The notes under the pieces are model-generated. The model did no database searches and had not been told where the DNA came from. It saw nothing but the letters and a program-made list of their open reading frames with translations. Both the position numbers and the translations under genes were made by a program. From a virus, in the IMG/VR virus record IMGVR_UViG_3300050821_005389, positions 1 through 64,000 of that record: a DNA stretch of 64,000 nucleotides, one strand, 5' to 3'. This document shows, one piece after another, positions 1-64,000 of this stretch (within the stretch, counting starts at the first letter, position 1; each line of letters starts with the position of its first letter).

Positions 1-229
1 TGAGGTTCGCGCCGCTGAGGTCCGCTCTTCTGAGGTCCGCGCCGCTGAGGTTCGCGCTTCTGAGGTTCGCGCTTCTGAGGTCCGCGCCGCTGAGGTTCGC
101 GCTTCTGAGGTTCGCGCCGCTGAGGTTCGCGCCAGCTTTTCTAGCCGCCTCTACTGCCAGCAATAGGCTTGCCGCCTCGCACGTAAACAAGATAGTTGAA
201 TCCCATCGAGATTTAATCTCATATTTCAT
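1..229 (-). CDS. Pentapeptide-repeat protein (runs off left edge; not in ORF track)
   Basis: ATG at 229 after GAGGTAG. Reads [33 protein letters not shown], then [15 protein letters not shown] repeats encoded by a 15-bp tandem repeat at 1-133. Confidence 0.85.
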
Positions 230-252
230 ACTACCTCACAATCAATCGGATA

Positions 253-465
253 TTATTTATCTTCTGGCACGCAACTCGAATCGCAGTACTGCTTGCCATC
301 CTTCACAACCCAACCGTGTTGTATTAAATCTTTCTCAATCGCCGAGTCCGCCGTATCGTAATATCCGCTTTTACCGGAATAATCATGAAACACATAGGCC
401 GGCTCGATCTCTATTTTTGCATCACACGTATCACAATACACCGGAACAATAGCATCGCCGATCAT
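253..465 (-). CDS. Small hypothetical protein with CxxC motifs
   Basis: ORF track; GGAGG RBS upstream; CDTC and CDSSC motifs. Confidence 0.7.
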   Translation of the reverse strand: MIGDAIVPVYCDTCDAKIEIEPAYVFHDYSGKSGYYDTADSAIEKDLIQHGWVVKDGKQYCDSSCVPEDK

Positions 466-474
466 ACAGCCTCC

Positions 475-801
475 TTAAGACGTTGGAACGCATATTCCCT
501 CGCGTCCCCAATCGTTTGTATAACCATCCGGTACTTGAATCTTCACCGTGCAACCTCGCGGATCGTTCTGGAATACAGCTACAGCACCGAATGATTTACA
601 GATAGTAGAAACTTTTTTCAACAAACGCAAAAGTTTTAATTCTTCTTCGGGGGTCAAACCACGATTGCATTGATCCTCTGCGATTCGGCCTATGCTAGAA
701 CCGTAACGCATAATTCGTTGAAGATCGTGGATTGTTGCTGACGAATGTCGCGCCATCAAAAATGCGAATTCTATCTTTTCTTTCGTTGTGGCCGTTCTCA
801 T
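475..801 (-). CDS. Hypothetical early phage protein
   Basis: ORF track; GGAGG RBS; lies directly behind the promoter at 843-871. Confidence 0.75.
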   Translation of the reverse strand: MRTATTKEKIEFAFLMARHSSATIHDLQRIMRYGSSIGRIAEDQCNRGLTPEEELKLLRLLKKVSTICKSFGAVAVFQNDPRGCTVKIQVPDGYTNDWGREGICVPTS

Positions 802-842
802 TTTTGTTGCCTCCGTTTTTAATGACCTGTCCGGTCAAGTTC

Positions 843-871
843 AATCTAACAAAACCGTGAAACCTTGTCAA
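843..871 (-). promoter_or_regulatory. sigma70-like promoter
   Basis: TTGACA-N17-TAGATT with extended TG on the minus strand. Confidence 0.7.
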
Positions 872-894
872 GAAAAATCGTAAACAAGTAAGTA

Positions 895-1143
895 TTAATT
901 CTCTTCTAGTTCCTGCAATACTTTTCTTAATTGTCTTCTAATTAAATCTTCACCCGCTTTTTTAGCTTCGCTTAGTTCGGTGAATCGTGCGCGAAGCGTA
1001 GTGTCTTGAAATGTTACCTGGTAACCGCCGGGATTAGGATCTTCTCTTGATCTCATACTATCCCATCCCACCGTAACCATAAAACCATAAGAGAATCTCA
1101 AATACCAAAAACCATATTTTCCTGCTTCCCATTTAACTTGCAT
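895..1143 (-). CDS. Hypothetical protein
   Basis: ORF track; co-oriented with neighbours. Confidence 0.65.
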   Translation of the reverse strand: MQVKWEAGKYGFWYLRFSYGFMVTVGWDSMRSREDPNPGGYQVTFQDTTLRARFTELSEAKKAGEDLIRRQLRKVLQELEEN

Positions 1144-1189
1144 AGATCAATTTCCGAATCCATTTTGCTCTATAGATTCCATGTAACTT

Positions 1190-1390
1190 TTACACATCTA
1201 GACATTTTCGGAGCGAATCCGCATACTCCGATAGAGCCGTAAATGATAGGGATAATTTACGGGCTCGATTCTCTTGGCGTGTATCATCGGGATTGATAAT
1301 ATCTAGCGCGTCCGCGATTAATTGGAGATCGTTCGCGGATAATTTAATTTCTGTTTCGCCGTACTTGACATAGACGCCCTGTTTTGCCAT
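1190..1390 (-). CDS. Hypothetical protein
   Basis: ORF track; co-oriented. Confidence 0.6.
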   Translation of the reverse strand: MAKQGVYVKYGETEIKLSANDLQLIADALDIINPDDTRQENRARKLSLSFTALSEYADSLRKCLDV

Positions 1391-1436
1391 AACATCATCC
1401 GTTCGCTGATAGATAATGAACTATTGTTTTTGTGAC

Positions 1437-1754
1437 TTAAACTCCTAACGCCTGGTTGCGTTCGCTAGCAATTCTCAACGCTTCGAGACGCAATTCCTTA
1501 CGAGTTAAATGCTTCGTTTGCTCGTAACATTGACGCGCCCGATCTTCACTCAATACTCGGAATAAATTATCTGCTAACCTACTACTTGGATTTTTAAGCG
1601 TACGGCGAACCAATGCCGCTATCACATACTCGCCGTCATTCATTTCAAAGCAAGTATCAAAGCACCGACCATTTAACGGTATAGTTCCTGTCCCTATTAC
1701 CGATGCCGCATAGTTGACTCGATCCTCAAACGCATCGCGGTTATACACGTCCAT
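1437..1754 (-). CDS. Hypothetical protein
   Basis: ORF track; GGAGG RBS. Confidence 0.7.
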   Translation of the reverse strand: MDVYNRDAFEDRVNYAASVIGTGTIPLNGRCFDTCFEMNDGEYVIAALVRRTLKNPSSRLADNLFRVLSEDRARQCYEQTKHLTRKELRLEALRIASERNQALGV

Positions 1755-1777
1755 ATTGCCCTCCGAGAAACAATTGA

Positions 1778-2026
1778 TTATTGTTTGTGCCTATTCACAA
1801 GTACAACACTTGAATTGCAGACAGGACACGTCCGCGATCCTACAACCTCTTCTTGATTCTCGTTCGCTTCGGCCATTGCTTTCTGAATTAGCTTGATCCA
1901 ACCGTCGCCACGATTATGAGCACTAACCGTACCGGAGTAGATGCGGCGCGTATTGATGTACGCTTCGACATCGTAGGTTGCTTGTGTTTCCGATCCGCCA
2001 GTATTCATTACCTTGAGCAATAGCAT
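1778..2026 (-). CDS. Hypothetical protein (start likely ATG 2026, MLLLKVMN...)
   Basis: GGAGG RBS precedes the internal ATG of track ORF 1778..2119; C-terminal CPVC. Confidence 0.6.
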   Translation of the reverse strand: MLLLKVMNTGGSETQATYDVEAYINTRRIYSGTVSAHNRGDGWIKLIQKAMAEANENQEEVVGSRTCPVCNSSVVLVNRHKQ

Positions 2027-2057
2027 GTTACCTCCAACATCACTCGACTGTTGATTG

Positions 2058-2309
2058 TTAATCGACGTTGGCGAAACGCGGGTTCGCGCCAACCTTTGCC
2101 AGATTAAACACGTTGACACGCTCGGGCATATCCGCGCCTTTCCAGTCGATTGAGGCTAGGATAAGGTGCGATCCAAGCGCTTGAATGCCTGTAATAGTTC
2201 CGCGTGCGTGTGCCGCTTCGCCGTGACTCATTCCGCACGATTTTAGGAATTGAACGGAATAGGCCACTTTGTCGCCCACTTGGAATTTCGGTACAGAGTA
2301 CGTTCGCAT
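2058..2309 (-). CDS. Hypothetical protein
   Basis: ORF track; AGGAGG RBS. Confidence 0.7.
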   Translation of the reverse strand: MRTYSVPKFQVGDKVAYSVQFLKSCGMSHGEAAHARGTITGIQALGSHLILASIDWKGADMPERVNVFNLAKVGANPRFANVD

Positions 2310-2332
2310 ATCGCCTCCTAATCAATGTCTTC

Positions 2333-2491
2333 TTAATTACCTTCCGTAATCTCAACCGGCCAAAACTTAATGGGAATCAAACCTGCCGCATGATCTAGTA
2401 CGTTCTGTGCTTCGTCGGTATCGCCTATCTCTAACATGCGCCTAGCATCTTGAATTGCTATAGCTAACTCTTTAATCTGTTTGTCAGTCAT
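2333..2491 (-). CDS. Small hypothetical protein, 52 aa (MTDKQIKELAIAIQDARRML...)
   Basis: Translated by hand; GGAGG RBS; below the ORF-track size cut-off. Confidence 0.6.
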   Translation of the reverse strand: MTDKQIKELAIAIQDARRMLEIGDTDEAQNVLDHAAGLIPIKFWPVEITEGN

Positions 2492-2528
2492 CGCGATAGC
2501 CTCCATTCGAGAATCAATGCCTTGTTAC

Positions 2529-3182
2529 TTATCTCACAACTTTCAAAGCCGGTAAATTCTCTCTGCGATATGCGGCAGCAATCGCTCGCTTACTGAATCC
2601 AAATTGAGCCAAGATACCGCGCAATTCCGCTAATTGCTCTTGCTCGATCTCAGCAATGTATTCCTTGTCTGAATCGGATTCGATTCCCCACAATCCGCCG
2701 GATCTTACAACTTGCTCGGTGTATCCGAAACCGTCTGGTGTGCTGATATGCGCTACTGCTTGAATACCGATATAGTGCCATTGGCCGTCATCCAAGCTCG
2801 TCATCCGGCTATAGTCTTGTAATGCGTTGTTTTGCATCGCAAGAAACCAATACGATCTCTTATCGTCCACGGTTGCGGGAATCCAAGATGCGCCCACGTC
2901 AAATGGCTCTACCGTACCGGGATTGAAATAACGGTTTCGGCTAACATCCCAAGATGTGCAATCACATTCGCGTGCATCGTCCGGCACGTCAGCATTAGCC
3001 CAAAAATGCGGGCAGTCGCCGTCGTGTGCGCGATCTATTGAAAACTCATTTTCGGGAGAGTCGGAATACGTGCCAATATAGGATGGATCGTTTACATCGT
3101 CAAGCTTGTGGACTATCTCGACGCGTTCTATCTTATTCGGTATGCGTTTTGCCTTTGCTTGCGGCATCGTCTTTACCCTCAT
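2529..3182 (-). CDS. Hypothetical protein
   Basis: 217-aa ORF directly behind the promoter at 3205-3233. Confidence 0.75.
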   Translation of the reverse strand: MRVKTMPQAKAKRIPNKIERVEIVHKLDDVNDPSYIGTYSDSPENEFSIDRAHDGDCPHFWANADVPDDARECDCTSWDVSRNRYFNPGTVEPFDVGASWIPATVDDKRSYWFLAMQNNALQDYSRMTSLDDGQWHYIGIQAVAHISTPDGFGYTEQVVRSGGLWGIESDSDKEYIAEIEQEQLAELRGILAQFGFSKRAIAAAYRRENLPALKVVR

Positions 3183-3204
3183 TTTAGATTTTAACTGCTA
3201 CTGC

Positions 3205-3233
3205 TTTGTATCAGACTGCCCAAACCTTGTCAA
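3205..3233 (-). promoter_or_regulatory. sigma70-like promoter
   Basis: TTGACA-N17-TACAAA; shares CTTGACAAGGTTT with the promoter at 843-871. Confidence 0.6.
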
Positions 3234-3524
3234 GCAAAAAAGAGAATCAATCAACCCTTAATTTTGGGACAATACTGACCGCGCACGCATGTTAATGTGA
3301 CGGCCGAGAGAACAGAACCACAAGAGCAAAGCATGTTTTTAGCCAGTCTTTGTTTCTCTTTTTGAATCTCTTTCTCTATCCTATCGAATGCTTTGGCTCG
3401 CATTTACTTTTCCCCTTGTTGTATCAACGCGATCCGGCCGTTTAATAGCTTGATAGCTACTAGGCGTCGTTTCGGGTTGGCTTTGATAACCATGTGTCGA
3501 GTGTCCATCATTTTCATTTGATTG

Positions 3525-3737
3525 TCAAGCATTATTTTTAACTATTTTGCGTGTATTATTTGACACACTGCGCCAATGGTCAAGCATAGCTGTGGCGATC
3601 CGCAAATCTTCTTCTGTGGCTCTAGCATTGCGCTTTACAGATTCACACCACGCTATTTGATACTCGCGTTGCTGCGCTAGCCAGTCGGTATTACCTGATA
3701 GCCTGTCACTGGCTGTGATCTTCGTGGCTCGGTCCAT
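3525..3737 (-). CDS. Hypothetical protein
   Basis: ORF track; GAGGTG RBS. Confidence 0.65.
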   Translation of the reverse strand: MDRATKITASDRLSGNTDWLAQQREYQIAWCESVKRNARATEEDLRIATAMLDHWRSVSNNTRKIVKNNA

Positions 3738-3753
3738 AAGTCACCTCTCACCG

Positions 3754-3782
3754 ATAGTAGGCCAGTGGCTAGCAAACGTCAA
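3754..3782 (-). promoter_or_regulatory. sigma70-like promoter
   Basis: TTGACG-N17-TACTAT. Confidence 0.6.
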
Positions 3783-3804
3783 TCAAAGGAATGCTGTAAT
3801 GTAT

Positions 3805-4446
3805 CTAATCAGTACTCTTTGCAAAGTCTAGCAGTGATTTACGCTGCCGTTCGTCCTCTTCGCGTGCGACTCGCATAGACTCTTGATATTCGGCGGCCGA
3901 AACATTAGCCACTTCACCGTCTATCACAACGGGTTGATAAGGCTTTTCCTTTGGCTTGACTGGTTCTGGCTTAGGTTCCGGCGGTGGCTCGTATTGCCTC
4001 TTTTCGGCTAGAACCTGTTGGATTGGCTTGCCGCGAGGCTTATTGACGTCTTTATAGACTTCATAGCCACCTGGTTCGATGCGTACAAGCTTTTCTCTCG
4101 GTGAGTGTATTTCCTCTTCAACAGGCGCGAGATCGGCATACCTACACTCCGAGAAACACGTGCCAGTCCAATGCGGTCCACCATCTGCGAAGTGATCTTG
4201 AGCCAAATAATGGCGAATCTCGTCGAACCAATAAAGAGCATGAAACGACGTGCGATCGCCGTCGCTATCGGTTATGTAACAGGGTTCATCTACTGTTTTT
4301 AATACTTCGTTCAATACTCTTCGAATTCGCCTCGATTGAGACTTGCACGCTCGACAATATCGTGTACCGTCGCTCGGTCGAATCCAAACATTATCAGGCG
4401 TCATATCATGCTTGCCGCTTTGACATACCGTGTCTTTGTGTCGCAT
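3805..4446 (-). CDS. Hypothetical protein with N-terminal Cys/His zinc-binding-like motif
   Basis: CQSGKHDMTPDN...RYCRACK resembles the small zinc module often appended to phage HNH proteins; AGGAG RBS. Confidence 0.65.
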   Translation of the reverse strand: MRHKDTVCQSGKHDMTPDNVWIRPSDGTRYCRACKSQSRRIRRVLNEVLKTVDEPCYITDSDGDRTSFHALYWFDEIRHYLAQDHFADGGPHWTGTCFSECRYADLAPVEEEIHSPREKLVRIEPGGYEVYKDVNKPRGKPIQQVLAEKRQYEPPPEPKPEPVKPKEKPYQPVVIDGEVANVSAAEYQESMRVAREEDERQRKSLLDFAKSTD

Positions 4447-4509
4447 AACTCTCCTGTCGGGTTTTTCCCGTCACAATACTTAGATGCGATGTGTCAAGAA
4501 AAGGTTTCA

Positions 4510-4739
4510 TCTCGTCACAATATAAGCGTCACACTTGTGTCATAGTTTAGCGTGGAGTAAGAGAGAGAGATTTTACCAGAAAAAACAGTATTTTAGTAAG
4601 TGTATTATTATCTTATACTTATATAAAATATCCCTCACTTTACATTTTAAGAGCATTTTGGTGACATTATTCGAAAAAGATCTCTCTCTTAGACCACGTT
4701 AAACCCTGACGTAAGTGTGACTGGTTAGGTGTGACGGGA
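4510..4739. repeat. Long imperfect inverted repeat flanking an AT-rich core
   Basis: Arm 4528-4571 (gtcacacttgtgtcatagtttagcgtggagtaagagagagagat) matches the reverse complement of 4680-4721 (gtcacacttacgtcagggtttaacgtggtctaagagagagat). Outer tctcgtcaca/tgtgacggga also pair. Confidence 0.85.
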
Positions 4740-5395
4740 TACAGGATGTTCCTGACACGAGAGCAGGAGTGCAGACCTAGTGCAGAATGCCGAGCGCCGA
4801 GAGATCGCGCTATGAGGCTAACAGATTATTACTAAATCGATTGGTTAACTAACGAGCAATTTGATTGCCGTGAAATTTTTCGTAAAGAGTTTTGAGCACA
4901 AATGTAACTTTTTTACCCATTCGAAGCGATCCGAGCAACGTAATTAACGGAGCATTATGTATTAGCGCAACAAAACACAAGACTTCGCAACAAAACGGAC
5001 TAATTTAATACCCGCAAGGCGAGCGATCAGGCGCGAAATAGGCCTAATCGAGCGCATGAGCTTGTGAGCGCCGGCGAAAGGTTAAATTGTTTAGTTTGAG
5101 TTAGTTGCGGCGAAGAATGCTTTTTGTTTGGCTGGTTAAGACCGGGCGCGGTCGCCCCCGGAGCCTGATGGAGCCTCGAAGCATCAGCGATGGCAAAATA
5201 GGCCGGGTACCTCCCCCAGCCGCCCCTTTTCTATTTAAGCACCTGATTATAAAAAAGTTATATTGGGTTGACCTATATTTAGACCTATTGATTATGTATT
5301 TTTAAAAAATAATGCATGCCCGTTTCCGAACCGCTTGTAGGAAGAAAGAAAAAAAAGAAGGGAAACCTTTCTTCAAATTCAAAATTTAACGATAT

Positions 5396-5442
5396 GGCTA
5401 GGGGGTGCCATCACCACCCCCGGCCAACTCTGTGATGGAGAG
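5396..5442 (+). promoter_or_regulatory. Kissing-loop leader, copy 1
   Basis: GGGGGTG-[CCATCAC]-CACCCCC ... CTCT-[GTGATGG]-AGAG, then ATG 5446. Confidence 0.85.
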
Positions 5443-5445
5443 AAC

Positions 5446-6000
5446 ATGTATATTTCAGACGAACGCGCTCGGGAGATCAATCCCAATTTCGGTAAGGTAA
5501 AAGAACCAAAACCTAAATCTAAGCGTCAGCCAGTTTTTAAAGTAAAAGAGTTAGAAAAGCTAGTTCCTTTTGATTTCGCCGTCAGAACACCCAACACGGC
5601 TATGAAGGAGCTTTCAAAGCAGGTTTTACCAGCCGAGAAGTTTCGGCGCCAGATAAGTAAGCCTAGACTTGATTGTTCGCCGGTTTACGATAATATTTAC
5701 TTTATCGTTCCTGAAAACGAGCGGATGGTTAAGATTGGTCGATCAATCGATGTTCAGAGGCGATTGATAGATTTGCAAATAGGAAGTCCGGTTCGACTCC
5801 GAGTGTATGCTTCTTTCAGAGTTCCGCTTTCTCATAGCGTAAGCATTGAAGGGTATCTTCACTACGCATTTAAGAAACACTATCTTCACGGCGAGTGGTT
5901 TAAGTTTACTGCCGAGATGAAGCGAGCCGTAGATCGAGGGGCTGATTTGATACCGAGTGAAGCCGCACTAAATGATTACTTACAGTCGAGGTCGGCATGA
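5446..6000 (+). CDS. GIY-YIG-superfamily nuclease (T5orf172/MUG113-like)
   Basis: IYFI...VKIGRS.DV.RRL.DLQ.GSP..L...IE..LH..F...GEWF motif. Confidence 0.8.
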   Translation: MYISDERAREINPNFGKVKEPKPKSKRQPVFKVKELEKLVPFDFAVRTPNTAMKELSKQVLPAEKFRRQISKPRLDCSPVYDNIYFIVPENERMVKIGRSIDVQRRLIDLQIGSPVRLRVYASFRVPLSHSVSIEGYLHYAFKKHYLHGEWFKFTAEMKRAVDRGADLIPSEAALNDYLQSRSA

Positions 6001-6091
6001 CCACCCTTATAACCCTTTTCTCCTTTGTAACCTTCTCCGTGTCCTTTTCGCTCCTGTCGACCCAACTGGCTAGAATCAACAAAACAAAAAT

Positions 6092-6340
6092 ATGAATGAC
6101 TATACTACACCTGGTCGCGGACAGGCAGGCCCGTTCGGTAAAGAAGACGCTTCCGACCCTAAACCGCCGGCACAGCGCAACCCCGCAATCAAGGATCCCG
6201 GCCGCATCTGGCAAAGAGAAACTCGCGAAGGGCGCCCCTTGGACCCAAGCGGCAAGCTCAGAATCCAAACCGCCCGTCCGGATCTTAAACAAACCGGTCA
6301 TGTCGACCTAACCAGACTACCGAGGTTCAAGAAGATTTAA
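6092..6340 (+). CDS. Hypothetical protein
   Basis: ORF track; stop abuts next start (TAA ATG). Confidence 0.5.
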   Translation: MNDYTTPGRGQAGPFGKEDASDPKPPAQRNPAIKDPGRIWQRETREGRPLDPSGKLRIQTARPDLKQTGHVDLTRLPRFKKI

Positions 6341-6595
6341 ATGGGTGATTTTGATTTATATAACGTGTGGGACGGTACTAGAACTTTCTTGATTCACTGG
6401 TTTGTTAAGTTTCTGATGTTCGTTTTACCTTTATCGATAATCGAAGCTATAAACGAGAAGTTTCGTCGACCATGTGATTTTCATTTTCTTTATTATGGTA
6501 GTTGGAACGGTAGCTGTCTTTGGTGTGGAACTTGGCAAGGACGACAAAGCATTAAACCGGATGTTGTAGACATAAGAGAGGCAGAGGCGAAGTGA
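6341..6595 (+). CDS. Small membrane-associated hypothetical protein
   Basis: Hydrophobic stretch; coupled to neighbours. Confidence 0.55.
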   Translation: MGDFDLYNVWDGTRTFLIHWFVKFLMFVLPLSIIEAINEKFRRPCDFHFLYYGSWNGSCLWCGTWQGRQSIKPDVVDIREAEAK

Positions 6596-6807
6596 CTGAC
6601 ATCTTCGAACAAAACGGCATTTGCCGCCAGTGCGGCGTTCCCCACGGCCCCAACCCCTGCCCGAAGCGTGTGAACAGTGTACGAGCCTCGGAAGGGGTGC
6701 CAACCCCACCCGTAACGCCTCCCCCGGCGCCGTCAGAACCTTCGAAGGCAGTTTCATTGAACTCTCCTGGTTTTTGGGACTGGGCGAAACTTTGGAAAAT
6801 GACTTAA
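6592..6807 (+). CDS. Hypothetical protein (CxxC, Pro-rich)
   Basis: GTGA overlap with upstream gene. Confidence 0.55.
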   Translation: MTDIFEQNGICRQCGVPHGPNPCPKRVNSVRASEGVPTPPVTPPPAPSEPSKAVSLNSPGFWDWAKLWKMT

Positions 6808-6953
6808 TGGAACCCGAAAGCCTCGAGTCCCTTCTCCGCCAGTACCAAAACGTCCTGGAAGTAAAAAAGTACCTTCGCTACAAACTGGCCGAGCACGGCC
6901 TGAAGAACACCGACCAGATAGAAGAAGCCCTGGCCGAACTGGAGTACACCTAA
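6807..6953 (+). CDS. Small hypothetical protein (MEPESLESLL...)
   Basis: TAATG coupling at 6807; C-terminal part of track ORF 6621..6953. Confidence 0.55.
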   Translation: MEPESLESLLRQYQNVLEVKKYLRYKLAEHGLKNTDQIEEALAELEYT

Positions 6954-6956
6954 ATT

Positions 6957-7208
6957 ATGAACGCAAAAGAAGTTTACGAACAGAAAGCCGACCCATCTAT
7001 GGGCGTAAGTATTCCCGCCGTCAAAAGCGGACGTGGCTGCGACGACACCTTGACGCAAGCCGCAGGAGTCTCCGCGGTAACAAAATCGCCCAGCCCTGGT
7101 GGTCACGCTCAAGTAGGCGCCACACTCAAGGCCGTCAGAATTCAATCCGGTTACCGCCATCTCGACAACATGGTTCAGGAAAATCAAGACATCGAACCAA
7201 CTTACTAA
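6957..7208 (+). CDS. Hypothetical protein
   Basis: ORF track; tightly packed. Confidence 0.6.
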   Translation: MNAKEVYEQKADPSMGVSIPAVKSGRGCDDTLTQAAGVSAVTKSPSPGGHAQVGATLKAVRIQSGYRHLDNMVQENQDIEPTY

Positions 7209-7219
7209 TTAGGAGCAAC

Positions 7220-7855
7220 ATGAATCGAATCTTATCAGTTGTACTAATGGTCGCCATCACCTTGGCAACTATCCCAATGTCCGGTTGCAGCTCCACCAAC
7301 TTCGTCGCCGCCCTTAACGCCATTGTACCCGCCGCTACCGCCGTCATTGAAGTCATCGCCGTCTATGAAGGCAAGCCCGCTGATCCTAACGCCGCGCAAA
7401 AGATTGCCCAAGACGTAACTGCCGCAGAACAGTTCTACGCCGACTATCAAGCCGCATTGGCATCACTCGACGCCGGTCAAGTCGCTAGCACGAAACAAAA
7501 GCTTGAAGCCGGCCTTCAGGTTCTAGTCTCGGATATCGGTTTAATAGAACAAGTCGCCCAGATCAAGGATCCCGCAACTCAGGCCAAGGTCTCTGCACTG
7601 GTTCTCTTAATCCAAACTGGTATCAGTATCGCCGAAGCCGTCGCCGGAGTTCAGCCAGTACCGGTCGCCGCGAAGCTAGTCCGTGCAGGAATCAACCCGA
7701 ACTCGGTCAAAGACGTAAACTCTCTAGTCAAAGCCTTCAACCAGGTTCTTGTCGCTAAGACAGGCAATTCGAAAGTCGACGCTTATACTAGTAAGCACCA
7801 AGTCCACATTCACGGCAAGCTCGCCAGAGTAGCCAGCTTCGGGAAGTTGGCGTAA
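7220..7855 (+). CDS. Putative lipoprotein
   Basis: AGGAG RBS; hydrophobic signal ending in lipobox-like MSG-C. Confidence 0.7.
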   Translation: MNRILSVVLMVAITLATIPMSGCSSTNFVAALNAIVPAATAVIEVIAVYEGKPADPNAAQKIAQDVTAAEQFYADYQAALASLDAGQVASTKQKLEAGLQVLVSDIGLIEQVAQIKDPATQAKVSALVLLIQTGISIAEAVAGVQPVPVAAKLVRAGINPNSVKDVNSLVKAFNQVLVAKTGNSKVDAYTSKHQVHIHGKLARVASFGKLA

Positions 7856-8052
7856 TGCCGGTCGCCGTCGTAGTAATGGGGCTGGTATTAACTGCGTCAA
7901 CTATAGCTGTCAACGGCGCCAACTTCGTTCGAATTCTAAAAGGTGGTCAAGCTATTACTGCAAAATCCGCCAGGTTCGTTAGCCATAAATCGAAACAAGC
8001 GGCTCATAAATCCAAAATAGCGAGCAAAGCTGTAGTTAACTTCTTGAAGTAA
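7855..8052 (+). CDS. Small membrane protein with basic tail
   Basis: TAATG coupling; N-terminal TM segment. Confidence 0.55.
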   Translation: MPVAVVVMGLVLTASTIAVNGANFVRILKGGQAITAKSARFVSHKSKQAAHKSKIASKAVVNFLK

Positions 8053-8060
8053 AGGAGACT

Positions 8061-8789
8061 ATGCGTTTACGCGGAGCCTTCCCTTCCCCGAGACATAAAT
8101 TAGCCGCAGTTTCTCCACATCAACTTCTCGGCACTACACCCAGCCAGTTCCTTTGGAAACCGACGAAGTTGTCAATGTGGCTTAATGACGTAGATGGTGA
8201 TTGCGTCACGGCGGAAGAAGCTTTTAAGTGCGCCTGTAACAATCCGGAAATCTTCATTACAGATGACACTGTCCTTGCGTGGGCAACCGCCAACAATGTT
8301 TTAAACGGCGCCGATCTCACAACTGTAATGGACACGATGCGAACGGCCGGCTTTTCACAAGACAATAATTTGTATAATGACGGTCCGTACGTTTCAGTCG
8401 ACTGGACTAACGAAGCTGTTCTTCAGAACGCCATAGTACAAGGCCCAGTTAAGATCGGAGTAGCCGCCGACCAACTGGAACAAGCAGTAGGAACTGTCAA
8501 TCCTCCGCCAAGCGGTTGGGTCGCAACTGGTTTCCAGAAAGATACGAATGAAGATCATTGCGTCAGCCTTCCTGGTTTTGGTCCAGCAAGCTGGTTAGCG
8601 GAACAACTCGGCGTACCTTCGCCGGGAGACTTTCCGGCTTATGCTTTGTTTACTTGGAGCAGTATCGGGATTATAGACGTACCATCAATGCTAGCTATCA
8701 CAGGTGAAGCCTGGTTACGTAATCCCGGCACGATAACAGTTCCTCAGAATAAACAAACATGGCTAGATAAGATTAAGAAGTTTTTCTAA
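8061..8789 (+). CDS. Putative papain-fold cysteine peptidase
   Basis: NDVDGDCVTA (Cys) ... DHCV (His) ... FTW pattern. Confidence 0.55.
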   Translation: MRLRGAFPSPRHKLAAVSPHQLLGTTPSQFLWKPTKLSMWLNDVDGDCVTAEEAFKCACNNPEIFITDDTVLAWATANNVLNGADLTTVMDTMRTAGFSQDNNLYNDGPYVSVDWTNEAVLQNAIVQGPVKIGVAADQLEQAVGTVNPPPSGWVATGFQKDTNEDHCVSLPGFGPASWLAEQLGVPSPGDFPAYALFTWSSIGIIDVPSMLAITGEAWLRNPGTITVPQNKQTWLDKIKKFF

Positions 8790-9259
8790 TGCCGATCCGT
8801 ATTCAATTGGTAACAGAGAAGTGGAATCCCATTTCAGCCAGTATCCGTTACAGCACCCGAAGCTGGTGCTCACATATTGAATTTTGTGATCTATCCGCCG
8901 GCACAACATTGGGATCTCGCAGCATCGGCGGAGTTAAGATCCGCCCGTCAAGTAAAGATCATTACACCCGCGTTGAGCAGTTCGTTGTCGACGATTACAA
9001 AATAATGCAATCAGCTTACCATTGGGCATTAGGCCAGATCGGCAAGCCTTATGACTTCTCAGCTATTACCGGTATGGTCGTTGATCGAGATTGGCGCAAT
9101 GAATCTAAGTGGTTCTGTTCCGAACTCATCGCCGCCGCATTCGAAGCCGTCGACTATCCACTGTTGTCAACCCGGCCTAGCGTCGGTGTTTACAGAATAA
9201 CACCTCGAGATTTACTTCTTTCAAGACAGTTAACTTTTATTACAGGCACCGGAATATAA
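8789..9259 (+). CDS. Permuted papain-like amidase (YaeF/YiiX, C92-like)
   Basis: SHIE...GKPYDF...WFCSELIA motif order. Confidence 0.8.
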   Translation: MPIRIQLVTEKWNPISASIRYSTRSWCSHIEFCDLSAGTTLGSRSIGGVKIRPSSKDHYTRVEQFVVDDYKIMQSAYHWALGQIGKPYDFSAITGMVVDRDWRNESKWFCSELIAAAFEAVDYPLLSTRPSVGVYRITPRDLLLSRQLTFITGTGI

Positions 9260-9292
9260 TCGCAGTAACAATAAACTAATAGGACGAAAACA

Positions 9293-9742
9293 ATGAAAGT
9301 ACCCGAATTGGTAAACGTAGGTCAAGCTCTGTGGAAAAAAGAATTAGAACTCGTACAAAAGAAGCACGGAAGAAAATTTAAGCAACAGGAAACATTCGAG
9401 CAAGCTAAAATAAGGCATCAGAGAGATTGTTCTCATTTAAAAGGCGGACCGAATCGTAACCGTCTTTCTCGAAAAGATTATAATGTATCCAAACATACTT
9501 TTATTGATTGTACCGTTAGAATTCGTTGCCTGACATGCGGGATGAAGTGGTTTAAAGACGACACTCGATCAATATTAATCAGAAACGGTAAAGAGCATAT
9601 AAATCACACGGGGTTGGGATGGACCGACGCGTTAAAGATGGTAGAAGATTCCACCAATACACCATCCGCTTCTGAACACTTTCCGCAATTTAAAAAAGAA
9701 GACGCGCATAAAAAAGGTCCAACGGAGTATTACACGGACTAG
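9293..9742 (+). CDS. Zinc-binding hypothetical protein, paralog of 26046..26645
   Basis: Shared CxHLKGG...C..C.MKW...NHTG.GW...STNTPS.SE. Confidence 0.75.
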   Translation: MKVPELVNVGQALWKKELELVQKKHGRKFKQQETFEQAKIRHQRDCSHLKGGPNRNRLSRKDYNVSKHTFIDCTVRIRCLTCGMKWFKDDTRSILIRNGKEHINHTGLGWTDALKMVEDSTNTPSASEHFPQFKKEDAHKKGPTEYYTD

Positions 9743-9748
9743 GAGTTT

Positions 9749-10129
9749 ATGAATCCTCAACTTTTAAATTTTATCAGCCAGCACTGGTTCGGCGTTCTGT
9801 CAGTCGTTGGCTACATCAGCTTGACCGGTATTAACCAAATGGCGCCGCCGGGAGTCAAGGGCGGAGGAGCATACGGTTGGTTTTACAGAACGACTCAATC
9901 ATTGGCAGGTAGTGCTGTTATAAAGAATTGGGAAATGAAATTTGGACTTCAACCGGTGCCCAATCCCCCGCCCAGTAATGTTTCGACGACACAGCATGGT
10001 TTAGTCCCGCCCGTTTTTACGGTGTCAACACCGAATGCTATATCAACGAATGTCGGTCCAGTGGGCGAAACGTTTACAGTGTCAACGAATACAGGCACAC
10101 CTTTAGTTCTTCGCGCAGAGTCAAAGTAG
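9749..10129 (+). CDS. Membrane protein (holin-like candidate)
   Basis: AGGAG RBS; N-terminal TM segment; function inferred only. Confidence 0.5.
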   Translation: MNPQLLNFISQHWFGVLSVVGYISLTGINQMAPPGVKGGGAYGWFYRTTQSLAGSAVIKNWEMKFGLQPVPNPPPSNVSTTQHGLVPPVFTVSTPNAISTNVGPVGETFTVSTNTGTPLVLRAESK

Positions 10130-10135
10130 GAGATT

Positions 10136-10501
10136 ATGTCAACAAACGGAACAATTTTAGGCACGTATTTATCCGTTGGTTCGGGTAGTGCGGCCAATAT
10201 TCTTTTAAACGCTTTTAGTAACCCGAGATCATTGGACATCGTTCAAGTTGTAAACGAGGGTGGTAACTGTGTCTGGAATTTAAATAACGTCGGATTGACT
10301 GCGACTAATCCAACCGGTTATACACAAGGTCCGGGTGGAAAGCCCCAGGCGCTGATGACATTGTTCGGAAATACTTTTGCACAAGCAATTGCCAGTGCAT
10401 CGAACTCAAGTAACCCTCTAGATCTTCTTCAGGTACTGGATAACAACGGCGGTGCAGTTTTATTCCATGTCAACAACAGCGGTTTAGCGAGTACACCTTA
10501 A
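10136..10501 (+). CDS. Putative virion protein with internal D(I/L)(V/L)QV repeat
   Basis: Paralog of next gene. Confidence 0.65.
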   Translation: MSTNGTILGTYLSVGSGSAANILLNAFSNPRSLDIVQVVNEGGNCVWNLNNVGLTATNPTGYTQGPGGKPQALMTLFGNTFAQAIASASNSSNPLDLLQVLDNNGGAVLFHVNNSGLASTP

Positions 10502-10854
10502 TGGCGACTATCGGAACAGTTTGTGGAGTCTTTGAATCTAACGGTGCAGGCTCACCCGCCAGTATAGTTGCGGGTGCGTTCGTAAATCCGTCGAAATCGG
10601 ATATCCTTCAAATCCGTAATGAAGGTGGTTTCTGTATTTGGAGTTTAAACTGGAACGGCGTTGCCGCGAATAACCCGACCACGCCTACCGCAACCGCTTT
10701 GATTCAAACTTTATTTGGTTCGACTATTGCGGCCGCGGTAACTAACAATTCTTCGAACGCGCAGAATCCGCTGGACATTCTTCAGATTTATGCAACAAAC
10801 GGTCAACATCTTTTACTTCGCGTGACAAACGCGGGTACAGTTTCGCAGTCTTAA
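10501..10854 (+). CDS. Putative virion protein, paralog of previous gene
   Basis: AF.NP...DI.Q..NEGG.C.W.LN..G...NPLD.LQ. Confidence 0.65.
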   Translation: MATIGTVCGVFESNGAGSPASIVAGAFVNPSKSDILQIRNEGGFCIWSLNWNGVAANNPTTPTATALIQTLFGSTIAAAVTNNSSNAQNPLDILQIYATNGQHLLLRVTNAGTVSQS

Positions 10855-10863
10855 AGGAGCTTT

Positions 10864-11085
10864 ATGATGAGTTCAGATCCAGCAATGGGCACGATGCCGT
10901 GGCCCGCTGCCAAGCAGCATCCGCATAATCAGGATGAACAGATGGCGATGCCGGCGCATGGTGTAAAAGTGCGTAGAGCGGCTCGCCAGTTTCCTAATCA
11001 TCAGGATGAAACACCAGCAAGGCCTAGTCACGGTGTGATGCCGAAAAAGAAAAGAGATCCCGAAGACTTCCACGGCGGGATGTAA
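10864..11085 (+). CDS. Small hypothetical protein with duplicated PxHNQDE/PNHQDE..HGV motif
   Basis: AAGGAG RBS; internal repeat. Confidence 0.6.
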   Translation: MMSSDPAMGTMPWPAAKQHPHNQDEQMAMPAHGVKVRRAARQFPNHQDETPARPSHGVMPKKKRDPEDFHGGM

Positions 11086-11140
11086 TTTTAAACGAAATTT
11101 GTTATAATGTAAATACCCTTTGATTAATTACCAAAGGTTA

Positions 11141-11187
11141 GATAGGGATATGCCTTAGACATATCCCTGTCGCATCTTCTAAGGAGA
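11141..11187 (+). promoter_or_regulatory. Kissing-loop leader, copy 2
   Basis: GATAGGGATATG-[CCTTAGA]-CATATCCCTGTC ... TCT-[TCTAAGG]-AGA; TGTTATAAT extended -10 at ~11100. Confidence 0.85.
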
Positions 11188-11190
11188 AAT

Positions 11191-11826
11191 ATGAAAGAAG
11201 TCTTATGTCACGAATGTAAGTGTGTTTTAACGGATGAGAATTGCGGTTCTAGTAGATTTAAGGAAAAAGGTTTAGCAGCTTATTGTCGTGTCTGTGATAA
11301 GAAGCGCTTAAAGAAATATAACGAAGAGAATAAAGAAAGGTTGCGTGAGTATAAAAGAGAAGCCTCGCTGGATTGGTATTATAAATTAAAGAATGATCCC
11401 GAGAGATGGGCTGCTCATGTTACTAAACAAAGGCAATTGTATAGAAAACTCTCACCGGAACAGAGGTCTGAATTATATCAAAAGAAAAAAGAATATCTTC
11501 GTAAAGATCACTGGAGTCGAAATAGGAAACACCACTACGGAATAACCGGCAAACAATTTCTTGAAAATTTAGCATCTCAAGATAACAAATGTGAGATTTG
11601 TCAAACAGAAATATCTTTTGAAGCCCCATCCAGAAAGTTTAGGCCACATCAAGATCACTGTCATTCGACAGGAGAGAATCGTGGGATTTTGTGTAACCTT
11701 TGTAATGTTTTGTTGGGCAACGCTCACGATAGTATAGAAATTCTTCTAAGCGCCGTTCGGTACTTAGAGAAGTACGCCGTAAGTAGTTCGATCCAAACTG
11801 AAAGCGTAATTAATAGCGGTGCTTAA
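11191..11826 (+). CDS. Endonuclease VII-like (His-Me) free-standing homing endonuclease
   Basis: YGIT...Q.NKCEIC...HQDHCHSTGENRGILCNLCN.LLG.A.D....L..A..YL. Confidence 0.85.
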   Translation: MKEVLCHECKCVLTDENCGSSRFKEKGLAAYCRVCDKKRLKKYNEENKERLREYKREASLDWYYKLKNDPERWAAHVTKQRQLYRKLSPEQRSELYQKKKEYLRKDHWSRNRKHHYGITGKQFLENLASQDNKCEICQTEISFEAPSRKFRPHQDHCHSTGENRGILCNLCNVLLGNAHDSIEILLSAVRYLEKYAVSSSIQTESVINSGA

Positions 11827-11915
11827 ATAAATTTTGAGTGCTCTATTAAAGCAGCAGTCCGGGGGAAATCAGCAGACCCTCTCGGCTGTTTGTATATAAG
11901 GGAGTAATTGTTTTT

Positions 11916-12515
11916 ATGGCTATGGTGCAAACGAATCTTCTCGTGAACGGAATTAGTCCTGTCACTGTAGGCGGTACAGGGACCGCCATAAAATATTTCC
12001 CGATCGCCCCAGGCGCATCGATCGGCGTATCTTCGACGAAAAGTGGCTATCTCTATATACCAGGAAATGCCTCAGCAAATGGCCAGCGTATGTCCATTCG
12101 CGGCTCGGGTAGCTTCACAATCGGAACACCCGGCGCGGGTGTAGCGTCTCCTGCTGTAACTGTCGGTTTGTATTCCGCAACATTTCTAAACGGAAATCCC
12201 GGCAGCACAGCCACAGTTAACGCAACAGCAGTTTTATCGCAGCAATTCGCAGCGGCGTCAGATGTCCTGCCGCCGTACGGGTTCTCTTTCTTGTGCGATA
12301 TTGTTTGTGAATCCGGTTCTGGTTTGGCTCGGATAGTTTCTGGTTCAAATGAAATTGACGGTACGGCTGGTACAGTCACCGTTGGTTTGATTTCCGGGTT
12401 AACGTCTATTAACATGAGTTCGCCGGTACCGTTTGCGTTGCTTTGTGGCGTTACGTTCTCCGTTTCTGACGCGCAGGCATCTGCTTCGCTCTTCCAATTC
12501 GATTTGAGTTTGTAG
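11916..12515 (+). CDS. Putative structural protein (Gly/Ser/Thr-rich, beta-type)
   Basis: GGGAG RBS; composition. Confidence 0.65.
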   Translation: MAMVQTNLLVNGISPVTVGGTGTAIKYFPIAPGASIGVSSTKSGYLYIPGNASANGQRMSIRGSGSFTIGTPGAGVASPAVTVGLYSATFLNGNPGSTATVNATAVLSQQFAAASDVLPPYGFSFLCDIVCESGSGLARIVSGSNEIDGTAGTVTVGLISGLTSINMSSPVPFALLCGVTFSVSDAQASASLFQFDLSL

Positions 12516-12547
12516 TTCTCCGCAGTCCTTCCCCACGTTTAAAAAGT

Positions 12548-12580
12548 CGACCCGCCTTTAAAAAGCGGGTCGCAAATTTT
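12548..12580 (+). terminator. Probable intrinsic terminator
   Basis: CGACCCGC/GCGGGTCG stem followed by an A/T-rich tail. Confidence 0.5.
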
Positions 12581-12694
12581 AATTAGTCTCGTCGCACGAA
12601 TCTTGGCAGTACGCACTAAGCGACTCCAGTTCGGCACGTCGGTGTAATCCCGAGCACGTTCAGTAACAGCCTGGACAAATTTTCAGGAACCTAA

Positions 12695-13156
12695 ATGATT
12701 CCTCTTCCGACTCCTCAGCAATGGCAGGAGTTTATATTAATCTCCAAGGTCATCGGCGGCATAGTAGTCATCGTCGGTGCGCTTTACGGCGCAGGTAAGT
12801 TCTTGTACTCGATGATCGATAACGCCCGGAATATAAACAAGAACGTAAATCTTCTTTTAATAAATCATTTTCCCCATTTACAAACTGCTATCGACGAAGG
12901 TAAGCAACAGATCACCGAATTGGCCGGCGATGTAAAGAATTTAGATACCAAGATGGAAGGTATGAGTTGTCGTCTCGAGGATACTAAGAAAGGCGTTCAC
13001 ACTTTAGGTGAAAGCTTCCTTCGTCACCTCGAAGCAACTAGCAGCCACGCGCATTACGAAAGAACTCAAATATTGGAAGCAGTCGAAGATATAACGCCAG
13101 CTAACGTCGTAGTAAATGTAGCAGCACCTACCGAAGAGAATCAAAGGGAAGTTTAA
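12695..13156 (+). CDS. Membrane-anchored coiled-coil protein
   Basis: Single N-terminal TM segment followed by heptad-like region. Confidence 0.65.
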   Translation: MIPLPTPQQWQEFILISKVIGGIVVIVGALYGAGKFLYSMIDNARNINKNVNLLLINHFPHLQTAIDEGKQQITELAGDVKNLDTKMEGMSCRLEDTKKGVHTLGESFLRHLEATSSHAHYERTQILEAVEDITPANVVVNVAAPTEENQREV

Positions 13157-13326
13157 TGCCTTTCAAGTCTGTGGCGCAACAGCATTACATGTTTGCTCAT
13201 CCCGATGTTCTTGGTAAAAGTGCGCTGAAAGAATGGAGTAACGCAACGGACTATAAAGATCTGCCGGCGCATACACATAAGCAGACGCCGTACAAACTCG
13301 CGCACATGGCCCGACATGGCTCTTGA
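13156..13326 (+). CDS. Small phage protein MPFKSVAQQHYMFAHP... (56 aa; not in ORF track)
   Basis: TAATG coupling; MPFKS.AQ..M...HP...W...T....LP pattern common in phage late regions. Confidence 0.75.
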   Translation: MPFKSVAQQHYMFAHPDVLGKSALKEWSNATDYKDLPAHTHKQTPYKLAHMARHGS

Positions 13327-13510
13327 CTTCTCCGGTTTGATGGGCGAACTACCCACACCGCCTTCGGGTGTCGCAACCGATCTTGCCAAGACAATGAGTC
13401 CGCACGAACCAGAAGCACCGTTGGCACCACGTATACCTAATGAGTTTGGAAACGCGCCGTACAAAATGGCACATCAGAAAAGAATGACAATGAAGAACAC
13501 AATACAATAA
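13316..13510 (+). CDS. Small hypothetical protein
   Basis: ORF track; shares PYK(L/M)AH motif with the previous gene. Confidence 0.6.
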   Translation: MALDFSGLMGELPTPPSGVATDLAKTMSPHEPEAPLAPRIPNEFGNAPYKMAHQKRMTMKNTIQ

Positions 13511-13523
13511 AAGGAAAAACAAT

Positions 13524-13853
13524 ATGAATTGCCAAGATGTAGCAGTAAAGCAGGAAAAGAAACTAAAGTTTAGACCAATCGGAGATAGGATTTTAGTTCG
13601 GGTCAGGCAGGAAGCCGAAACAGTAGTTAACGGAATTTTGATACCAGATAATGCGGTTGAGAGGCCCCTTCTTGGAGAAGTGGTTGCCGTTGGTAATGGT
13701 ATTGTGAAAGATGGTGAAAGAATTCCTTTAGATATAAAAGTTGGCGATGTGATCGCCTTCGGGAAATATTGCGGAAACGAGGTTAAGGTTTCCGGTGAAG
13801 CTCTCTTATTGTTGATTGAGAGCGAAGTACAGGGTTGCTACTATCAAGATTGA
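13524..13853 (+). CDS. groES: Co-chaperonin GroES (Cpn10)
   Basis: FRPIGDRILV...GILIPD.A.E.P..GEVVAVG.G...IKVGD.I.F.KY.G.EVK. Confidence 0.95.
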   Translation: MNCQDVAVKQEKKLKFRPIGDRILVRVRQEAETVVNGILIPDNAVERPLLGEVVAVGNGIVKDGERIPLDIKVGDVIAFGKYCGNEVKVSGEALLLLIESEVQGCYYQD

Positions 13854-13874
13854 TATTGTGCTATAATTTAAGTT

Positions 13875-13922
13875 GGTTGGGTGTGCCTGATACACACCCG
13901 ACCTTATCCTTATCAGGAGGAT
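13875..13922 (+). promoter_or_regulatory. Kissing-loop leader, copy 3
   Basis: GGTTGGGTGTG-[CCTGATA]-CACACCCGACC ... ATCCT-[TATCAGG]-AGGAT; TGCTATAAT extended -10 at ~13859. Confidence 0.85.
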
Positions 13923-13927
13923 TAATA

Positions 13928-14737
13928 TTGAGAAATTTAAGAGATATTAGAAAACGTTCGCGTTACATTCGAGTACATACCCCGAATATATTACCGGAGT
14001 GTTTTGAACTTCAAAATCATATTTGTGACTTATGCGGTCAAGAAATTCAGTGTCTTGAAGTTGCTGAATTAGATCATTCTGTTTCTGTATATTATTTCGC
14101 ATCTAGCTCCTTGGATATTTTAGAAGCCGCGAAGCAATGTAATGGTCTAAATAATTTAAGGGCGGCTCACGCTCGTTGTAATTCTAAGAAAAGAATTCTT
14201 TGTCGCGACGAGTGGTTTGCGAAAGGAATGGATATTTTAGTGGGCTCGGCTCCTGTTTTAACTGAAGACGAAATTAAAACTTTGAAAGATCGTTCTATTG
14301 AGATAGGCCGCATAGGTGGCACAGCCGCGAATAAAAACCCTAGGAATCGAAATAGATTAAAGAGATATAGAACATTTGAAAGTTGTTCGGCGGGCGGGAA
14401 GGTTGGCGGAGCTAAAAACGTAGAAACAGGTCAAATTCTTAAATTGGGTGAGATACAGGGCGAACGAAATAAAAAGAGTGGCCACTGGGATAAAGTTAGA
14501 CTTTTGGGATCGCCTATTACTTCTGACAAAGCTAGAGAACAAGGTTTAAAAAATGTAGAGAGTGGTCATTTAGCAAGTCTTGATCAAGGGCATAAAAACG
14601 CAGCGAAGCCAGGCTATATGTCTAAAATAGGAAAAATTGGCGGGAAGAAAAGCGGCCCTATTGTTAGTCATGTGCGCTGGCATGTAAAACGAAATATTAT
14701 AAACCCAAATTGTTCTTTGTGTACTACTAGTTCTTAG
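13928..14737 (+). CDS. HNH endonuclease with C-terminal G(K/R)xGG repeats (true start probably TTG 13928)
   Basis: CDLCG...ELDH...NNLRAAHARCNSKK; AGGAGG RBS before the in-frame TTG. Confidence 0.8.
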   Translation: MRNLRDIRKRSRYIRVHTPNILPECFELQNHICDLCGQEIQCLEVAELDHSVSVYYFASSSLDILEAAKQCNGLNNLRAAHARCNSKKRILCRDEWFAKGMDILVGSAPVLTEDEIKTLKDRSIEIGRIGGTAANKNPRNRNRLKRYRTFESCSAGGKVGGAKNVETGQILKLGEIQGERNKKSGHWDKVRLLGSPITSDKAREQGLKNVESGHLASLDQGHKNAAKPGYMSKIGKIGGKKSGPIVSHVRWHVKRNIINPNCSLCTTSS

Positions 14738-14748
14738 GAGATATTTTT

Positions 14749-15000
14749 ATGCACCATAGGCATCATGGTTTTAAAGAATCGCGTTTGACGCATCATACTG
14801 ACGGTTCTGTTACTATTCATCACATGCATCACGAAGGTCCAGAAAAAGATATTCATCACGCTGTAGCAAATCTTGACGGCGTTCACGACTCGATGGAAGA
14901 TCATCTCGGTCAACCAAACCCCGGCGAAGCTGAAGCTAATGCTGGTCAGTCTGGTGTTCCTGGAATGCCTTCGGCGCCTGCTCCCGCAATGGGGGCGTGA
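14749..15000 (+). CDS. His-rich small protein
   Basis: AGGAG RBS; many His residues. Confidence 0.7.
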   Translation: MHHRHHGFKESRLTHHTDGSVTIHHMHHEGPEKDIHHAVANLDGVHDSMEDHLGQPNPGEAEANAGQSGVPGMPSAPAPAMGA

Positions 15001-15191
15001 TGGCAAAGCATAACGTAAGTCTTTACAGAGCGCTCCATCATTTGCGTAAAGGTGGGCTTCACCGAGCATTGGGCGTTCCGGAAGATAAACCGATCCCCGC
15101 AGAAAAGTTGTCCGCCGCAAAGCATTCAGAAAATTCGCACGTAAAACACATGGCGAACTTCGCAGCTACGATGTCTCACTTCCACCACTAG
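14997..15191 (+). CDS. Small basic phage protein (GGLHRALGVP..KPIPA.KL)
   Basis: Motif typical of small phage late-region proteins. Confidence 0.7.
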   Translation: MMAKHNVSLYRALHHLRKGGLHRALGVPEDKPIPAEKLSAAKHSENSHVKHMANFAATMSHFHH

Positions 15192-15199
15192 AAGGTTCT

Positions 15200-16072
15200 A
15201 TGAAAAAAGTATTGGCAGGACTGTTTCTTATGTTAGTACTTAGTCTGCCAACTTTTTCAGCGACACCGGACGAAGAGTTCAAACAAAACCTGGGTCGGGC
15301 TACTCTGGCTCTTTACCACGCCGAACAAAAGTGCGCCTGGGTTAAGAAACAAATTTTCATTTTTGATTTCAACATGTGGGAATGTAAGTTTGAAGAACAC
15401 TTTGTTTGCACTGCGACCGTAATCGCTGGTGACGGTGCTGGTACTTACCTAGCCGTTACCGCCGGACATTGTTTCGATTGGAAAGAAATAGATAAATACC
15501 ACCTAGCTGAAAACACTTTCGGCAAGCCCGTGATGCATAAGGTAAACGTTCTTAAGTTCGAGAACGACGAACGATATGATTACGGACTGGTCACATTCAA
15601 AAGCCTTCGCGGACTGCCGATAATACAAGTATCAGGAATGGAATCGGATCCTCCGGCGTTGGGCACAAGCGTTCTTAACGTAAACATCTCTTACGGCATC
15701 ATTAAAGAATTCGCGGAAGGTAGAGTCGTTAGCAACGTTATTGAAGGTGACGTAGACGGTCGCTGTTCAAGTTGCAATGGTCGTTATTTGGTTAACATAG
15801 GTCTCGGTCCCGGTGCGAGTGGTTCGGCCATAGTTAATATGCAGACGCACGAGATCGTCGGACTGGCCGAAGCGATCTTTCCTGAAACCACAATGCCTAC
15901 CTTGGTTATTCCAATGGGCAAACGATTCGCCGATTTTTATGATGACGATTCCGCTGGTCTCAAACCGCTACCTGAAGGCCCCTTGCCGAAAGACGCCGGT
16001 CCAGAGCAGATAAAACACGGAGTTTTCTTTCGAATCATCCAAGCAATCATAAAGTTTTTTACCGGAGTATAA
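15200..16072 (+). CDS. Secreted trypsin-like serine protease
   Basis: Signal peptide; TAGHC, D(YG) and GASGS catalytic motifs. Confidence 0.8.
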   Translation: MKKVLAGLFLMLVLSLPTFSATPDEEFKQNLGRATLALYHAEQKCAWVKKQIFIFDFNMWECKFEEHFVCTATVIAGDGAGTYLAVTAGHCFDWKEIDKYHLAENTFGKPVMHKVNVLKFENDERYDYGLVTFKSLRGLPIIQVSGMESDPPALGTSVLNVNISYGIIKEFAEGRVVSNVIEGDVDGRCSSCNGRYLVNIGLGPGASGSAIVNMQTHEIVGLAEAIFPETTMPTLVIPMGKRFADFYDDDSAGLKPLPEGPLPKDAGPEQIKHGVFFRIIQAIIKFFTGV

Positions 16073-16318
16073 ATGTCTTCTAGCAACCCTTTAGCCGCCG
16101 CTAAGTCCGCCGCCGAGTCAGCCAACAAATTTACGCAATCGGTCGACAAACAAGCTGGCCACCCGTACGCGTCCGCGCCTTATAGCATGGCACACGAGAA
16201 GCGCGTCAAGTCAGGCGCCGCTCCCGCACAGGTAGCCGCCGGTCTCGGTAAAGAAGTTTCAGATATCGCAGGCGGAATTAAATATCGAGCGGAACAAGCT
16301 AAAGCACTAGATCAATAG
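16073..16318 (+). CDS. Small Ala-rich protein
   Basis: GGAG RBS; APYSMAHEKR motif. Confidence 0.65.
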   Translation: MSSSNPLAAAKSAAESANKFTQSVDKQAGHPYASAPYSMAHEKRVKSGAAPAQVAAGLGKEVSDIAGGIKYRAEQAKALDQ

Positions 16319-16326
16319 GAGTACCA

Positions 16327-18462
16327 ATGCCATTAACTGGCGAAGCAAAGCGAGCGTATAACCAACAATATCAACAGAAGAAACAACTCGAGAAAAAGAC
16401 GTTCGGTGTAGGTGGCGAACAGACATTACAAGATTTTGAAAAATGTCGAGTACTAGATGAAGAAGGCGATAAGATCCCCGGTGAGTTCCACACATGGGTT
16501 GATCTTTGTAAAGTGTTTTACGGCGTTCCCAAGGAATTGGAAGACGAAGATTTAACGCCCAAGAAGAAAAAAGAAGCCGAGAAAGTTATTAATCCTTCAA
16601 CGCATTTGTTTAAGGGCAAGCGATTGTCTTTCGATGAATGGCAAGAAGGCCGCAAGATGCACCGTGGCGATATGTGGACGATGATGCAGCAGCGCGGAGA
16701 ATGGAATGAACAAGCGCATCGGCCATTGGCCGATTTCTTCGTTAAGAAAGATAACTCGAACCTTCATGTAGGATACACGCAAGATCAAATGAATCGTTGT
16801 CTGTTGAAACAAAACCTTCAACATAACCTTCTCTTGCTGTTTCCTAGAGCGTTTAGAAAGAGCACCGGCGCAATTTTGGACCTTGTGCAATGGATTCTAA
16901 ATTTCCCCGATATTATTTTGCTCATTTGTACTTCGACGAAGAGTTTAGGCAAGAAGCGCGTCAAGGAACTACGCGAATATTTCACGATCAAAGATTACAG
17001 GAACCCGACCGATTTTCAAGCCTATTTTCCTGATTATTGCATTCCTCCAGATAAAGGCAAAAAGTCTGGTGACGTGAGAGAGTTTTTGTGCCCGATGGCA
17101 CATTTAGGTCTTCCTAACCCAACCGCGTCCTTTACCAGTATGGAGTCGGGTACCGCTGGTGTGAGAGCCGATGTAATTTTATTCGATGATGCTGTAGATG
17201 AGTTGAATTATAAGAAATGGGAGATGCGGCAAGCAGTTCGCGAGAAGTTTGATGCTACTTGTGAACTTTTGGTTCGCCCTTTCGGTTTTTGTATTGTCAT
17301 AGGCACACGTTATACGGACGGTTCAAAAGGCGATACCCCCGATGGTCCGGAACCCGATCTGTACGGAACTATTTTCAAGCGTCAAGAGCGTTCCGATAAA
17401 GACGATTGGCGCATTCTTTGTAAAGCAGCCTGGACGCGTCTTGAACACGCTATAGATAAACCAATTCAGGAACTGGAAGAAGCGGATGTTTCTCTCCTTT
17501 GGCCAGATCCTCTTAGTCCCGGTTCGTTCGCTGTTTTAAAACAGAAGTGTTCTGATAACGAGATGTGGTTCCGGTGTCAGCAGTTAAATGAGCCGGTGGC
17601 GGAAACGGATGATGAAGTTCCGTATATTAATACTTTCACTATTGATAATATTCGAAAGGTTTTATTGCCGCCTTCTTGGATTTCTGAAGTCATCGGGCCT
17701 ACTTATCTTTTAGGTGATTTAGCTAAAACAGCCAGAGAGACTTCAGATTATTCAGCCCTAGTAACTGTCAGAATCGAAGCGAGAGGCGAGATAGAAGAAC
17801 CTCTTATTTGGTTCATTGATATGCAAGCAGGCCATTGGACTGAGAAAGAAAAAGCACTTCGAATCGCCCAAACGATGGCGAAATGGCAACCGGAAAAAAC
17901 TCTCGTAGAAAGACTGGTTGATGATAGTAATCTTTTCCGAGATGAAATTCGTCGCCAAATCGTTATTCATAATTGCGAGTATTTGAACTTTAGTTGGTTT
18001 GATACAGATAATACACCCGGTGCAAAAGAAACGCGCATTCGCGGTCTTCAGTTGCTTCATGAGCGCCGTTTGCTTAGATTTATTTCCGGCCCGTGTACGG
18101 ACCTTATGATTAAACAATTGACTGAGTACATGGGTGATAAAAAGAAACACGTAAAAAGTCCGGGTGGCAGAAAGGACGATCTACCTGATGCCATGTCGTT
18201 CATCCGTCTCCTTCCTTTGCCTTTCATTACCGGTTTCCAGAAAGACGAAGAGAAAGAGCAACTGGAACGTCAAGCTACTCGCAATCGGTTACTGGCTCAA
18301 TACGAATTCATCTACGGTCGTAACGGTGGCCAACCTTTAAGTATGTTACTGAATCCGCCGGAAGATAAAGTACACGATCCTATCCACGACGCACTGGCGC
18401 CGTTAAATTATCGTTCCGGGCCTACTGTCGGTTTCGCAAGAAAATCACCTGATGGCAGATAA
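16327..18462 (+). CDS. terL: Terminase large subunit
   Basis: LLLFPRAFRKST (Walker A-like), GVRADVILFDD (Walker B), IVIGTRY, and nuclease-domain DLA...SDYSA and KDDLPDA. Confidence 0.9.
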   Translation: MPLTGEAKRAYNQQYQQKKQLEKKTFGVGGEQTLQDFEKCRVLDEEGDKIPGEFHTWVDLCKVFYGVPKELEDEDLTPKKKKEAEKVINPSTHLFKGKRLSFDEWQEGRKMHRGDMWTMMQQRGEWNEQAHRPLADFFVKKDNSNLHVGYTQDQMNRCLLKQNLQHNLLLLFPRAFRKSTGAILDLVQWILNFPDIILLICTSTKSLGKKRVKELREYFTIKDYRNPTDFQAYFPDYCIPPDKGKKSGDVREFLCPMAHLGLPNPTASFTSMESGTAGVRADVILFDDAVDELNYKKWEMRQAVREKFDATCELLVRPFGFCIVIGTRYTDGSKGDTPDGPEPDLYGTIFKRQERSDKDDWRILCKAAWTRLEHAIDKPIQELEEADVSLLWPDPLSPGSFAVLKQKCSDNEMWFRCQQLNEPVAETDDEVPYINTFTIDNIRKVLLPPSWISEVIGPTYLLGDLAKTARETSDYSALVTVRIEARGEIEEPLIWFIDMQAGHWTEKEKALRIAQTMAKWQPEKTLVERLVDDSNLFRDEIRRQIVIHNCEYLNFSWFDTDNTPGAKETRIRGLQLLHERRLLRFISGPCTDLMIKQLTEYMGDKKKHVKSPGGRKDDLPDAMSFIRLLPLPFITGFQKDEEKEQLERQATRNRLLAQYEFIYGRNGGQPLSMLLNPPEDKVHDPIHDALAPLNYRSGPTVGFARKSPDGR

Positions 18463-20611
18463 AGAAAAGAATGTTTTAGTTAGAAAGTTTTCGAATGCCC
18501 TGAGTTCGGCTGCCGAAAAAGTTCAAGCATTGTTCATCGAACCCGCTGCGGAAATTGACGCTGCTGGTATTACACAAGATTCTGAGACAGATACTTACCA
18601 GTTTCAAGATAGGGCCGCAGTAGCATTAGTTCTGGAAGATATAGAGCGCGACGAAAATTTTGTAAACGTATTGCAGTGGGCGGCCGGCTGGACCTTGGCC
18701 GATACTTTGTATCAGTCGCCAACGATGGCTTCAGCGTTTGATGGCGGTAACGTCGCGCAGGCCAACGTTCCAAAATATACGTTATCAAATGTCGTTTCTT
18801 CCATAGTTCCTAAGTTAATGGAAGGATTGTTTTATGAAGATCCGCCATTTCTTCTTCGTCCTTTCCCCGGTACCGACCAACAGGTAATCCGAGCCAAGAC
18901 AGCTTTATTTTCTGAGCAACTCTGGGAAATGAAGTTTAAAGAAGAAACCGAACGTAGTCTTGAGCAAATGTGTCTTCTCGGCACTTGTATTATGAAGTGG
19001 GGCTTCTCTTCTTATACCAAGAAAATTAAGAAGTATAAGAGAAAGGCCGCACCGACTACTATCGATGTTCCCGGCGGTAAGCCTAAAGTTGTACATACAC
19101 CGCTGTCTGATGCTTTCGAGATAGTTTACGACGAGCAAGAATACGCCCGCCCGTGGATTAAGTATTGTGATATCAGAACTGTCTTCGTAGATTCCGGTTG
19201 TCGTTACGGCGATATTCGTCGAGCTGGCCATGTTAGTTATCGCGATTATGCGACGTACCAGGATCTGGATCACTATCGTGATTTAGACGGTTACGATATT
19301 CCGGATGAATCAACTCTTAAAGCTTTGTTCATGCGAGCCAATGAGTCTACTCCGGGCGCCGACAATATCAGTATGACCATCCCGGAGAATATGCGTGGTT
19401 ATATTCAGCACGCTGTTCCGCGGAATTATAAGACAACTTCCGATCCTATGAAAGCGCCGATCGAGATGATCGAGCGTTGGGATGCAGAAAGAATCATTGT
19501 CATCTTGTCTTGCAACGGTCACAACATTTTGATTCGCAACGAGCCTAATCCGTACGGCAAGATTCCTTTCTTGTCGGCTAACTGGCGCAATATACCAGAT
19601 TCGTTTTATGGCCAGGGATTAGGTTTACTGGTAGGAAGCGAACAATTGGTAGAGCAAGGCGTAACGAACCTGGCTTTGGATCTATTGGCTTATGGGCTAC
19701 AGCCTACCGCCGTTCGAAAGAAAGGTTTCAATACGCCGACGCAGAATACGCGTTGGGGATTAGGTCGCATAGTTGATGTTGACGATGATGTAGACAAATC
19801 GTTTAAGTTTATGACCATGCCGCCAGTTCCAGGTGAGGCGTGGCAATTTATTCAACAGGCTAAGTCTGATTCTGCTACTACTGCGGGCTCGAATGAACTA
19901 GTCGGCCAGGGTTCAACTTTATCCGGTGCTCGTACATCTGGTATGCGTTCCGGAACAGGCGCCGCCGCTGTCGTACAAGCCAATGCATCTCGGCTTGACG
20001 GGCCGATGAATCGATTCATAGAACAAATTTTTATCCCTTGGCTATATACCCTCGACGAACTCAACAACGATCTACTTCCTTCTACAGTTCTCCGCCAAGT
20101 ACTCGGTGAGAAGATGGAAGAAGATTTTGAAGTCGATCATGAACTCTTCCGCAACGCTAAAATTGAATACGAAGTTTTGGCCGGTGCTCACCTCGGTGCG
20201 AAGCGGTCGATGGCTCAAGCCATTCCTGAGTACCTACAGTTGATTAATAATCCTACTTATACAGCGAATATAAATGACGCTGGTTATATCTGGGACGGCA
20301 TAGCTGTCTTGGATGGATTGAATGAGTTGTCCGGTTGGAGATTTGGCAGACCATTTGTTCGTAAAATGACATCGGAAGAGAAGCAGAAACACGATGCTAA
20401 TACACCGGCAGCTTTGCAGCAACAGCAATTGCAGGCGCAACAGCAAAATCAATTGTTACAATTCCAGCAAGAAGAGAAGTTGGAAGATCAGCGCCAATTA
20501 GGAAAAGCGGGAGCCGAGGTATTAAGGCAAACCACTGAACACGCCTTGACCGAACCCGAAACAGAAGGCCTCCCGAGTTCGACTGGATTTGGAGATATTA
20601 CTGCTTTGTGA
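18452..20611 (+). CDS. Portal protein
   Basis: 719 aa directly after terL; NPYGKIPF...FYGQG motif; Gln-rich C-terminal tail. Confidence 0.85.
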   Translation: MADKEKNVLVRKFSNALSSAAEKVQALFIEPAAEIDAAGITQDSETDTYQFQDRAAVALVLEDIERDENFVNVLQWAAGWTLADTLYQSPTMASAFDGGNVAQANVPKYTLSNVVSSIVPKLMEGLFYEDPPFLLRPFPGTDQQVIRAKTALFSEQLWEMKFKEETERSLEQMCLLGTCIMKWGFSSYTKKIKKYKRKAAPTTIDVPGGKPKVVHTPLSDAFEIVYDEQEYARPWIKYCDIRTVFVDSGCRYGDIRRAGHVSYRDYATYQDLDHYRDLDGYDIPDESTLKALFMRANESTPGADNISMTIPENMRGYIQHAVPRNYKTTSDPMKAPIEMIERWDAERIIVILSCNGHNILIRNEPNPYGKIPFLSANWRNIPDSFYGQGLGLLVGSEQLVEQGVTNLALDLLAYGLQPTAVRKKGFNTPTQNTRWGLGRIVDVDDDVDKSFKFMTMPPVPGEAWQFIQQAKSDSATTAGSNELVGQGSTLSGARTSGMRSGTGAAAVVQANASRLDGPMNRFIEQIFIPWLYTLDELNNDLLPSTVLRQVLGEKMEEDFEVDHELFRNAKIEYEVLAGAHLGAKRSMAQAIPEYLQLINNPTYTANINDAGYIWDGIAVLDGLNELSGWRFGRPFVRKMTSEEKQKHDANTPAALQQQQLQAQQQNQLLQFQQEEKLEDQRQLGKAGAEVLRQTTEHALTEPETEGLPSSTGFGDITAL

Positions 20612-20640
20612 TATAATTAATTATAATTTGTAGCTACAAG

Positions 20641-20682
20641 GTAGGGGGTGCCTTAATCACCCCCGACTCTATTAAGGAGAGT
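20641..20682 (+). promoter_or_regulatory. Kissing-loop leader, copy 4
   Basis: GGGGGTG-[CCTTAAT]-CACCCCC ... ACTCT-[ATTAAGG]-AGAGT; TGATATAAT extended -10 overlapping the portal stop. Confidence 0.85.
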
Positions 20683-20684
20683 AA

Positions 20685-21311
20685 ATGCCGTATAAAACTT
20701 TAAAAGCTAGGAAAAAGTATCTTAAGAAAAATAAAAAGCGTTTTAGAGAATATAAAAAACGATACAGTGCGGAACATCGAGAAGAGATTAAAAAGTATAA
20801 TTTTCAATATAAATCAAAACATAAAGCCGAACTTAAAAAGAAACGTAAAAAGTACGTTTTAAATAATCTAGAGAAGATACGTAAGGCTACAAAAGCATGG
20901 CGTTTTAAAAACAAAGAACATCTTAAGAATTACGAACAAGAATACGCTAAGAAAAATCAATCCGCTATTAAAGCGCGTCATCGAATTTACCATAAGAAAA
21001 ATAAAGCCAAGATCAAAATGTATCCATCCAACTCGCCCGCCAATAGGATGGCTATTCACCGCAAGTTTAAGTACGGACTAAGTCACGATCAGTTTCTAGA
21101 AAAACTTAAAATTCAAAAGAAGCGATGTGCTATATGTAAGCGTAAATTTTATACGCAGTGTGGAGCACCGTGTGTTGACCACGATCACGACACGAATAAG
21201 GTTCGAGACTTGTTGTGCCAGCACTGTAATAGAGCATTAGGCCTTTTTAAAGAAGAAATAATCTGTTTTGAGAACGCAATCCAATACTTAAAGAAACATA
21301 AGGAACAATAG
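20685..21311 (+). CDS. Endonuclease VII-like free-standing homing endonuclease
   Basis: KYGLS...Q...CAICK...CVDHDHDTNKVRDLLCQHCNRALGLF; basic N-terminal repeats. Confidence 0.85.
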   Translation: MPYKTLKARKKYLKKNKKRFREYKKRYSAEHREEIKKYNFQYKSKHKAELKKKRKKYVLNNLEKIRKATKAWRFKNKEHLKNYEQEYAKKNQSAIKARHRIYHKKNKAKIKMYPSNSPANRMAIHRKFKYGLSHDQFLEKLKIQKKRCAICKRKFYTQCGAPCVDHDHDTNKVRDLLCQHCNRALGLFKEEIICFENAIQYLKKHKEQ

Positions 21312-21680
21312 ATGAATCCGTTTTTATACGAAGAAATGTCTTTTCAAGACAAAATGTTCTTAGGTGATTTAGTTAAGCATCCAGGGTTCGGCGTTTTTCG
21401 TCGGATGATTGATGATGCTTGCAATCAGTTCAATACCCGGTTAATCAGGCTGAATCGAGAAGATCCGAGTTTTAAAGATAAATTAGATGCTTACCAGTTA
21501 GAGGCGCATGTAGCCAATGAGATTTGCGCCACACTGATCAAATCAATTGTAATGCATACTAGGGCAGGCGAATTAGAAGAACAGGTTCAAAAAGAACGAG
21601 ACGGTTTAGTTCCCGAAGAACCGCAGGCTTCTGTAGTCGGTAGTCGGTATGGTTCTATAGTAACAAAATCTCGCAAATAA
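21312..21680 (+). CDS. Head-module hypothetical protein
   Basis: Position between portal and scaffold. Confidence 0.7.
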   Translation: MNPFLYEEMSFQDKMFLGDLVKHPGFGVFRRMIDDACNQFNTRLIRLNREDPSFKDKLDAYQLEAHVANEICATLIKSIVMHTRAGELEEQVQKERDGLVPEEPQASVVGSRYGSIVTKSRK

Positions 21681-21711
21681 TCCGCATTTCAATAACTAAT
21701 AAGGAATTCTA

Positions 21712-23055
21712 ATGGCAGACCAACCTGTAGTTGCAGTTCCATCTACACCTACGCCTTTGACTTTCGCAGATATTAAGAAAGCCGATCGCGACCAGATACA
21801 TGATTTTATGAAGAATCGCCGGCCCGAATTTGAAGAAGCGATCCGAGCAGAGAACGAGAGATTAGCTGGTTTAATCGACGCTGAAAACGAAGCTTATAAA
21901 AAAGAACAGGAAGTTAAAGCTGAACACGAAGCTAGACTAGTAGAAGAGGCTAATGAAGCAGCGAAATCTCCTGAACAGAAAGCGGAAGAAGCAGCCGCAC
22001 TTGCAGCCGTCGAGGCCGAGAGAGTCGTACAAGAAAAAGCAGCCGCCGACGAAGCCGCTCGAATAGAAGCAGAAAAAGTCGCACAGGCCGAAGAGGAACG
22101 TAAAGATTTAGAAGAGAAGCAGCGGTTGGCAGAAGAAGCCGCCAAACCAAAGCAAAAGATTGTCCGCGAGTACCAAGTAAAAGACGAGAAGGGCAATCCT
22201 ATCGGACGGCCTACACATCTCGAAGCCGATACTTGGGAAGAGATGGCGGAGAAGATGGAAGCCGCTCATGCGAACGCCGTAAGATTTGCGGAGCGCATGA
22301 AACGTCGGGCAGAGTTGAAGCCAACGTTTAGTCCGCCTGAACCAAAAATTGAAGTACTAGATGAACCAGAAATTTTGGCTATCCAGAAGGATTTGGAGTC
22401 AAAAGACGAACTGGTAGTCGCTAAGGCGAAAGCGGCTTTGGAATTAAATGCCGCTCGTCGAGATCGTTTAGAACTTCGTAAACGAGAAGATTTCGTCCGA
22501 GGTCAGGCAGTCAGTCTGACTTTTCGCGACCAGCATCCAGAGTTTAATGCCTGTGAAGCAAATTCTAAAGTTCTTAGCCAGTATATTCGAGACAATCAAC
22601 TCGAGTGGACTTTAGACAATCTTGAAATTGCTTACGCGGCAACGGAATCACAATTGGCGCCGAGAACGGTAGAGATTCCTTCTCGGACTATTGCAGTATC
22701 AGAGCCAGTCGCAGTTCCGGTTGTACAAGAGATTAAGCAGGAACCGCCGGTGACTAATACACCGGTGGCTGCACCAGTTGTGGCACAGCCGCCCGCTTCG
22801 GCAGCGGCAGTTGCACCAACTCCGGTCGATCCACCAGCGCCAACACCTAATGTCGCGGCGCAGGAACGGAAGACACCGGCCGCGGGTATTGAGCCCGGCA
22901 CGCTCCACGGAGCGCGACCAACCGGGCCAGTAGCAAGTAAACCCACCGGTCTAACAAAACAAGACATAGCAAAAATGCCGAGAGATGAATATCGAAAGAG
23001 AATGAGAGACCCCGGATTTGTCCGGATGGTTAACGCTCTCTTCGCGGCTAAGTAA
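21712..23055 (+). CDS. Capsid scaffolding protein (putative)
   Basis: Glu/Ala coiled-coil plus Pro-rich linker plus C-terminal DIAKMPRDEY helix; directly upstream of the capsid gene. Confidence 0.7.
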   Translation: MADQPVVAVPSTPTPLTFADIKKADRDQIHDFMKNRRPEFEEAIRAENERLAGLIDAENEAYKKEQEVKAEHEARLVEEANEAAKSPEQKAEEAAALAAVEAERVVQEKAAADEAARIEAEKVAQAEEERKDLEEKQRLAEEAAKPKQKIVREYQVKDEKGNPIGRPTHLEADTWEEMAEKMEAAHANAVRFAERMKRRAELKPTFSPPEPKIEVLDEPEILAIQKDLESKDELVVAKAKAALELNAARRDRLELRKREDFVRGQAVSLTFRDQHPEFNACEANSKVLSQYIRDNQLEWTLDNLEIAYAATESQLAPRTVEIPSRTIAVSEPVAVPVVQEIKQEPPVTNTPVAAPVVAQPPASAAAVAPTPVDPPAPTPNVAAQERKTPAAGIEPGTLHGARPTGPVASKPTGLTKQDIAKMPRDEYRKRMRDPGFVRMVNALFAAK

Positions 23056-23086
23056 TGTCTTGACCCTAGTTTTTAGAGGTTAGTCT

Positions 23087-24763
23087 ATGGCAGGACCGAA
23101 TCCAGCAGCACAGAACGTAGGAAATATTCTTACGGCTCAAAGTATTTTGTTCAAATCGGACTCCTAACAGCGCGATCTGTTAGTAGACAATTCTCTCTTA
23201 TTGGCTTGAACTCCCGAGCGGACAACAAGGCGGAAGTCGAAAGACACCGTGAACGACTAAGCGAGAGAAGACCCACAATAATCGGGTCATACGATAGTCT
23301 GCTCTCATAAGACAACAATTATGAGAAGTTAGCAGAAATGACTAACTCGTTATCAACAGATAACGTAACAAATAGGTGATAAGGAATTGATCCCTAACTT
23401 GAAGGGAGAAACTGACGCGTTTGTTACTGTTGCAGAACGCCGAGTTCAACCTTTGAACATGGGTATCAATCGTACGTTTTTCCAGTACAATACGTTGGGT
23501 GCAGATCTTGCACAATCAGCGGACGGTACTGTCGGTTCACCGGAACTAATTTCCCAGATTTCAGCGCCCGCGCAAGTCGGAGAATGGAACAACTACTCGA
23601 ATTTTTCCGCCTTCGTCGTGGCGTCTGCAATCGACGATCTCGTTCCTAACTCAGCGGTCGAACTTGGCTATCAATGCGGCCAGTCGATTTCTGAATTGTA
23701 CAGCGCAGTAGCGGATTCCGCATCTGGCGTCGACGCTAACGTCAACCAGTCAGGTTTGCTTTCTTCGCCGTATACGCTTGATCTCGGTACATACCGAGAG
23801 CTTAAGCAGCAATTGGTTTCCCACAACATTCTCGCGTGCAAGCGCGGGAAGTATTTGGGCGTAGTTAGCTCAAATGTTTTGGGCGATATTTACAATGCGA
23901 CAACGGTTAACAACTCCATTATCGACTTCCTGAAGTACGGAATGCAGGAGAAGTTCGATAAGATGGCGGGTTCCGATCAGAAGGCAGAAATCGAATTGCC
24001 TGGTACCAATATCGTGATCCGTCAGACTCCTTTTGTCACTACTACCGCGAATTATAAGTCTGGTACGTCTACAGCGTATCGCTCGTATGTTTTCGGTAAT
24101 TACGCGATGATTGGAGTTTGGTTGGAAGTGCCGGGTGACACCGATCTTGACGAAGGCGATTGGAGAACAATCGATTGCCGCGTTGTGACGGATGCACCGG
24201 CGACATCGTTTGACCCCACGGCTAAAAGTTGGCCCCTCGCAGCGTAATCTGATGAGGAGAATCGATTCTAATTGAACTGGAAAACTTCTAATCGAAGTTG
24301 ACAGCGCGGAAGTCGAAAGACACCGTTAACGAGCAAACGAATCGACAGCCGAAAGGCTGAAGTGGTGCTCTGAACATCGTAAGTGATTACGAGAAGCTAG
24401 CAGAAATGACTAGCTCGTTATCAAAAGATAACGTAACAAATTTGACAATTGGGGCGTGGTGTTCGTATCGATTCCATTTACAAAGTTTGGTGGAATTAAA
24501 ATTTCCTCTGATTGACTCGAAAGGTGAGATTCCCAACGAGGCGCAAGCGAAAGCAGCGTGAGAGACTAAGCGAGGAAAGGTAATCGAGAGATTATCATTC
24601 AATAGTCCGAACACTAGTTAACATGAAGCTAGTGAAGTTGACAGAAATGATCAACTCTTATCGAAAGATAAAGTAACAAATGCAAACCGTAACGTTGCCC
24701 CCGGCCACTGGATTGAATACCCAACGTATTCGTTTCATTGACTCGGTTCCGGCAATTCAGTAG
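23087..24763 (+). CDS. Major capsid protein, spliced: exons 23087-23151, 23377-24223, 24445-24477, 24683-24763 (341 aa)
   Basis: GAGGT RBS before ATG 23087. The joined exons give an uninterrupted frame MAGPNPAAQ...SILF/DKELIPNLK...FDPTA/TIGAWCSYRFH/QTVTLPP...VPAIQ*. Position after scaffold. Confidence 0.85.
23152..23376 (+). ncRNA. Group I intron 1 (225 nt, no ORF)
   Basis: Exon ends in U, intron ends in G; P3 TTCTCTC/GAGAGAA; P7 GACTA(23255)/TAGTC(23295). Confidence 0.85.
24224..24444 (+). ncRNA. Group I intron 2 (221 nt, no ORF)
   Basis: P1 GGCT/GGCC with U.G pair; P3 TCGATTC/GAATCGA; P7 GAGCA/TGCTC; terminal G. Confidence 0.85.
24478..24682 (+). ncRNA. Group I intron 3 (205 nt, no ORF)
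   Basis: P1 TTCCAT/GTGGAA with U.G pair; P10 GTTTG/CAAAC; P3 TTTCCTC/GAGGAAA; P7 GACTA/TAGTC; terminal G. Confidence 0.88.
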
Positions 24764-24766
24764 TAT

Positions 24767-24795
24767 TTGACACAATAGCAATATTGTGATACTAT
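24767..24795 (+). promoter_or_regulatory. sigma70-like promoter for the downstream endonuclease
   Basis: TTGACA-N17-TACTAT with extended TG. Confidence 0.7.
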
Positions 24796-24796
24796 A

Positions 24797-24853
24797 TAAG
24801 ATTGAGGGGTGTGCCCTATACACATCCCTCATCTTAACTCTTGTAGGGAGAGT
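24797..24853 (+). promoter_or_regulatory. Kissing-loop leader, copy 5
   Basis: TGAGGGGTGTG-[CCCTATA]-CACATCCCTCA ... ACTCT-[TGTAGGG]-AGAGT. Confidence 0.85.
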
Positions 24854-24855
24854 AA

Positions 24856-25431
24856 ATGACAAAGGTTGAAAAACGCAAGAAAGCCACTTCCAAAATGAGG
24901 AAGTGGAGAAAGAAAAATAAACAGCGTAATTTAGAAAACGGGCGCCGGTGGCGAAAAGATAACGTAGAAAAAGCAAGAGCGAAGAATAGAAAACATTATT
25001 GGAATAATCGGGAAGATATGCTCGCTAGAAATAAAGCTTACTATCCTGAATATTACGCAAAGAATGATATCAAAAGTAAACGACGGCTACGTCAACACGG
25101 TGTTACGCAAGAGTGGTTAGACGCAAAGATGTTGGAACAAGACGGCAAATGTGCTCTTTGTAAACAGCCGTTTACCGAAACACCGCACATCGATCATAAC
25201 CATATTTGTTGTCAATCGCGAAGGAATTGTGGAACGTGTCAACGCGGTTTGTTGTGTAAAGATTGCAATCTCGGACTCGGAAGATTTAAAGACAATACTC
25301 AAACTTTAGAAAACGCCATTCAATATCTTCGAAGGTATAATAATGAGTTGGTCAGTCAACCCCCAATACAAACCGCTGGAAGCACCCTGGAAAGAAACGC
25401 ACAACCAGAAGGTCACTCAGCAATCAATTAA
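24856..25431 (+). CDS. Endonuclease VII-like free-standing homing endonuclease
   Basis: HGVT...QDGKCALCK...HIDHNH.CC...C..CQRGLLC..CN.GLG.FKD. Confidence 0.85.
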   Translation: MTKVEKRKKATSKMRKWRKKNKQRNLENGRRWRKDNVEKARAKNRKHYWNNREDMLARNKAYYPEYYAKNDIKSKRRLRQHGVTQEWLDAKMLEQDGKCALCKQPFTETPHIDHNHICCQSRRNCGTCQRGLLCKDCNLGLGRFKDNTQTLENAIQYLRRYNNELVSQPPIQTAGSTLERNAQPEGHSAIN

Positions 25432-25993
25432 AGAAATTCTGAAGAATGGAACGCCCGACTGGATCCGGTTCCCGAAAGACTTCCGCCAATTCGCCATCGA
25501 ATCGGCGCAAGCAGATCGCGAACAGTCCATCGAACAGGCTCGAGCCTATCGAATGGACGATATGGATATCCTTGGCGACTACAAGGCCCGTTCCGTAAAC
25601 ACCATTAGTACCAAAGACTTTGTTTTAAAACTCAGAAACAACGGCGTTCCATGCGTCGGCATTTTTTCTGGTAAACCGCAAACAGTCGGTCTATGGGCCT
25701 ATGTACCAACAACACACGGCAAAGACGTTCGATATATCTGTTATATGCAGACGCCCGCGATGATCGAGTGGTCAGTCCTCAATCTAGATAAACACGGGCT
25801 ACCAGACGGCGAAGCCTATCGCGGTTGGCGCACCGTCCTTTCCGAACTAATCAAAAAAGGTGTCTTGACCGAACAACGCGCACATGAAATATTCGGCCGG
25901 CCAACCGAATCCGTAGTCTCTCGTCGGTACCGGCGCACATTGGCAGAATTCCGAAGTAGGAAAGAAAACATCGCAGTACGCGATGGCTTCTAG
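25343..25993 (+). CDS. Hypothetical protein (head module)
   Basis: 216-aa ORF overlapped by the endonuclease 3' end. Confidence 0.75.
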   Translation: MSWSVNPQYKPLEAPWKETHNQKVTQQSIKEILKNGTPDWIRFPKDFRQFAIESAQADREQSIEQARAYRMDDMDILGDYKARSVNTISTKDFVLKLRNNGVPCVGIFSGKPQTVGLWAYVPTTHGKDVRYICYMQTPAMIEWSVLNLDKHGLPDGEAYRGWRTVLSELIKKGVLTEQRAHEIFGRPTESVVSRRYRRTLAEFRSRKENIAVRDGF

Positions 25994-26045
25994 TTAGTAA
26001 CAAACATAAGGCAGTTAATTTAAATTATAAGGCAGGTAAAAGGAA

Positions 26046-26645
26046 ATGGGTATTTTTGATAAAGAACCAGAATCAAATATGAGTACTAAGAAGCCGGAAG
26101 TTAAAGAAACAGATTTATTGTCGCTGGTTCAGGCACTTCTTAAGACGAGCGAGATCGCGGCAGCGCGTGAAACACGATTAGCAAAACAAGAAGAACTAGA
26201 AGAAGAGCGTAAGCGTAATCGTGCAGCCCAGTATGAGAAGAATCGGGCCAATGAAACAACTATTGATCTCCAAAAGCAAGCCACATGCAAGCACCTTAAA
26301 GGTGGCCGCAACAGGCGCCGTAACGCAATCAAGGACTTTAACGTGTACCTGTTCAGCTATATCGATGGAGAGGTGGTTATTAAATGCCATGACTGTAAGA
26401 TGAAATGGCGCCCGACCGACACCACAGAACGCGTGGTTCGCAACGGTAAAGTATATAAGAACCACACAGGCATCGGTTGGCGCGAAGCATTAAACATGGT
26501 AAGTGAGTCAACGAATACACCGAGTAGCAGTGAGATTCCTCAGTCCCAATGGCATAAAGTTCAACGTAGCGGCGTAAGCATAGCTAATACAGTTGGCCCT
26601 TTGATTGACACTGAGCCTATCGGAGACTACGTAGAAGCGCGTTAG
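26046..26645 (+). CDS. Zinc-binding hypothetical protein, paralog of 9293..9742
   Basis: Shared motif block. Confidence 0.75.
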   Translation: MGIFDKEPESNMSTKKPEVKETDLLSLVQALLKTSEIAAARETRLAKQEELEEERKRNRAAQYEKNRANETTIDLQKQATCKHLKGGRNRRRNAIKDFNVYLFSYIDGEVVIKCHDCKMKWRPTDTTERVVRNGKVYKNHTGIGWREALNMVSESTNTPSSSEIPQSQWHKVQRSGVSIANTVGPLIDTEPIGDYVEAR

Positions 26646-26652
26646 TATTTAA

Positions 26653-26680
26653 GGGGCGGTTCGCCGCCCCACCCTTTCTT
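26653..26680 (+). terminator. GC hairpin (possible terminator)
   Basis: GGGGCGG-TTCG-CCGCCCC followed by a weak T tract. Confidence 0.5.
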
Positions 26681-26690
26681 AGAGGACTAA

Positions 26691-26891
26691 ATGATTCTTA
26701 CGGTAATTTCAATTGCGGCCTTCATAATGTCTGCAATTGCTCTATTTAGATCCTTCTACCATCCTGTAACACCCCTACAAAAATCAAATCCCGGTATGCC
26801 CGATGCTACGGCATTATACCAACCTATCTGGGATAGCCGTAAGAGAATTTTAATCTATCCTAAAACTGATAAGAGGCAATTATGGCAGTAG
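26691..26891 (+). CDS. Small membrane protein
   Basis: GAGGA RBS; N-terminal TM segment. Confidence 0.55.
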   Translation: MILTVISIAAFIMSAIALFRSFYHPVTPLQKSNPGMPDATALYQPIWDSRKRILIYPKTDKRQLWQ

Positions 26892-27391
26892 TCGGACCGT
26901 TGAATTCAGCCACGCCCACTACAGCACAAGTAGTTGGCGGTGTTTATAATGCTACGGCTCCCGCGCCTGTCACAGCCCAAGCATTAGCGCTTCAGCAGGA
27001 TCCTGCCGGTAATTTACTGGTAAACGTCGCTGTTGGCGGCGGTGTAGTCGGCCAGTATACAATTTTAAGTGCCAAGCCTACTACAGCGCAGACCACTCTA
27101 GCTCCAATCAGTTTTTCCGGTTCGGGTGCTAATACGGTTGTAGCTGGTGTTGCAGGTCAAACGGTTCGTGTTTGGAGACTGCTGATAGTAATGGGTGGCA
27201 CAACGAATATCACTTTTGCAGACACGACACCGACTTCTTTTACCGGCGCGATGCCTATGCTCGCCAACGGCAGCATCACTCTGGATTTTGATTCTGAGCC
27301 ATATTTTGTAACAGCGACAGGTAAGGGCTTTGTAATTAACTCGAGCAACGGTGTACAGGTCAGTGGCGGTGTTTGGTACACCCAAAGTTAA
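26882..27391 (+). CDS. Putative structural protein
   Basis: Ala/Gly/Thr/Val-rich beta-type composition; architecture similar to 54437..55357. Confidence 0.65.
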   Translation: MAVVGPLNSATPTTAQVVGGVYNATAPAPVTAQALALQQDPAGNLLVNVAVGGGVVGQYTILSAKPTTAQTTLAPISFSGSGANTVVAGVAGQTVRVWRLLIVMGGTTNITFADTTPTSFTGAMPMLANGSITLDFDSEPYFVTATGKGFVINSSNGVQVSGGVWYTQS

Positions 27392-28984
27392 ATGAGTCAA
27401 ATAAATAATCCCGGACAAGATACTCTAGGTATTTCTAATTTAGGAAATACTGCGGGCACTAGCGGAGTTGCGACCGGGCCCAGCCTTCAGCTTTTATTGG
27501 CTGGTGGTAACAATATTACTCTGAGCCAGTCCTTGAATGGCGGTAGTGCTACGATTAGTATTGTCGGTGGAGCGGGTGGAGGTGGTTCGGCAGCTGCCAT
27601 ATCGATCGGCGGTAACAGTACTTCCGGCGCTGGTGGTTATTCGAATATTACCAGTGGCACAGCGTTGTTGGCTGGCGGTAACAATATTACCTTGAGCCAG
27701 AACGCTTCGGCGATTACGATTTCAGCCGCGAATCAGACGAACCAGCTAATCAATTTTTACGCCGTAGGCAACACAGCGTCAACTTCGACTTCGACTCAAC
27801 TAGATGCTCGAACAGTAAGTTTCGACGGTGCCGGAATCATCTCAGTTGGCATGAGTGCCGGAAGTATTATCATGAGCGCGACCACAGCCGCGCAGACCAA
27901 TCAGGCGATCGGTTTATACGCTGTCGGTAATACGGCATCAACGTCTACGTCCACGCAGTTAGACGCCCGAACGATTAGCTTTAATGGCGCCGGTAACGCC
28001 TCAGTAGGCTTTAGCGCCGGCAGTGTTATTATTTCCGATGCTGGAGCAGCAGTTTCCATAGGCGGCAATAGTACTTCGGCAGGCGCGGGATACTCTAACG
28101 TATCAACCGGTACTGTCGTGTTGGCTGGCGGTAATAATATTACGTTGAGTCAAAACGGTTCTGCGATAACTATTGTAGGCGGAGCAGGTGGCGGTGTCGA
28201 TGTTCAGATCGGCGGAAATACTTCAGGAACAACGGCGTTAGTTTCAACCGGGACTTTGACCTTGGCGGGTGGTAATAATATCACGTTAAGTCAAAACGGT
28301 AACGCTATTACAATTTCTGAACAAGATTTTATTCAGAGTCAAATGTTTTGGCCCGCTGATTGGAATTATTGTCAAATGTCGCTTTTTGCGAATTCTAACG
28401 CGCAATACTCCATTATTCAAGTTACAACTCCCCTTTATGTTACTTTTAGTCGTGTAGATGTTCCTATTAGCTTTAGCGGGGCTACTATAAATAACACATC
28501 TTCTGCATACTTTGTTCAATCCGCCATGTTAGTTTTATATACGTTGAATGGCGGTACTGCGTTAAGTCCGATCGTTGGTGCGTCTAGGTCGGATACTCTT
28601 ATGTGGCAAAGTAATACAGTTTCTCAATTGAGCAGTTTTACTGGCGGTAAATTATTATCTTTTCCGTTAGCATCAATGATAACTCCTGGAACTTATTTCT
28701 TGGGTTGTTGGATTTCAACATCGTCGGGATTTACGAGTGGTGGAGGCGCTACCACAGCCCTAAATGCTACCGTATCCATGCCCGTCGCCCGTGGTTTATT
28801 TAATCCGGCGACAGCTAATTTTGCTAATTTCGGATCATTGAATACATCATCATCTAACCTCCCCCTAGGTGGATTAGCTTCTGTTCCATCTGCTACAAAT
28901 AATACTTATAACTTAAACGCTGTTTCGATGTCGGGGTCAGCATACGGTCAAGCTCAGTTCGCGGCTGTTTTTAGAAACGTATAA
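27392..28984 (+). CDS. Fibre-like protein with LAGGNNITLSQ repeats
   Basis: Four LAGGNNITLSQ repeats and two YAVGNTASTSTSTQLDART repeats. Confidence 0.7.
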   Translation: MSQINNPGQDTLGISNLGNTAGTSGVATGPSLQLLLAGGNNITLSQSLNGGSATISIVGGAGGGGSAAAISIGGNSTSGAGGYSNITSGTALLAGGNNITLSQNASAITISAANQTNQLINFYAVGNTASTSTSTQLDARTVSFDGAGIISVGMSAGSIIMSATTAAQTNQAIGLYAVGNTASTSTSTQLDARTISFNGAGNASVGFSAGSVIISDAGAAVSIGGNSTSAGAGYSNVSTGTVVLAGGNNITLSQNGSAITIVGGAGGGVDVQIGGNTSGTTALVSTGTLTLAGGNNITLSQNGNAITISEQDFIQSQMFWPADWNYCQMSLFANSNAQYSIIQVTTPLYVTFSRVDVPISFSGATINNTSSAYFVQSAMLVLYTLNGGTALSPIVGASRSDTLMWQSNTVSQLSSFTGGKLLSFPLASMITPGTYFLGCWISTSSGFTSGGGATTALNATVSMPVARGLFNPATANFANFGSLNTSSSNLPLGGLASVPSATNNTYNLNAVSMSGSAYGQAQFAAVFRNV

Positions 28985-28993
28985 GGAATAGAA

Positions 28994-29734
28994 TTGCAAC
29001 CACAAATAATAATGCAGGATTTAAGCGGTGCTCACAATAAAGATTTGAGCAAAACATCAGCCCGATTGGTAAAAGGCGGTAGCTGGAAAAAACAAAGAAT
29101 TGTTTGTATAGTGCCGGCAGCAGAAACGATTCCGGCCAAAATAGCTCTTTGTTTATGGAATCTGGCCTTCCCGCCAAATAATGGCGTTATTCGTGTTTTG
29201 GCGCAGGGTATGGAAGTCGGAGACGCTTATTCTAATTGTATAGAAAGTATCATTACGCATCCGGAATTAAAAGACTGGGAGTATATTCTGACGATCGAGT
29301 CCGATAATGCGCCTCCGCAAGACGGGGTAATTAGATTGGTCGAACGAATGGAAGAACACCCAGAACTTGATTGTATATCGGGTTTGTATTTTACCAAGGG
29401 TGAGGCTGGCGTAGCTCAAATCTGGGGTGATGCTTCTGATCTTTTGGTTAATTATAGGCCGCAGCCCCCCGATACTAACGGTGAACTTAAACGTTGTTAC
29501 GGTACTGGAATGGGATTCGCATTATGGCGCATGAGAATGTTCAAGGATCCTAAACTGGAACGTCCGCTATTCCGCACGAAGAAAGGTTTAAATAACGAAG
29601 GTATCGGAACACAAGATTTAGTTTTTTGGGGCAATGCTTTTAAATGCGGTTATAAATGTGCCGTTGATTGTTCGGTAAAAGTAGGTCATTACGATTTAGA
29701 AGGCAAGTTCGGACCGCCGGACACAATGTGGTAA
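28994..29734 (+). CDS. Glycosyltransferase-like protein (GT-A fold)
   Basis: YILTIESD (DxD-like), ISGLYF, GTGMGFAL, QDLVF...G.K..VD..V.VGH. Confidence 0.7.
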   Translation: MQPQIIMQDLSGAHNKDLSKTSARLVKGGSWKKQRIVCIVPAAETIPAKIALCLWNLAFPPNNGVIRVLAQGMEVGDAYSNCIESIITHPELKDWEYILTIESDNAPPQDGVIRLVERMEEHPELDCISGLYFTKGEAGVAQIWGDASDLLVNYRPQPPDTNGELKRCYGTGMGFALWRMRMFKDPKLERPLFRTKKGLNNEGIGTQDLVFWGNAFKCGYKCAVDCSVKVGHYDLEGKFGPPDTMW

Positions 29735-29756
29735 CAATATAATATCAAGGAAACCA

Positions 29757-30302
29757 ATGGCAAAGAAAGTCAAAGAAGTTAAAAAAGAATTATTGAAGCT
29801 CGATCTAGGTTGTGGCCAAAATAAAAAACCAGGTTTTAAAGGCGCTGATATCTGGAGGGGTGAAGGCGTCGATTTTGTTGTAGACTTGTTTAAATTACCG
29901 TTGCCTTGGAAAGACGAAACGGTTGAGGAAATATTCGGCAGTCATTTTTTTGAGCACATGCCGCAGCACCTTCGTTTTGGATTCATGGACGAATTGTATC
30001 GCATATTGATTCCCGGCGGTAAAATCGAATTTATTACGCCTTACGCGACTAGCAAGCGGGCTGTGCAAGATCCGACGCACATGTGGCCTCCGATTTGCGA
30101 AAACAGTTATCTTTACTTTAACAAGAATTGGCGCGAGATAAATCGCCTGACTCACTATCAAGTCAAATGTGATTTCGACTTTAGTTACGGATTCATTTTG
30201 AATCCTGAAACGCAATTGAAGAACACCGAGACTCAGCAGTTTTGGGTCAATCATTATGTCGAATCGGTAAGTGATATGTCGGTTACATTGGTAAAGAAGT
30301 GA
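29757..30302 (+). CDS. Class I SAM-dependent methyltransferase
   Basis: LKLDLGCG...D...SHFFEH...ELYRIL.PGG...QDPTH. Confidence 0.85.
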   Translation: MAKKVKEVKKELLKLDLGCGQNKKPGFKGADIWRGEGVDFVVDLFKLPLPWKDETVEEIFGSHFFEHMPQHLRFGFMDELYRILIPGGKIEFITPYATSKRAVQDPTHMWPPICENSYLYFNKNWREINRLTHYQVKCDFDFSYGFILNPETQLKNTETQQFWVNHYVESVSDMSVTLVKK

Positions 30303-32284
30303 AACGAGTTCTTGTAACTGGAGCGGCTGGTTTTATCGGTTCACATCTCGTCGAACATCTTCTTCGTAATACCGATTGGAAAATAATAATTTTAGATAAG
30401 TTGACTTACGCTTCTAACGGATTCAATCGCCTTCGAGAAGTTGGCGCATATGAGAATAAGCGCGTAAAACTTTATCCAGTTGACTTGAGCCGTAAAATAG
30501 GTTCTGAACTCGAACGAGAAATAGGTTCAATAAATTATATCGCACATCTAGCAGCAGAAACGCACGTTGACAATTCCATTGGCGATCCCCGTCCGTTCGT
30601 AGAAGCGAACGTTCTCGCGACGATGGAAATGCTCGAATACGCTCGTCGATTACCTGGACTTGAAAAAATGCTTTACTTTTCAACGGACGAAGTATTCGGT
30701 CCCGCGTCTGTCGGAGTTGAATATAAAGAGTGGGATAGGTATAATAGTGCTAATCCTTACAGTGCTACAAAAGCGGCAGGTGAGGAGTTATGTTTAGCTT
30801 GGGCGAATACATATAAGGTTCCTACACTGATTACGCATTGTCACGATATAAAAACTAGAGCTTTTACTCCGGATGGTATTAAAACCTATAATGAACTTTG
30901 TGTCGGAGATAAGGTTTTTGCTCTTCGCGACGAAGAATTAGTTGAAACTGTTATCCGGGAGAAAGTTCGTCTTCCCTATTCGGGAAAAATGATACGAATT
31001 AGGTCAAATAAAGTATCGCACCTAGTTACGCCTAATCATCGCGAACTTATTCAAAGGCCCGTTGGGAAACCGCGACGTATCCAACCGGTTGAGGTAGTTC
31101 GAGCCGATTCTTTATTAAATTTTCCTAATAGAGTTTATATACCTGTAGCCGGTAAATGGAATTGTGCAACGGCTGTTCCTATTTCTTTCCCTAACCCGAC
31201 TCATTTCAATATGAAGAAGGTGGATGACTTCTCGCCAGAATTAATGTCGGAATTTATTGGTTGGTATGTTTCAGAAGGTAGTTCGAATGGTATGGGAACG
31301 ATATCTATCGCGCAAGAGAAAATAGAAAATTTAAATACTATTTCTGAAATTCTTGATCAAACAGGTTTATATTATTCTTATAGTGGTCGGGCATTTTTTA
31401 TTTCTTCCGGAATTTTAGCGAGATATCTAGAAGAGCAATGCGGGCAAGGTTCTGAAAATAAAAAACTGCCTGATTTTATTTTGCAGTATAAACCGTATTT
31501 GCTTAAACTTTTATTAAATTCTATGATCGCCGGTGACGGTACGTGGTACGGTAAATCCGCTGTTTATTATACTAAGTCACCGCGATTAGCAGAACAAACG
31601 GCAGAGTTAGGAATAAAATTAGGGTACAGTACTGCCATCAGTGAACGGTATACTTGGAATCCAGATAAAACTAAGAAATCTAAAAGTTTTATAGTTCGAC
31701 TTCGAAAAGCCGTGGCTGGAATTCAAAGAAAGCACACCAAAGAAGTGGACTACTCCGGGGATGTTTGGTGTTTGCGAACCGACGAAGGTAATTTTTTTAT
31801 AGAGCGCGACGGCATTGTTAGTTGTAGCGGGAACACGATGAACGCAATCGGCGAGCGCCAGCACAGAGAAAAGTTTATTCCCAAGGTAGTTAAGTCAGTC
31901 TTGACCGGCGATAAGGTGACCATTCATGGTGATCTTAAGGGTAATAGCGGTAGTCGTTTTTATATCCACTGCCGCAATATTGCTGCTGCTACTCTCTTCT
32001 TACTGGAACGTGGGCAGGTAAGAGATAAATATAATATTGTTGGTGAAAAAGAAGTTAGTAATCTCGAATTGGCTCAAATGATCGCCGCTATCTTAGACAA
32101 GCCGCTGTATTATGAAATGGTTGACTTCCATTCCAGCCGTCCAGGTCACGACCTTCGTTACGCATTAGATGGAACTAAATTGAAAGAAATGGGTTGGGAT
32201 ATACCTAAGAAATTTAATGATAGCCTCGAGAAAACTGTCCGTTGGATGATCCAGCCAGAAAATCTTCATTGGCTCGGCCTGTAA
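30299..32284 (+). CDS. rfbB: dTDP-glucose 4,6-dehydratase-like enzyme containing an intein
   Basis: VLVTGAAGFIGSH, LDKLTYA, HLAAETHVDNSI, FSTDEVFG, YSATKA, RPGHDLRYALD. Confidence 0.85.
   Translation: MKRVLVTGAAGFIGSHLVEHLLRNTDWKIIILDKLTYASNGFNRLREVGAYENKRVKLYPVDLSRKIGSELEREIGSINYIAHLAAETHVDNSIGDPRPFVEANVLATMEMLEYARRLPGLEKMLYFSTDEVFGPASVGVEYKEWDRYNSANPYSATKAAGEELCLAWANTYKVPTLITHCHDIKTRAFTPDGIKTYNELCVGDKVFALRDEELVETVIREKVRLPYSGKMIRIRSNKVSHLVTPNHRELIQRPVGKPRRIQPVEVVRADSLLNFPNRVYIPVAGKWNCATAVPISFPNPTHFNMKKVDDFSPELMSEFIGWYVSEGSSNGMGTISIAQEKIENLNTISEILDQTGLYYSYSGRAFFISSGILARYLEEQCGQGSENKKLPDFILQYKPYLLKLLLNSMIAGDGTWYGKSAVYYTKSPRLAEQTAELGIKLGYSTAISERYTWNPDKTKKSKSFIVRLRKAVAGIQRKHTKEVDYSGDVWCLRTDEGNFFIERDGIVSCSGNTMNAIGERQHREKFIPKVVKSVLTGDKVTIHGDLKGNSGSRFYIHCRNIAAATLFLLERGQVRDKYNIVGEKEVSNLELAQMIAAILDKPLYYEMVDFHSSRPGHDLRYALDGTKLKEMGWDIPKKFNDSLEKTVRWMIQPENLHWLGL
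30839..31834 (+). mobile_element. Intein with LAGLIDADG endonuclease (332 aa)
   Basis: ITH|CHDIKTRAFTPDG...VTPNH...IGWYVSEGS...MIAGDG...VWCL...FFIERDG..SGN|TMN; removal restores ITH-TMN..GERQH. Confidence 0.9.
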
Positions 32285-32300
32285 TTAATTAAAGGAAAAA

Positions 32301-35300
32301 ATGCGACCGCAAAACCCTAAATCGCCGCCGATGTTCGCGCAGCTAGGTCCGAATCCGCAAGGCTTGGATATACTTCAAGTCGTTAATCCTGCGGGCGGTG
32401 AAGGCATCGTTTACCGGTTGAATGAATTCCAGGCTAGTTGGTATGCAGGTTCAGGTAATCCGCCGACGATACCCGGCCAATTAGCGGGTAATCTTTATCT
32501 TAACGTTACAAACGGTGACACTTGGCTCTGCAACGGATCAACCTGGACAGAAATAGCTAATCCGGCCGCTGGTGTTAATACGATTAACGGTTTGAACGGC
32601 GATGTTACTATCGTCGGCGAAGAAGGTATTACTGTTACGTTATCCGGTCAACAGATTCAACTTCTCAATACGGGTGTTACGAGTTTAAATACTCTGACCG
32701 GCGATATCTCTGTTACGCCCGGTGTTGGTATCCAAGTTGCTAATTCGGGCCAAAACATACAAGTTAGTAATACCCAGTTTACTATTTGGGCGGATATTCA
32801 AAATTATGGTGGTGTTCCTAAGCCGCAAAGTATTACTCAACATACTACCGTAAACACAACTGGTGGCTTGCCAACTATTACCGTCGGAAGCGCACTGCCC
32901 TATTTTCTGAACGGATCGGGTGTTTGTATCTGGCAAGGAGGAGTAGCTACTAGCCAATCAACGCCATCAGCTCCGACTGTTACTTCTCCGCCTGTTTCCG
33001 GTTCTCAAACTATAACTTATAAAATAGTCGGCGTTGATATGCAGTGTGGTTTGACTGCGGCGTCTTCGGCAGCAACGGTTTCAGCGCCTGCGGTATTTAG
33101 TCCCGTTGCGCAGGCAATCAGTTCTATAACAGCGTCGGCTGGAACAGTTACAGCTAATTTTGCCGCGCCGCTAAATACAACTGTTACGGCCGGCATGACG
33201 ATTCATATCGTCGGCGTAACCGGATCAGGTAGTGGTTGGAACGGTGTTTACACAATTGCTACGGCGCCAACTACGAGTCAAATAACTTATGCTGTCGTAG
33301 GTGCGACTGGTACAGGTACGGTTACCGGTGCGACTGGTCGAGTCAGCAATACGCAACTTATCACCGCGATTTCAAGAAATTCTTCCGGTGTTATCTCTGT
33401 CACGACTAGTCAAAATCATAATTTTAACGTCGGAACCGGAGCGCAACCAACAATCGTAATTATCGAAGGAGTCCAGCCTTACGATTTACAAGGACATTTC
33501 GTTTTAGCAACGACGCCTACTCCTACTACATTTACTTGTAATACTGGGAACTATAGAGCAGAAACTGGAACTTTAAATGCAAACGGAGCAGTTCAATCCG
33601 GATCACGCAATGCCGCATCCGCAACCGTCTGGGAATACACTTATCTAGCGTGTCCTGCTTTGTCTGGTACTACCAAGCAGTATTATATTTATTCGGATAA
33701 CGCGTCTCCCGGCGGTGCTTTAAATTTAATAGGTAAAACTCTTTACGGTGAAAGTCATTTTACTGATTACGGACCGAATTACGGCGGTGGCTTTGTTGCA
33801 CCAGGATATGTACCTACTACGGCACCTTCTGTTGCGCAAAATCAGCTTTTCTCGACGACGATTTTAAGCGGCCAAGGAACTACCAGTTTAACTCTAGCTG
33901 CCAATGTTCCGTCAACAGTAACAGGCGGCACGATATTGTACGACGACGGGCCGGCTTTAATCGCTGCCTGTAATGCTTTTCCTACCAGCGTCGATTCCAG
34001 CGGTCAAGTCGTCTTGTCTCCGTTGCGTAATCCTAATTCTATATCGCTACCGATGTATATGTTTAATTCTCCTATTAGCATTCCGGCTCTTAGAGAGATC
34101 ATCGTCGCTAGTGGAATGTGGATAAACGAGACGATTTATTTAAATCAATACGTAAGAATGAACGGATCCGCAGCGGCTAATTTTTCCGCAGCGTCTGATT
34201 TTACTGCCGTCGCTAATCCCATTTTATTTGGATTAGCCAGTCCGATGATTCAAGCGGGCATAGATCCAACGATTCAAACTACTGGATTTGTTTTTTCTAA
34301 CTTGCTTTTTCAGTGTACTCTTCAGAATATTAATGGACAATATGGGCTTTCTTTATTGGGTAGTAATTACGTAGAAATTTCAAATTGTGTCTTTGTGAGT
34401 TCGGATGCTTTAGCTGGCGGTACTAATGTTCCGTTGATGCTTAACGGAAACTGCGTCTCGGTTGATATTAATAATATTACTTACGACGGCGCAAGTGTAT
34501 ACGGCGATAATCAGCCGATCGGTCAGAGTTGTTGGGGGCCGTGTATAGGTAATATCGTCGTCAGAGCATCTGATAACCCCGGACAAGGAAATCAATCGCC
34601 TTCAAAAATTGTTATCTCCGGGATGAATACCTCGGCTAATCGAGGCATTTTAATCGACGGCCAGTATGCAACTACTAATAGTGCCGCCGATTTTGAATTC
34701 AGTCAAATATGGAATCAAGCCCCGACGACGCCGGCCGTAATGTTTTCTGGTTTCCAATCCCTGCCTCCTTCGGACATTCGAGTGCATCAGATCGTTAACG
34801 ATAGCGAGGCGACAGCGATTTTGGCAAATTGGACACCGCTGATTAATTCGGTTTTAATTGGAAACTGTGAAACGACTAATTCTGTTGTACCGTTAGTGAC
34901 CGGAAACTACATAAACGGTCTAGAAACTTACGGTAATATGACTCCTTTAGTCGGTCAGAATATAAACCGAACCGTAACCTTTTACGGGCCGGCGAATATA
35001 GGATCTGTCGTAACTACACCGCCGTATGAAGCAATTCAATCCAATACTTTTGCGCAAAGTCTAGGATTGACAGGAACAATTTTTAGTGCTTTTCCGTCTA
35101 CAACTGTAACAGCAGTGGCAACACACGGTGGCAGCATTCCGGCCGGAACTTATCCAGTTGTAGTAACTTTTGTAGGTTGGGACGGTGGAGAAGGCGGTCC
35201 TAATCCAAATATTCTTTTAAATGATCTGCCTGTTAATGTAACTTTGGCGGGGGCTAGTTTAGGAATTCAAGTAAGTTGGACGCCGCAGAGTGGCACGCAA

Positions 35301-35771
35301 GGCGCGTACATTTACATCAATGGGTTTAGAAATACGACGCTTTATACTACGTCGCCGCAGACTTTTACATCTTTGCCGGCAGATCATTCTCAGCCCCTTT
35401 GGGAAGGTTCCGGATTGCCTTTGTTGAATTCTTCCGGACTTTACACGCCGCAAATCGTAATGGCTTCCGGTTCAAACGAACTTGTTATAGCAACTCCAAC
35501 GATGACCGGTAATCGTACGATGTCATTTTGCGACGGAGCGAATAGTTCGGTAGTTTCTACGACTTTGACAACGACATTGAACGCATCGCCTTATGCGGTT
35601 ACATTGCAAGGCGCGACTAGCTCGAGTCACGCTTGGTTGCAACCAGCTAATGCTGCGGCAGCTACGGGATTGACCAGCGCCTATATTTCGGGCGTCGGTA
35701 CAGGAACGGTTACGGTAGTTACTTCAGGTACGGCGAGTCAAAACTTTAACGTATTTGCGACGGTGAACTAA
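32301..35771 (+). CDS. Tail fibre/tailspike with probable beta-helix domain
   Basis: GVNTINGLNGDV / GVTSLNTLTGDI repeats; Asn/Ile-rich beta-helix-like C-terminal half. Confidence 0.65.
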   Translation: MRPQNPKSPPMFAQLGPNPQGLDILQVVNPAGGEGIVYRLNEFQASWYAGSGNPPTIPGQLAGNLYLNVTNGDTWLCNGSTWTEIANPAAGVNTINGLNGDVTIVGEEGITVTLSGQQIQLLNTGVTSLNTLTGDISVTPGVGIQVANSGQNIQVSNTQFTIWADIQNYGGVPKPQSITQHTTVNTTGGLPTITVGSALPYFLNGSGVCIWQGGVATSQSTPSAPTVTSPPVSGSQTITYKIVGVDMQCGLTAASSAATVSAPAVFSPVAQAISSITASAGTVTANFAAPLNTTVTAGMTIHIVGVTGSGSGWNGVYTIATAPTTSQITYAVVGATGTGTVTGATGRVSNTQLITAISRNSSGVISVTTSQNHNFNVGTGAQPTIVIIEGVQPYDLQGHFVLATTPTPTTFTCNTGNYRAETGTLNANGAVQSGSRNAASATVWEYTYLACPALSGTTKQYYIYSDNASPGGALNLIGKTLYGESHFTDYGPNYGGGFVAPGYVPTTAPSVAQNQLFSTTILSGQGTTSLTLAANVPSTVTGGTILYDDGPALIAACNAFPTSVDSSGQVVLSPLRNPNSISLPMYMFNSPISIPALREIIVASGMWINETIYLNQYVRMNGSAAANFSAASDFTAVANPILFGLASPMIQAGIDPTIQTTGFVFSNLLFQCTLQNINGQYGLSLLGSNYVEISNCVFVSSDALAGGTNVPLMLNGNCVSVDINNITYDGASVYGDNQPIGQSCWGPCIGNIVVRASDNPGQGNQSPSKIVISGMNTSANRGILIDGQYATTNSAADFEFSQIWNQAPTTPAVMFSGFQSLPPSDIRVHQIVNDSEATAILANWTPLINSVLIGNCETTNSVVPLVTGNYINGLETYGNMTPLVGQNINRTVTFYGPANIGSVVTTPPYEAIQSNTFAQSLGLTGTIFSAFPSTTVTAVATHGGSIPAGTYPVVVTFVGWDGGEGGPNPNILLNDLPVNVTLAGASLGIQVSWTPQSGTQGAYIYINGFRNTTLYTTSPQTFTSLPADHSQPLWEGSGLPLLNSSGLYTPQIVMASGSNELVIATPTMTGNRTMSFCDGANSSVVSTTLTTTLNASPYAVTLQGATSSSHAWLQPANAAAATGLTSAYISGVGTGTVTVVTSGTASQNFNVFATVN

Positions 35772-35971
35772 TGGCTTGGAGCCAAATTGACTCACGCAAT
35801 TATTATATCTTTCCAAATAGAACTTTAAATGTTCAAGGAACGTTGACGTATACAGTTCAAACGTCGAGTAACGCTGCGGTACCAGGTAAAGATAGTCGTG
35901 TTACAAAATCTACGGATAGTAGAATTTCTCCGAATATTCCTCAGAATAGTCGGAATGCGCCACCCTTTTAA
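35771..35971 (+). CDS. Small hypothetical protein
   Basis: TAATG coupling on both sides; DSR/NSR repeats. Confidence 0.65.
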   Translation: MAWSQIDSRNYYIFPNRTLNVQGTLTYTVQTSSNAAVPGKDSRVTKSTDSRISPNIPQNSRNAPPF

Positions 35972-37044
35972 TGCCTTATACAAATACAGCTTCTACAGTT
36001 CGATTACAAAGGATTGTAAACTTAGCGAAAGCGAGAGGGGACATAAATCCAGTCCTAAACTTGCCCGCTTCGGATACGACCGTACCACTAGCTATCGCCA
36101 ACGATGCGATGAATGATATTTGTTCTCTTCCGTTTCCACAAAAATGGAATGAGATGATCATTCCGCCGTTTTATACTTCGAGCTTTCAGCAAGATTATGC
36201 CGGAATTTATCCGAACGGATCTTCTATTACGAATCTCAGTTGGCTCGAGCGTGGAATTGTCGTAGATATTAATAACGATGCTCAACCGAAACCTTATGAG
36301 CCTTTAGAGGTTGGGCGCCAGTTACCGCAAGCAACCGGAACGTTTTGGAATTCGGCGACGAATAACCCACTATTCTTGGTAAATTATTACCCGAATAACA
36401 CTCTTTATTATGGTACGTGGGGCGCAGCTAACAACGGTACAGGTTCTTTAGGAAATAATCCTACGCCGGGTTCTACATATACGTTCCCGCTCGGTGTAAA
36501 TAGTCAACCAGCCAATCCTATCACACAGATTCAAGATGCCAACGGTAATTTTCTAGTATTGACTACGTACGGTACGACGGGTGGAGTAGCGCCGGTTCTT
36601 CCTGCTTTGTCTACTCCCGGAACAACGATTCCAGACGGCTCATGTGTCTGGACTGTTGTAGATCCGAACGGGCAAGGATTTCGTATCGTACCGGTTCCTT
36701 CTTCTACTGGCTTAGTGTGGCAGTTTAATCTCGTAGGTCAGATGTTGCCTGTCCGATTCACGAATCTTCAGCAAACATTGGCGCCGTTGCCTGACCAGTA
36801 CGAACCTAACTTTCGGCAGATATTTATCGCGAGATGTTACCAGTACTCTCCAGAATCTGGTATTAGAGCGAAGTTTAAAGATGAACACGCCTTAGCTATG
36901 GAAGCACTCGTCAACTGTATGAAAAAGTCCGATAGAGAAACAGAAGAGAATATTTTTACGCCGGATCGTTCCATAATGTCTGGTGGGCAGCGTGGTGGCC
37001 GTAGGTTCGGGCCACAATTCCCGTTCAATTATAGCGGTCAATAA
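35971..37044 (+). CDS. Head-tail adaptor-like protein (paralog of next gene)
   Basis: Position; N..M..I...PF...WNE...QQDY...APLPD. Confidence 0.55.
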   Translation: MPYTNTASTVRLQRIVNLAKARGDINPVLNLPASDTTVPLAIANDAMNDICSLPFPQKWNEMIIPPFYTSSFQQDYAGIYPNGSSITNLSWLERGIVVDINNDAQPKPYEPLEVGRQLPQATGTFWNSATNNPLFLVNYYPNNTLYYGTWGAANNGTGSLGNNPTPGSTYTFPLGVNSQPANPITQIQDANGNFLVLTTYGTTGGVAPVLPALSTPGTTIPDGSCVWTVVDPNGQGFRIVPVPSSTGLVWQFNLVGQMLPVRFTNLQQTLAPLPDQYEPNFRQIFIARCYQYSPESGIRAKFKDEHALAMEALVNCMKKSDRETEENIFTPDRSIMSGGQRGGRRFGPQFPFNYSGQ

Positions 37045-37050
37045 GGATTC

Positions 37051-37773
37051 ATGTCTTACACTCTACAGCAAACTATAAATTGGGCGCAGACATATGTTCA
37101 GTATATTCCTTTAACTGCGGGAACGGGAAATGAGCCTGCTATTTCTATAGGTAATACGGTTCAATCTACCATTTTAAACGCACCTTTTGTTTGGCCATTT
37201 AATCGTAACGAATTTCCGATTGTTTTAGTCACGGGTCAACAAGATTATGTTTTTGATGTAACCGACTTTGCTTATTTAGAAAAAGTTTCGTTGTTAAGCG
37301 CGGACGGTAGTGATGGTTTTGAAGTCAAGGATGTTTATAACACGAATATTTTAGGATTGGCGGCAACAGGTAGTACGGCTCAACCCAATGCTGTTGCTGT
37401 GAAACTATATACTCCGGATACCAGTATTGCGCTGCGATTTTTAAGTAATCCCGATCAAGCGTACACCGGAACGTTAACTTATCAAGTTATTGTAGATCCT
37501 TTTACTGCTTTGGACGACCCTTGGGCGCCGATTCCCGACAGTTTCATTGACATTTTTAATAACCTTTTCTTGGCTGAAGTCATGGCTGTCGCAGATGATG
37601 CTCGAGAACAGCTTTATCGTCAACGTGGTATCGCTGCTCTCTTATCTAAGGCAGAAGGTTTGACTGAAATGCAGCGTAACGTTTATCTCGCTCAGTATCT
37701 TGCCCGCGGCTCTTCTATGACGTTGGCTGCGCAATTGAGAACGCAACAGGCAATTCAAGCGCGTGGGTTGTAA
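37051..37773 (+). CDS. Head-tail adaptor (tail tubular A-like)
   Basis: TLQQ.INWA...N......PF.WPF...GQQDY...APIPD; lies before the nozzle gene. Confidence 0.6.
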   Translation: MSYTLQQTINWAQTYVQYIPLTAGTGNEPAISIGNTVQSTILNAPFVWPFNRNEFPIVLVTGQQDYVFDVTDFAYLEKVSLLSADGSDGFEVKDVYNTNILGLAATGSTAQPNAVAVKLYTPDTSIALRFLSNPDQAYTGTLTYQVIVDPFTALDDPWAPIPDSFIDIFNNLFLAEVMAVADDAREQLYRQRGIAALLSKAEGLTEMQRNVYLAQYLARGSSMTLAAQLRTQQAIQARGL

Positions 37774-40700
37774 TGGCGCCTAATTTACTTCAGAACGCAG
37801 GCGCACAGCCGAACAAGCAACCGAAATATGTTCCGATTTTTATCGATCGGGCGTTTACCGGCATCTGGACGCAGCGTTCTGTACTTCACGATCCCTCGGA
37901 TATTGCGACGGCCCACTTTTATGGCGGTAGGCCGGATGCTCTTTGGCAAGGTTCAAACGTAGAGTTAACTAACAGATTGACGCTGCAACGCCGTCCCGGA
38001 TTGACTCCTTTTTCCGCCGCGACTTATCCGACGCCTCCGCAACGAGCTTTTGCGTTTGAATTAACCAACGGAACGATTCGGGTAATTATCGATACAGGTC
38101 CGAGTCCGGTATTTAATCTGTCATCAGTAAACGCGATTAGCGGTGCGGCGTATTATATCTTTACGTCGCCCGTGACATGCGCGGCGAATAATGCTTACGT
38201 CGGATTGATTTTTAACATCACCGGATTTGACCAGACGACTAATAACGGCGCATTCACTTGTACCGCTTCGACAAGTAGTTATTTACTTCTTTCGAATGCC
38301 TCGGCTATTAACGATACTTCGGCGGCGACCGCGGTAACTTCCGGTGGAGTTTATTGGGATACACAAGTCGGCGGTATTAGTTATCTGCTGTTTGCTAAAT
38401 CGGCTGATGCGGGTCAGACCGGATTTGTTTCCGTCGCTGGTACGCTTTATATGGGTGACGGCGTTGATACTAGGAAGTATACGCCGCTTAATAACAACGG
38501 TACGATTGCTAATAGTGTTGCCGGTCAAGGATCGATTTGGAATTATAGTATTGCCGCGCCGACTAGCCAGCCGGCTGTCACTATAGTAGAGTCCGGTGCA
38601 TCCGCTGTCCCTTGGGAGTCGTCGACATTTTACTCGACGATGGGCCTGTTAGTTGACAGTAACGGTAACATTGAGTACCTAACCGGTATTAATAATTCCG
38701 GAACCAATACTACTCAGTTCGGAACGACTGGCCAAGGGCAACCGCAGTGGAGTAGCGTTACTGGTAACCCGCCTGCGTCTGGTGAAGACGGTAGTTGTAA
38801 CTGGCTTTGCGCCGGGTCGTTATCTTTGTGGCAATCACAGACTGCCTACACCACCGGCGCTTGTATCTACGTTCCTGGTGTTGGCGGAACACCGCTGCCC
38901 GCTTTTTCAGAAACCAACGGGAATAATACCGGTGTCGGAGTTAATTGTCCTGGTACAACCGGTGGCGGTATTTGGCAAGCGTTTCCACACGGTGGTACTT
39001 CTGGATCGTCGACTCCTAAGTGGAGTCCGATTTCTAATACTCATACCGACGATTTTAATGGTACTGGTTCGAATGATATCGAGTGGCAATATCTCGGTCC
39101 GGCTATTCTATGGCAGCCTAACCACATTTATAACTCGTGGTGGGAACATCTCCAGATGTGCGTCGTTGAGCCATCTTTGCCTAATTTAGCTCTTCTTGAA
39201 GCTGGAACTCAGACGATTTTCGTTCAAACAAATAATAATCAATCTACTGGCAGTGTCAACGTTCAAGGAACTTCTGGATCCGGATATACTCCGCCGTGGC
39301 CTCTAGCAGCCAATACTAGCCCTAGTTCAGTAGGTCAAACTACGGGCGACGGCGATTTACAGTGGATTTGTCTCGGTTGGGGAACTTGGAAAGTTGACAC
39401 CGAATACGTTGCGTGGACCGCTGGCGCCAGCCAATTTAGTGCTATTAAAGACGGTAACAACAATTTTCAAGTTTGTCTTCAGGGTGGATTGTCTGGAATC
39501 AACATTGCTGCTACGCCTTATAACGGTTGGTTGCCTTCGCATGTTTATGCTACTAGCGCATTGATCGCGGTTAAGAGTACGGGTGGTTATTATCAATTTT
39601 CTGTATTGTTTGGCGGAGGAACTAGTAGTAGATCTACCGAACCGGTTTGGAATTTTACTACAGGTAATAACACGCATGACGGCAGCATAACTTGGCGATG
39701 CAACGGCCCGTTGCCGGCCAGTCAAGCGGTTTGGGGAACTACGTATGGTGCTCAGACACGAGATAACGAAGTTATTTGGACGTGTGTTGGCTCGGCAGTA
39801 GATTCTACCTGGACAGCTAGTACTCAGTGGTATTTTCCGGCCAGCGGTTTTGCTGCACCTACGTCCTCACAGGCTTACGGTGGTGCGGAAGTCATCGCAA
39901 ACGGCGATGTTCAAATTGTAATTGATTCCGGATTATCTGGATCGGCTACGCCGCATTGGGGGGCTATTGGTACTACCACGCAAGACGGTTTTGCTGTTTG
40001 GTATACCAATTCAGTTGTAAGTCCGAATTCGTTAGCGTGGCAAGTCGGATATGTTTACGCATATTCTTATAAAGCCCGCTCGTTAGACGATTATTATTCT
40101 ACACCGAGTTACGTTTATACAGGACCCGGACAGAGTACTTTCCAGATTCCGATTCCTCCGGGATTGAAATCAGCGTTACCGCCGCCATCAGGCTCGGAGA
40201 CGGAAGGTATTTCTACCGCCTCGCCGGTGTTTACAATCACAGGCGTGAATGCTGGCGCGGTTAACTATGTTACGGTTACAGGTTCTTTAGATCCGCAAGT
40301 TGACACGATTGTTATTTGGCGGTCTGCTGACGGGGGCGGACCGAGTAACATGTTCGAGTTGACCGAGATACCTAACCCAAAGCCAGTCAACGGGGCGCCG
40401 GGTGTAGCAACTTTTGCAGATTATTTACCAGATGTGGCTACTCTTTCGGCGACAGGGGTATTGTATCCTGGACTTGATGAAGAAATACCCGCTCCAATTG
40501 ACGGTATAAACAATCCCCCGTTAAGCAATTTTATTCCTATGACGTATAATTTTCAGCGGATATGGGGTGCGGCTGGGCAAGAAGTTCTTTGGAGTGGTGG
40601 TCCCGATACGTTGACAGGCACCCCGAATGAAGCTTACAACGTGTCGGATAATTTCAGTTACCTCGCGAACGTAACTAGAATAGTTAAGAATTCGCAAGGC

Positions 40701-41591
40701 CAAGTAGTTTTTTTAACCGACAGCGTAGAATTTATTGCGGGCGGCCCATCGACTCAATCATTTTTTTCTATAACGCTAGCCCCTGGAATAGGCTTAAATA
40801 ACTTTAACGCCGTCGATGTTTATGCTGGAGATCTGGTCTTCTTTTCATCTGATTCACAGTTGAAAAGCATTAACCCCTCTTTGCAATTGGCTAATATGGG
40901 TTTTCCGATCGGAGATCAGTTAGCTCTACTAGATTCGTCCGAAGTTGGCGTGGCGTATCACCAAAACGGAATCGATAATGCAATTTACGTAAGCGATAAC
41001 GATACCGGTTGGTGGCGTGTAAATCCTAGACAAATTCCGGGCGGCCTCAACGGCCCCGAGCCCGTCTGGAGCACTTTTTCCGCGATCACGGGCGGGGCGG
41101 GTATGGTTCAATCTGTTGAAACAACTCCCGGTATTAAGCAACTTTTAGTGGGTGGTACGGGGTGTAATCAACAAATATTGGTTAGGAATTTAAACGTATT
41201 TACCGATTATGTAAATGGGGTACAAACCCCTTACGATGCTTATTTTGTTATGGGTAGTGTGGTTTTAGCGCATCCCGGCCAATTGGCTATTTTACGTTTT
41301 ATTGAAATGGATTGTAGTGGCGTAAATTATCAACCTGTTGTTTCGGTTCTATTGAATGAGATTTCGGGAAATTTCCAAGTGCTCCCAACGACAGATGTTT
41401 TTGATCCGCCTAGCTTGTATGGTACTACAATCTCTCCTACGAGTTATTCTCCCCAAAGGTGGTATTTTGCGTCGACCGGTAGTTTAGCTCGCGCACGTCA
41501 TATACAAATAAAATGCGATCTAGGAACCACGAGTAATGGGGATGAAGTCTTGTCGCTAACAATTTACGGACGACTTATGGTAGAATTATAA
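37773..41591 (+). CDS. Tail nozzle / tubular protein B-like with inserted Trp-rich repeats
   Basis: N-terminal FTG.......NVEL...TLQRRPG; central PxW...G.T.DG...W.C.G repeats. Confidence 0.6.
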   Translation: MAPNLLQNAGAQPNKQPKYVPIFIDRAFTGIWTQRSVLHDPSDIATAHFYGGRPDALWQGSNVELTNRLTLQRRPGLTPFSAATYPTPPQRAFAFELTNGTIRVIIDTGPSPVFNLSSVNAISGAAYYIFTSPVTCAANNAYVGLIFNITGFDQTTNNGAFTCTASTSSYLLLSNASAINDTSAATAVTSGGVYWDTQVGGISYLLFAKSADAGQTGFVSVAGTLYMGDGVDTRKYTPLNNNGTIANSVAGQGSIWNYSIAAPTSQPAVTIVESGASAVPWESSTFYSTMGLLVDSNGNIEYLTGINNSGTNTTQFGTTGQGQPQWSSVTGNPPASGEDGSCNWLCAGSLSLWQSQTAYTTGACIYVPGVGGTPLPAFSETNGNNTGVGVNCPGTTGGGIWQAFPHGGTSGSSTPKWSPISNTHTDDFNGTGSNDIEWQYLGPAILWQPNHIYNSWWEHLQMCVVEPSLPNLALLEAGTQTIFVQTNNNQSTGSVNVQGTSGSGYTPPWPLAANTSPSSVGQTTGDGDLQWICLGWGTWKVDTEYVAWTAGASQFSAIKDGNNNFQVCLQGGLSGINIAATPYNGWLPSHVYATSALIAVKSTGGYYQFSVLFGGGTSSRSTEPVWNFTTGNNTHDGSITWRCNGPLPASQAVWGTTYGAQTRDNEVIWTCVGSAVDSTWTASTQWYFPASGFAAPTSSQAYGGAEVIANGDVQIVIDSGLSGSATPHWGAIGTTTQDGFAVWYTNSVVSPNSLAWQVGYVYAYSYKARSLDDYYSTPSYVYTGPGQSTFQIPIPPGLKSALPPPSGSETEGISTASPVFTITGVNAGAVNYVTVTGSLDPQVDTIVIWRSADGGGPSNMFELTEIPNPKPVNGAPGVATFADYLPDVATLSATGVLYPGLDEEIPAPIDGINNPPLSNFIPMTYNFQRIWGAAGQEVLWSGGPDTLTGTPNEAYNVSDNFSYLANVTRIVKNSQGQVVFLTDSVEFIAGGPSTQSFFSITLAPGIGLNNFNAVDVYAGDLVFFSSDSQLKSINPSLQLANMGFPIGDQLALLDSSEVGVAYHQNGIDNAIYVSDNDTGWWRVNPRQIPGGLNGPEPVWSTFSAITGGAGMVQSVETTPGIKQLLVGGTGCNQQILVRNLNVFTDYVNGVQTPYDAYFVMGSVVLAHPGQLAILRFIEMDCSGVNYQPVVSVLLNEISGNFQVLPTTDVFDPPSLYGTTISPTSYSPQRWYFASTGSLARARHIQIKCDLGTTSNGDEVLSLTIYGRLMVEL

Positions 41592-41607
41592 AGTTGTGGC
41601 TAACAAA

Positions 41608-41653
41608 TAGGGGGGTGCCAGTTACACCCCTCTAATCCTTTAACTGGAAGGAT
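41608..41653 (+). promoter_or_regulatory. Kissing-loop leader, copy 6
   Basis: TAGGGGGGTG-[CCAGTTA]-CACCCCTCTA ATCCTT-[TAACTGG]-AAGGAT; TGGTAGAAT extended -10 at ~41578. Confidence 0.85.
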
Positions 41654-41658
41654 TTTTT

Positions 41659-42549
41659 ATGTACGAAATAGGTAGTATTGTTGAAAAAGAACTTTTTCTT
41701 AGGTCACGAGATAATCCTCGGTCTACACAGATGTGGCGAGCTTATATTTCGTTTTTAGAAAATTGCCCTTATTTAGAAACTTGGACACCTAATTCTGTAG
41801 TTCATCATATACTTTGGCGAGCCGAATACCCCCAGTTTGTTAAATCGAAATGGAATTTGATTCGACTGTCTCATGATGATCATACTGCCGCCGCAGCTCT
41901 GATGTTAGGGGCGGAACCTAAAAATAGAGGGTTGTTGGACGGTTTTAAATTTACCTCCAAATTAACAGCCGGAATCCGCCCGAGTTGGCAACCTAAAAAT
42001 CCTCGGCGTGTAATTAGATTATACACAAAAGAACGTTGGTCAGCCGCGCGGATAGGATGTAAATTTAAAGTTGGTATATATCGGGTAATTCATTTTCTTA
42101 GAAGAAATAAAATAGAGATATCTTCTAGAAATCACGGACGAAGCCTGCTCTTTAGATTTTCTAAAAAAGAAATAAAGCAGATGATTCGCATGTATTTAAG
42201 AGAATTAAAAACATCCGTGGTTATCGGAAAGAAATTTGGACTTTCTTCTAGTGGTGTTATGTCAATTCTTCGGCGAAACAATGTGCCCATCAGAGATCTT
42301 TCTATTAGTCACCAAAGCCATCAGTGGTTTGCTCAACAAACAAAAACAGCGATTCGTCTTTATACGAAAAAGTTTTGGGGAACCGAACGAATTGGTCGAT
42401 ATTTAAACATTCCCGAGGGCTGTGTTGCCGGGCATCTTATTCGTAACGGAATCAGGATTCGTACACAAAGCGAAGCGTCGAAATTAATAAAAATTCGTGT
42501 CAGAAAAGAAAAATCAAACCCCGGAAGAAGACAATTACGGGCTGCCTAG
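41659..42549 (+). CDS. HNH-type endonuclease with three C-terminal HTH-like repeats
   Basis: VHHIL...WNLIRLSHDDH; three repeats of IR.Y......IG.......V...L.RN.I.I. Confidence 0.7.
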   Translation: MYEIGSIVEKELFLRSRDNPRSTQMWRAYISFLENCPYLETWTPNSVVHHILWRAEYPQFVKSKWNLIRLSHDDHTAAAALMLGAEPKNRGLLDGFKFTSKLTAGIRPSWQPKNPRRVIRLYTKERWSAARIGCKFKVGIYRVIHFLRRNKIEISSRNHGRSLLFRFSKKEIKQMIRMYLRELKTSVVIGKKFGLSSSGVMSILRRNNVPIRDLSISHQSHQWFAQQTKTAIRLYTKKFWGTERIGRYLNIPEGCVAGHLIRNGIRIRTQSEASKLIKIRVRKEKSNPGRRQLRAA

Positions 42550-43903
42550 CAACTTCGTCCCGATCGACGCACCTCCAATAAACCCGAATCAACCTGTAGG
42601 AGCACCCCCACCGCCTTCTGGTGTCAACCCCTACGGTTCCGGTAGTCTACCCAGTAATCTCGGTTACCAACCGGCCTTGGTTAAAACGGGTTTTCCGGGT
42701 TCTTCAACTGGCCCGATCGACTTATTCCCGATTCAAAGTTTAGCGGCCGCGAATGCTAAATCACAAGGCGTAGCCGCTACTGTAGCGGCGCCAGCTATTA
42801 CTAATGCCGCCGCTGCTAATACGACGGCTAAAGCCGCCAACGTTACCGCCAATACCGCTAACACAACGGCTAATACAGCTAACACGAACGCCACGACAGC
42901 CGTAACCGGCGTTAGCACTATCAACAGTCAGACGGCTGTAGCCATAGTATCCGGCGTTCTTCAACAGATTCCTATATCGACTTTAGGAAGCACGACGACA
43001 ACCCCTAACTTAGATAATTTAAACGACGGATCAACGTATAAACGCGTCTCGGCCACGGCACTGACTAATCACCTTGTAGACAGTACGCAAGCTGGTTTTA
43101 AATGCCAAGCCGGCAGCGTCGTGCCTCAAATCGTCGGAGGTTCGGCGTCCTTTTTTACTTATACTAGCACAACTTCGTCGATAGATATTTCTTGGTCGAA
43201 TGAACCAGTTTTGTACGGTGATACTACTTCGAGTACTATCGTAGGCAGTTCCCAAAACGTTACGGGTTTATCAGCTAGCACGACCTATTACTTTTATGCT
43301 TATTCATTCGGATCCTCGGTGACTTTTGTTCAAGTTTCAGGCGGCACAGGAACACCGGCGATGCTTTATACTCCGCAAAGTCCTACGGCTGCTCAGGCAT
43401 TAAATAACCAGGCTGTCATCGCGTTGTCAAATGGTGGAGTCGCGAGTACAACGCCTAGTAGTGGTTCTGGTGGAGGATCCGGTGGCGGTTCTGGATTATG
43501 TGTCCGAGACAACACGATTGTTCTACATAGAGAAAAAGGCGAGATTCCGCTTCTAGATTGTCAGATTGGCGATTTCATAATGGGTCGCACCGCCTGGACC
43601 GAGATCGTTGCGATGCAGGTTTTACCGATGGATGAGTTTGTTCGCATCACGGTTGAAGGGGAATCGGTTTCTATTACGCCAACGCATCACACAACGACAG
43701 CCGATGAACGAAGTGTCGCTGGTAAAGATTTGACTTTGAAAGACTATCTGATTCGTAGAAAAGGGTACTCAAAGATCAAAACTCTAGAATTGGTTGAAGA
43801 AGAAGGTAGAAAGATAACTGTGACTTGTCTTCCGGAGCACGAATATTTCGCAGGCGAGGTTCATCCGACTATCCTAGTACATAATTCGGTTCCATTATCG
43901 TGA
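42497..43903 (+). CDS. Virion-region protein with C-terminal Hint domain
   Basis: Ala/Asn/Thr stalk and Gly linker, then CVRDNT.V...G......CQIGD...ITPTH...EYFAG....LVHN-SVPLS. Confidence 0.8.
   Translation: MSEKKNQTPEEDNYGLPSNFVPIDAPPINPNQPVGAPPPPSGVNPYGSGSLPSNLGYQPALVKTGFPGSSTGPIDLFPIQSLAAANAKSQGVAATVAAPAITNAAAANTTAKAANVTANTANTTANTANTNATTAVTGVSTINSQTAVAIVSGVLQQIPISTLGSTTTTPNLDNLNDGSTYKRVSATALTNHLVDSTQAGFKCQAGSVVPQIVGGSASFFTYTSTTSSIDISWSNEPVLYGDTTSSTIVGSSQNVTGLSASTTYYFYAYSFGSSVTFVQVSGGTGTPAMLYTPQSPTAAQALNNQAVIALSNGGVASTTPSSGSGGGSGGGSGLCVRDNTIVLHREKGEIPLLDCQIGDFIMGRTAWTEIVAMQVLPMDEFVRITVEGESVSITPTHHTTTADERSVAGKDLTLKDYLIRRKGYSKIKTLELVEEEGRKITVTCLPEHEYFAGEVHPTILVHNSVPLS
43499..43885 (+). other. 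Hint (intein-like) domain, 129 aa, no endonuclease
   Basis: Starts with Cys, contains TxxH block B, ends His-Asn followed by Ser. Confidence 0.8.
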
Positions 43904-44208
43904 AAAATATCCATCATTTGACAAAAGAAGTTTGTTTAAAGCATCTTAAAAACTATCGCCAGTCCGCTTATCTCGATCTGCCTGACGGCACTGTTATCAT
44001 AACTGGTACGATCGACTCTCATTACCGAAAGCTACTGGAGCAAGAGTCTGGTACCACTGCGATTCCTTTTGTTGGTTCTGGTGACCTAGTGCCATCGCAC
44101 GTAGTCAACTCTCTTCAACATCTCGGTGTTACTGAAACCGACGACACCATGAAAGCCGTTCTTAAAATCTGTAAAGTACACCCATCGTTTCATCCAAGCG
44201 AACTCTAA
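43900..44208 (+). CDS. Hypothetical protein
   Basis: GTGA coupling. Confidence 0.65.
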   Translation: MKNIHHLTKEVCLKHLKNYRQSAYLDLPDGTVIITGTIDSHYRKLLEQESGTTAIPFVGSGDLVPSHVVNSLQHLGVTETDDTMKAVLKICKVHPSFHPSEL

Positions 44209-44227
44209 CTAAAAATTCGGGAGGCTT

Positions 44228-44635
44228 ATGAAGTTTACATCTACTTTGTTAGATGATATGCCGCAAATCGCCCGTTGGATAGAGTTAGACCCGTTTCATT
44301 GTAATCGAGGAACTAAACCAGAATGGTGGATCACGGGAGCAGATTGTTACGTAGCATTTTGTATTGAAGATGATTCAGGCCCGGTAATATACGTCAGGCT
44401 GGAAGAAGACGAAGATTTAATCCGGTTACATTGCCAATTTGGGCCGGAAAACGAAGTTAGTAAGCGCCGGGTCGCCGTAGCGATTTCAGAAGCTTTGCCG
44501 GCCGTAGAAATAATGGCGAGACAGAAAGGCAGTACTGGTTTGATTTATGAAAGTTCGTCGCCTGGATTAATAAAGTTTTTAGAGAAACGCGGATATGTTC
44601 CCGCCGAAACAAATCAATTCGTAAAGATTTTTTAA
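44228..44635 (+). CDS. GNAT-fold-like protein (internal virion protein A position)
   Basis: GGAGG RBS; LHCQF...LIKFLEKRGY; sits ahead of the ejection genes. Confidence 0.5.
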   Translation: MKFTSTLLDDMPQIARWIELDPFHCNRGTKPEWWITGADCYVAFCIEDDSGPVIYVRLEEDEDLIRLHCQFGPENEVSKRRVAVAISEALPAVEIMARQKGSTGLIYESSSPGLIKFLEKRGYVPAETNQFVKIF

Positions 44636-44656
44636 AAGATTTTAGAGAGGTGTACC

Positions 44657-45346
44657 ATTTGCGGTCCTTCCGGAACACAAAGTTCCCTCGAGAAGCAGGA
44701 AGCTAATTTTTCGCAACTGTTGTCACAGGATTTTGGCAGCAGATTTGCTGGCCAAAATGAAACGTTAGCTTCTTTGGGAAATATTCTTCAAAACGTCCAA
44801 GAAGGTAAACTGGTTCCTGGTTTTAGCCCTCAGACACTGGCTGCGCTTAATACCTCGGCAATTGATACAACGGCAGGTAACTTTGCAAACGCTCAACGCG
44901 CTGCTAATAACGCTAATGCGGGCCGCGGTGGAAATAGCGGATTGCAGCCAGGGACAGTGGGCCAAGAGAACGCGACGATAGCCAGTGCGGGTGCATCGCA
45001 ACTATCCAATGAGCAGCAACAGATTCAACTGGCTAATCAAAATCAAGCCGAACAGAATACGCAGATGGCTATAGGCGGTGAATCTACCTTGGCCGGATTG
45101 CAAAATCCTCTAGGCTTTGCTGGTGCTACTACTCAATCACAAGGCCAAGCATTTAACGCCGCGACACAAATAAATCAAGAACAGAATCAGGAAGAAGCTG
45201 ATATTGCCGGTGGTATTGCAGGATTGGCTGGCGGCGTATTAGGCGGTCCTATCGGTGGAATGATAGGTAGTTCTATTGGTGGCTTGATGAATCCCGGTAC
45301 CAGTTCGGTTCTTCCTAGCGATAGTGGAGGCTTGATCGGTGCATAA
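44657..45346 (+). CDS. DNA ejection / internal virion protein (start possibly ATT 44657)
   Basis: Gln/Asn/Ala/Gly-rich with GGPIGGMIG glycine zipper; GAGAGG RBS before ATT-TGC-GGT. Confidence 0.65.
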   Translation: MCGPSGTQSSLEKQEANFSQLLSQDFGSRFAGQNETLASLGNILQNVQEGKLVPGFSPQTLAALNTSAIDTTAGNFANAQRAANNANAGRGGNSGLQPGTVGQENATIASAGASQLSNEQQQIQLANQNQAEQNTQMAIGGESTLAGLQNPLGFAGATTQSQGQAFNAATQINQEQNQEEADIAGGIAGLAGGVLGGPIGGMIGSSIGGLMNPGTSSVLPSDSGGLIGA

Positions 45347-45355
45347 GGAGCAAAG

Positions 45356-47521
45356 ATGGCGTTAGTACCCGATGCAGTTTTAGCAGGCGGACCGAGCGGT
45401 TTAGTCGGTCAACCAGACTCAGCTCCGACCGCGCCTAATCTTGCTGTACCAGATACTACTAACACCGGCGGCGCATCTTTATTGTCAGGATTGCCCCCCG
45501 CTCCGAAACCAGGCGGCATATCAGAGAGTCCTCAAGACCAATTTAGACGTTTAGTCGCCCAGAACGCTAATACCGCTATTAAAGGGGCATCGGATCCTTC
45601 AGCACCGTTTGCTTGGGCTAAAGCACTCGTCGGATCTGTAATTCCTTCGCTCGCAGGCACGGCATTGGGTGGACTCGGTGCCGCAGCAGATATAGGTCGC
45701 GTCCCGCCGGGAGCCGGCGCCCTTTACGGTATAAATAAAACAGTTGCCGGATTAAATGCGCAAAAAGCAGAACAACAGAAGCAAGCGGCGCAACAGAAAC
45801 AACAAGCTTTTGAAAACGATTATAAAACACAAGAACTTCAGTTAAGGAAAGATGCACAGCAAGCTCAACAAGCTGCTAATTTAGTCCAATCTCAAAAAGC
45901 CCTGCACGAATTGGATAAAGAAGCCCAAGACACTTTATTTACTGCTACTGCACCTTGGCGTGATGCTGCTGAAAAAGCCGGTCAACAGAAAATTCAAGAC
46001 GGTCTGACTTCCAACGACATTAATGAAATAAAAATGCAGCACGCTACGAAAGATGATCCGAACGGCACTAAATGGGCAATGGATCAGAATATTAAACAAA
46101 CAGGTTGGCAACCGATTACGAATGAAAACGGCGATCCTACAGGTCAGCGGCGAGCTACGTACTCGATATATACTTGGGGCGATCCGGTCCAGGTAAACGA
46201 CCAAATGTCTGCCGATGCTAAGAAATATCTAGATAAGGATCTTCCAAAAGGCACGATTCTCGATCCCAAAGATAGTCGAACAGTCGAGTTGCAAATCCAG
46301 AAAGCTCGAACCGACGAGATGGTTGGACTCGGTGCATTGGCCGCAGCAGGTAAACTACAAAACGAAATAGATACTTATAAGAAAAATTCTGATTTTAAGG
46401 CGGCGTCTGAGACATTGGTTCCTTGGCTGGTGGATGCGCACGGGGACTACGGCCTTGCGATGACGAGAATGCAAGATGCGGCTAATGAGAAAGATGCCGC
46501 TGGCCAGCTTACTACTCATGCTCAAGAGGTCCAGAAACAGTTCCTTCAAGTTCAACGCGGTTTAAGTCCAGAAATCGTTAAAACTGATATGGATTTATCA
46601 GAAAAGAAAGCTATCGAAGAAGTTAAAGCAAACGCTAAATCCGCTGCCGAAGGTAAAAAAACCGAGGCACAGGGTGATACAAATTTAACCGGTTTGGCTT
46701 ATTTAAATTCTATACAAGATCCTTCAGAGCGGAATCTTGTCAATCAGATCGGTAACGGACAGTTGCCCGTAAATCGAATCGAATATTTGCTTGCTAGAAA
46801 TCCTCGTATCCTTCAAGAAGTATCTTTAGCATTTCCAGATATTGACGCTGGTAAATTCCCCGGATATATCGCGGCGATTAAAGAATTCAATACAGGAAAA
46901 GCCGCGACTCAAATTAAAGCCATTAATACAGCTCTTCCTCACTTGGATCAACTATATACGGCTGTTGAAAACGGATTCGGTACGACCATTCCGGGTATAT
47001 CAAATGTTGAACGCGCCTTGGGCAACCAAAATGCAATTGACGTAAATAACCTTCGAACTATTGCATCGCAAGAATTAGCAAAAATTTACGCCACCGGTGC
47101 CGTAACCGATCAAGAACGGAAAGAATTTAATAATCAAATACAAGGTTTTCAGACACCGGCGGAATTAAAGGGTACTGTTTATGCGATGGTTAACGCTTTG
47201 ACTAAGCAAGTAGACTCTCTAGAAAATCAGTGGGAGACATCGCTGCCTAGTAAGCGGTTCCGTCCAGCACGGGCTATTATTGATCAAGATGCTCAGAAAG
47301 CTATGGCGGATATAGTCTCAAGACATAGTGGTGCTGGTCCGATGGCTCAAACGCCGGCTCAACAGCAGCAAGACTCGGTTCAGAGATTGAATAGTGCAGC
47401 CGGTCAACCAGCGGCGCATAAGATCGGTGATATAATTTTGCAAGCTGGTGTACCTTTTAAAGTTACTAGTGTAGACGCGAATGGCAAGGTCACAGGAGCC
47501 GATTTTAATGGGCCAAGATAG
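45356..47521 (+). CDS. Internal virion / ejection protein
   Basis: AAGGAG RBS; helical Q/A/K-rich; position. Confidence 0.65.
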   Translation: MALVPDAVLAGGPSGLVGQPDSAPTAPNLAVPDTTNTGGASLLSGLPPAPKPGGISESPQDQFRRLVAQNANTAIKGASDPSAPFAWAKALVGSVIPSLAGTALGGLGAAADIGRVPPGAGALYGINKTVAGLNAQKAEQQKQAAQQKQQAFENDYKTQELQLRKDAQQAQQAANLVQSQKALHELDKEAQDTLFTATAPWRDAAEKAGQQKIQDGLTSNDINEIKMQHATKDDPNGTKWAMDQNIKQTGWQPITNENGDPTGQRRATYSIYTWGDPVQVNDQMSADAKKYLDKDLPKGTILDPKDSRTVELQIQKARTDEMVGLGALAAAGKLQNEIDTYKKNSDFKAASETLVPWLVDAHGDYGLAMTRMQDAANEKDAAGQLTTHAQEVQKQFLQVQRGLSPEIVKTDMDLSEKKAIEEVKANAKSAAEGKKTEAQGDTNLTGLAYLNSIQDPSERNLVNQIGNGQLPVNRIEYLLARNPRILQEVSLAFPDIDAGKFPGYIAAIKEFNTGKAATQIKAINTALPHLDQLYTAVENGFGTTIPGISNVERALGNQNAIDVNNLRTIASQELAKIYATGAVTDQERKEFNNQIQGFQTPAELKGTVYAMVNALTKQVDSLENQWETSLPSKRFRPARAIIDQDAQKAMADIVSRHSGAGPMAQTPAQQQQDSVQRLNSAAGQPAAHKIGDIILQAGVPFKVTSVDANGKVTGADFNGPR

Positions 47522-49748
47522 TCAGGCTCAAGCGCCTGCGTTTGACCCTAGTGCTCCGTATCAAGCAGCATCGACTCCTGCGATTCCGGCTTTTAATCCG
47601 AGTGCTCCTTATCAAACCGCACCTGTTACTCAAATACGCTATACAGCACCGGGCCAAGGCGTTCAAGAGTTCGTTAAAGGTTCTACTGACGAGCAACAGT
47701 TCTTGCAAAGATTTCCCGGTGCTAAAGCGATTCCCGGATCATACCAAAGACCTTTACAACCAAATGAACAAGTAGATACGGAAACGCCAGCGACTAGAAC
47801 GGCTCGACAAACGAAACAGGGCAAGCAGATGCTCGAAACAACAGGAGCGCTTGCCGGTTCGATTATAGCTCCTGAATTGTTGCCGGAAGCCGCTGGACTA
47901 TTAGCTACGTCTGCTGCCACAGCCGGAGGTGCGGCATTAGGGACAGCCGCTGGTCAAACTGCAATAGGTGAGAATCCGGTAAGTAAAGAAAACCTAGAAG
48001 AGTCCGGAAAGAATGCAGCGATCTACGGCGGCGGTAATCTCGTGTTTGGTGCCGGTGGTAAGCTACTCGGAAAAGTAGCAGATCGAGCTAAAGAGTTACT
48101 TACTCCTGTCGGCGATATCGGCGAAGAAGGTAATGCTCTTGTAGAAAAAATTGCCGGACAACCGATTGATCAGCAAAAAGTAGTTGCAAAGGTTCAGCAG
48201 GATTTAGGCAAGGCCGAGCAAAAGCTCCATCAAGATTACGAAGCAAAATTTAATCAGATTAGTCAGCGGGCCCAGAATCTTCCTGTCGATATCAATCAAA
48301 GTCCTTTACAACAGGCTGCCCAGAAATTACTGGTAGATACTAAAATCCCAGAAAATATTCGAGCCGCCTTAAAAGGAGTAGCACCGGATAGTGAACGATT
48401 AATTCCCTTATTGGAAGAATTCACCGGCAAAGAAGGTTCGCCGACTGTTTACACATTTGATGAAATCGAAGGAACCCGACAGGTCATAGGCGATCTATTC
48501 AGAAAGACGCCGTATGGTAGTCCGTTAAAACCTGATTTATATCAACTTCGAAGTGCAATTGATGACACTCTGGAGAAAGCGGTTACAGATGCGGGTCCGG
48601 CGTATAAGCCTGTACTAGACGATATGAAGGCTCTCCGCGCCAATTACGCTGATAAAATCGGAAGTTTTCATAATAAAGCTATCGAAGCTTTGCAAGATAA
48701 AAGCCCGGATATGGTCGCCGATATCTTGATGAACAAGCAGAACTCTATCGAGCGGGTCAAGGATCTTCAAAATCTCATAGGCGAAGAGAATATGAAGCCG
48801 GTAGAGGGCAGCATTCTGGATCGTCTGATCCAAAAAGCAACAGTCGGTTCCGGTGATACCGCTGTGATAAACGCGGATAAACTCCGCAATGCTTTCTCAA
48901 ATATCAGCCCGAACGTCAGACAAGCTATTTGGGGAGAAAATCTTCCTGCCGTTACTGATTTCATGGAAGGCGTAGTTAGAAATAATACTAAAGGCGTTGC
49001 GAGTCGGCGAGCCATAGCGCTTTTGTCTAAATACGGATTAGGAAACGGCGCCGCAGGCGGCGGTTTAACCGGCGGTATAATCGGACTGGTTCGAGGCGAC
49101 GATCCGGAAAAATTCTTAAGAGATGTCGCCATCGGTACAACTTTAGGTGCTGCCCCGAATTTAATTACCAGGTTTGGACCTAGTGCTATCGAGGGAATTG
49201 AGGGTTTAGAAGGCGCGGCTAGCGCGATTAAAGCATCTGGCGCTCCTTTAGTAGCAGAACGCGCAGCAGAGGCTAGTACAGCTTCGGCAGCTAGCGGTGA
49301 ACAGCCATCGGCTCCACCCGCCAAGATTGTAACTGCACCTAGAGAAGCAGAAGTGGCTCCTGACGTTCCCAGTTTAATCGACAAAGCTTCTGCCACTTAC
49401 GGTATCCCCGCCAACTTGCTTCGTGCCCAAGCTGGCGTCGAATCCGGTTTTGATAATGAAGCGGAAAGCCCGAAAGGTGCCAAGGGCGTTATGCAGTTAA
49501 TGCCCAAAACGGCGGAAGCTTTAGGTGTCGATCCTGAAGATCCGGAACAGAACGTTGACGGTGGCGCTCGGTATCTTAGCCAGTTGCATAAAAGATTTGG
49601 TCGATATGATCGAGCACTGGCTGCTTATAATTGGGGTCCGTCTAATGTGCAAACGGCGATTGATAAACACGGTGACAACTGGTTAGAATTTGCCCCGATC
49701 GAAACTCAGCGGTACGTTCATCAAATACTAAGACGCGCAATACAGTAG
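47508..49748 (+). CDS. Ejection protein with C-terminal lytic transglycosylase (SLT) domain
   Basis: ES.F...A.SPKGA.G.MQLMP.TA...N..GG.RYL...ALAAYNWG...ETQRYV; AGGAG RBS before ATG 47508. Confidence 0.85.
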   Translation: MGQDSQAQAPAFDPSAPYQAASTPAIPAFNPSAPYQTAPVTQIRYTAPGQGVQEFVKGSTDEQQFLQRFPGAKAIPGSYQRPLQPNEQVDTETPATRTARQTKQGKQMLETTGALAGSIIAPELLPEAAGLLATSAATAGGAALGTAAGQTAIGENPVSKENLEESGKNAAIYGGGNLVFGAGGKLLGKVADRAKELLTPVGDIGEEGNALVEKIAGQPIDQQKVVAKVQQDLGKAEQKLHQDYEAKFNQISQRAQNLPVDINQSPLQQAAQKLLVDTKIPENIRAALKGVAPDSERLIPLLEEFTGKEGSPTVYTFDEIEGTRQVIGDLFRKTPYGSPLKPDLYQLRSAIDDTLEKAVTDAGPAYKPVLDDMKALRANYADKIGSFHNKAIEALQDKSPDMVADILMNKQNSIERVKDLQNLIGEENMKPVEGSILDRLIQKATVGSGDTAVINADKLRNAFSNISPNVRQAIWGENLPAVTDFMEGVVRNNTKGVASRRAIALLSKYGLGNGAAGGGLTGGIIGLVRGDDPEKFLRDVAIGTTLGAAPNLITRFGPSAIEGIEGLEGAASAIKASGAPLVAERAAEASTASAASGEQPSAPPAKIVTAPREAEVAPDVPSLIDKASATYGIPANLLRAQAGVESGFDNEAESPKGAKGVMQLMPKTAEALGVDPEDPEQNVDGGARYLSQLHKRFGRYDRALAAYNWGPSNVQTAIDKHGDNWLEFAPIETQRYVHQILRRAIQ

Positions 49749-49754
49749 AGGGCC

Positions 49755-50771
49755 ATGCAAGCAAGACTAGGAATCGCATATAAAAATTTTGCAGCTTGGC
49801 GCGGAATTTCTCACGTCGGTCTCGGCATAGCGGCTCAAGCTAATGCTGAGTATCTTAACGCGCATGGCGAGCACGCCGTCGTTTTTCCTGTTCGTCATAA
49901 TATAGATATCGTTAATTCTATAAACCAATACAATTCCGAACACGCCGAACCTCTTACGCACGTAGTTATTTCAGCACCTTGGTTAAGTTGTCGCGACATG
50001 GCGGCTCTTGTAGAACACTTTAAGATGATCCAGTTCGCCATTGTAAGTCATTCTAATGTTGGATTCCTTCAAGCCGATCCTAGTGGAATAGCACTTCTTC
50101 GGGATTATATCGAGCTTTCGTACAAATACGATAATTTAACCGTCGGCGGTAACAGCGAACGATTTACTAAATGGCTATCAGAAGCTTACGATACTTTTAC
50201 CGTACTATTGCCGAATATGTACCCGATCCCAGCTTTTGTTCCGCATAAGTCATTGGGCGACGTAATCCGAATCGGATCGTTCGGGGCGATCCGACCGCTG
50301 AAGAATCAACTGACAGCAGCCGCGGCAGCTATAATTATAGGTGAGAGACTTGAGAAACCAATCGAGTTTCATCTCAGCGCTGGCCGCGAAGAAGGCGGTG
50401 GCAACATCGTTTTAAGCGCCATCCAACAGATGGTAAAAGACGTTCTCGGTTTTACTTTAGTCTTAGACGGTTGGAGTCCCTGGTCGGATTTTAATGAAAC
50501 CGTAGCCAATATGGACTTATTAATTCATCCGAGTTATACTGAATCATTCAATATTGTTTCAGCCGACGGTATTAGTCAAGGTGTACCGGTCGTCGGATCA
50601 ACGGCTATCAACTGGCTACCGAAAGACTGGCAGGCTGATTCGGACGACGCTGTTGAGATAGCTGAACGAGGGATACAACTTCTAGGCAAAGGTGTGCATC
50701 AAGGAATAGAAGCGCTTACAGAACACAATCATTTTGGATTTAAGCACTGGAAAAAGTTCCTAGCTTCGTAA
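49755..50771 (+). CDS. Glycosyltransferase (GT-B, family 4-like)
   Basis: IGSFGAIRPLKN...MDL...PSYTESFNIV.AD.I..GVPVV. Confidence 0.75.
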   Translation: MQARLGIAYKNFAAWRGISHVGLGIAAQANAEYLNAHGEHAVVFPVRHNIDIVNSINQYNSEHAEPLTHVVISAPWLSCRDMAALVEHFKMIQFAIVSHSNVGFLQADPSGIALLRDYIELSYKYDNLTVGGNSERFTKWLSEAYDTFTVLLPNMYPIPAFVPHKSLGDVIRIGSFGAIRPLKNQLTAAAAAIIIGERLEKPIEFHLSAGREEGGGNIVLSAIQQMVKDVLGFTLVLDGWSPWSDFNETVANMDLLIHPSYTESFNIVSADGISQGVPVVGSTAINWLPKDWQADSDDAVEIAERGIQLLGKGVHQGIEALTEHNHFGFKHWKKFLAS

Positions 50772-50780
50772 AGGGTAGAC

Positions 50781-50808
50781 TTGACAATTACTAGTCTAGG
50801 TGTACAAT
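50781..50808 (+). promoter_or_regulatory. sigma70-like promoter
   Basis: TTGACA-N16-TACAAT. Confidence 0.6.
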
Positions 50809-50825
50809 AGAAATAGGAGGTAGTA

Positions 50826-50966
50826 ATGGGTAAAGGTTATGGGGATAAATTAGCATCGGGTAGTGTCAAAGCTACATTCCCGACGACAGAACATAGAATG
50901 ACCGACGAAGAGTGGCAAGCAATGTTCCAGCCAGAAAAACCGGAAGAAAAACCAAAACAAGAATGA
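50826..50966 (+). CDS. Small protein, 46 aa (MGKGYGDK...; not in ORF track)
   Basis: AGGAGG RBS; ATGA coupling to next gene. Confidence 0.65.
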   Translation: MGKGYGDKLASGSVKATFPTTEHRMTDEEWQAMFQPEKPEEKPKQE

Positions 50967-51745
50967 TTCAAGATTCGGTTTTTTGTATTCCTACAGCGAA
51001 GCGACCCGAGTTCCTTGCATTATGTCTTGAGAAACTAGCAAAAATTCCCGATATTGAGCAAGCCGATATTCGTATATTTTTAGATACTTGTACAGACGAA
51101 CGACTAACCGACGTTGAATATTGTCGTGATACTTTTCTTCCTGTAGCCGAAATTTTCAGGGCCGATAAGCATGTTTTCGCATTAAGCGGATGCTGGAATA
51201 TTTTAAGAAGCTTGCACGAAGGCTGGCGAACTAATAAGGAATACGTATTTTTTGTAGAAGAAGATGTATTAGTCTTACCGACCTTTACGAAGTTTCATTG
51301 GAACGTACACAATTCCGGTAACTATTTCGTGACGTGTGGGCGCCGTCATTCCAGTATGCCGTTGGATTTTTACAGCAATCCCGGTACTTGCTATCGTCAT
51401 AAATCACTCGATCACGTCGTACCGCACATCAACGATGATTATTTTCGAGACACGACTGTTTATCTCGACAAACACTTCCCTGGTATGAAAGGTATGGACG
51501 GCACATTGGATGACGGATTGATTCGTAAAGTTCAACGTTCGGTGAACGGTAAAGTTTTATGTGCTGAACCGCCTGTGGCGTTTCATTCCGGATTTCATTA
51601 TTATGATCGACTTGAAGAATATAAAAACAAAGGTGTAACGATTCAAGAACGTATCGAGTATCTTCGTAAAATGCTTCCAACTTTAACCAAACAGTCAAGG
51701 TACACGCATGACTGGGAGCCGTATATTGAACCTGTCGGCTGCTAA
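50963..51745 (+). CDS. Glycosyltransferase-like protein (GT-A fold)
   Basis: IPTAKRPEFL...L...VFFVEEDV...DDGLI...FH.G; start at ATG 50963. Confidence 0.65.
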   Translation: MIQDSVFCIPTAKRPEFLALCLEKLAKIPDIEQADIRIFLDTCTDERLTDVEYCRDTFLPVAEIFRADKHVFALSGCWNILRSLHEGWRTNKEYVFFVEEDVLVLPTFTKFHWNVHNSGNYFVTCGRRHSSMPLDFYSNPGTCYRHKSLDHVVPHINDDYFRDTTVYLDKHFPGMKGMDGTLDDGLIRKVQRSVNGKVLCAEPPVAFHSGFHYYDRLEEYKNKGVTIQERIEYLRKMLPTLTKQSRYTHDWEPYIEPVGC

Positions 51746-53024
51746 AAAGTTCTTTAGAAAATCTAAGGCCCAAGTGAAAGAACCCGTTCTTGTCGACGTA
51801 AATAAAATGACGCCGGAAGCGCAGTCGTTGGAAAAGTACTTGCTTCGAGGTATTGTGGGACAAGACAGAGCAGTTCACCAACTAGTGAGAGCGTTTGAAT
51901 CGTATCAAGCGGGTATCGAGGATCCCACCAAGCCATTATCCAATCTATTGTTTCTCGGTCCAACCGGCGCGGGTAAAACACGTACTATAGAAGTTTTTTG
52001 TGAATACTTCTGGGGCAGTCCGAACGCGATGATTAAAATGGATTGTTCTGAATTTACTCATAGTCATGAAATCGCTAAGTTGATCGGATCCCCGCCTGGG
52101 TATCTTGGACATAAGGAAACGCAGGCTAGGATCTGTAAATCCAAATTAGAAGCGTATTGGGACCGCGGACCTAAGTTTTCTGTCCTGTTGTTTGACGAGA
52201 TAGAAAAGGGTCATTCCGATCTTCACCAGTTGCTTTTGGGTATTATGGATAAGGGTATTCTGACTCTAGGAACTAATGATGAAGTTGATTTGAAAAAATG
52301 TTTCGTTATCATGACCTCGAATTTAGGCGCGAAGGCCGTTAGTAAGCATTTAAATAGTCGCGAAATTGGTTACGCTAATAAAGAAGACACAAACGAGAAA
52401 ATAGATCAAGCCATTTATAAAACCAGCATGGCAGCCGTCAAGAAATTCTTTGAACCAGAGTTCGTCAATCGCGTCGACAGGGTTATAGTATTTCGAGCAT
52501 TATCCGATGATACGATCCGGTCTATTTTAGATCTCGAACTAGAAAAGGTGCAGCGCCGCCTAAAGGACTCTAATAAATATATCGTTATAGGATGCTCTAA
52601 GCCAGCCAAAGAATTCTTGATTAAAGAAGGCACGAATTCCGAATTCGGTGCTCGCGAGCTTCGCCGAACGGTCGAGCGGGAAGTTGTTAATAAATTAGCT
52701 CGTGTGATAGCAACTAAGCAAGCCGTAGACGGCGATCTTATCAAAATAGAATACAATACCGGAGATAAGAATTTAACGTTTTCAGTATTTAAAAATGTCG
52801 TAGATATTCCGAAAATTAAACCCGCGCCAGTTGAAGAGTCGGAGAAGAAGCCTGTTGCTCCTAGTCAGGAAGATAAAACAGTTAATATGACGCAGGAGTT
52901 CGGTGACGTTGCTATTTGTTTCGTTCTGCCAAATATGGAGCCGTGTATCGGCTGTGGCGCAAGGTATTTACATCGAACTGACTGTCCTGAGAAAAAGGAA
53001 AACAATCCGTATGTTAAAAATTAA
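51708..53024 (+). CDS. ClpA/ClpB-family AAA+ ATPase, second nucleotide-binding domain only
   Basis: IVGQD.AV...LFLGPTGAGKT...DCSEF...LIGSPPGYLG...LFDEIEK.H...IMTSNLG...PEFVNR.D...FGARELRR. Confidence 0.9.
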   Translation: MTGSRILNLSAAKKFFRKSKAQVKEPVLVDVNKMTPEAQSLEKYLLRGIVGQDRAVHQLVRAFESYQAGIEDPTKPLSNLLFLGPTGAGKTRTIEVFCEYFWGSPNAMIKMDCSEFTHSHEIAKLIGSPPGYLGHKETQARICKSKLEAYWDRGPKFSVLLFDEIEKGHSDLHQLLLGIMDKGILTLGTNDEVDLKKCFVIMTSNLGAKAVSKHLNSREIGYANKEDTNEKIDQAIYKTSMAAVKKFFEPEFVNRVDRVIVFRALSDDTIRSILDLELEKVQRRLKDSNKYIVIGCSKPAKEFLIKEGTNSEFGARELRRTVEREVVNKLARVIATKQAVDGDLIKIEYNTGDKNLTFSVFKNVVDIPKIKPAPVEESEKKPVAPSQEDKTVNMTQEFGDVAICFVLPNMEPCIGCGARYLHRTDCPEKKENNPYVKN

Positions 53025-53370
53025 ACTAATAGCTTTATTCTTGTTTCTGTTCATTTGCACCGGTACGGCGTTCGGTCAAGGTACTTCGGTTCCGCCGCTG
53101 AATTCGACGGCAGTTGATACGGGATGTGCTAGCTTTTCTGCTTGTACTTATACGGATTTAAATGTTCCTCCAGGTCAACATTTTTATTTTGTCATCGCGA
53201 TGAACGCGGCTGGCTATAGCGGACCGTCAAACGCTTTTTATTGCACCGTGCCAGCGGGCAGTCATAACGTCGTATTAAACTGGAATCCTAGTAATTCAGA
53301 TCCTACAGTCGGGTACTTTCTTTGGAGGGGAGCTCCGCCGACCAATATTAATGCGATCGGCACGTTCTGA
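53011..53370 (+). CDS. Secreted Fn3-like protein (start probably ATG 53011)
   Basis: Signal peptide MLKIKLIALFLFLFICTGTAFG; YTD...FYFV.A.N..G.S.PSN. Confidence 0.6.
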   Translation: MLKIKLIALFLFLFICTGTAFGQGTSVPPLNSTAVDTGCASFSACTYTDLNVPPGQHFYFVIAMNAAGYSGPSNAFYCTVPAGSHNVVLNWNPSNSDPTVGYFLWRGAPPTNINAIGTF

Positions 53371-53618
53371 TGTTCGGTCGTCGTTCTATAAAACTCACTT
53401 GGCACCCGTCGCCTGAACGCGTTGATGGATATTACGTCTACCGAGGAAGAAATTCTGGTCAAGAAGGATTACTTCCTGTTAATAAAACGATTGTATTAGG
53501 AACTAGTTATACTGACCAAGTCCCAATTATAGGAACTTTTTATTACGTAGTACGATCTAGTCGTAATGGCGTTTTTTCTAAGCCTTCTAATGAAGTTAAG
53601 ACAAAGAGATTATTTTAA
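53370..53618 (+). CDS. Single Fn3-like domain protein
   Basis: LTW...VDGYYVYRG..SG.E...N.....TSYTD......YYVV.S..NGV.S..SNEV. Confidence 0.7.
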   Translation: MFGRRSIKLTWHPSPERVDGYYVYRGRNSGQEGLLPVNKTIVLGTSYTDQVPIIGTFYYVVRSSRNGVFSKPSNEVKTKRLF

Positions 53619-53636
53619 CATTTTTTAAGGAGAAAC

Positions 53637-53915
53637 ATGGCACATTCTGTAAATCTTAGTTGGACCGGTTCGGCAGATTCGGTTTCCGGTTACAATGTTT
53701 ATCGTGGATCTTCGGCTGGAGGAGAAGGTCCGACACCGCTTAACGCGGCGTTGATCACCGGTACGACTTTCGATGATACTACAGTTGTTCCCGGTAATTG
53801 GTTCTACGTTGTCAAATCAGTTTTAAATGGCGTTTCGTCACAAGCTAGTAATGAAGTAGAAGCTACGATTCTTCCTGCTCCTCCTTCCGCTCTAGTCATA
53901 GTCTCAGAAAATTAA
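53637..53915 (+). CDS. Single Fn3-like domain protein
   Basis: HSVNLSW...VSGYNVYRG..AGGE...LN...ITGTTF.D...FYVV.S..NGV.S..SNEV. Confidence 0.75.
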   Translation: MAHSVNLSWTGSADSVSGYNVYRGSSAGGEGPTPLNAALITGTTFDDTTVVPGNWFYVVKSVLNGVSSQASNEVEATILPAPPSALVIVSEN

Positions 53916-53941
53916 CTAAGAATAAAATTTTAAAATTCAAG

Positions 53942-53969
53942 GGAGACGGCACGTAGCGTCTCCTTTTTT
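53942..53969 (+). terminator. Intrinsic terminator
   Basis: GGAGACG/CGTCTCC stem plus TTTTTT. Confidence 0.7.
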
Positions 53970-53984
53970 ATTTAGGAGAAATTC

Positions 53985-54431
53985 ATGGCGGGAGAAAAGG
54001 GAAACCAAAATTCGATCGGGTTTCTTTCTTTATTATTTCAGGCAGTCGTTTCTACAAGTTATGCTAACCTGGCAGCTAACTCCGGCAGCAGTCCACTGAC
54101 AGTTCTTTACGTCAGTCTTCATACAGCCGATCCAGGTGCCGGCGGTAACCAAAACACGTCGGAAGCTGCTTATACTGGCTATGCTCGCGTATCAGTAGCT
54201 AGAACTACGGGCGGTTGGTCGATTTCAGGTGAAACGATTACAAACGTTTCATCTATTACTTTTCCAGCTTGCACTGGCGGCTCAGAAACAGAAACAAACG
54301 TCGGCATCGGTACAGCCTCGTCCGGAGCGGGTATTTTGCTTTGGACTGGTCCGTTGACGGCTTCGTTGGCTGTCTCTAGCGGTATTACGCCTTCATTTGG
54401 TGCGGGCGAATTGTCAGTGACCGAGGGATGA
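53985..54431 (+). CDS. Phage tail-fibre-associated structural protein
   Basis: LYVSLHTADPG..G.Q.TSE..Y.GYARV.V.R...GW motif. Confidence 0.75.
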   Translation: MAGEKGNQNSIGFLSLLFQAVVSTSYANLAANSGSSPLTVLYVSLHTADPGAGGNQNTSEAAYTGYARVSVARTTGGWSISGETITNVSSITFPACTGGSETETNVGIGTASSGAGILLWTGPLTASLAVSSGITPSFGAGELSVTEG

Positions 54432-54436
54432 CCTAG

Positions 54437-55357
54437 ATGCCAACTCCAAATACTATACCAATTACTCCGGGTACAGGACAAAACCTGGATTCTTTACAAG
54501 TATCCACTTCGGCCGGAACGGTCAGCAGAGAAGTAGTCACAATAGGTGATGCATCCACGGGAGCGAACGTGGCTGCAGTAAGTTCGGTTGGTGCAGTAAG
54601 CACGAATTTAACACAAGTAGCAGGAAGTTCTGTAATAGCCATCGCGACAGGTATTCAAGCCGTGGGCACTTTGGGCCATAACGGACTTAGTTTTGATAAT
54701 CCTTCGGGATCCGCGCCACCTTCAAGTGCGCTTTGGATCGGCTATAAAGTAAGCGGCGTGGATTTTGAAGGTGTATCTCTTTCTAATCCGCTGCCAGAAA
54801 ATATAGCTCAAATTGCCGGTAGCACTGTAACCACGGCCGCAACCGGCGTCCAGCAAGTCGGCGTAGTCGGTAACGCAGGCGCCGCTTTCGACGCCGCTAC
54901 AGCCGCCCCTGTCCCTGCCAATGCTATTCAACAGGGCGTTCGAGCCGCTACTGCATATCCAACAGCCGTAACAAACGGCCAATTAGTCGGCGCAATGTCA
55001 GATAAAGCAGGTCGTGCCGCCGTCGTCCTTAATTCGCCTCGAGATCTTGTCGGTACGGCAGCTTTAACTTCTGCTTCTGGTTCAGCTACTAGTTTCATTG
55101 CCGCCGGAGCTGCCAACGTATTCAACGATATCGTATCACTGGTGATTACTAACTCAACTGCGACAGCTACCACAGTAACATTAAGCGATAACGGTTCCGG
55201 CGGCAATACATATCTTTTCGATCTCGCCGGTAACGGCGGTATCGTTATGAATTTTCCTACGCCTCTTCCTCAAGGAACTGCTGCTGCTGCTTGGGATGTA
55301 CTTAATAGCGCAGCAGTTTCACTACATTATACTTGTATCTTTATTAAAAATAAATAG
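54437..55357 (+). CDS. Putative structural protein
   Basis: Ala/Gly/Thr-rich; N..Q.AGS.V..ATG.Q.VG..G..G..FD repeat. Confidence 0.65.
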   Translation: MPTPNTIPITPGTGQNLDSLQVSTSAGTVSREVVTIGDASTGANVAAVSSVGAVSTNLTQVAGSSVIAIATGIQAVGTLGHNGLSFDNPSGSAPPSSALWIGYKVSGVDFEGVSLSNPLPENIAQIAGSTVTTAATGVQQVGVVGNAGAAFDAATAAPVPANAIQQGVRAATAYPTAVTNGQLVGAMSDKAGRAAVVLNSPRDLVGTAALTSASGSATSFIAAGAANVFNDIVSLVITNSTATATTVTLSDNGSGGNTYLFDLAGNGGIVMNFPTPLPQGTAAAAWDVLNSAAVSLHYTCIFIKNK

Positions 55358-56017
55358 ATGGCCATTTCATTTGTAGGCGGAGCTTCCGCCGTCAGTTCTA
55401 GTGGTAGTACTGTCGCAGTTACTTATTCTCCTACTGCGGGAAATACAGTTATTGTTCTGGTGTCCTGCACTTCGACACAATCGGTTTCGGGCGTCGTCGA
55501 TAATGCTACCGGCGGGAGCTCTACGTATACTCAACAAGTAACCGTGGCCAACGGTTGCGATGTAGAAATTTGGTCAACTACGGTAAACGGTGCGAAAGCT
55601 GGCGCCACAACTATTACGGCCACCGTGACAGGCTCGACTCAAAAACCAGTTGCTTGTGTCGTAGAATATTCCGGCGTTACTAACTTCGGAAATACGGCTA
55701 ATAATACCGGAGCTACTACACCACTGACTGTTACGATTACAGCCCAAGATAATAACAGCGTTTTAATCGCCGGCTACGGGCAAAAATATTCCGGAACATT
55801 TACTCAAATTACCGGAAATCTCCGAGAAAAATCCGGACCGAGTAGCAACGGAAACGTCAATTGCGCTATCGTTGAGGATGCGGTTGTAGCTGCGGGTAGT
55901 GCGGTAATTTCATTGCACGGTACTACAGTGAATTATGGCGCCGTTGCTTTAGAACTTCTTCAAGCCGCCGCAACCGGACCTAATAACCAGTTAATGATGA
56001 CAGGCGCTGGAACATAG
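55358..56017 (+). CDS. Putative structural protein
   Basis: MAISFVG...TAGNT.IV...VVEYSGV pattern. Confidence 0.65.
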   Translation: MAISFVGGASAVSSSGSTVAVTYSPTAGNTVIVLVSCTSTQSVSGVVDNATGGSSTYTQQVTVANGCDVEIWSTTVNGAKAGATTITATVTGSTQKPVACVVEYSGVTNFGNTANNTGATTPLTVTITAQDNNSVLIAGYGQKYSGTFTQITGNLREKSGPSSNGNVNCAIVEDAVVAAGSAVISLHGTTVNYGAVALELLQAAATGPNNQLMMTGAGT

Positions 56018-56040
56018 TTAGAAGAATTTAGGAGTCAAGC

Positions 56041-57603
56041 TTGATAGCAGCAATTCTGGCTACCCGAGGTGCAGCTAGTAACCTCGCAGCGGCGATTAAT
56101 GGCCACGGATCTGTAACCGGAACATTAAGCACGCCCGGCCAGATTCAAGCCTCTGTAGCAGGTCATGCCTCAGTCTCAGGTCTTTTAATTCAAGCACATC
56201 ATGTAAATGTTACTTGGACTGCTGCGTCTGATCAGGTAGATGGTTACAATGTTTACCGTGGGTCGACTTCGGGCGGTGAAAGCGGAGTTCCGCTTAATTC
56301 TAGTATTATTACTGGTACTAGTTTCATAGACTACAGTCCGAATCTCGGACCTAATTTTTACATCGTAAGGTCAAGTATAGCGGGCGTTCTTAGCCAGATC
56401 TCGCCGGAAGTTGAAGTATTTATTGGCCAACAAGCTAGTTTTGGCGGTCACGCCACTGTTGGCGGAACGCTTATCGGTAAAACGGCATTAGTTTCCGCTA
56501 TTACCGGACACGCGTCTATTACAGCAACTGGTCCGGGAATTGGCAAGTTAATTGCATCGATCAATGGTCGCGCTTCTGTCTCGGGAACTTTATTTGGTAA
56601 AGCGGCTTTAATAGGATCCGTCGCGGGTCAAGCATCTGTTTCCGGAACGATTCAAGCAGTTCATACTACGTCTTCGGCGATAACTGGACACGCCACAGTT
56701 TCTGGAACGGCTGGCTCTTTTGGATTTTTGCAGTCAAGTATTACCGGGCACGCGACTGTTTTCGCAACGCCTCCTGGATTTGGACATTTACTAGCATCGG
56801 TTAATGGTCAAGCTACTGTCTCCGGACATATCGCCGGCGGCAGCCATATGGTCGGTAATATAAAAGGCCAAGCTACCGTTACCGGAACTTTAACCGGTCA
56901 AGCTATTATCGTACCGATATTCGCTAATATAAATGGCCAAGCCGTAGTTTCTTGTTCGCTAAATGGTCTTCAATTAACGCCACCACTATTTACTTTTGGT
57001 GTCTCGAGTCAAAATCCTGCTATATTAAATTTTACGCAGACTAGTGAAAGTAATTTTTATAAACCGGATATTTCGCCTTCGGGAAGTTTCTGGCCGTTAT
57101 CAGCTTTACCGGTCAATCAAGGTCAGTTAGGATGGGAAGCCGCTCGTAACCAGTTGTTAGTCCTACCTAGCTACGCATGGCTAGGAAGCCACCCAGCTAA
57201 AATTAATGCCGCTGGATATGTTTTAGCTCCGCGACAATCCCGTGGTGAATTTAATATCGTACTGTTACAGAATTATTTTCAGCAGACAGGGAGCGGTCCG
57301 GCAGGTATTGTAGTTTATAGCGATACATTAGCAACGTTTCCATTGAATAATATAATCGATCCCGGCACAACATGGCGTTGGAGTCTTCAAGCAGGTTTAA
57401 CCATCGGAAACGGTGGTATTGGCTGCGGGTATTCTATCACGCTGAACGGTACGACTTTTTACGGATCTGGTTTTTCTAATAGATACCAACAATTTAACAA
57501 AATCGTACAACCCGTCCAGTTAAGTATCGCTGGTTTCTTCTCCGGAACTACCTTTGGTTCTGATTTTTGCCAGTTGGGTTTGACCCAGTTCGAAGTTCGT
57601 TAA
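56041..57603 (+). CDS. Structural protein with (I/V).G(H/Q)A(S/T)V.G repeats and an embedded Fn3-like domain
   Basis: AGGAG RBS before TTG; roughly 19-aa repeats; VDGYNVYRGSTSGGE. Confidence 0.7.
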   Translation: MIAAILATRGAASNLAAAINGHGSVTGTLSTPGQIQASVAGHASVSGLLIQAHHVNVTWTAASDQVDGYNVYRGSTSGGESGVPLNSSIITGTSFIDYSPNLGPNFYIVRSSIAGVLSQISPEVEVFIGQQASFGGHATVGGTLIGKTALVSAITGHASITATGPGIGKLIASINGRASVSGTLFGKAALIGSVAGQASVSGTIQAVHTTSSAITGHATVSGTAGSFGFLQSSITGHATVFATPPGFGHLLASVNGQATVSGHIAGGSHMVGNIKGQATVTGTLTGQAIIVPIFANINGQAVVSCSLNGLQLTPPLFTFGVSSQNPAILNFTQTSESNFYKPDISPSGSFWPLSALPVNQGQLGWEAARNQLLVLPSYAWLGSHPAKINAAGYVLAPRQSRGEFNIVLLQNYFQQTGSGPAGIVVYSDTLATFPLNNIIDPGTTWRWSLQAGLTIGNGGIGCGYSITLNGTTFYGSGFSNRYQQFNKIVQPVQLSIAGFFSGTTFGSDFCQLGLTQFEVR

Positions 57604-60600
57604 TTAACAACTCCGGTCAACCCAGTCGGTGGCGGAGGAATCGTTCCACTATTGATAATATAAGTCGCTTGGCTCGGTGGCGTCGTGTCGTTAAATCCGG
57701 TCAGCGTGCCGATCGCTGTCAAAACGGTAGTTCCGGTAGCGACTGGTATAGCAGTTCCAATATAAGTTTGAGTCGTTCCGCCGGAACAAACATGGCTAAC
57801 TTCCGTAGGTGTTGAGCCGTCGGTAGTATAGCAAATCGTAACGGAGCCGGGTGTAGTAACAGATAGCGTGACGTTTTGCGATCCCGTATAGGTCCCGCCT
57901 GCGGGAGCGAATGTTACTTGAGAAACGGTCGGTGTAGTTGATTGTTGCTGCTGGTAAGCGAATAAAGCCGCAGTGCAAACCAGTCCACTAGCGCAACTAA
58001 AAGATTGACTCGTAGCCGTTGATAGCGGTTGTGGATAAACCGGCGTTGACGCAAAAAAATTGACCGTTTTATCTGGCGTAACACCGGGTTCCCAACAGCC
58101 AGGACTTTGACCCGTCACCGGATCGAGGGCGGCGTTTAAACCGCCATTGCAAGGATTATTGGCGATTAATCCGGTACCGTTGGTACACTCAATAGTCAAT
58201 GAACTAGTCTGACAGTTATTATGAAATTTCTGCCAATTGACGATTTGCAACCCGTTCGGAGTAGAGTTTCCGCAACCGCCCGCAGCGTTTGAGTTGGCAA
58301 CGCAACTGTACGTTAAGAACCAATACGGCGTAGGATTACCATTTGGTGCCGGCAACAAAAATGGTATCGAAGTGGAACTAGCCCAATTAGTATTGCATGT
58401 CGACGGTCCGTTACAGTGTCCTCCGGCTAATCCGTTCACGGTAAATCCTTGCATGGGTTGCAGCGTTGCAACGTTTGTATCCGGTGTATATTGACTCGTC
58501 AACGCCGAACCCTTTAGAATACAATTATCAGTTACGTAATACTGGTGACTATATCTTTCCTGTGGATACGATCCACCGATCGATTGAACCAATTGTAAAT
58601 ACAATTCGTAATCTGGCTGCCACTCGTTTGCCGCAGTCGTAGAGTTACTAGGTATTCCGATCTTCGGGCCTACGACACCGCACAATCCATATCCCCAGTC
58701 GCCGTAACTGGTCCCGTTTGCTACGCCATTAGGCAAAGAAAGCTTGGCTGGACCACCGGTAAAAGCTGGCGGCGTTGTATTTAAAAAGTGGTGGAAATTG
58801 TCGTAGCCTAATCCGCCGGGATTCCACAAAGTTTTTGGCTGGAAATGTTCTTGGTCGATGTAATTTCCTATGGCATAAGCACTTTGCAGTAAACTACGAT
58901 CGCTCAGTATTTGTGTATTGCTACTCGTCCCGTTTAAAACCCCCGTAAATGTCACTCCACTCCAATCATACCCTCTGATATACTCTTCCGTTTGAGCAAA
59001 TTCAAAAATTCCTTCTTCAAGCTGCGAAGTCATAAAAGCTTTTGTCGTTGCGTGATTCGTAGGATCATCACCCGGTGGAATAGCTGCGTTTATTTGCATC
59101 GTAGCGGCACTCGACGGACCCGGCGAAACTCCGCAAGTTGCTCCGCTACTCAACCCAGTGCAACCCGAAGGCGATCCGGTTCCGGTCGGAGTATTGCTGC
59201 TATACGTGATTGTTACATTTGTTCCAGTTACATATGCTGAAGCGCATCCTACCGGATGGCAATCAAAAGCTACAGGCGTTACGCCCGAGACATAAACTGG
59301 CGTTGGCGATCCCGACGAAGTACTTATTCCGTCACAATTTGCTCCGGTCGAATCTGTCGGATAAACGTTTGTGCAAGCTGCGGTTACTACAGTAGGCGGT
59401 CCTGCACTCGTGACTGAAATCGATGAAATAGGAATCGTAGCGATAAAACTGTCGCTGACTCCATTATATTGAAAACCTCGGACTGGACTGATACCGGAAG
59501 AACACGGTCCGGCGCCTTGTCCGCCGGTGATAAAGCCGTCAGGACAATTAGTAGAGTCTGTCAACCCTAAAGGAAAGCCGGCGTCTATTTGAGGATTCTG
59601 GACAACGTAAGCTATGATATTTTCACCAGCCAAGGAAATACCAGTAGCTTTTCCAACAGGAGTTATCAACGGGTGAGGATAAGTATAAGGCGTATATGTA
59701 TAAACGACCGGACATCCCGCCGATTGATCTGCCGCCGATTCGCATCGATTCAGTGTTGCGGGTGCACTAGCCGGAAGGACTAAATCGCAAGGATTATGAT
59801 TCGGAGATACGGAAGCACAAGCACCTACGCTAGCCCCTGATTGAATATAGGTCGTATTTCCGTTGAATAATTTCCATAAAGCCGTATTGCCAGAAATACC
59901 CCAAATGTAAGCAGGACTTGATGTTTGATTGATACCTCTACCTATTTGAGTTTGCAAAGGATAAGTCGCCCCAGGCTGGCAATCTTCGGTATACTCAAAC
60001 GCTCCTTGAATAGTGTTACCGCCGGTTACCGTTTCATTAAATTCTATTCCACTACCGCCGCGGAGAGAAGTATAGTTTGATTGGTTAATTCCGGCAAATG
60101 TATTATACGTGTTGTTGTAAAGCTCCCAAAAACGAGTACTGTTTTCTGAATCAGTAGGTGTACAAGAAACCGATCCTCCGCTACCGTGTGCGTCAAACTG
60201 CATGTTATTTAATGTGTTGTGGCGAGCTGTTATGCGAGCAGCACTAAAATTTTCAATGCACGAAGACGCGTCGAAGAATCCACTAGTTGATAAATAGGTA
60301 CAAGTATTATCTTCAAAAAATCCCGATACCGGACCGCCCGGAACATAATCATTCGTCCATCCAGTAGGAAAAGTTCCGAACCAAGAATTATGAACTAACT
60401 CATCTGATCCGTGATGGGCAGTCAGAGTGTTATGATCCATTAACCAGGCGCCACCGCCAGAAAAAGCTACGATTGTTCCTTGCGCTGCCGGCGAACCGTC
60501 ATCAAAAGTATTGTGATCGAGTCTAAATGTAGCTCCTGTCGTTGAATTACCAGTATTAACATGAATCGCAGACTGCCCGTTATTTAATGATCCGGTGAAA

Positions 60601-63600
60601 TTAAAATTTGTAATTCGTTGAAGTCCTGTAGCTGGAGTTGTCACAACAACGGCCGATAAATTCCCGTTGTTAGTTGTACCCATATTAATATTTGCTCCAC
60701 CGCCATCTATAGTAATTAAATTAGAAGCGGTAAGAGTCAGCGGACTGGTCAATGTCCAAGTACAGTTTCCGCCGGGTACATATACCGTATCGCCTGCGGT
60801 AGATAGATTTATTTGCGTCGTAATATCCGAAACTGAACACGACGCTGCTGTACGGGCTACGCCAGTACCAAAACCACCGGGACAAGGAGAATTTGTATCG
60901 CCGGTAGTAGGATAATTCGCATTTCCTGTATCATAAGAAAATCTGCAAAGTTCACTGATCCAATGCAAAGCATGACCCGTCGCTCGAGTCACACCCATAT
61001 TCCCGTGTCCGGGATTCGGGCCAGTCAATCCGTTGCTATAGCCAAGTTGTAGATTGAATCGATCGTAACCACCTTGGTGAATTGAATCCAGCAGGTTACG
61101 ATCACCAGTAAGATAATACCACTCGACAATTCCCGCCGGCCAGCAATGGTCTAGGCTGGTTAATTCGTCGCACCAGTTCTCTATACCCATATTTGCGGTA
61201 TTAGTTCCGGCTGGAAGAATCATTTGTATTTTTTGCGGCCAGCCCCATTGGTCAAACGTATTGGCTGGACACGACGGCGCGGCTGGAGTTCCAGTACACA
61301 ACGATCGCCAATGACCTGTCCAATCCGAATGAGGCAATGCCGTATCAGCGACGTTAGTAATAAAGTTTAATCCGTAAGCGTATCTTCCGGGAACGCTTCC
61401 TGAAGTAGTGTTATATCCTCGTTGAATCCAATTCTGTATAAAAGATTCCATTACGTCGTGTTGATTACCAGCGCCGGCTTCGCCCCAAAGATACGCCGGA
61501 TAAACCGCCATATCAACGGGTTGAGTTCCTTTAGCCGTAATTGGGTAAGCAATACTTGTTGCCGTTGACGGCGTGTTATTCGAACCAAATTTCAATGTCG
61601 TCGAGGTAACAGCGGTTACTGTCAACGTAGCAGGTGAACAACCACCGGTACAACCGTAAAATGATACGACGGTTGCCGGACTACTTGAATATGCGTCCGT
61701 AGTATTCGGAACAGTAATTGTAGGAGTCCCGGCACCGCTCGTAATGGCTACTACGTTCTGTTGATCTTGAACGTCGTCTAAGCATTGGCCGGGGCTATTA
61801 GCTACCGTCTGACTACATGCTAATCCTATGCTCAGGTGATACGCATCTTCCTGCGAAGGATCAGGAATTTGATTCGGAAAGAAACAAACCGGTGTACTGG
61901 CCGAACAAGCTTGGTTATAATAAGCTACGGGTGCTCGAGCTATCAAAGGATGTTGAAAATCTAAAAACTCTTCGTTAGCCGCAGCGTAGTTTGATCCACT
62001 GACTACAGCGGGGTGGAAAAACCACAAAGTATTTGTATCGTTGCAATAATACGTATAACTGCAAACATAATCTTGTCCACCACCACCAAGGAATAAAGAT
62101 TGATCAGGAGCGATCGCAACGTGAAGTTCGGCGCCGCCAGAAGCTAGTTCAAGAGCCTTCGGCCAATGTGCTGCTAAATCGTCTATACCAATTTCTACGC
62201 CTTGAACACCATTGTCAACGTCAGCCCAACCCGCAGGATATTGGCTGGCTTGGCCTGAAAATTGAGTAGTTTGGGTTCCTATCGTGCCTAGATTAATCTG
62301 ATAACCGCATTGCGTATAAAACCAGCCTGTCGTCAAACCCGGACACGGCGTGCCTGTTGATCTAGCAATCGGAGACGTAAAACAATCCCAATTATTTGCC
62401 GCCGTGGTTGTTCCTGTGGCATTACATTGTGGTAAACCATTTGAAGCTGTTGCTATATCGGATGCTAAATGCTTATTCTGAAAACCAGTAGTAAGATCGG
62501 CGACTTGAGTTCCAGATAAGGTTGTGCCGGTTGTTGGAACCGTAGTGTGATTTCCTATACCCCAATTGGCGTTAACGCTTAATCCCGCCCATGTTACAAT
62601 TAATTCGGCCGATTTATATTGCTTATATGCGGTTTGAAGATCGTTACCAGGCGCTGTTAAAGAACCGGGTTGCTGCGCATTTTGTGGACAGACGGATACT
62701 ATTTTTACGTCAGAGCGACCAGCGTAAAAGTGCATTCGGACGTGACAAGCTACATAAGTATCACCTGACCCGTCGTTCGGTAGCGTGTTGACTAAAATAG
62801 CCGTTCGCATACTTCCGGCTTCTTCAATCGTAGCTGTACTAGTCGAGTCTTGGTTAGATAGATACGCCGTGTTACATCCTGCGGCGCAGCTAACTTGGTT
62901 TGTTACGCCGGATTGTCCCGGCGTTGGACCTAGAATTCTTATACCGTCGTTAGCGCCGTGGCTTCCCGTAGCGACAAAATGGTAAATTCCCGTACCCGCT
63001 GTCGTGCAGGCTAGATTGCCGCAATTGATATCTACGGCGTCGAATAAATTAAAATTATTTTTCTTAATGCTAAAACAAGCTGAGATTGCTGAAGGGCTGC
63101 AAACACCGTTCGACGTTGCTGCCGCACCGATCGTACGAACTATAATATGATTGCTGTCCGGACAATAAAGATCCGGCGTATTAGGTGCCGTACAATTTAT
63201 AGCTAGATTCGCAGATGGCTGGTTTCCTCCTGTTGCTGGCGTATACGTCAGAACATGACTGCTGTCTACGCCAGTAGGTCCGGAAGTAAATGTAGATTCT
63301 TGAAAATCGGCCAAAAGTACTTTAGTTTTTCCTGAAGGCCAATTAGCCAGAATCTGACAACTCCAATTTTGCGCTACGCTATTTACTTGAAGTTGAAAAT
63401 CTTGACAGCCATTCGCCCCGACAGATTCTGCTACAGGAACTCCTACTGTAACGGGAAGATTTGTATCTGTACCGGACGGACAAGTCGATCCGGGCCAGCA
63501 CTTATTTTGAACTGTCAAAGGAGCTAAAGCACCCGATGATGTAATCGGCACAGGCAGCATCCAAATTTGTTCAGCATTCGCGCCGGAGATAGTGGCGTTT

Positions 63601-64000
63601 TTCACGAATGCCACGAAGCAACCAGCGATAGTTTGGTGCAGCGGCGCTTGATTGCAATTGAAGGCATCCGTAACGTTGGGATCAAAGGCTCCGGTAGCAT
63701 TAAAGTTAGTCGGAGAATTGTTTTGGCAGGAGTTATTGGATAGCGCAGTACAAAACGTATTCTTGAATCCGGTCGGACCGGTAGGCGACGTAAGCGACGA
63801 TATATTTAAATCAGTCCAGGTTCCCGCTTGCCACTGGGCTAATGTAGTGCTGCCGCAACTTCCACCGCTGGGCCTGAACGCCCAAGTATGCGCCGCCGGA
63901 GCCTGACCGTCTACTAACATGACTTCATTAAGCGAACAAATATAGCTCATTAACGGATTCATAGTAGGCGGCGGTTGATTGACTGGACAGCTCGAATAGC
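57600..64000 (-). CDS. Very large Cys/Thr/Gly-rich modular protein (5' end beyond window), probable carbohydrate-active or adhesin protein
   Basis: Frame stays open to 64000; C-terminal TFAPAGGTYTGSQNVTLS...ICYTTDGSTP chitobiase/Fn3-associated motif and PPPPTGLTGVVN end. Confidence 0.8.
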   Translation of the reverse strand, partial: YSSCPVNQPPPTMNPLMSYICSLNEVMLVDGQAPAAHTWAFRPSGGSCGSTTLAQWQAGTWTDLNISSLTSPTGPTGFKNTFCTALSNNSCQNNSPTNFNATGAFDPNVTDAFNCNQAPLHQTIAGCFVAFVKNATISGANAEQIWMLPVPITSSGALAPLTVQNKCWPGSTCPSGTDTNLPVTVGVPVAESVGANGCQDFQLQVNSVAQNWSCQILANWPSGKTKVLLADFQESTFTSGPTGVDSSHVLTYTPATGGNQPSANLAINCTAPNTPDLYCPDSNHIIVRTIGAAATSNGVCSPSAISACFSIKKNNFNLFDAVDINCGNLACTTAGTGIYHFVATGSHGANDGIRILGPTPGQSGVTNQVSCAAGCNTAYLSNQDSTSTATIEEAGSMRTAILVNTLPNDGSGDTYVACHVRMHFYAGRSDVKIVSVCPQNAQQPGSLTAPGNDLQTAYKQYKSAELIVTWAGLSVNANWGIGNHTTVPTTGTTLSGTQVADLTTGFQNKHLASDIATASNGLPQCNATGTTTAANNWDCFTSPIARSTGTPCPGLTTGWFYTQCGYQINLGTIGTQTTQFSGQASQYPAGWADVDNGVQGVEIGIDDLAAHWPKALELASGGAELHVAIAPDQSLFLGGGGQDYVCSYTYYCNDTNTLWFFHPAVVSGSNYAAANEEFLDFQHPLIARAPVAYYNQACSASTPVCFFPNQIPDPSQEDAYHLSIGLACSQTVANSPGQCLDDVQDQQNVVAITSGAGTPTITVPNTTDAYSSSPATVVSFYGCTGGCSPATLTVTAVTSTTLKFGSNNTPSTATSIAYPITAKGTQPVDMAVYPAYLWGEAGAGNQHDVMESFIQNWIQRGYNTTSGSVPGRYAYGLNFITNVADTALPHSDWTGHWRSLCTGTPAAPSCPANTFDQWGWPQKIQMILPAGTNTANMGIENWCDELTSLDHCWPAGIVEWYYLTGDRNLLDSIHQGGYDRFNLQLGYSNGLTGPNPGHGNMGVTRATGHALHWISELCRFSYDTGNANYPTTGDTNSPCPGGFGTGVARTAASCSVSDITTQINLSTAGDTVYVPGGNCTWTLTSPLTLTASNLITIDGGGANINMGTTNNGNLSAVVVTTPATGLQRITNFNFTGSLNNGQSAIHVNTGNSTTGATFRLDHNTFDDGSPAAQGTIVAFSGGGAWLMDHNTLTAHHGSDELVHNSWFGTFPTGWTNDYVPGGPVSGFFEDNTCTYLSTSGFFDASSCIENFSAARITARHNTLNNMQFDAHGSGGSVSCTPTDSENSTRFWELYNNTYNTFAGINQSNYTSLRGGSGIEFNETVTGGNTIQGAFEYTEDCQPGATYPLQTQIGRGINQTSSPAYIWGISGNTALWKLFNGNTTYIQSGASVGACASVSPNHNPCDLVLPASAPATLNRCESAADQSAGCPVVYTYTPYTYPHPLITPVGKATGISLAGENIIAYVVQNPQIDAGFPLGLTDSTNCPDGFITGGQGAGPCSSGISPVRGFQYNGVSDSFIATIPISSISVTSAGPPTVVTAACTNVYPTDSTGANCDGISTSSGSPTPVYVSGVTPVAFDCHPVGCASAYVTGTNVTITYSSNTPTGTGSPSGCTGLSSGATCGVSPGPSSAATMQINAAIPPGDDPTNHATTKAFMTSQLEEGIFEFAQTEEYIRGYDWSGVTFTGVLNGTSSNTQILSDRSLLQSAYAIGNYIDQEHFQPKTLWNPGGLGYDNFHHFLNTTPPAFTGGPAKLSLPNGVANGTSYGDWGYGLCGVVGPKIGIPSNSTTAANEWQPDYELYLQLVQSIGGSYPQERYSHQYYVTDNCILKGSALTSQYTPDTNVATLQPMQGFTVNGLAGGHCNGPSTCNTNWASSTSIPFLLPAPNGNPTPYWFLTYSCVANSNAAGGCGNSTPNGLQIVNWQKFHNNCQTSSLTIECTNGTGLIANNPCNGGLNAALDPVTGQSPGCWEPGVTPDKTVNFFASTPVYPQPLSTATSQSFSCASGLVCTAALFAYQQQQSTTPTVSQVTFAPAGGTYTGSQNVTLSVTTPGSVTICYTTDGSTPTEVSHVCSGGTTQTYIGTAIPVATGTTVLTAIGTLTGFNDTTPPSQATYIINSGTIPPPPTGLTGVVN

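Follow-up and report, generated by a model that had tools for sequence, protein, structure and literature searches.

Six nuclease genes with a common leader

The window analysed here consists of the first 64,000 nucleotides of the ~117-kb genome (117,043 bp) of an uncultured soil phage (IMG/VR record IMGVR_UViG_3300050821_005389). It contains six copies of a leader element, all on the + strand and each placed directly before the start codon of a nuclease gene. All six copies have the same layout: a G-rich hairpin stem, P1, is closed by TG...CA and carries a 7-nt loop 1 that begins with CC; on its 3' side follows a short stem, P2, with a 7-nt loop 2 that is the reverse complement of loop 1, a single G.U in copy 5 (24814/24842) excepted. 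Loop 2 is followed by the remainder of the SD and by the start codon. The succession of P1, complementary loops, P2, SD and start codon agrees in all six cases with the original prediction for this DNA, as does the split SD, of which one part lies in loop 2 and the other on the 3' side of P2.

Copy 1 (5395..5448) has a P1 core at 5401-5407/5415-5421 around loop 1 at 5408-5414 (CCATCAC), a possible P1 extension at 5395-5399/5422-5426 with a bulge at 5400, and P2 at 5428-5431/5439-5442 around loop 2 at 5432-5438 (GTGATGG). Its SD, GGAGAG, occupies 5437-5442, and the ATG at 5446 opens a T5orf172/MUG113 gene (5446-6000). In copy 2 (11141..11193), P1 (11141-11152/11160-11171) presents loop 1 at 11153-11159 (CCTTAGA) and P2 (11175-11177/11185-11187) presents loop 2 at 11178-11184 (TCTAAGG), ahead of the ATG at 11191 of an Endonuclease_7 gene (11191-11826). 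Copy 3 (13875..13930) consists of P1 at 13875-13885/13893-13903 with loop 1 at 13886-13892 (CCTGATA) and P2 at 13906-13910/13918-13922 with loop 2 at 13911-13917 (TATCAGG); it precedes the only TTG start, at 13928, of a gene (13928-14737) with weak PHROG matches only, to EndoVII/HNH families (E about 1e-4). Copy 4 (20644..20687) is compact, with P1 at 20644-20650/20658-20664, loop 1 at 20651-20657 (CCTTAAT), P2 at 20666-20670/20678-20682 and loop 2 at 20671-20677 (ATTAAGG), and leads to the ATG at 20685 of a second Endonuclease_7 gene (20685-21311). The third gene of this type (24856-25431, ATG at 24856) lies behind copy 5 (24797..24858), in which P1 at 24803-24813/24821-24831 encloses loop 1 at 24814-24820 (CCCTATA), a possible extension lies at 24797-24801/24832-24836 with a bulge at 24802, and P2 at 24837-24841/24849-24853 encloses loop 2 at 24842-24848 (TGTAGGG). 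Copy 6 (41608..41661), finally, has P1 at 41608-41617/41625-41634, loop 1 at 41618-41624 (CCAGTTA), P2 at 41635-41640/41648-41653, loop 2 at 41641-41647 (TAACTGG) and an SD-like GGAAGGA at 41646-41652; its gene (41659-42549, ATG at 41659) matches PHROG HNH families (E 5e-8). The six loop 1 sequences are all different.

The three EndoVII genes encode proteins of roughly 200 aa, each with the Endonuclease_7 domain at its C-terminus. The downstream families are unrelated, as had been stated, with the nuance that the gene at 13928 is assigned by its weak matches only. The claim that all six free-standing nuclease genes carry the leader holds within the window but not genome-wide, since an HNH gene (68263-69009) and an EndoVII gene (98832-99203), both on the - strand outside the window, have none. 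The probable capsid gene of the phage contains two small introns that are probably spliced.

A degenerate P1 pattern matched the window 10 times, against 2.0 matches expected; the matches comprise the six sites, three of these again on the opposite strand and one unrelated sequence. A covariance model, R1, of the kind proposed along with the original prediction, was built and run on the whole 117,043-bp genome, where it recovered exactly the six known copies with E values of 2.8e-16 to 1.9e-9 (44.7, 37.2, 52.3, 57.2, 44.6 and 35.7 bits for copies 1 to 6). The next-best match was partial, with an E value of 0.375, and the leader is indeed absent before other genes.

A family defined by covarying helices

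Copies of the leader recur widely among viruses and form an RNA family. IMG/VR contexts were fetched by the P1 pattern alone, so that the loop complement played no part in their selection. A perfect 7-nt loop complement within 37 nt, just before an SD and start codon, was found in 36 of 85 distinct contexts, compared with 1.3 expected when the downstream DNA was shuffled and 1.8 (maximum 8) when loops were permuted among contexts; this set contains 23 distinct loop sequences. Among matches found by the model only, seven distinct ones have a loop complement, five of them with 6-nt loops, and the complement was likewise present in all six distinct strong matches among loci that had been fetched via an unrelated intron motif. 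Loops in the family are of 7 nt, sometimes 6, with the sequences CCNNNNN and NNNNNGG, and their complement is perfect in all members. Contig L005 carries an identical loop in two cassettes.

Covariation was analysed in 50 sequences in whose choice P2 had played no part. Paired cells amount to 97.2%, compared with 77.5% in shuffles (none of 500 reached the true value) and 46-55% when the partners were slid against each other. Changes on both sides were seen in five of the seven P1 pairs, in five of seven pairs of the loop-loop helix and in four of five P2 pairs, so that the covariation claimed for the loops is borne out and extends to all three helices. None of the 50 sequences deviates in the columns at the top of P1 (T, G, C, C and C, A), and the G runs are nearly invariant. 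Sequence is free to vary in the linker and at the five inner positions of the loop. The P1 5' strand was considered as an SD mimic, an idea that was dropped as this strand has GGGTGTG in half of the members.

Members of the family are found in many unrelated phage backgrounds, and the genes behind them are nuclease genes. Pfam assigned 18 of 56 distinct downstream proteins to EndoVII, 10 to GIY-YIG, 5 to HNH types and 2 to T5orf172/MUG113, and 24 of the 25 commonest downstream PHROG families are endonucleases, the remaining one being an Srd anti-sigma factor family. A link to nuclease genes was found, as predicted, and the view of a portable element common to unrelated nuclease families (EndoVII, GIY-YIG, HNH, T5orf172) is supported.

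Searches for the leader elsewhere

Rfam 15 gave no match in the window at the gathering score, and with E values up to 10 the surroundings of copies 2-4 gave unrelated sub-threshold matches only. The weak matches to CLRN1-AS1, the DUF2815 RNA (12.7 bits, with the cut-off at 41.2) and the L20 leader were rejected, none of them recurring; with regard to novelty, no Rfam family matches the leader. A literature search found no description of such a nuclease leader, and nothing was found on DUF2815 in connection with an RNA motif. The main texts of Weinberg 2017 (PMC5737381) and of a 2026 preprint on noncoding sequence space mention neither endonucleases nor kissing; their supplements could list the motif.

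In cellular genomes the P1 pattern has at least 140 matches in at least 120 stretches. Of the matches listed, 12 have some complement within 40 nt, and none of the 12 was judged to show the SD/start arrangement. R1 reached at best 30.3 bits on 100 of the 120 listed cellular loci, the top two matches lacking the complement. Megablast with 6 kb of the window found no match in cultured phages; the terminase has two relatives only, both distant. BLAST with a 64-nt leader returned chance-level matches only, and R1, which covers just the G-rich subfamily, had no match in five whole cultured-phage genomes encoding EndoVII-type genes; the window's own genome with its six copies served as the positive control. 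Two loci related to one EndoVII protein were returned, neither with a leader match. The upstream 14-mer TTGTAGCTACAAGG proved a poor probe, occurring in at least 92 distinct IMG/VR contexts, with the leader in 2 of those listed.

Upstream promoter-like sites and palindromes

Promoter-like sites lie upstream of the leaders, their -10 elements ending a few nt 5' of P1 or of the P1 extension. Copy 2 is preceded by a -10-like site, TGTTATAAT, with a hairpin or palindrome (11117-11137) on its 3' side, and copy 3 has the -10-like site TGCTATAAT directly upstream. The region upstream of copy 4 (20590..20639, + strand) contains a promoter-like TGGAGA-16-TATAAT with TG, its -10 extending to 20617. Directly 5' of the leader lies the 12-bp palindrome TTGTAGCTACAA (20628-20639), a sequence that also precedes many IMG/VR members. 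Upstream of copy 5 (24767..24795, + strand) a near-consensus promoter-like TTGACA-17-TACTAT with TG includes the 8-bp palindrome CAATATTG in its spacer. Palindromes of at least 8 nt within 35 nt upstream occur in 28 of 51 members, compared with 6.8 expected. The T4-like idea that transcripts from the cassette's own promoter lack the P1 extension was discarded: in the TTGACA-N17 class the extension starts ~5 nt after the -10 and is probably transcribed, and copy 5 is the sole copy whose extension such transcripts would lose.

Folding and accessibility of the SD

With folding energies of -19 to -24 kcal/mol, the six leaders exceed all other translation-start regions of the genome in structure (median of 66 other SD-bearing ORFs, -9.4 kcal/mol). 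The z-scores are -2.2 to -4.4 in five of them and just -0.8 in copy 1. In a nested-only fold the SD of the leaders is unpaired with a probability of 0.24-0.75, against a median of 0.56 in other genes; this fold hides only the AGAG half of the SD, in the weak P2 (-1.4 to -6.4 kcal/mol). Since SD accessibility is ordinary in the nested fold, any translational lock would depend on the putative tertiary pairing between loop and SD, which the covariation supports. The region occurs in RNA libraries as metatranscriptome contigs, from which starts, ends and levels of transcripts are not readable, and in which uncovered parts of the stretch carry no meaning. One contig of 151 nt spans the copy 4 leader and may be DNA carry-over.

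Proposed mechanism and its geometry

The most likely function of the leader would be repression of translation in cis through hiding of the SD. A 5' leader RNA of ~50-60 nt is proposed to travel with free-standing homing-endonuclease-type genes in mobile cassettes with the order promoter-like site, leader and nuclease gene. Close to the 5' terminus of the transcript, or right at it, a very stable G-rich P1 hairpin would display the 7-nt loop CCNNNNN, whose partner NNNNNGG ends with the two G that open the SD. The remaining, AGAG-like part of the SD could form P2 with a short run of pyrimidines that lies a little further upstream. At least half of the SD would then be base-paired at any moment, binding of the 30S subunit would be hindered and the nuclease level would stay low. 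Next to the observed architecture, recurrence, covariation of three helices and link to nuclease genes, we infer from the sequences a corresponding fold in vivo, the translational repression and an H-type pseudoknot that alternates in cis with P2. On balance we consider the proposal as a whole, with a cassette-borne leader, loop-SD pairing, an alternating P2 and low nuclease synthesis, to be probable.

The geometry was estimated on 51 members with rigid A-form helices, which is a crude model and not a structure prediction. When P1 extensions are counted, the gap between P1 and P2 is at most 3 nt in 40/51 members. Of 23 apparently long linkers 12 pair with the 5' flank, compared with an expectation of 2.7; none of 1000 shuffles gave more than 8. 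By this crude model, P1, the loop helix and P2 fit together in cis in 4/51 members but in no window copy (0 of 6), and in 22/51 members if P1 frays to 7 bp, which makes the literal kissing-loop geometry in cis of the original prediction doubtful. An H-type pseudoknot with full P1 fits 34/51 members, and all 51 solely when fraying reduces P1 to the 7-bp core; the length of its loop 3, formed by the linker and the P2 5' strand, decides whether stem 1 can be crossed. A pseudoknot alternating with P2 thus appears to fit better than a three-helix kissing fold in cis. The same estimate implies that three covarying helices, namely P2, the loop helix and the extension of P1, cannot exist jointly in cis, a situation with which a switch or an intermolecular complex would agree no less well.

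Alternative explanations

In the intermolecular complex, P1 and P2 would stack into a rod with complementary loops at either end, and loop 1 of one copy would pair head-to-tail with loop 2 of another. The SD would be hidden only at high transcript abundance, and the dose of mRNA would cap nuclease synthesis. We regard this as unlikely, even though the small P1-P2 gap and the linkers that pair with the 5' flank favour it, and it alone permits the fully extended P1 to form along with P2 and the loop helix in 47/51 members; with six differing loops in one genome, each mRNA would pair with itself only. Similar logic, namely complementary loops unable to meet in cis, lies behind the phi29 pRNA ring and bicoid dimers. 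Arguing against it are the crudeness of the rigid-helix geometry, the feasibility of a cis pseudoknot in 34-51 of the 51 members once P2 opens, where proximity would favour cis, and the reuse of one loop in two cassettes of L005. A switch in which a trans-acting RNA-binding protein of phage or host reads the G-rich P1 with its UG/CC/CA top and opens or tightens the lock, as Com does on Mu mom mRNA, would account for the conservation of the P1 sequence itself, which is strand-asymmetric, has the invariant columns and is not demanded by structure alone. Pairing with the SD already explains CC and GG, however, and the variable linker and the spread over so many phage backgrounds make a regulator of this kind quite unlikely.

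Protective 5' stem-loops on mRNAs are known, and the position of the -10-like sites would let the transcript start with P1 itself. The leader might accordingly protect a short nuclease mRNA, with SD pairing being secondary, or the long P1/P2 helix might be a processing site that parts the cassette from read-through transcripts; as both variants leave unexplained why in every member the loop matches 7 nt that end in the SD, we hold them to be very unlikely. That the element acts as DNA, as a recombination hot spot, as a cassette end for the shuffling of nuclease genes or as a hairpin promoter, is barely credible: its position at the 5' edge of mobile cassettes and the excess of upstream palindromes would agree with such a role, but G.U pairs are tolerated solely on the sense strand, every member is oriented as its gene, the loop complement always takes in the SD and P2 covaries with SD variants.

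Relation to known systems

Structures that sequester the ribosome-binding site regulate I-TevI, I-TevII, I-TevIII, segB and Aeh1 mobE (Edgell, Gibb and Belfort 2010, PMC2988022). These T-even leaders resemble the present family in placing a stable RNA structure, which here would take in the SD, just upstream of a homing-endonuclease ORF, in their occurrence on GIY-YIG and HNH genes and in their presumed purpose, the restraint of a risky nuclease. They are described as simple hairpins of no common sequence family, relieved by an embedded late or middle promoter, whereas here a conserved family extends over at least four nuclease families, a hairpin loop would contact the SD in a pseudoknot or by kissing, and no relief mechanism is visible. 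An embedded promoter of the T-even type was not encountered in the leaders: the promoter-like sites lie upstream of P1, outside the whole structure, and the short P1-P2 gap of 40/51 members leaves no room for one inside. The Endonuclease_7 domain of three of the genes recalls the F-CphI family of EndoVII-motif homing endonucleases (Mob DNA 2018, PMC6083498), as does the position of one EndoVII gene after an intron-bearing gene; the accessible part of that paper concerns the protein and does not mention a leader RNA.

SD-occluding H-type pseudoknots and kissing hairpins, such as preQ1-type and guanidine-II riboswitches, also pair a loop with downstream or neighbouring-loop nucleotides that include the SD. 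Compared with these riboswitches, the leader has no conserved ligand pocket, its inner loop positions and linker being free to vary, and no Rfam match. Guanidine-II (mini-ykkC) was rejected since it needs two hairpins with ACGR tetraloops. RNAs with intermolecular loop-loop contacts include the phi29 pRNA ring, the bicoid and oskar mRNA dimers and ColE1 RNA I/RNA II with their 7-nt kissing loops. They share with the leader fully complementary, covarying hairpin loops of 6-7 nt and, for the pRNA type and by the crude model, loops that mostly cannot meet in cis within one molecule with stems intact; they differ from this putative translation leader in not being translation leaders.

Significance

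The selfish genes of lytic phages are mainly those of homing endonucleases, and to our knowledge their restraint from harming the carrier is understood for a few T-even cases only. An RNA module of ~55 nt that accompanies nucleases from at least four unrelated families in many uncultured phages would be a new class of structured RNA and would give a general answer to how phages restrain these enzymes. Its small size, the five freely varying inner loop positions and the all-or-none signal of a perfect complement in every member would allow its reuse as a tunable translation throttle. The steric problem separates an ordinary pseudoknot from a far more unusual intermolecular mechanism, in which kissing contacts of 7 bp would join copies of an mRNA head-to-tail and hide its SD, and the concentration of each nuclease mRNA would cap its own translation. 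This outcome we consider improbable; if true, each gene would possess a private loop code and its message would form a self-titrating mRNA multimer, a principle for which we know of no precedent among bacterial or phage messages.

Leader copies in the window and the genome

One leader design occurs six times in the window, always on the plus strand, with copies 1-6 lying near positions 5395, 11141, 13875, 20644, 24797 and 41608. In each copy a G-rich first stem (P1), whose top in 6/6 copies is 5'-TG...CA-3', bears a 7-nt loop of the form CCNNNNN (loop 1). A short second stem (P2) bears the 7-nt loop NNNNNGG (loop 2), the exact reverse complement of loop 1, with a single G.U in the pairing of the copy at 24814/24842. 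The SD sequence is completed by the 3' strand of P2 (AGAG, AGGAT and similar), and the plus-strand start codon follows 2-5 nt further on: ATG at 5446, 11191, 20685, 24856 and 41659, and TTG at 13928. The window contains 10 matches to a degenerate P1 pattern, versus 2.0 expected. R1, a covariance model of the leader built from 50 input sequences, matched the whole 117,043-bp genome at exactly the six copies (E 2.8e-16 to 1.9e-9), the next-best match being partial (E 0.375). The six-copy architecture of the original prediction was thus recovered as described.

The genome is an IMG/VR record rated 100% complete, and the window makes up its first 64 kb. Terminase, portal and tail-lysin genes are among those encoded, and the sequence is present in runs labelled soil metagenome. 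No close cultured relative was found. The minus strand of the window also contains, at 57600-63962, an open reading frame that is very long (2120 aa).

Nuclease genes with and without the leader

The plus-strand genes behind the leaders encode a T5orf172/MUG113 protein (5446), three Endonuclease_7 proteins (11191, 20685 and 24856) and two divergent proteins that match PHROG EndoVII/HNH families only, weakly for 13928 and at 5e-8 for 41659. A family search of the genome found no GIY-YIG or HNH_3 genes; it revealed, outside the window and on the minus strand, a leaderless HNH gene fused to a further C-terminal domain (68263-69009) and a leaderless EndoVII gene of 123 aa resembling an ordinary resolvase (98832-99203). 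Because these two nuclease-domain genes lack the leader, it marks cassette-type nuclease genes and not every nuclease. The proposal that all six free-standing nuclease genes carry it holds for the window.

The association extends across the family. Among 56 distinct proteins encoded downstream of leaders, Pfam identified Endonuclease_7 in 18, GIY-YIG in 10 (with NUMOD3 in 9), HNH, HNH_3 or HNH_5 in 5 and T5orf172/MUG113 in 2. Of the 25 commonest PHROG families at this position, 24 are annotated as EndoVII, HNH, 'endonuclease' or 'homing endonuclease', and the remaining one, with 5 members, is an Srd anti-sigma factor family.

Inserts in a probable capsid gene

Two segments of the window, 23152-23376 (225 nt) and 24224-24444 (221 nt), are skipped exactly by contigs from RNA libraries. 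The joint 23151>23377 was found in soil metatranscriptome contigs of one run and the joint 24223>24445 in those of three runs from three studies. Joining of the pieces restores one open frame through both junctions to the stop. The interrupted gene, which follows the portal gene and a scaffold-like gene, is probably the (major) capsid gene; in PHROGs it gave only a weak match to a family of unknown function. A T precedes each insert, and a G is its last base. A core common to both recurs in 15 IMG/VR stretches, and we take it to resemble the R and S elements of group I introns. No intron family was identified at the inserts by Rfam, even with E values of up to 10. A leader-bearing nuclease gene lies approximately 270-560 nt downstream of the core in the window (24224-24858) and in at least five of the 15 stretches (core and gene occur together in L326, L327, L334, L337, L338 and L340). 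The free-standing nuclease near the ORF-less candidate intron is an EndoVII in the window, and GIY-YIG-like N-terminal sequences are found in several loci. This arrangement recalls 'collaborative homing', in which a free-standing endonuclease partners an intron close by.

A covarying viral RNA family

The leader is a widespread viral RNA family. Two scans of IMG/VR with the P1 hairpin plus CC as the sole pattern gave 85 distinct contexts, 36 of which contain, within 37 nt downstream, a perfect 7-nt complement to their own loop; 1.3 were expected when the downstream DNA was shuffled and 1.8 (maximum 8) when loops were permuted among contexts. These 36 contexts have 23 different loop sequences. 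A structure-aware scan of all loci returned 53 candidates and, after removal of L134 and L204, which lack P2 and the SD, 51 members. The alignment A2 comprises 50 sequences, the GC-rich and doubtful L037 having been left out. Paired cells amount to 97.2% in A2, versus 77.5% after shuffling and 46-55% when partners were slid by 1-3 columns, and pairs changed on both sides occur in P1 (5/7), the loop-loop helix (5/7) and P2 (4/5). Since loop complementarity helped to select part of the A2 set, the fair tests are the 85-context count, the P2 columns and two independent samples.

When R1 was applied to 99 IMG/VR loci, 60 matches of at least 31 bits were set apart from hairpin-only matches of at most 27 bits. 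The first independent sample consisted of 12 R1 rows missed by the structure-aware scanner: 8, representing 7 distinct sequences, have a perfect complement (in five of these sequences both loops are 6 nt long), L062 is one base off and three are hairpins without SD context. The second consisted of 17 loci fetched otherwise, 15 by the intron motif and 2 by protein. Its 7 R1 matches of at least 43.8 bits represent 6 distinct sequences, all with a perfect complement (6/6); weaker matches were one of 16 bits with a perfect 6-nt complement and one of 21 bits with 4 pairs only.

No Rfam 15 family matched the leader. No published description was found in the main-text literature searched. Among at least 140 matches listed for the P1 pattern in bacterial and archaeal genomes there was no convincing member, and R1, which covers only the G-rich subfamily, had no match in the genomes of five cultured phages carrying EndoVII-type genes. 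On the strand opposite the P1-pattern match, L033 and L058 contain four copies each of another repeated design. Here the G-rich hairpin is retained but its loop differs, and a TGTAGTACA-like motif, SD and ATG follow, with no sequence complementary to the loop. This design may represent a related type of leader.

Promoter-like sites and palindromes

In 28/51 members no more than 3 nt lie between P2 and the contiguous P1, which is often 10-16 bp long. In 12 of the other 23, the apparent linker of at least 4 nt base-pairs with the 5' flank, interrupted by a bulge of 1 nt or a small internal loop (2.7 expected, maximum 8 in 1000 shuffles), so that P1 and P2 are separated by at most 3 nt in 40/51 members; in copies 1-6 the spacing is 1, 3, 2, 1, 0 and 0 nt. 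Many members are preceded by promoter-like sites (TTGACA-N17-TAnnnT or an extended -10), in the window before copy 5 (TTGACA-17-TACTAT), copy 4 and copy 3, such sites being overall no commoner in the region than by chance. As a rule a few nt separate the end of the -10 from P1, which would therefore form the extreme 5' terminus of the transcript made from the cassette itself. A palindrome of at least 8 nt lies within 35 nt upstream of 28/51 members versus 6.8 expected: TTGTAGCTACAA (20628-20639) between the -10 site and P1 of copy 4, one of the GTTGCAAC type or CAATATTG inside the -35/-10 spacer, as in copy 5 (24773-24789), and one at 11117-11137 beside or inside the promoter-like site of its cassette. 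Because the promoter spacer is not transcribed, the palindromes are probably DNA operators of a regulator rather than an RNA dimerisation loop.

Folding and mode of action

No start region elsewhere in the genome is as structured as the leaders (-19 to -24 kcal/mol versus a median of -9.4). Their folding z-scores lie between -2.2 and -4.4 in five copies; copy 1 has -0.8. In the nested fold the SD is as open as at other genes, and P2 is a weak helix (-1.4 to -6.4 kcal/mol) compared with the loop duplexes (-5.0 to -9.1), so any repression would depend on loop pairing. A crude model of rigid A-form helices, based on fibre coordinates and on 6.5 Å for each backbone step, requires the linker of the window copies to span 53-81 Å if P1, the 7-bp loop helix and P2 are stacked in cis. 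By this estimate the three-helix cis fold is feasible in 4/51 members and in 0/6 window copies, rising to 22/51 with P1 frayed to its 7-bp core, whereas an H-type pseudoknot with P2 open is feasible in 34/51 (4/6 in the window) with full P1 and in 51/51 with the P1 core, the 5' strand of P2 serving as the crossing loop. The original interpretation is partly supported: the element is real, covarying, nuclease-linked and uncatalogued, but its literal kissing fold is sterically doubtful.

A translational 'lock' is plausible, and we consider it fairly likely that the leader is a cis-acting throttle through which the nuclease is made sparingly. P1 would fold first, and its pre-organised loop 1 would capture the emerging NNNNNGG; the resulting pseudoknot would alternate with a fold of P2 and the P1 extension, the optional pairs beyond the P1 core, so that one or other half of the SD would always be paired. 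Alternatively, a P1-P2 rod with a complementary loop at each end could link one molecule of a given mRNA to the next, head to tail. All three helices covary and in most members cannot coexist in cis but can between molecules, and the private loop pair of each of the six window genes would be explained; we regard such joining as unlikely. If true, repression would depend on transcript dose. Operation of the leader as a switch by a factor appears distinctly improbable, a contribution to stability or processing slightly more so, and a role at the DNA level very improbable indeed.

The proposed cis-acting throttle would work like the RBS hairpins of T-even phages described in PMC2988022. The leader does not belong with those hairpins, however: no promoter lies within it, and a loop would engage the SD. 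Sequestration of the SD on homing-endonuclease leaders is already known; what would be new is a conserved, portable pseudoknot/kissing family.

Follow-up and report, generated by a model that had tools for sequence, protein, structure and literature searches.

The sole major capsid gene of an uncultured soil phage contains three related, compact group I introns without ORFs

The orf142 gene of Staphylococcus phage Twort, reported on by Landthaler and Shub in 1999, is said to contain three self-splicing group I introns separated by very short internal exons; the Twort introns belong to subgroup IA2 and carry extra P7.1/P7.2 elements. The locus described here resembles this case in having three group I introns in one phage gene and a very short internal exon, but the gene is different, as is probably the intron subgroup, and no P7.1/P7.2-type elements lie between P3' and P8. 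Among capsid genes, Yutin et al. (2021, PMC7886860) describe the major capsid gene of a crAss-like Zeta-group phage, which group I introns divide into five pieces. These introns were recognized by their encoded endonuclease or maturase domains and belong to gut phages of Bacteroidetes. Shared with our locus are the presence of several group I introns in the capsid gene, the metagenomic origin of the find and the fragments seen by gene callers, whereas here all three introns are ORF-less, measure 205 to 225 nt and reside in a soil phage, with their junctions present in RNA contigs. Mycobacteriophage LittleE and lactococcal phage Tuc2009 are each listed with one intron in the capsid gene, that of LittleE being 820 bp long with an endonuclease ORF (PMC3706429), in contrast to the three ORF-less introns found here. 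Small group I introns, about 206 nt on average, interrupt essential genes of the Jug jumbo phages; these are gut phages of 360 to 402 kb whose introns lie in terL, nrdD and polymerase genes and were found with subtype covariance models (PMC12880540). The likeness extends to compact ORF-less introns, many nearby stand-alone homing endonuclease genes and metatranscriptome-backed splicing, but in our case it is a 117-kb soil phage whose capsid gene is interrupted, and the general Rfam model misses the introns. Precedent also exists for one or more ORF-less introns in a conserved gene directly beside a free-standing endonuclease gene. That arrangement is shared here, with the differences that the neighbor is of the EndoVII type or a GIY-YIG enzyme depending on the relative, that there are many insertion sites, and that site cleavage is putative. 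Phage capsid genes with several introns (PMC7886860) and essential phage genes with ORF-less introns of about 206 nt are already known, and the picture of this kind of element is unchanged. What the present locus provides is an environmental, RNA-supported case in which the most highly expressed late gene contains several group I introns.

The window analyzed here comprises 64,000 nt (positions 1 to 64,000) of IMG/VR record IMGVR_UViG_3300050821_005389, an uncultured soil phage with a genome of 117,043 bp. Its major capsid gene lies at 23087-24763 on the plus strand and consists of four exons and three introns. The features of the region are as follows.

23087..23151, plus strand: capsid exon 1, 65 nt, ATG at 23087, last base T23151; located by tblastn with the intron-less homolog P0003 (residues 1-25)
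23152..23376, plus strand: intron 1, group I, 225 nt, ORF-less, ending in G23376; nhmmer E 8e-45; covariance model R1, 181 bits
23377..24223, plus strand: capsid exon 2, 847 nt; 93% identity to P0003 residues 23-304; unbroken in RNA contigs of runs X2 and X3
24224..24444, plus strand: intron 2, group I, 221 nt, ORF-less, ending in G24444; nhmmer E 3.7e-30; covariance model, 141.7 bits
24445..24477, plus strand: capsid exon 3, a 33-nt micro-exon encoding TIGAWCSYRFH; 100% identity to P0003 residues 305-315; present in spliced RNA contigs
24478..24682, plus strand: intron 3, group I, 205 nt, ORF-less, without P2, ending in G24682; nhmmer E 1.5e-37
24683..24763, plus strand: capsid exon 4, 81 nt including the stop codon; 100% identity to P0003 residues 316-341
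24856..25431, plus strand: stand-alone gene for an endonuclease VII-type (HNH-like) enzyme, occupying the variable slot immediately downstream of the capsid gene; PF02945, E 2.1e-16; phrog_2914, E 5.4e-24

Joining the four exons gives a coding sequence of 1026 nt, or 341 codons plus stop, whose product is identical to the uninterrupted 341-aa protein P0003 at 317 of 341 positions with 0 gaps. Uninterrupted homologs measure 340 to 345 aa, and those of 341 to 345 aa align straight over all three junctions. The mechanical ORF list contains the gene only as a 286-aa piece (23387..24247), and the longest stop-free run inside the introns is 42 to 55 codons. A first-pass annotation of this DNA had described three ORF-less insertions of 225, 221 and 205 nt, each following an exon U and ending in G, whose removal would restore a single 341-aa frame with a 33-nt exon where the ORF track held only the truncated 286-aa piece, and all of this is borne out. 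The comparison with intron-less homologs that it had proposed as a check gives exact agreement at the SILF/DKEL, PTA/TIG and RFH/QTV junctions. The intron borders read tttgtt/CAAATC...AATAGG/tgataa for intron 1, acggct/AAAAGT...AATTTG/acaatt for intron 2 and ttccat/TTACAA...CAAATG/caaacc for intron 3, and the 3' block that the same annotation had seen as common to them recurs as direct-repeat families D1 to D3, with 83 to 96% identity between copies. The database protein P0002 (311 aa) corresponds to exon 1 and exon 2 followed by read-through into intron 2, and may represent partly spliced RNA or a DNA variant. Only one locus of this capsid family was found in the genome.

The gene product is, judging from the modeled fold of its homolog, an HK97-fold major capsid protein. 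An AF2 model of P0003 built from a diverse alignment, which replaced one built from 60 close homologs only (pLDDT 37.4), reached a pLDDT of 85.1, and its best Foldseek matches were the capsids of N4 (9e99), Moo19, Pan3 (9vye) and GP4 (8h89), with E values of about 5e-13 and TMq of 0.61 to 0.70. PF25209 (Phage_capsid_4) is matched by 20 of the 66 family members; the capsid protein itself has no direct match in Pfam or PHROGs, and a PDB sequence search with P0003 returned nothing meaningful (best E 0.25). The gene follows those for the terminase (phrog_38) and the portal (PF23899/phrog_1216), and this position agrees, together with the model, with its earlier designation as the major capsid gene.

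The insertions are group I introns of one family, because each follows an exon U and ends in G, they share a covarying P3/P7 core with a bulged P7, and their junctions occur in RNA contigs. When the 117,043-bp genome was searched with a family profile, nhmmer returned exactly these three places (next best E, 5.4), an outcome well outside chance, and a covariance model search found the same three introns and no others. The structure was tested over 42 pairs of P3, P4, P5, P6, P6a, P7, P8, P9 and P9.1 in 29 distinct introns aligned with MAFFT. With the P3/P7 pseudoknot included, 97.5% of 1205 cells were paired, compared with 34.6 to 42.2% in slid controls, and 35 of the 42 pairs showed compensatory changes on both sides, in agreement with the initial observation that P3 and P7 covary between copies. 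None of 500 shuffles reached the observed value on any of five measures. Without pseudoknot notation, only 80% of the cells for the identical pairs were paired, and the helices that failed were P3 and P7. Within P7, all 29 rows keep the G-C and A-U pairs unchanged, and a sixth pair behind a one-base bulge covaries perfectly (A(C)...U in 20 rows, G(A)...C in the other 9); we take this bulged P7 to be the equivalent of the Tetrahymena guanosine pocket. P3 lies at 23191-23197/23263-23269 in intron 1 and at 24262-24268/24339-24345 in intron 2, and P7 lies at 23253-23259/23295-23300 in intron 1, 24329-24335/24366-24371 in intron 2 and 24562-24568/24603-24608 in intron 3. Intron 2 is the most divergent member, with a P7 of GAGCA/TGCTC. 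The 3' tail is conserved and consists of P9, P9.1 and P9.2, the 9-nt loop of P9.1 being nearly invariant. The introns are very compact, having a tiny P5 and no P5abc-like stabilizer; at most they give an impression of IC3-like compactness. Among the insertions of the window and 80 related loci, a border with exon T before the intron and G at its end is possible in 37 of 41; the other four (L007, L073, the first insertion of L078, and L079) are cases in which two introns or a poor alignment confused the border search.

Searches against Rfam gave 0 matches over the whole window at gathering thresholds, and over 1.9 kb at E<=10 they gave noise only (snoRNA, lncRNA, SIB) and no RF00028. Searched alone, introns 1 and 2 had no match to RF00028 at E<=10. 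For intron 3 alone, RF00028 was the top Rfam match at 22.4 bits (E 6.8e-4; threshold, 50 bits), and the alignment covered P1, P3, P4-P5 and the GAGACUAA element. Because the structural features of group I introns are present, we read these misses as insensitivity of one broad model. With the capsid gene called as a fragment and the Rfam model blind at threshold, pipelines can be expected to mis-annotate this gene and its many soil-virome relatives. A hammerhead motif, considered because of CUGAUGAG...GAAA in intron 2, was rejected, as the other introns lack the stretch and Rfam offers no support.

The P1 pairings proposed earlier for all three copies hold for intron 3. There, P1 comprises 8 bp with a terminal U.G, formed between the internal guide sequence (24490-24497) and exon ATTCCAT, and a 5-bp P10 pairs GTTTG (24485-24489) with CAAAC of the 3' exon. 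They are unconvincing for the other two introns: P1 of intron 2 is 4 bp long and has a terminal U.G, but the 5' region of this intron pairs equally well with 2 of the 16 exon ends taken from other sites, and P1 of intron 1 is ambiguous, the options being a 3-bp pairing at the homologous guide position and a 5-bp pairing elsewhere. In a search for a contiguous P1 helix, 10 of 29 introns paired no better with their own exon end than with at least half (at least 8) of 16 foreign exon ends. Since this search fails to discriminate for many P2-bearing introns, P1 was left out as family-wide evidence. Where P1 is long, the guide sequences fit their own sites (GTGGAATT, GTCCACC and GGGAATA).

The introns are seen to be removed from RNA with joining of the exons, the support for intron 3 being weaker. 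This support consists of assembled metatranscriptome contigs rather than reads, from RNA libraries, which can hold DNA. A 1247-nt contig from RNA run X2 joins 23000-23151, 23377-24223 and 24445-24477 with 0 other letters. The joint from 23151 to 23377, which removes intron 1, occurs in this one RNA run; it is free of positional ambiguity and selects the option with U before and G at the end of the intron over an alternative coding for the identical protein. The joint from 24223 to 24445, which removes intron 2, occurs in runs X2, X3 and X4, three runs of three studies. For intron 3, run X3 alone offers support, with overhangs of 18 nt and 9 nt that are shorter than the 31 letters of the bridging rule, and a contig of RNA run X2 (24503-24683) lies within the intron. 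In DNA run X1, a contig is contiguous over 23000-24183, across intron 1, and another piece lies inside intron 2; this run contains no joint. Portions of the region that individual runs leave uncovered were not counted as evidence.

The intron family was matched in 36 of 80 related capsid loci, with at least two matches in 9 of them, and 44 loci were without any match. The initial description of three capsid-gene introns as unusual was therefore overstated, the more so as precedents are in print. The 37 resolved introns of the capsid gene occupy at least 13 distinct insertion sites, and the portal and other head genes are also interrupted by the family. The closest intron-less IMG/VR locus has 83 to 85% protein identity, and the closest protein, P0003, has 93%.

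The endonuclease gene at 24856..25431 encodes a candidate trans-acting homing endonuclease. Of the 50 loci in which a gene (27 EndoVII type, 18 GIY-YIG and 5 other) fills the slot behind the capsid gene, 33 have introns, compared with 0 of the 18 loci in which the slot is empty (Fisher p = 4e-7). Once relatedness was controlled, 8 independent pairs remained, about 5.5 in the same direction and 0 in the opposite one (sign test, median p 0.06), so that the association in these sequences is only suggestive. It emerges only when any slot gene is counted; the EndoVII family alone showed no association with C-terminal introns (12/25 versus 14/42, p = 0.30).

From the observed intron anatomy, covariation, exact junctions in RNA contigs and intact frame, we consider it highly probable (about 0.93) that the phage's only major capsid gene carries three ORF-less group I introns belonging to one family and that the spliced product is a 341-aa HK97-fold protein; a link between the family's spread and endonucleases forms the inferred part of this reading. 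The late transcript would fold with a P1 bearing the U.G wobble at the 5' splice site and a P4-P6 scaffold, continuing into the P3-P7 pseudoknot with its bulged guanosine pocket, P8 and the P9-P9.1-P9.2 tail. Each intron would leave by two transesterifications, the first using free guanosine and the second involving the last G of the intron, and the spliced mRNA would be translated into the capsid protein. If instead the insertions were unspliced DNA that inactivates the gene, the joined contigs would come from co-occurring intron-less variants or DNA carry-over; the reliance on contigs from libraries that can contain DNA and the intron-less alleles in 44 of the 80 loci of the clade would fit such an origin. 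We regard this as very improbable: over about 1,030 nt, the joined contigs match the exons of the window without a single other letter, whereas the nearest intron-less relatives are only 83 to 85% (IMG/VR) or 93% (P0003) identical in protein; the joints occur in three RNA runs and are absent from the DNA run holding the stretch best; the genome offers no second capsid gene of the family as a fallback; and dead DNA would lose the covarying ribozyme core that is kept here. Splicing itself is presumably self-catalyzed and GTP dependent. That it needs a protein helper, such as a host or phage RNA chaperone or a maturase, especially for intron 1, strikes us as unlikely, even though the short P1 of introns 1 (3 to 5 bp) and 2, the compact fold with its tiny P5 and without a P5abc-like stabilizer, and the read-through of P0002 from exon 2 into intron 2, like partly spliced RNA, all point that way. 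The window contains no maturase-like gene, the introns are ORF-less, the conserved three-helix 3' tail could supply stabilizing tertiary contacts, and compact group I introns such as the Azoarcus intron self-splice well.

As for mobility, we infer a DNA-level mechanism for both the spread and the persistence of the introns, through cuts by the downstream free-standing endonuclease. They could ride on these cuts by trans or "collaborative" homing or by co-conversion, with occasional jumps to new sites matching only a few guide nucleotides. Alternatively, most new sites might be reached by reverse splicing into RNA, with reverse transcription and recombination as the later steps. The 13 sites that the 37 resolved introns occupy in the capsid gene, the intron-bearing portal and other head genes, and the match of long guides to their own sites would all suit such a route, as would the guide region common to intron 1 and an intron that another phage has at codon 326, where the exon ends in GGTGTT rather than TTTGTT. 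[quoted passage not shown] We nevertheless find this route doubtful, since the introns are missing from all 18 loci without a neighboring endonuclease gene, which the DNA-level route fits better.

This raises the possibility, tentative and in our estimate rather less likely than its converse, that a family occupying at least 13 capsid sites, and present also in portal and other head genes, in soil phages persists only beside a free-standing homing endonuclease. The introns would then act as patches conferring immunity to cleavage, spreading by trans (collaborative) homing at numerous sites simultaneously, and jumps to new sites would need a guide match of only 3 to 5 nt, as in intron 1. If so, the phages would offer a natural, RNA-verified system for the movement of ORF-less introns. 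A large family whose targets are head-assembly genes, found together with neighboring free-standing endonucleases, is in any case material for studying how ORF-less introns spread. At N-terminal sites in relatives, the same intron core carries an in-frame HNH ORF.

The window comprises the initial 64 kb of one virus contig of 117,043 bp, and for positions 23087-24763 (plus strand) the mechanical ORF list holds only one frame, of 286 aa (23387..24247). An uninterrupted 341-aa capsid homolog, P0003, maps onto the window in four collinear pieces, and a comparison of every possible join with P0003 delimited three insertions between them.

Pieces of P0003 and the insertions between them, from homolog mapping and boundary search, respectively
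23087-23161, plus strand, P0003 residues 1-25 (homolog mapping)
23152-23376, plus strand, intron 1, 225 nt (boundary search)
23378-24223, plus strand, P0003 residues 23-304 (homolog mapping)
24224-24444, plus strand, intron 2, 221 nt (boundary search)
24445-24477, plus strand, P0003 residues 305-315 (homolog mapping)
24478-24682, plus strand, intron 3, 205 nt (boundary search)
24683-24760, plus strand, P0003 residues 316-341 (homolog mapping)

At each of the three insertions the boundary search allows an exon ending in T and an insertion ending in G. The exons of 65, 847, 33 and 81 nt join into 341 codons and a stop, and the spliced protein is collinear with P0003 across all junctions, with 317 of 341 residues identical and no gap. 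None of the insertions has a stop-free stretch longer than 55 codons, and their 3' parts have repeat families in common that are 83-96% identical. The first-pass annotation had proposed, from the sequence alone, ORF-less insertions of these three lengths, an exon U before and a G at the end of each, a shared 3' block, a 341-aa frame after their removal, and a truncated 286-aa ORF as the only listed piece; it had also suggested alignment to an intron-less homolog. Our results confirm this observation on every one of these points and support its group I interpretation. We put the probability that the three insertions are spliced group I introns at about 0.93.

Eleven public soil runs contain part of this stretch, six of them metatranscriptomes, and contigs of one DNA run (X1) and three RNA runs (X2, X3 and X4) were compared with the window. 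A 1247-nt X2 contig passes from 23000-23151 to 23377-24223 and then to 24445-24477 without any additional letter; it lacks introns 1 and 2 exactly as predicted. The intron 2 joint is also found in X3 and X4, which come from different studies. The position of the intron 1 joint is unambiguous, and in RNA this joint selects the exon-U/intron-G boundary over an alternative one base to the right that encodes the same protein. The DNA contigs of X1 contain no joints; one is continuous over 23000-24183, and a further piece lies inside intron 2. RNA support for intron 3 is weaker. One X3 contig ends nine letters past 24477 with CAAACCGTA, the start of exon 4, and another joins 24460-24477 to 24683-24800, its 18-letter side being shorter than the tool's 31-letter criterion. 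A 181-nt X2 contig (24503-24683) lies inside intron 3, reaching just one base into exon 4, and could represent pre-mRNA, excised intron or DNA carry-over. A 311-aa database protein, P0002, whose cluster is flagged as the window's own, consists of exons 1 and 2 and runs into intron 2 (…DPTAKSWPLAA). This form, with intron 1 removed and intron 2 retained, stems either from an assembly of RNA that was spliced only in part or from variant DNA.

The intron family is present in 36 and absent from 44 of 80 related capsid loci gathered from IMG/VR. Nine loci have two or more profile matches, and L078 and L080 have three; the two 5' matches in L050 belong to one endonuclease-bearing intron. Across the 80 loci and the window, the exon-T/insertion-G boundary is possible in 37 of 41 insertions, the four failures being loci with two introns or a poor alignment, which confuse the boundary search. 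The 34 short insertions comprise 29 different sequences, all alignable as a single family, with the layout of a standard group I intron.

Core elements in the family alignment
P3, 7 bp
J3/4, conserved, AUUGA
P4, then an A-rich J4/5, then a tiny P5
P6 and P6a, with a GNRA-type loop
Element G(A/G)(C/A)GACUAA, after P6/P6a
P3' and P8, after G(A/G)(C/A)GACUAA
AUGC(G/A)AUAGUC, after P8
P9, then P9.1 with a nearly invariant 9-nt loop, CAGAAAUGA
P9.2, then a GUAACAAA tail ahead of the final G

Pairs were counted on a MAFFT alignment with P7 entered as a pseudoknot. Among the 29 distinct introns, standard pairs occupy 97.5% of 1205 cells and both sides change in 35 of 42 pairs; none of 500 shuffles reached any of the pairing measures, and slid partners were 35-42% paired. 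A nested bracket string without the pseudoknot mis-paired P3 and P7 and gave 80% pairing, which shows that the pseudoknot is required. The P7 strands read GACUA/UAGUC in 28 introns; intron 2 of the window has GAGCA/UGCUC instead. Beyond a single bulged base, P7 has one more pair, whose covariation is perfect: 20 rows have A(C)..U and 9 have G(A)..C. This bulged P7 beside an invariant G-C pair has the arrangement of the guanosine pocket of well-studied introns.

The covariation of P3 and P7 claimed in the first-pass annotation is thus upheld, and its P1 pairing stands for one intron of the three. In intron 3, which has no P2, P1 forms between the guide GTGGAATT (24490-24497) and the exon end AATTCCAT, whose final U is opposite a G, and GTTTG just ahead of the guide forms P10 with CAAAC, the first five bases of exon 4. 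P1 of intron 2 is limited to 4 bp (GGCC with GGCU), and that of intron 1 is ambiguous, being either a mere GUU/GAC at the homologous guide position or UUGUU/GACAA directly before P3. Over the family, P1 (capped at 6) averages 4.8 bp at an intron's own site versus 3.0 with foreign exon ends, a test that does not discriminate for many P2-bearing members.

Our own covariance model (213 positions, 37 pairs) and an nhmmer profile alike find exactly three copies in the 117,043-bp genome. Rfam gave no match at gathering scores and no group I match at E<=10 over 1.9 kb. RF00028 matched only intron 3, when that intron was the sole query (22.4 bits against a threshold of 50, E 6.8e-4); this alignment placed P1, P3, P4-P5 and the 5' element of P7 but was wrong in the 3' half. 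Introns 1 and 2 had no RF00028 match.

The spliced protein has no Pfam or PHROG match, and a PDB sequence search found nothing for it. Its identity follows from gene order, with a large terminase (phrog_38) and a portal gene (PF23899, phrog_1216) upstream, from 37% identity to a "major head protein" that Tunturiibacter phage Tunturi_3 encodes uninterrupted and in the same gene order, from PF25209 (Phage_capsid_4) matches in 20 of 66 wider-family members, and from its ESM Atlas neighbours, which are capsid clusters. An AlphaFold model from close homologs had a pLDDT of 37; a second, from a diverse alignment of 248 proteins collected by profile search at E<=1e-3, reached 85.1, and its best Foldseek matches are the capsid proteins of N4, Moo19, Pan3 and GP4 (E ~5e-13, TMq 0.61-0.70). 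The split gene is an HK97-fold major capsid gene, in agreement with the first-pass assignment. Profile and tblastn searches place it at one locus only in the genome.

One gene of Twort reportedly has three introns. As in the window, capsid genes carry group I introns in LittleE and Tuc2009 (PMC3706429) and in the crAss-like Zeta group, where the gene lies in five fragments (PMC7886860). Jug phages have 2513 introns with a mean of ~206 nt, located in essential genes, together with many stand-alone endonucleases, and 37 of 76 introns tested have metatranscriptome support (PMC12880540). A literature search, limited in scope to keywords, found no description of the present intron family or of its link to endonucleases downstream of the capsid gene. 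This system is of interest mainly for the support from RNA, for how large the family is and what it targets, and for its association with endonucleases.

A three-motif pattern matched at least 120 IMG/VR stretches, and profile copies number at least 187 in at least 119 new loci, at least 47 adjoining this capsid family and at least 140 lying elsewhere. Among the matches listed, representatives of flanking ORF clusters include portal proteins (phrog_1216/332 and phrog_12), other major head families (phrog_267, phrog_1357), and GIY-YIG, HNH and LAGLIDADG-like endonucleases. At 11 or more loci, a portal homolog is alignable only from residue 83, 100 or 103, right after one or two introns. In a more distant phage clade, two introns of this family in tandem interrupt the portal gene at its 5' end (L161:831-1232; L178, L193, L127, L131); in L161 they lie only 15 nt apart by profile-match coordinates.

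The 37 introns resolved within the capsid gene fall at 13 sites; codons 20-29 hold four of these sites and codons 286-326 the other nine, these being the gene's most conserved segments. The intron 1 and 2 sites of the window are unique in the sample; the site of intron 3, with 11 introns, is used most often. At N-terminal sites, some relatives have introns of 776-1057 nt that combine the same core with an HNH-type ORF of 190-246 aa in their 5' part (L027:1735-2307, L050:255-845, L073:1721-2392, L078:1563-2303), and L004 retains only an 88-aa remnant. Two C-terminal introns separated by exons of ~60-90 nt, by profile-match coordinates, occur at L007:2226-2678, L010:2824-3292 and L031:3385-3891; short internal exons, such as the 33-nt exon here, are thus common in the clade. 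Each of the window's three introns has a core that resembles introns of other phages more closely than it does the other two. From P9.1 to the end, introns 1 and 2 (23328-23376, 24396-24444) are 90% identical, which suggests that intron copies have exchanged sequence inside a single genome.

Downstream of the capsid stop codon, the slot that extends to the next conserved gene (24764-25342 in the window) is a swap site among 68 classified loci, comprising 67 loci and the window.

Contents of the slot
Endonuclease VII-type gene, 27 loci, as in the window (24856-25431)
GIY-YIG gene (PF01541 and NUMOD3), 18 loci
Other genes, 5 loci
Empty, 18 loci

Introns occur in 33 of 50 loci with an occupied slot versus none with an empty slot (Fisher p = 4e-7). 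Empty slots are scattered on the capsid tree, with 14 changes, and in 8 independent pairs the intron state went the same way in ~5.5 and never the opposite way, a borderline result (sign test ~0.06). The EndoVII family alone showed no association with C-terminal introns. The slot-intron pattern fits trans or "collaborative" homing, or co-conversion with a free-standing endonuclease, processes described in a review (PMC3984707), and the introns probably spread in one of these ways. Reverse splicing is a live alternative as an explanation of jumps between sites.

Positions 24767-24839, downstream of the capsid stop codon and upstream of the endonuclease VII gene, contain a sigma-70-like TTGACA...GATACT followed by a GC-rich hairpin, GAGGGGTGTG...CACATCCCTC. 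This element is the source of a weak, spurious SIB_RNA match (20.5 bits) and may be the endonuclease gene's own promoter together with a terminator or regulator.
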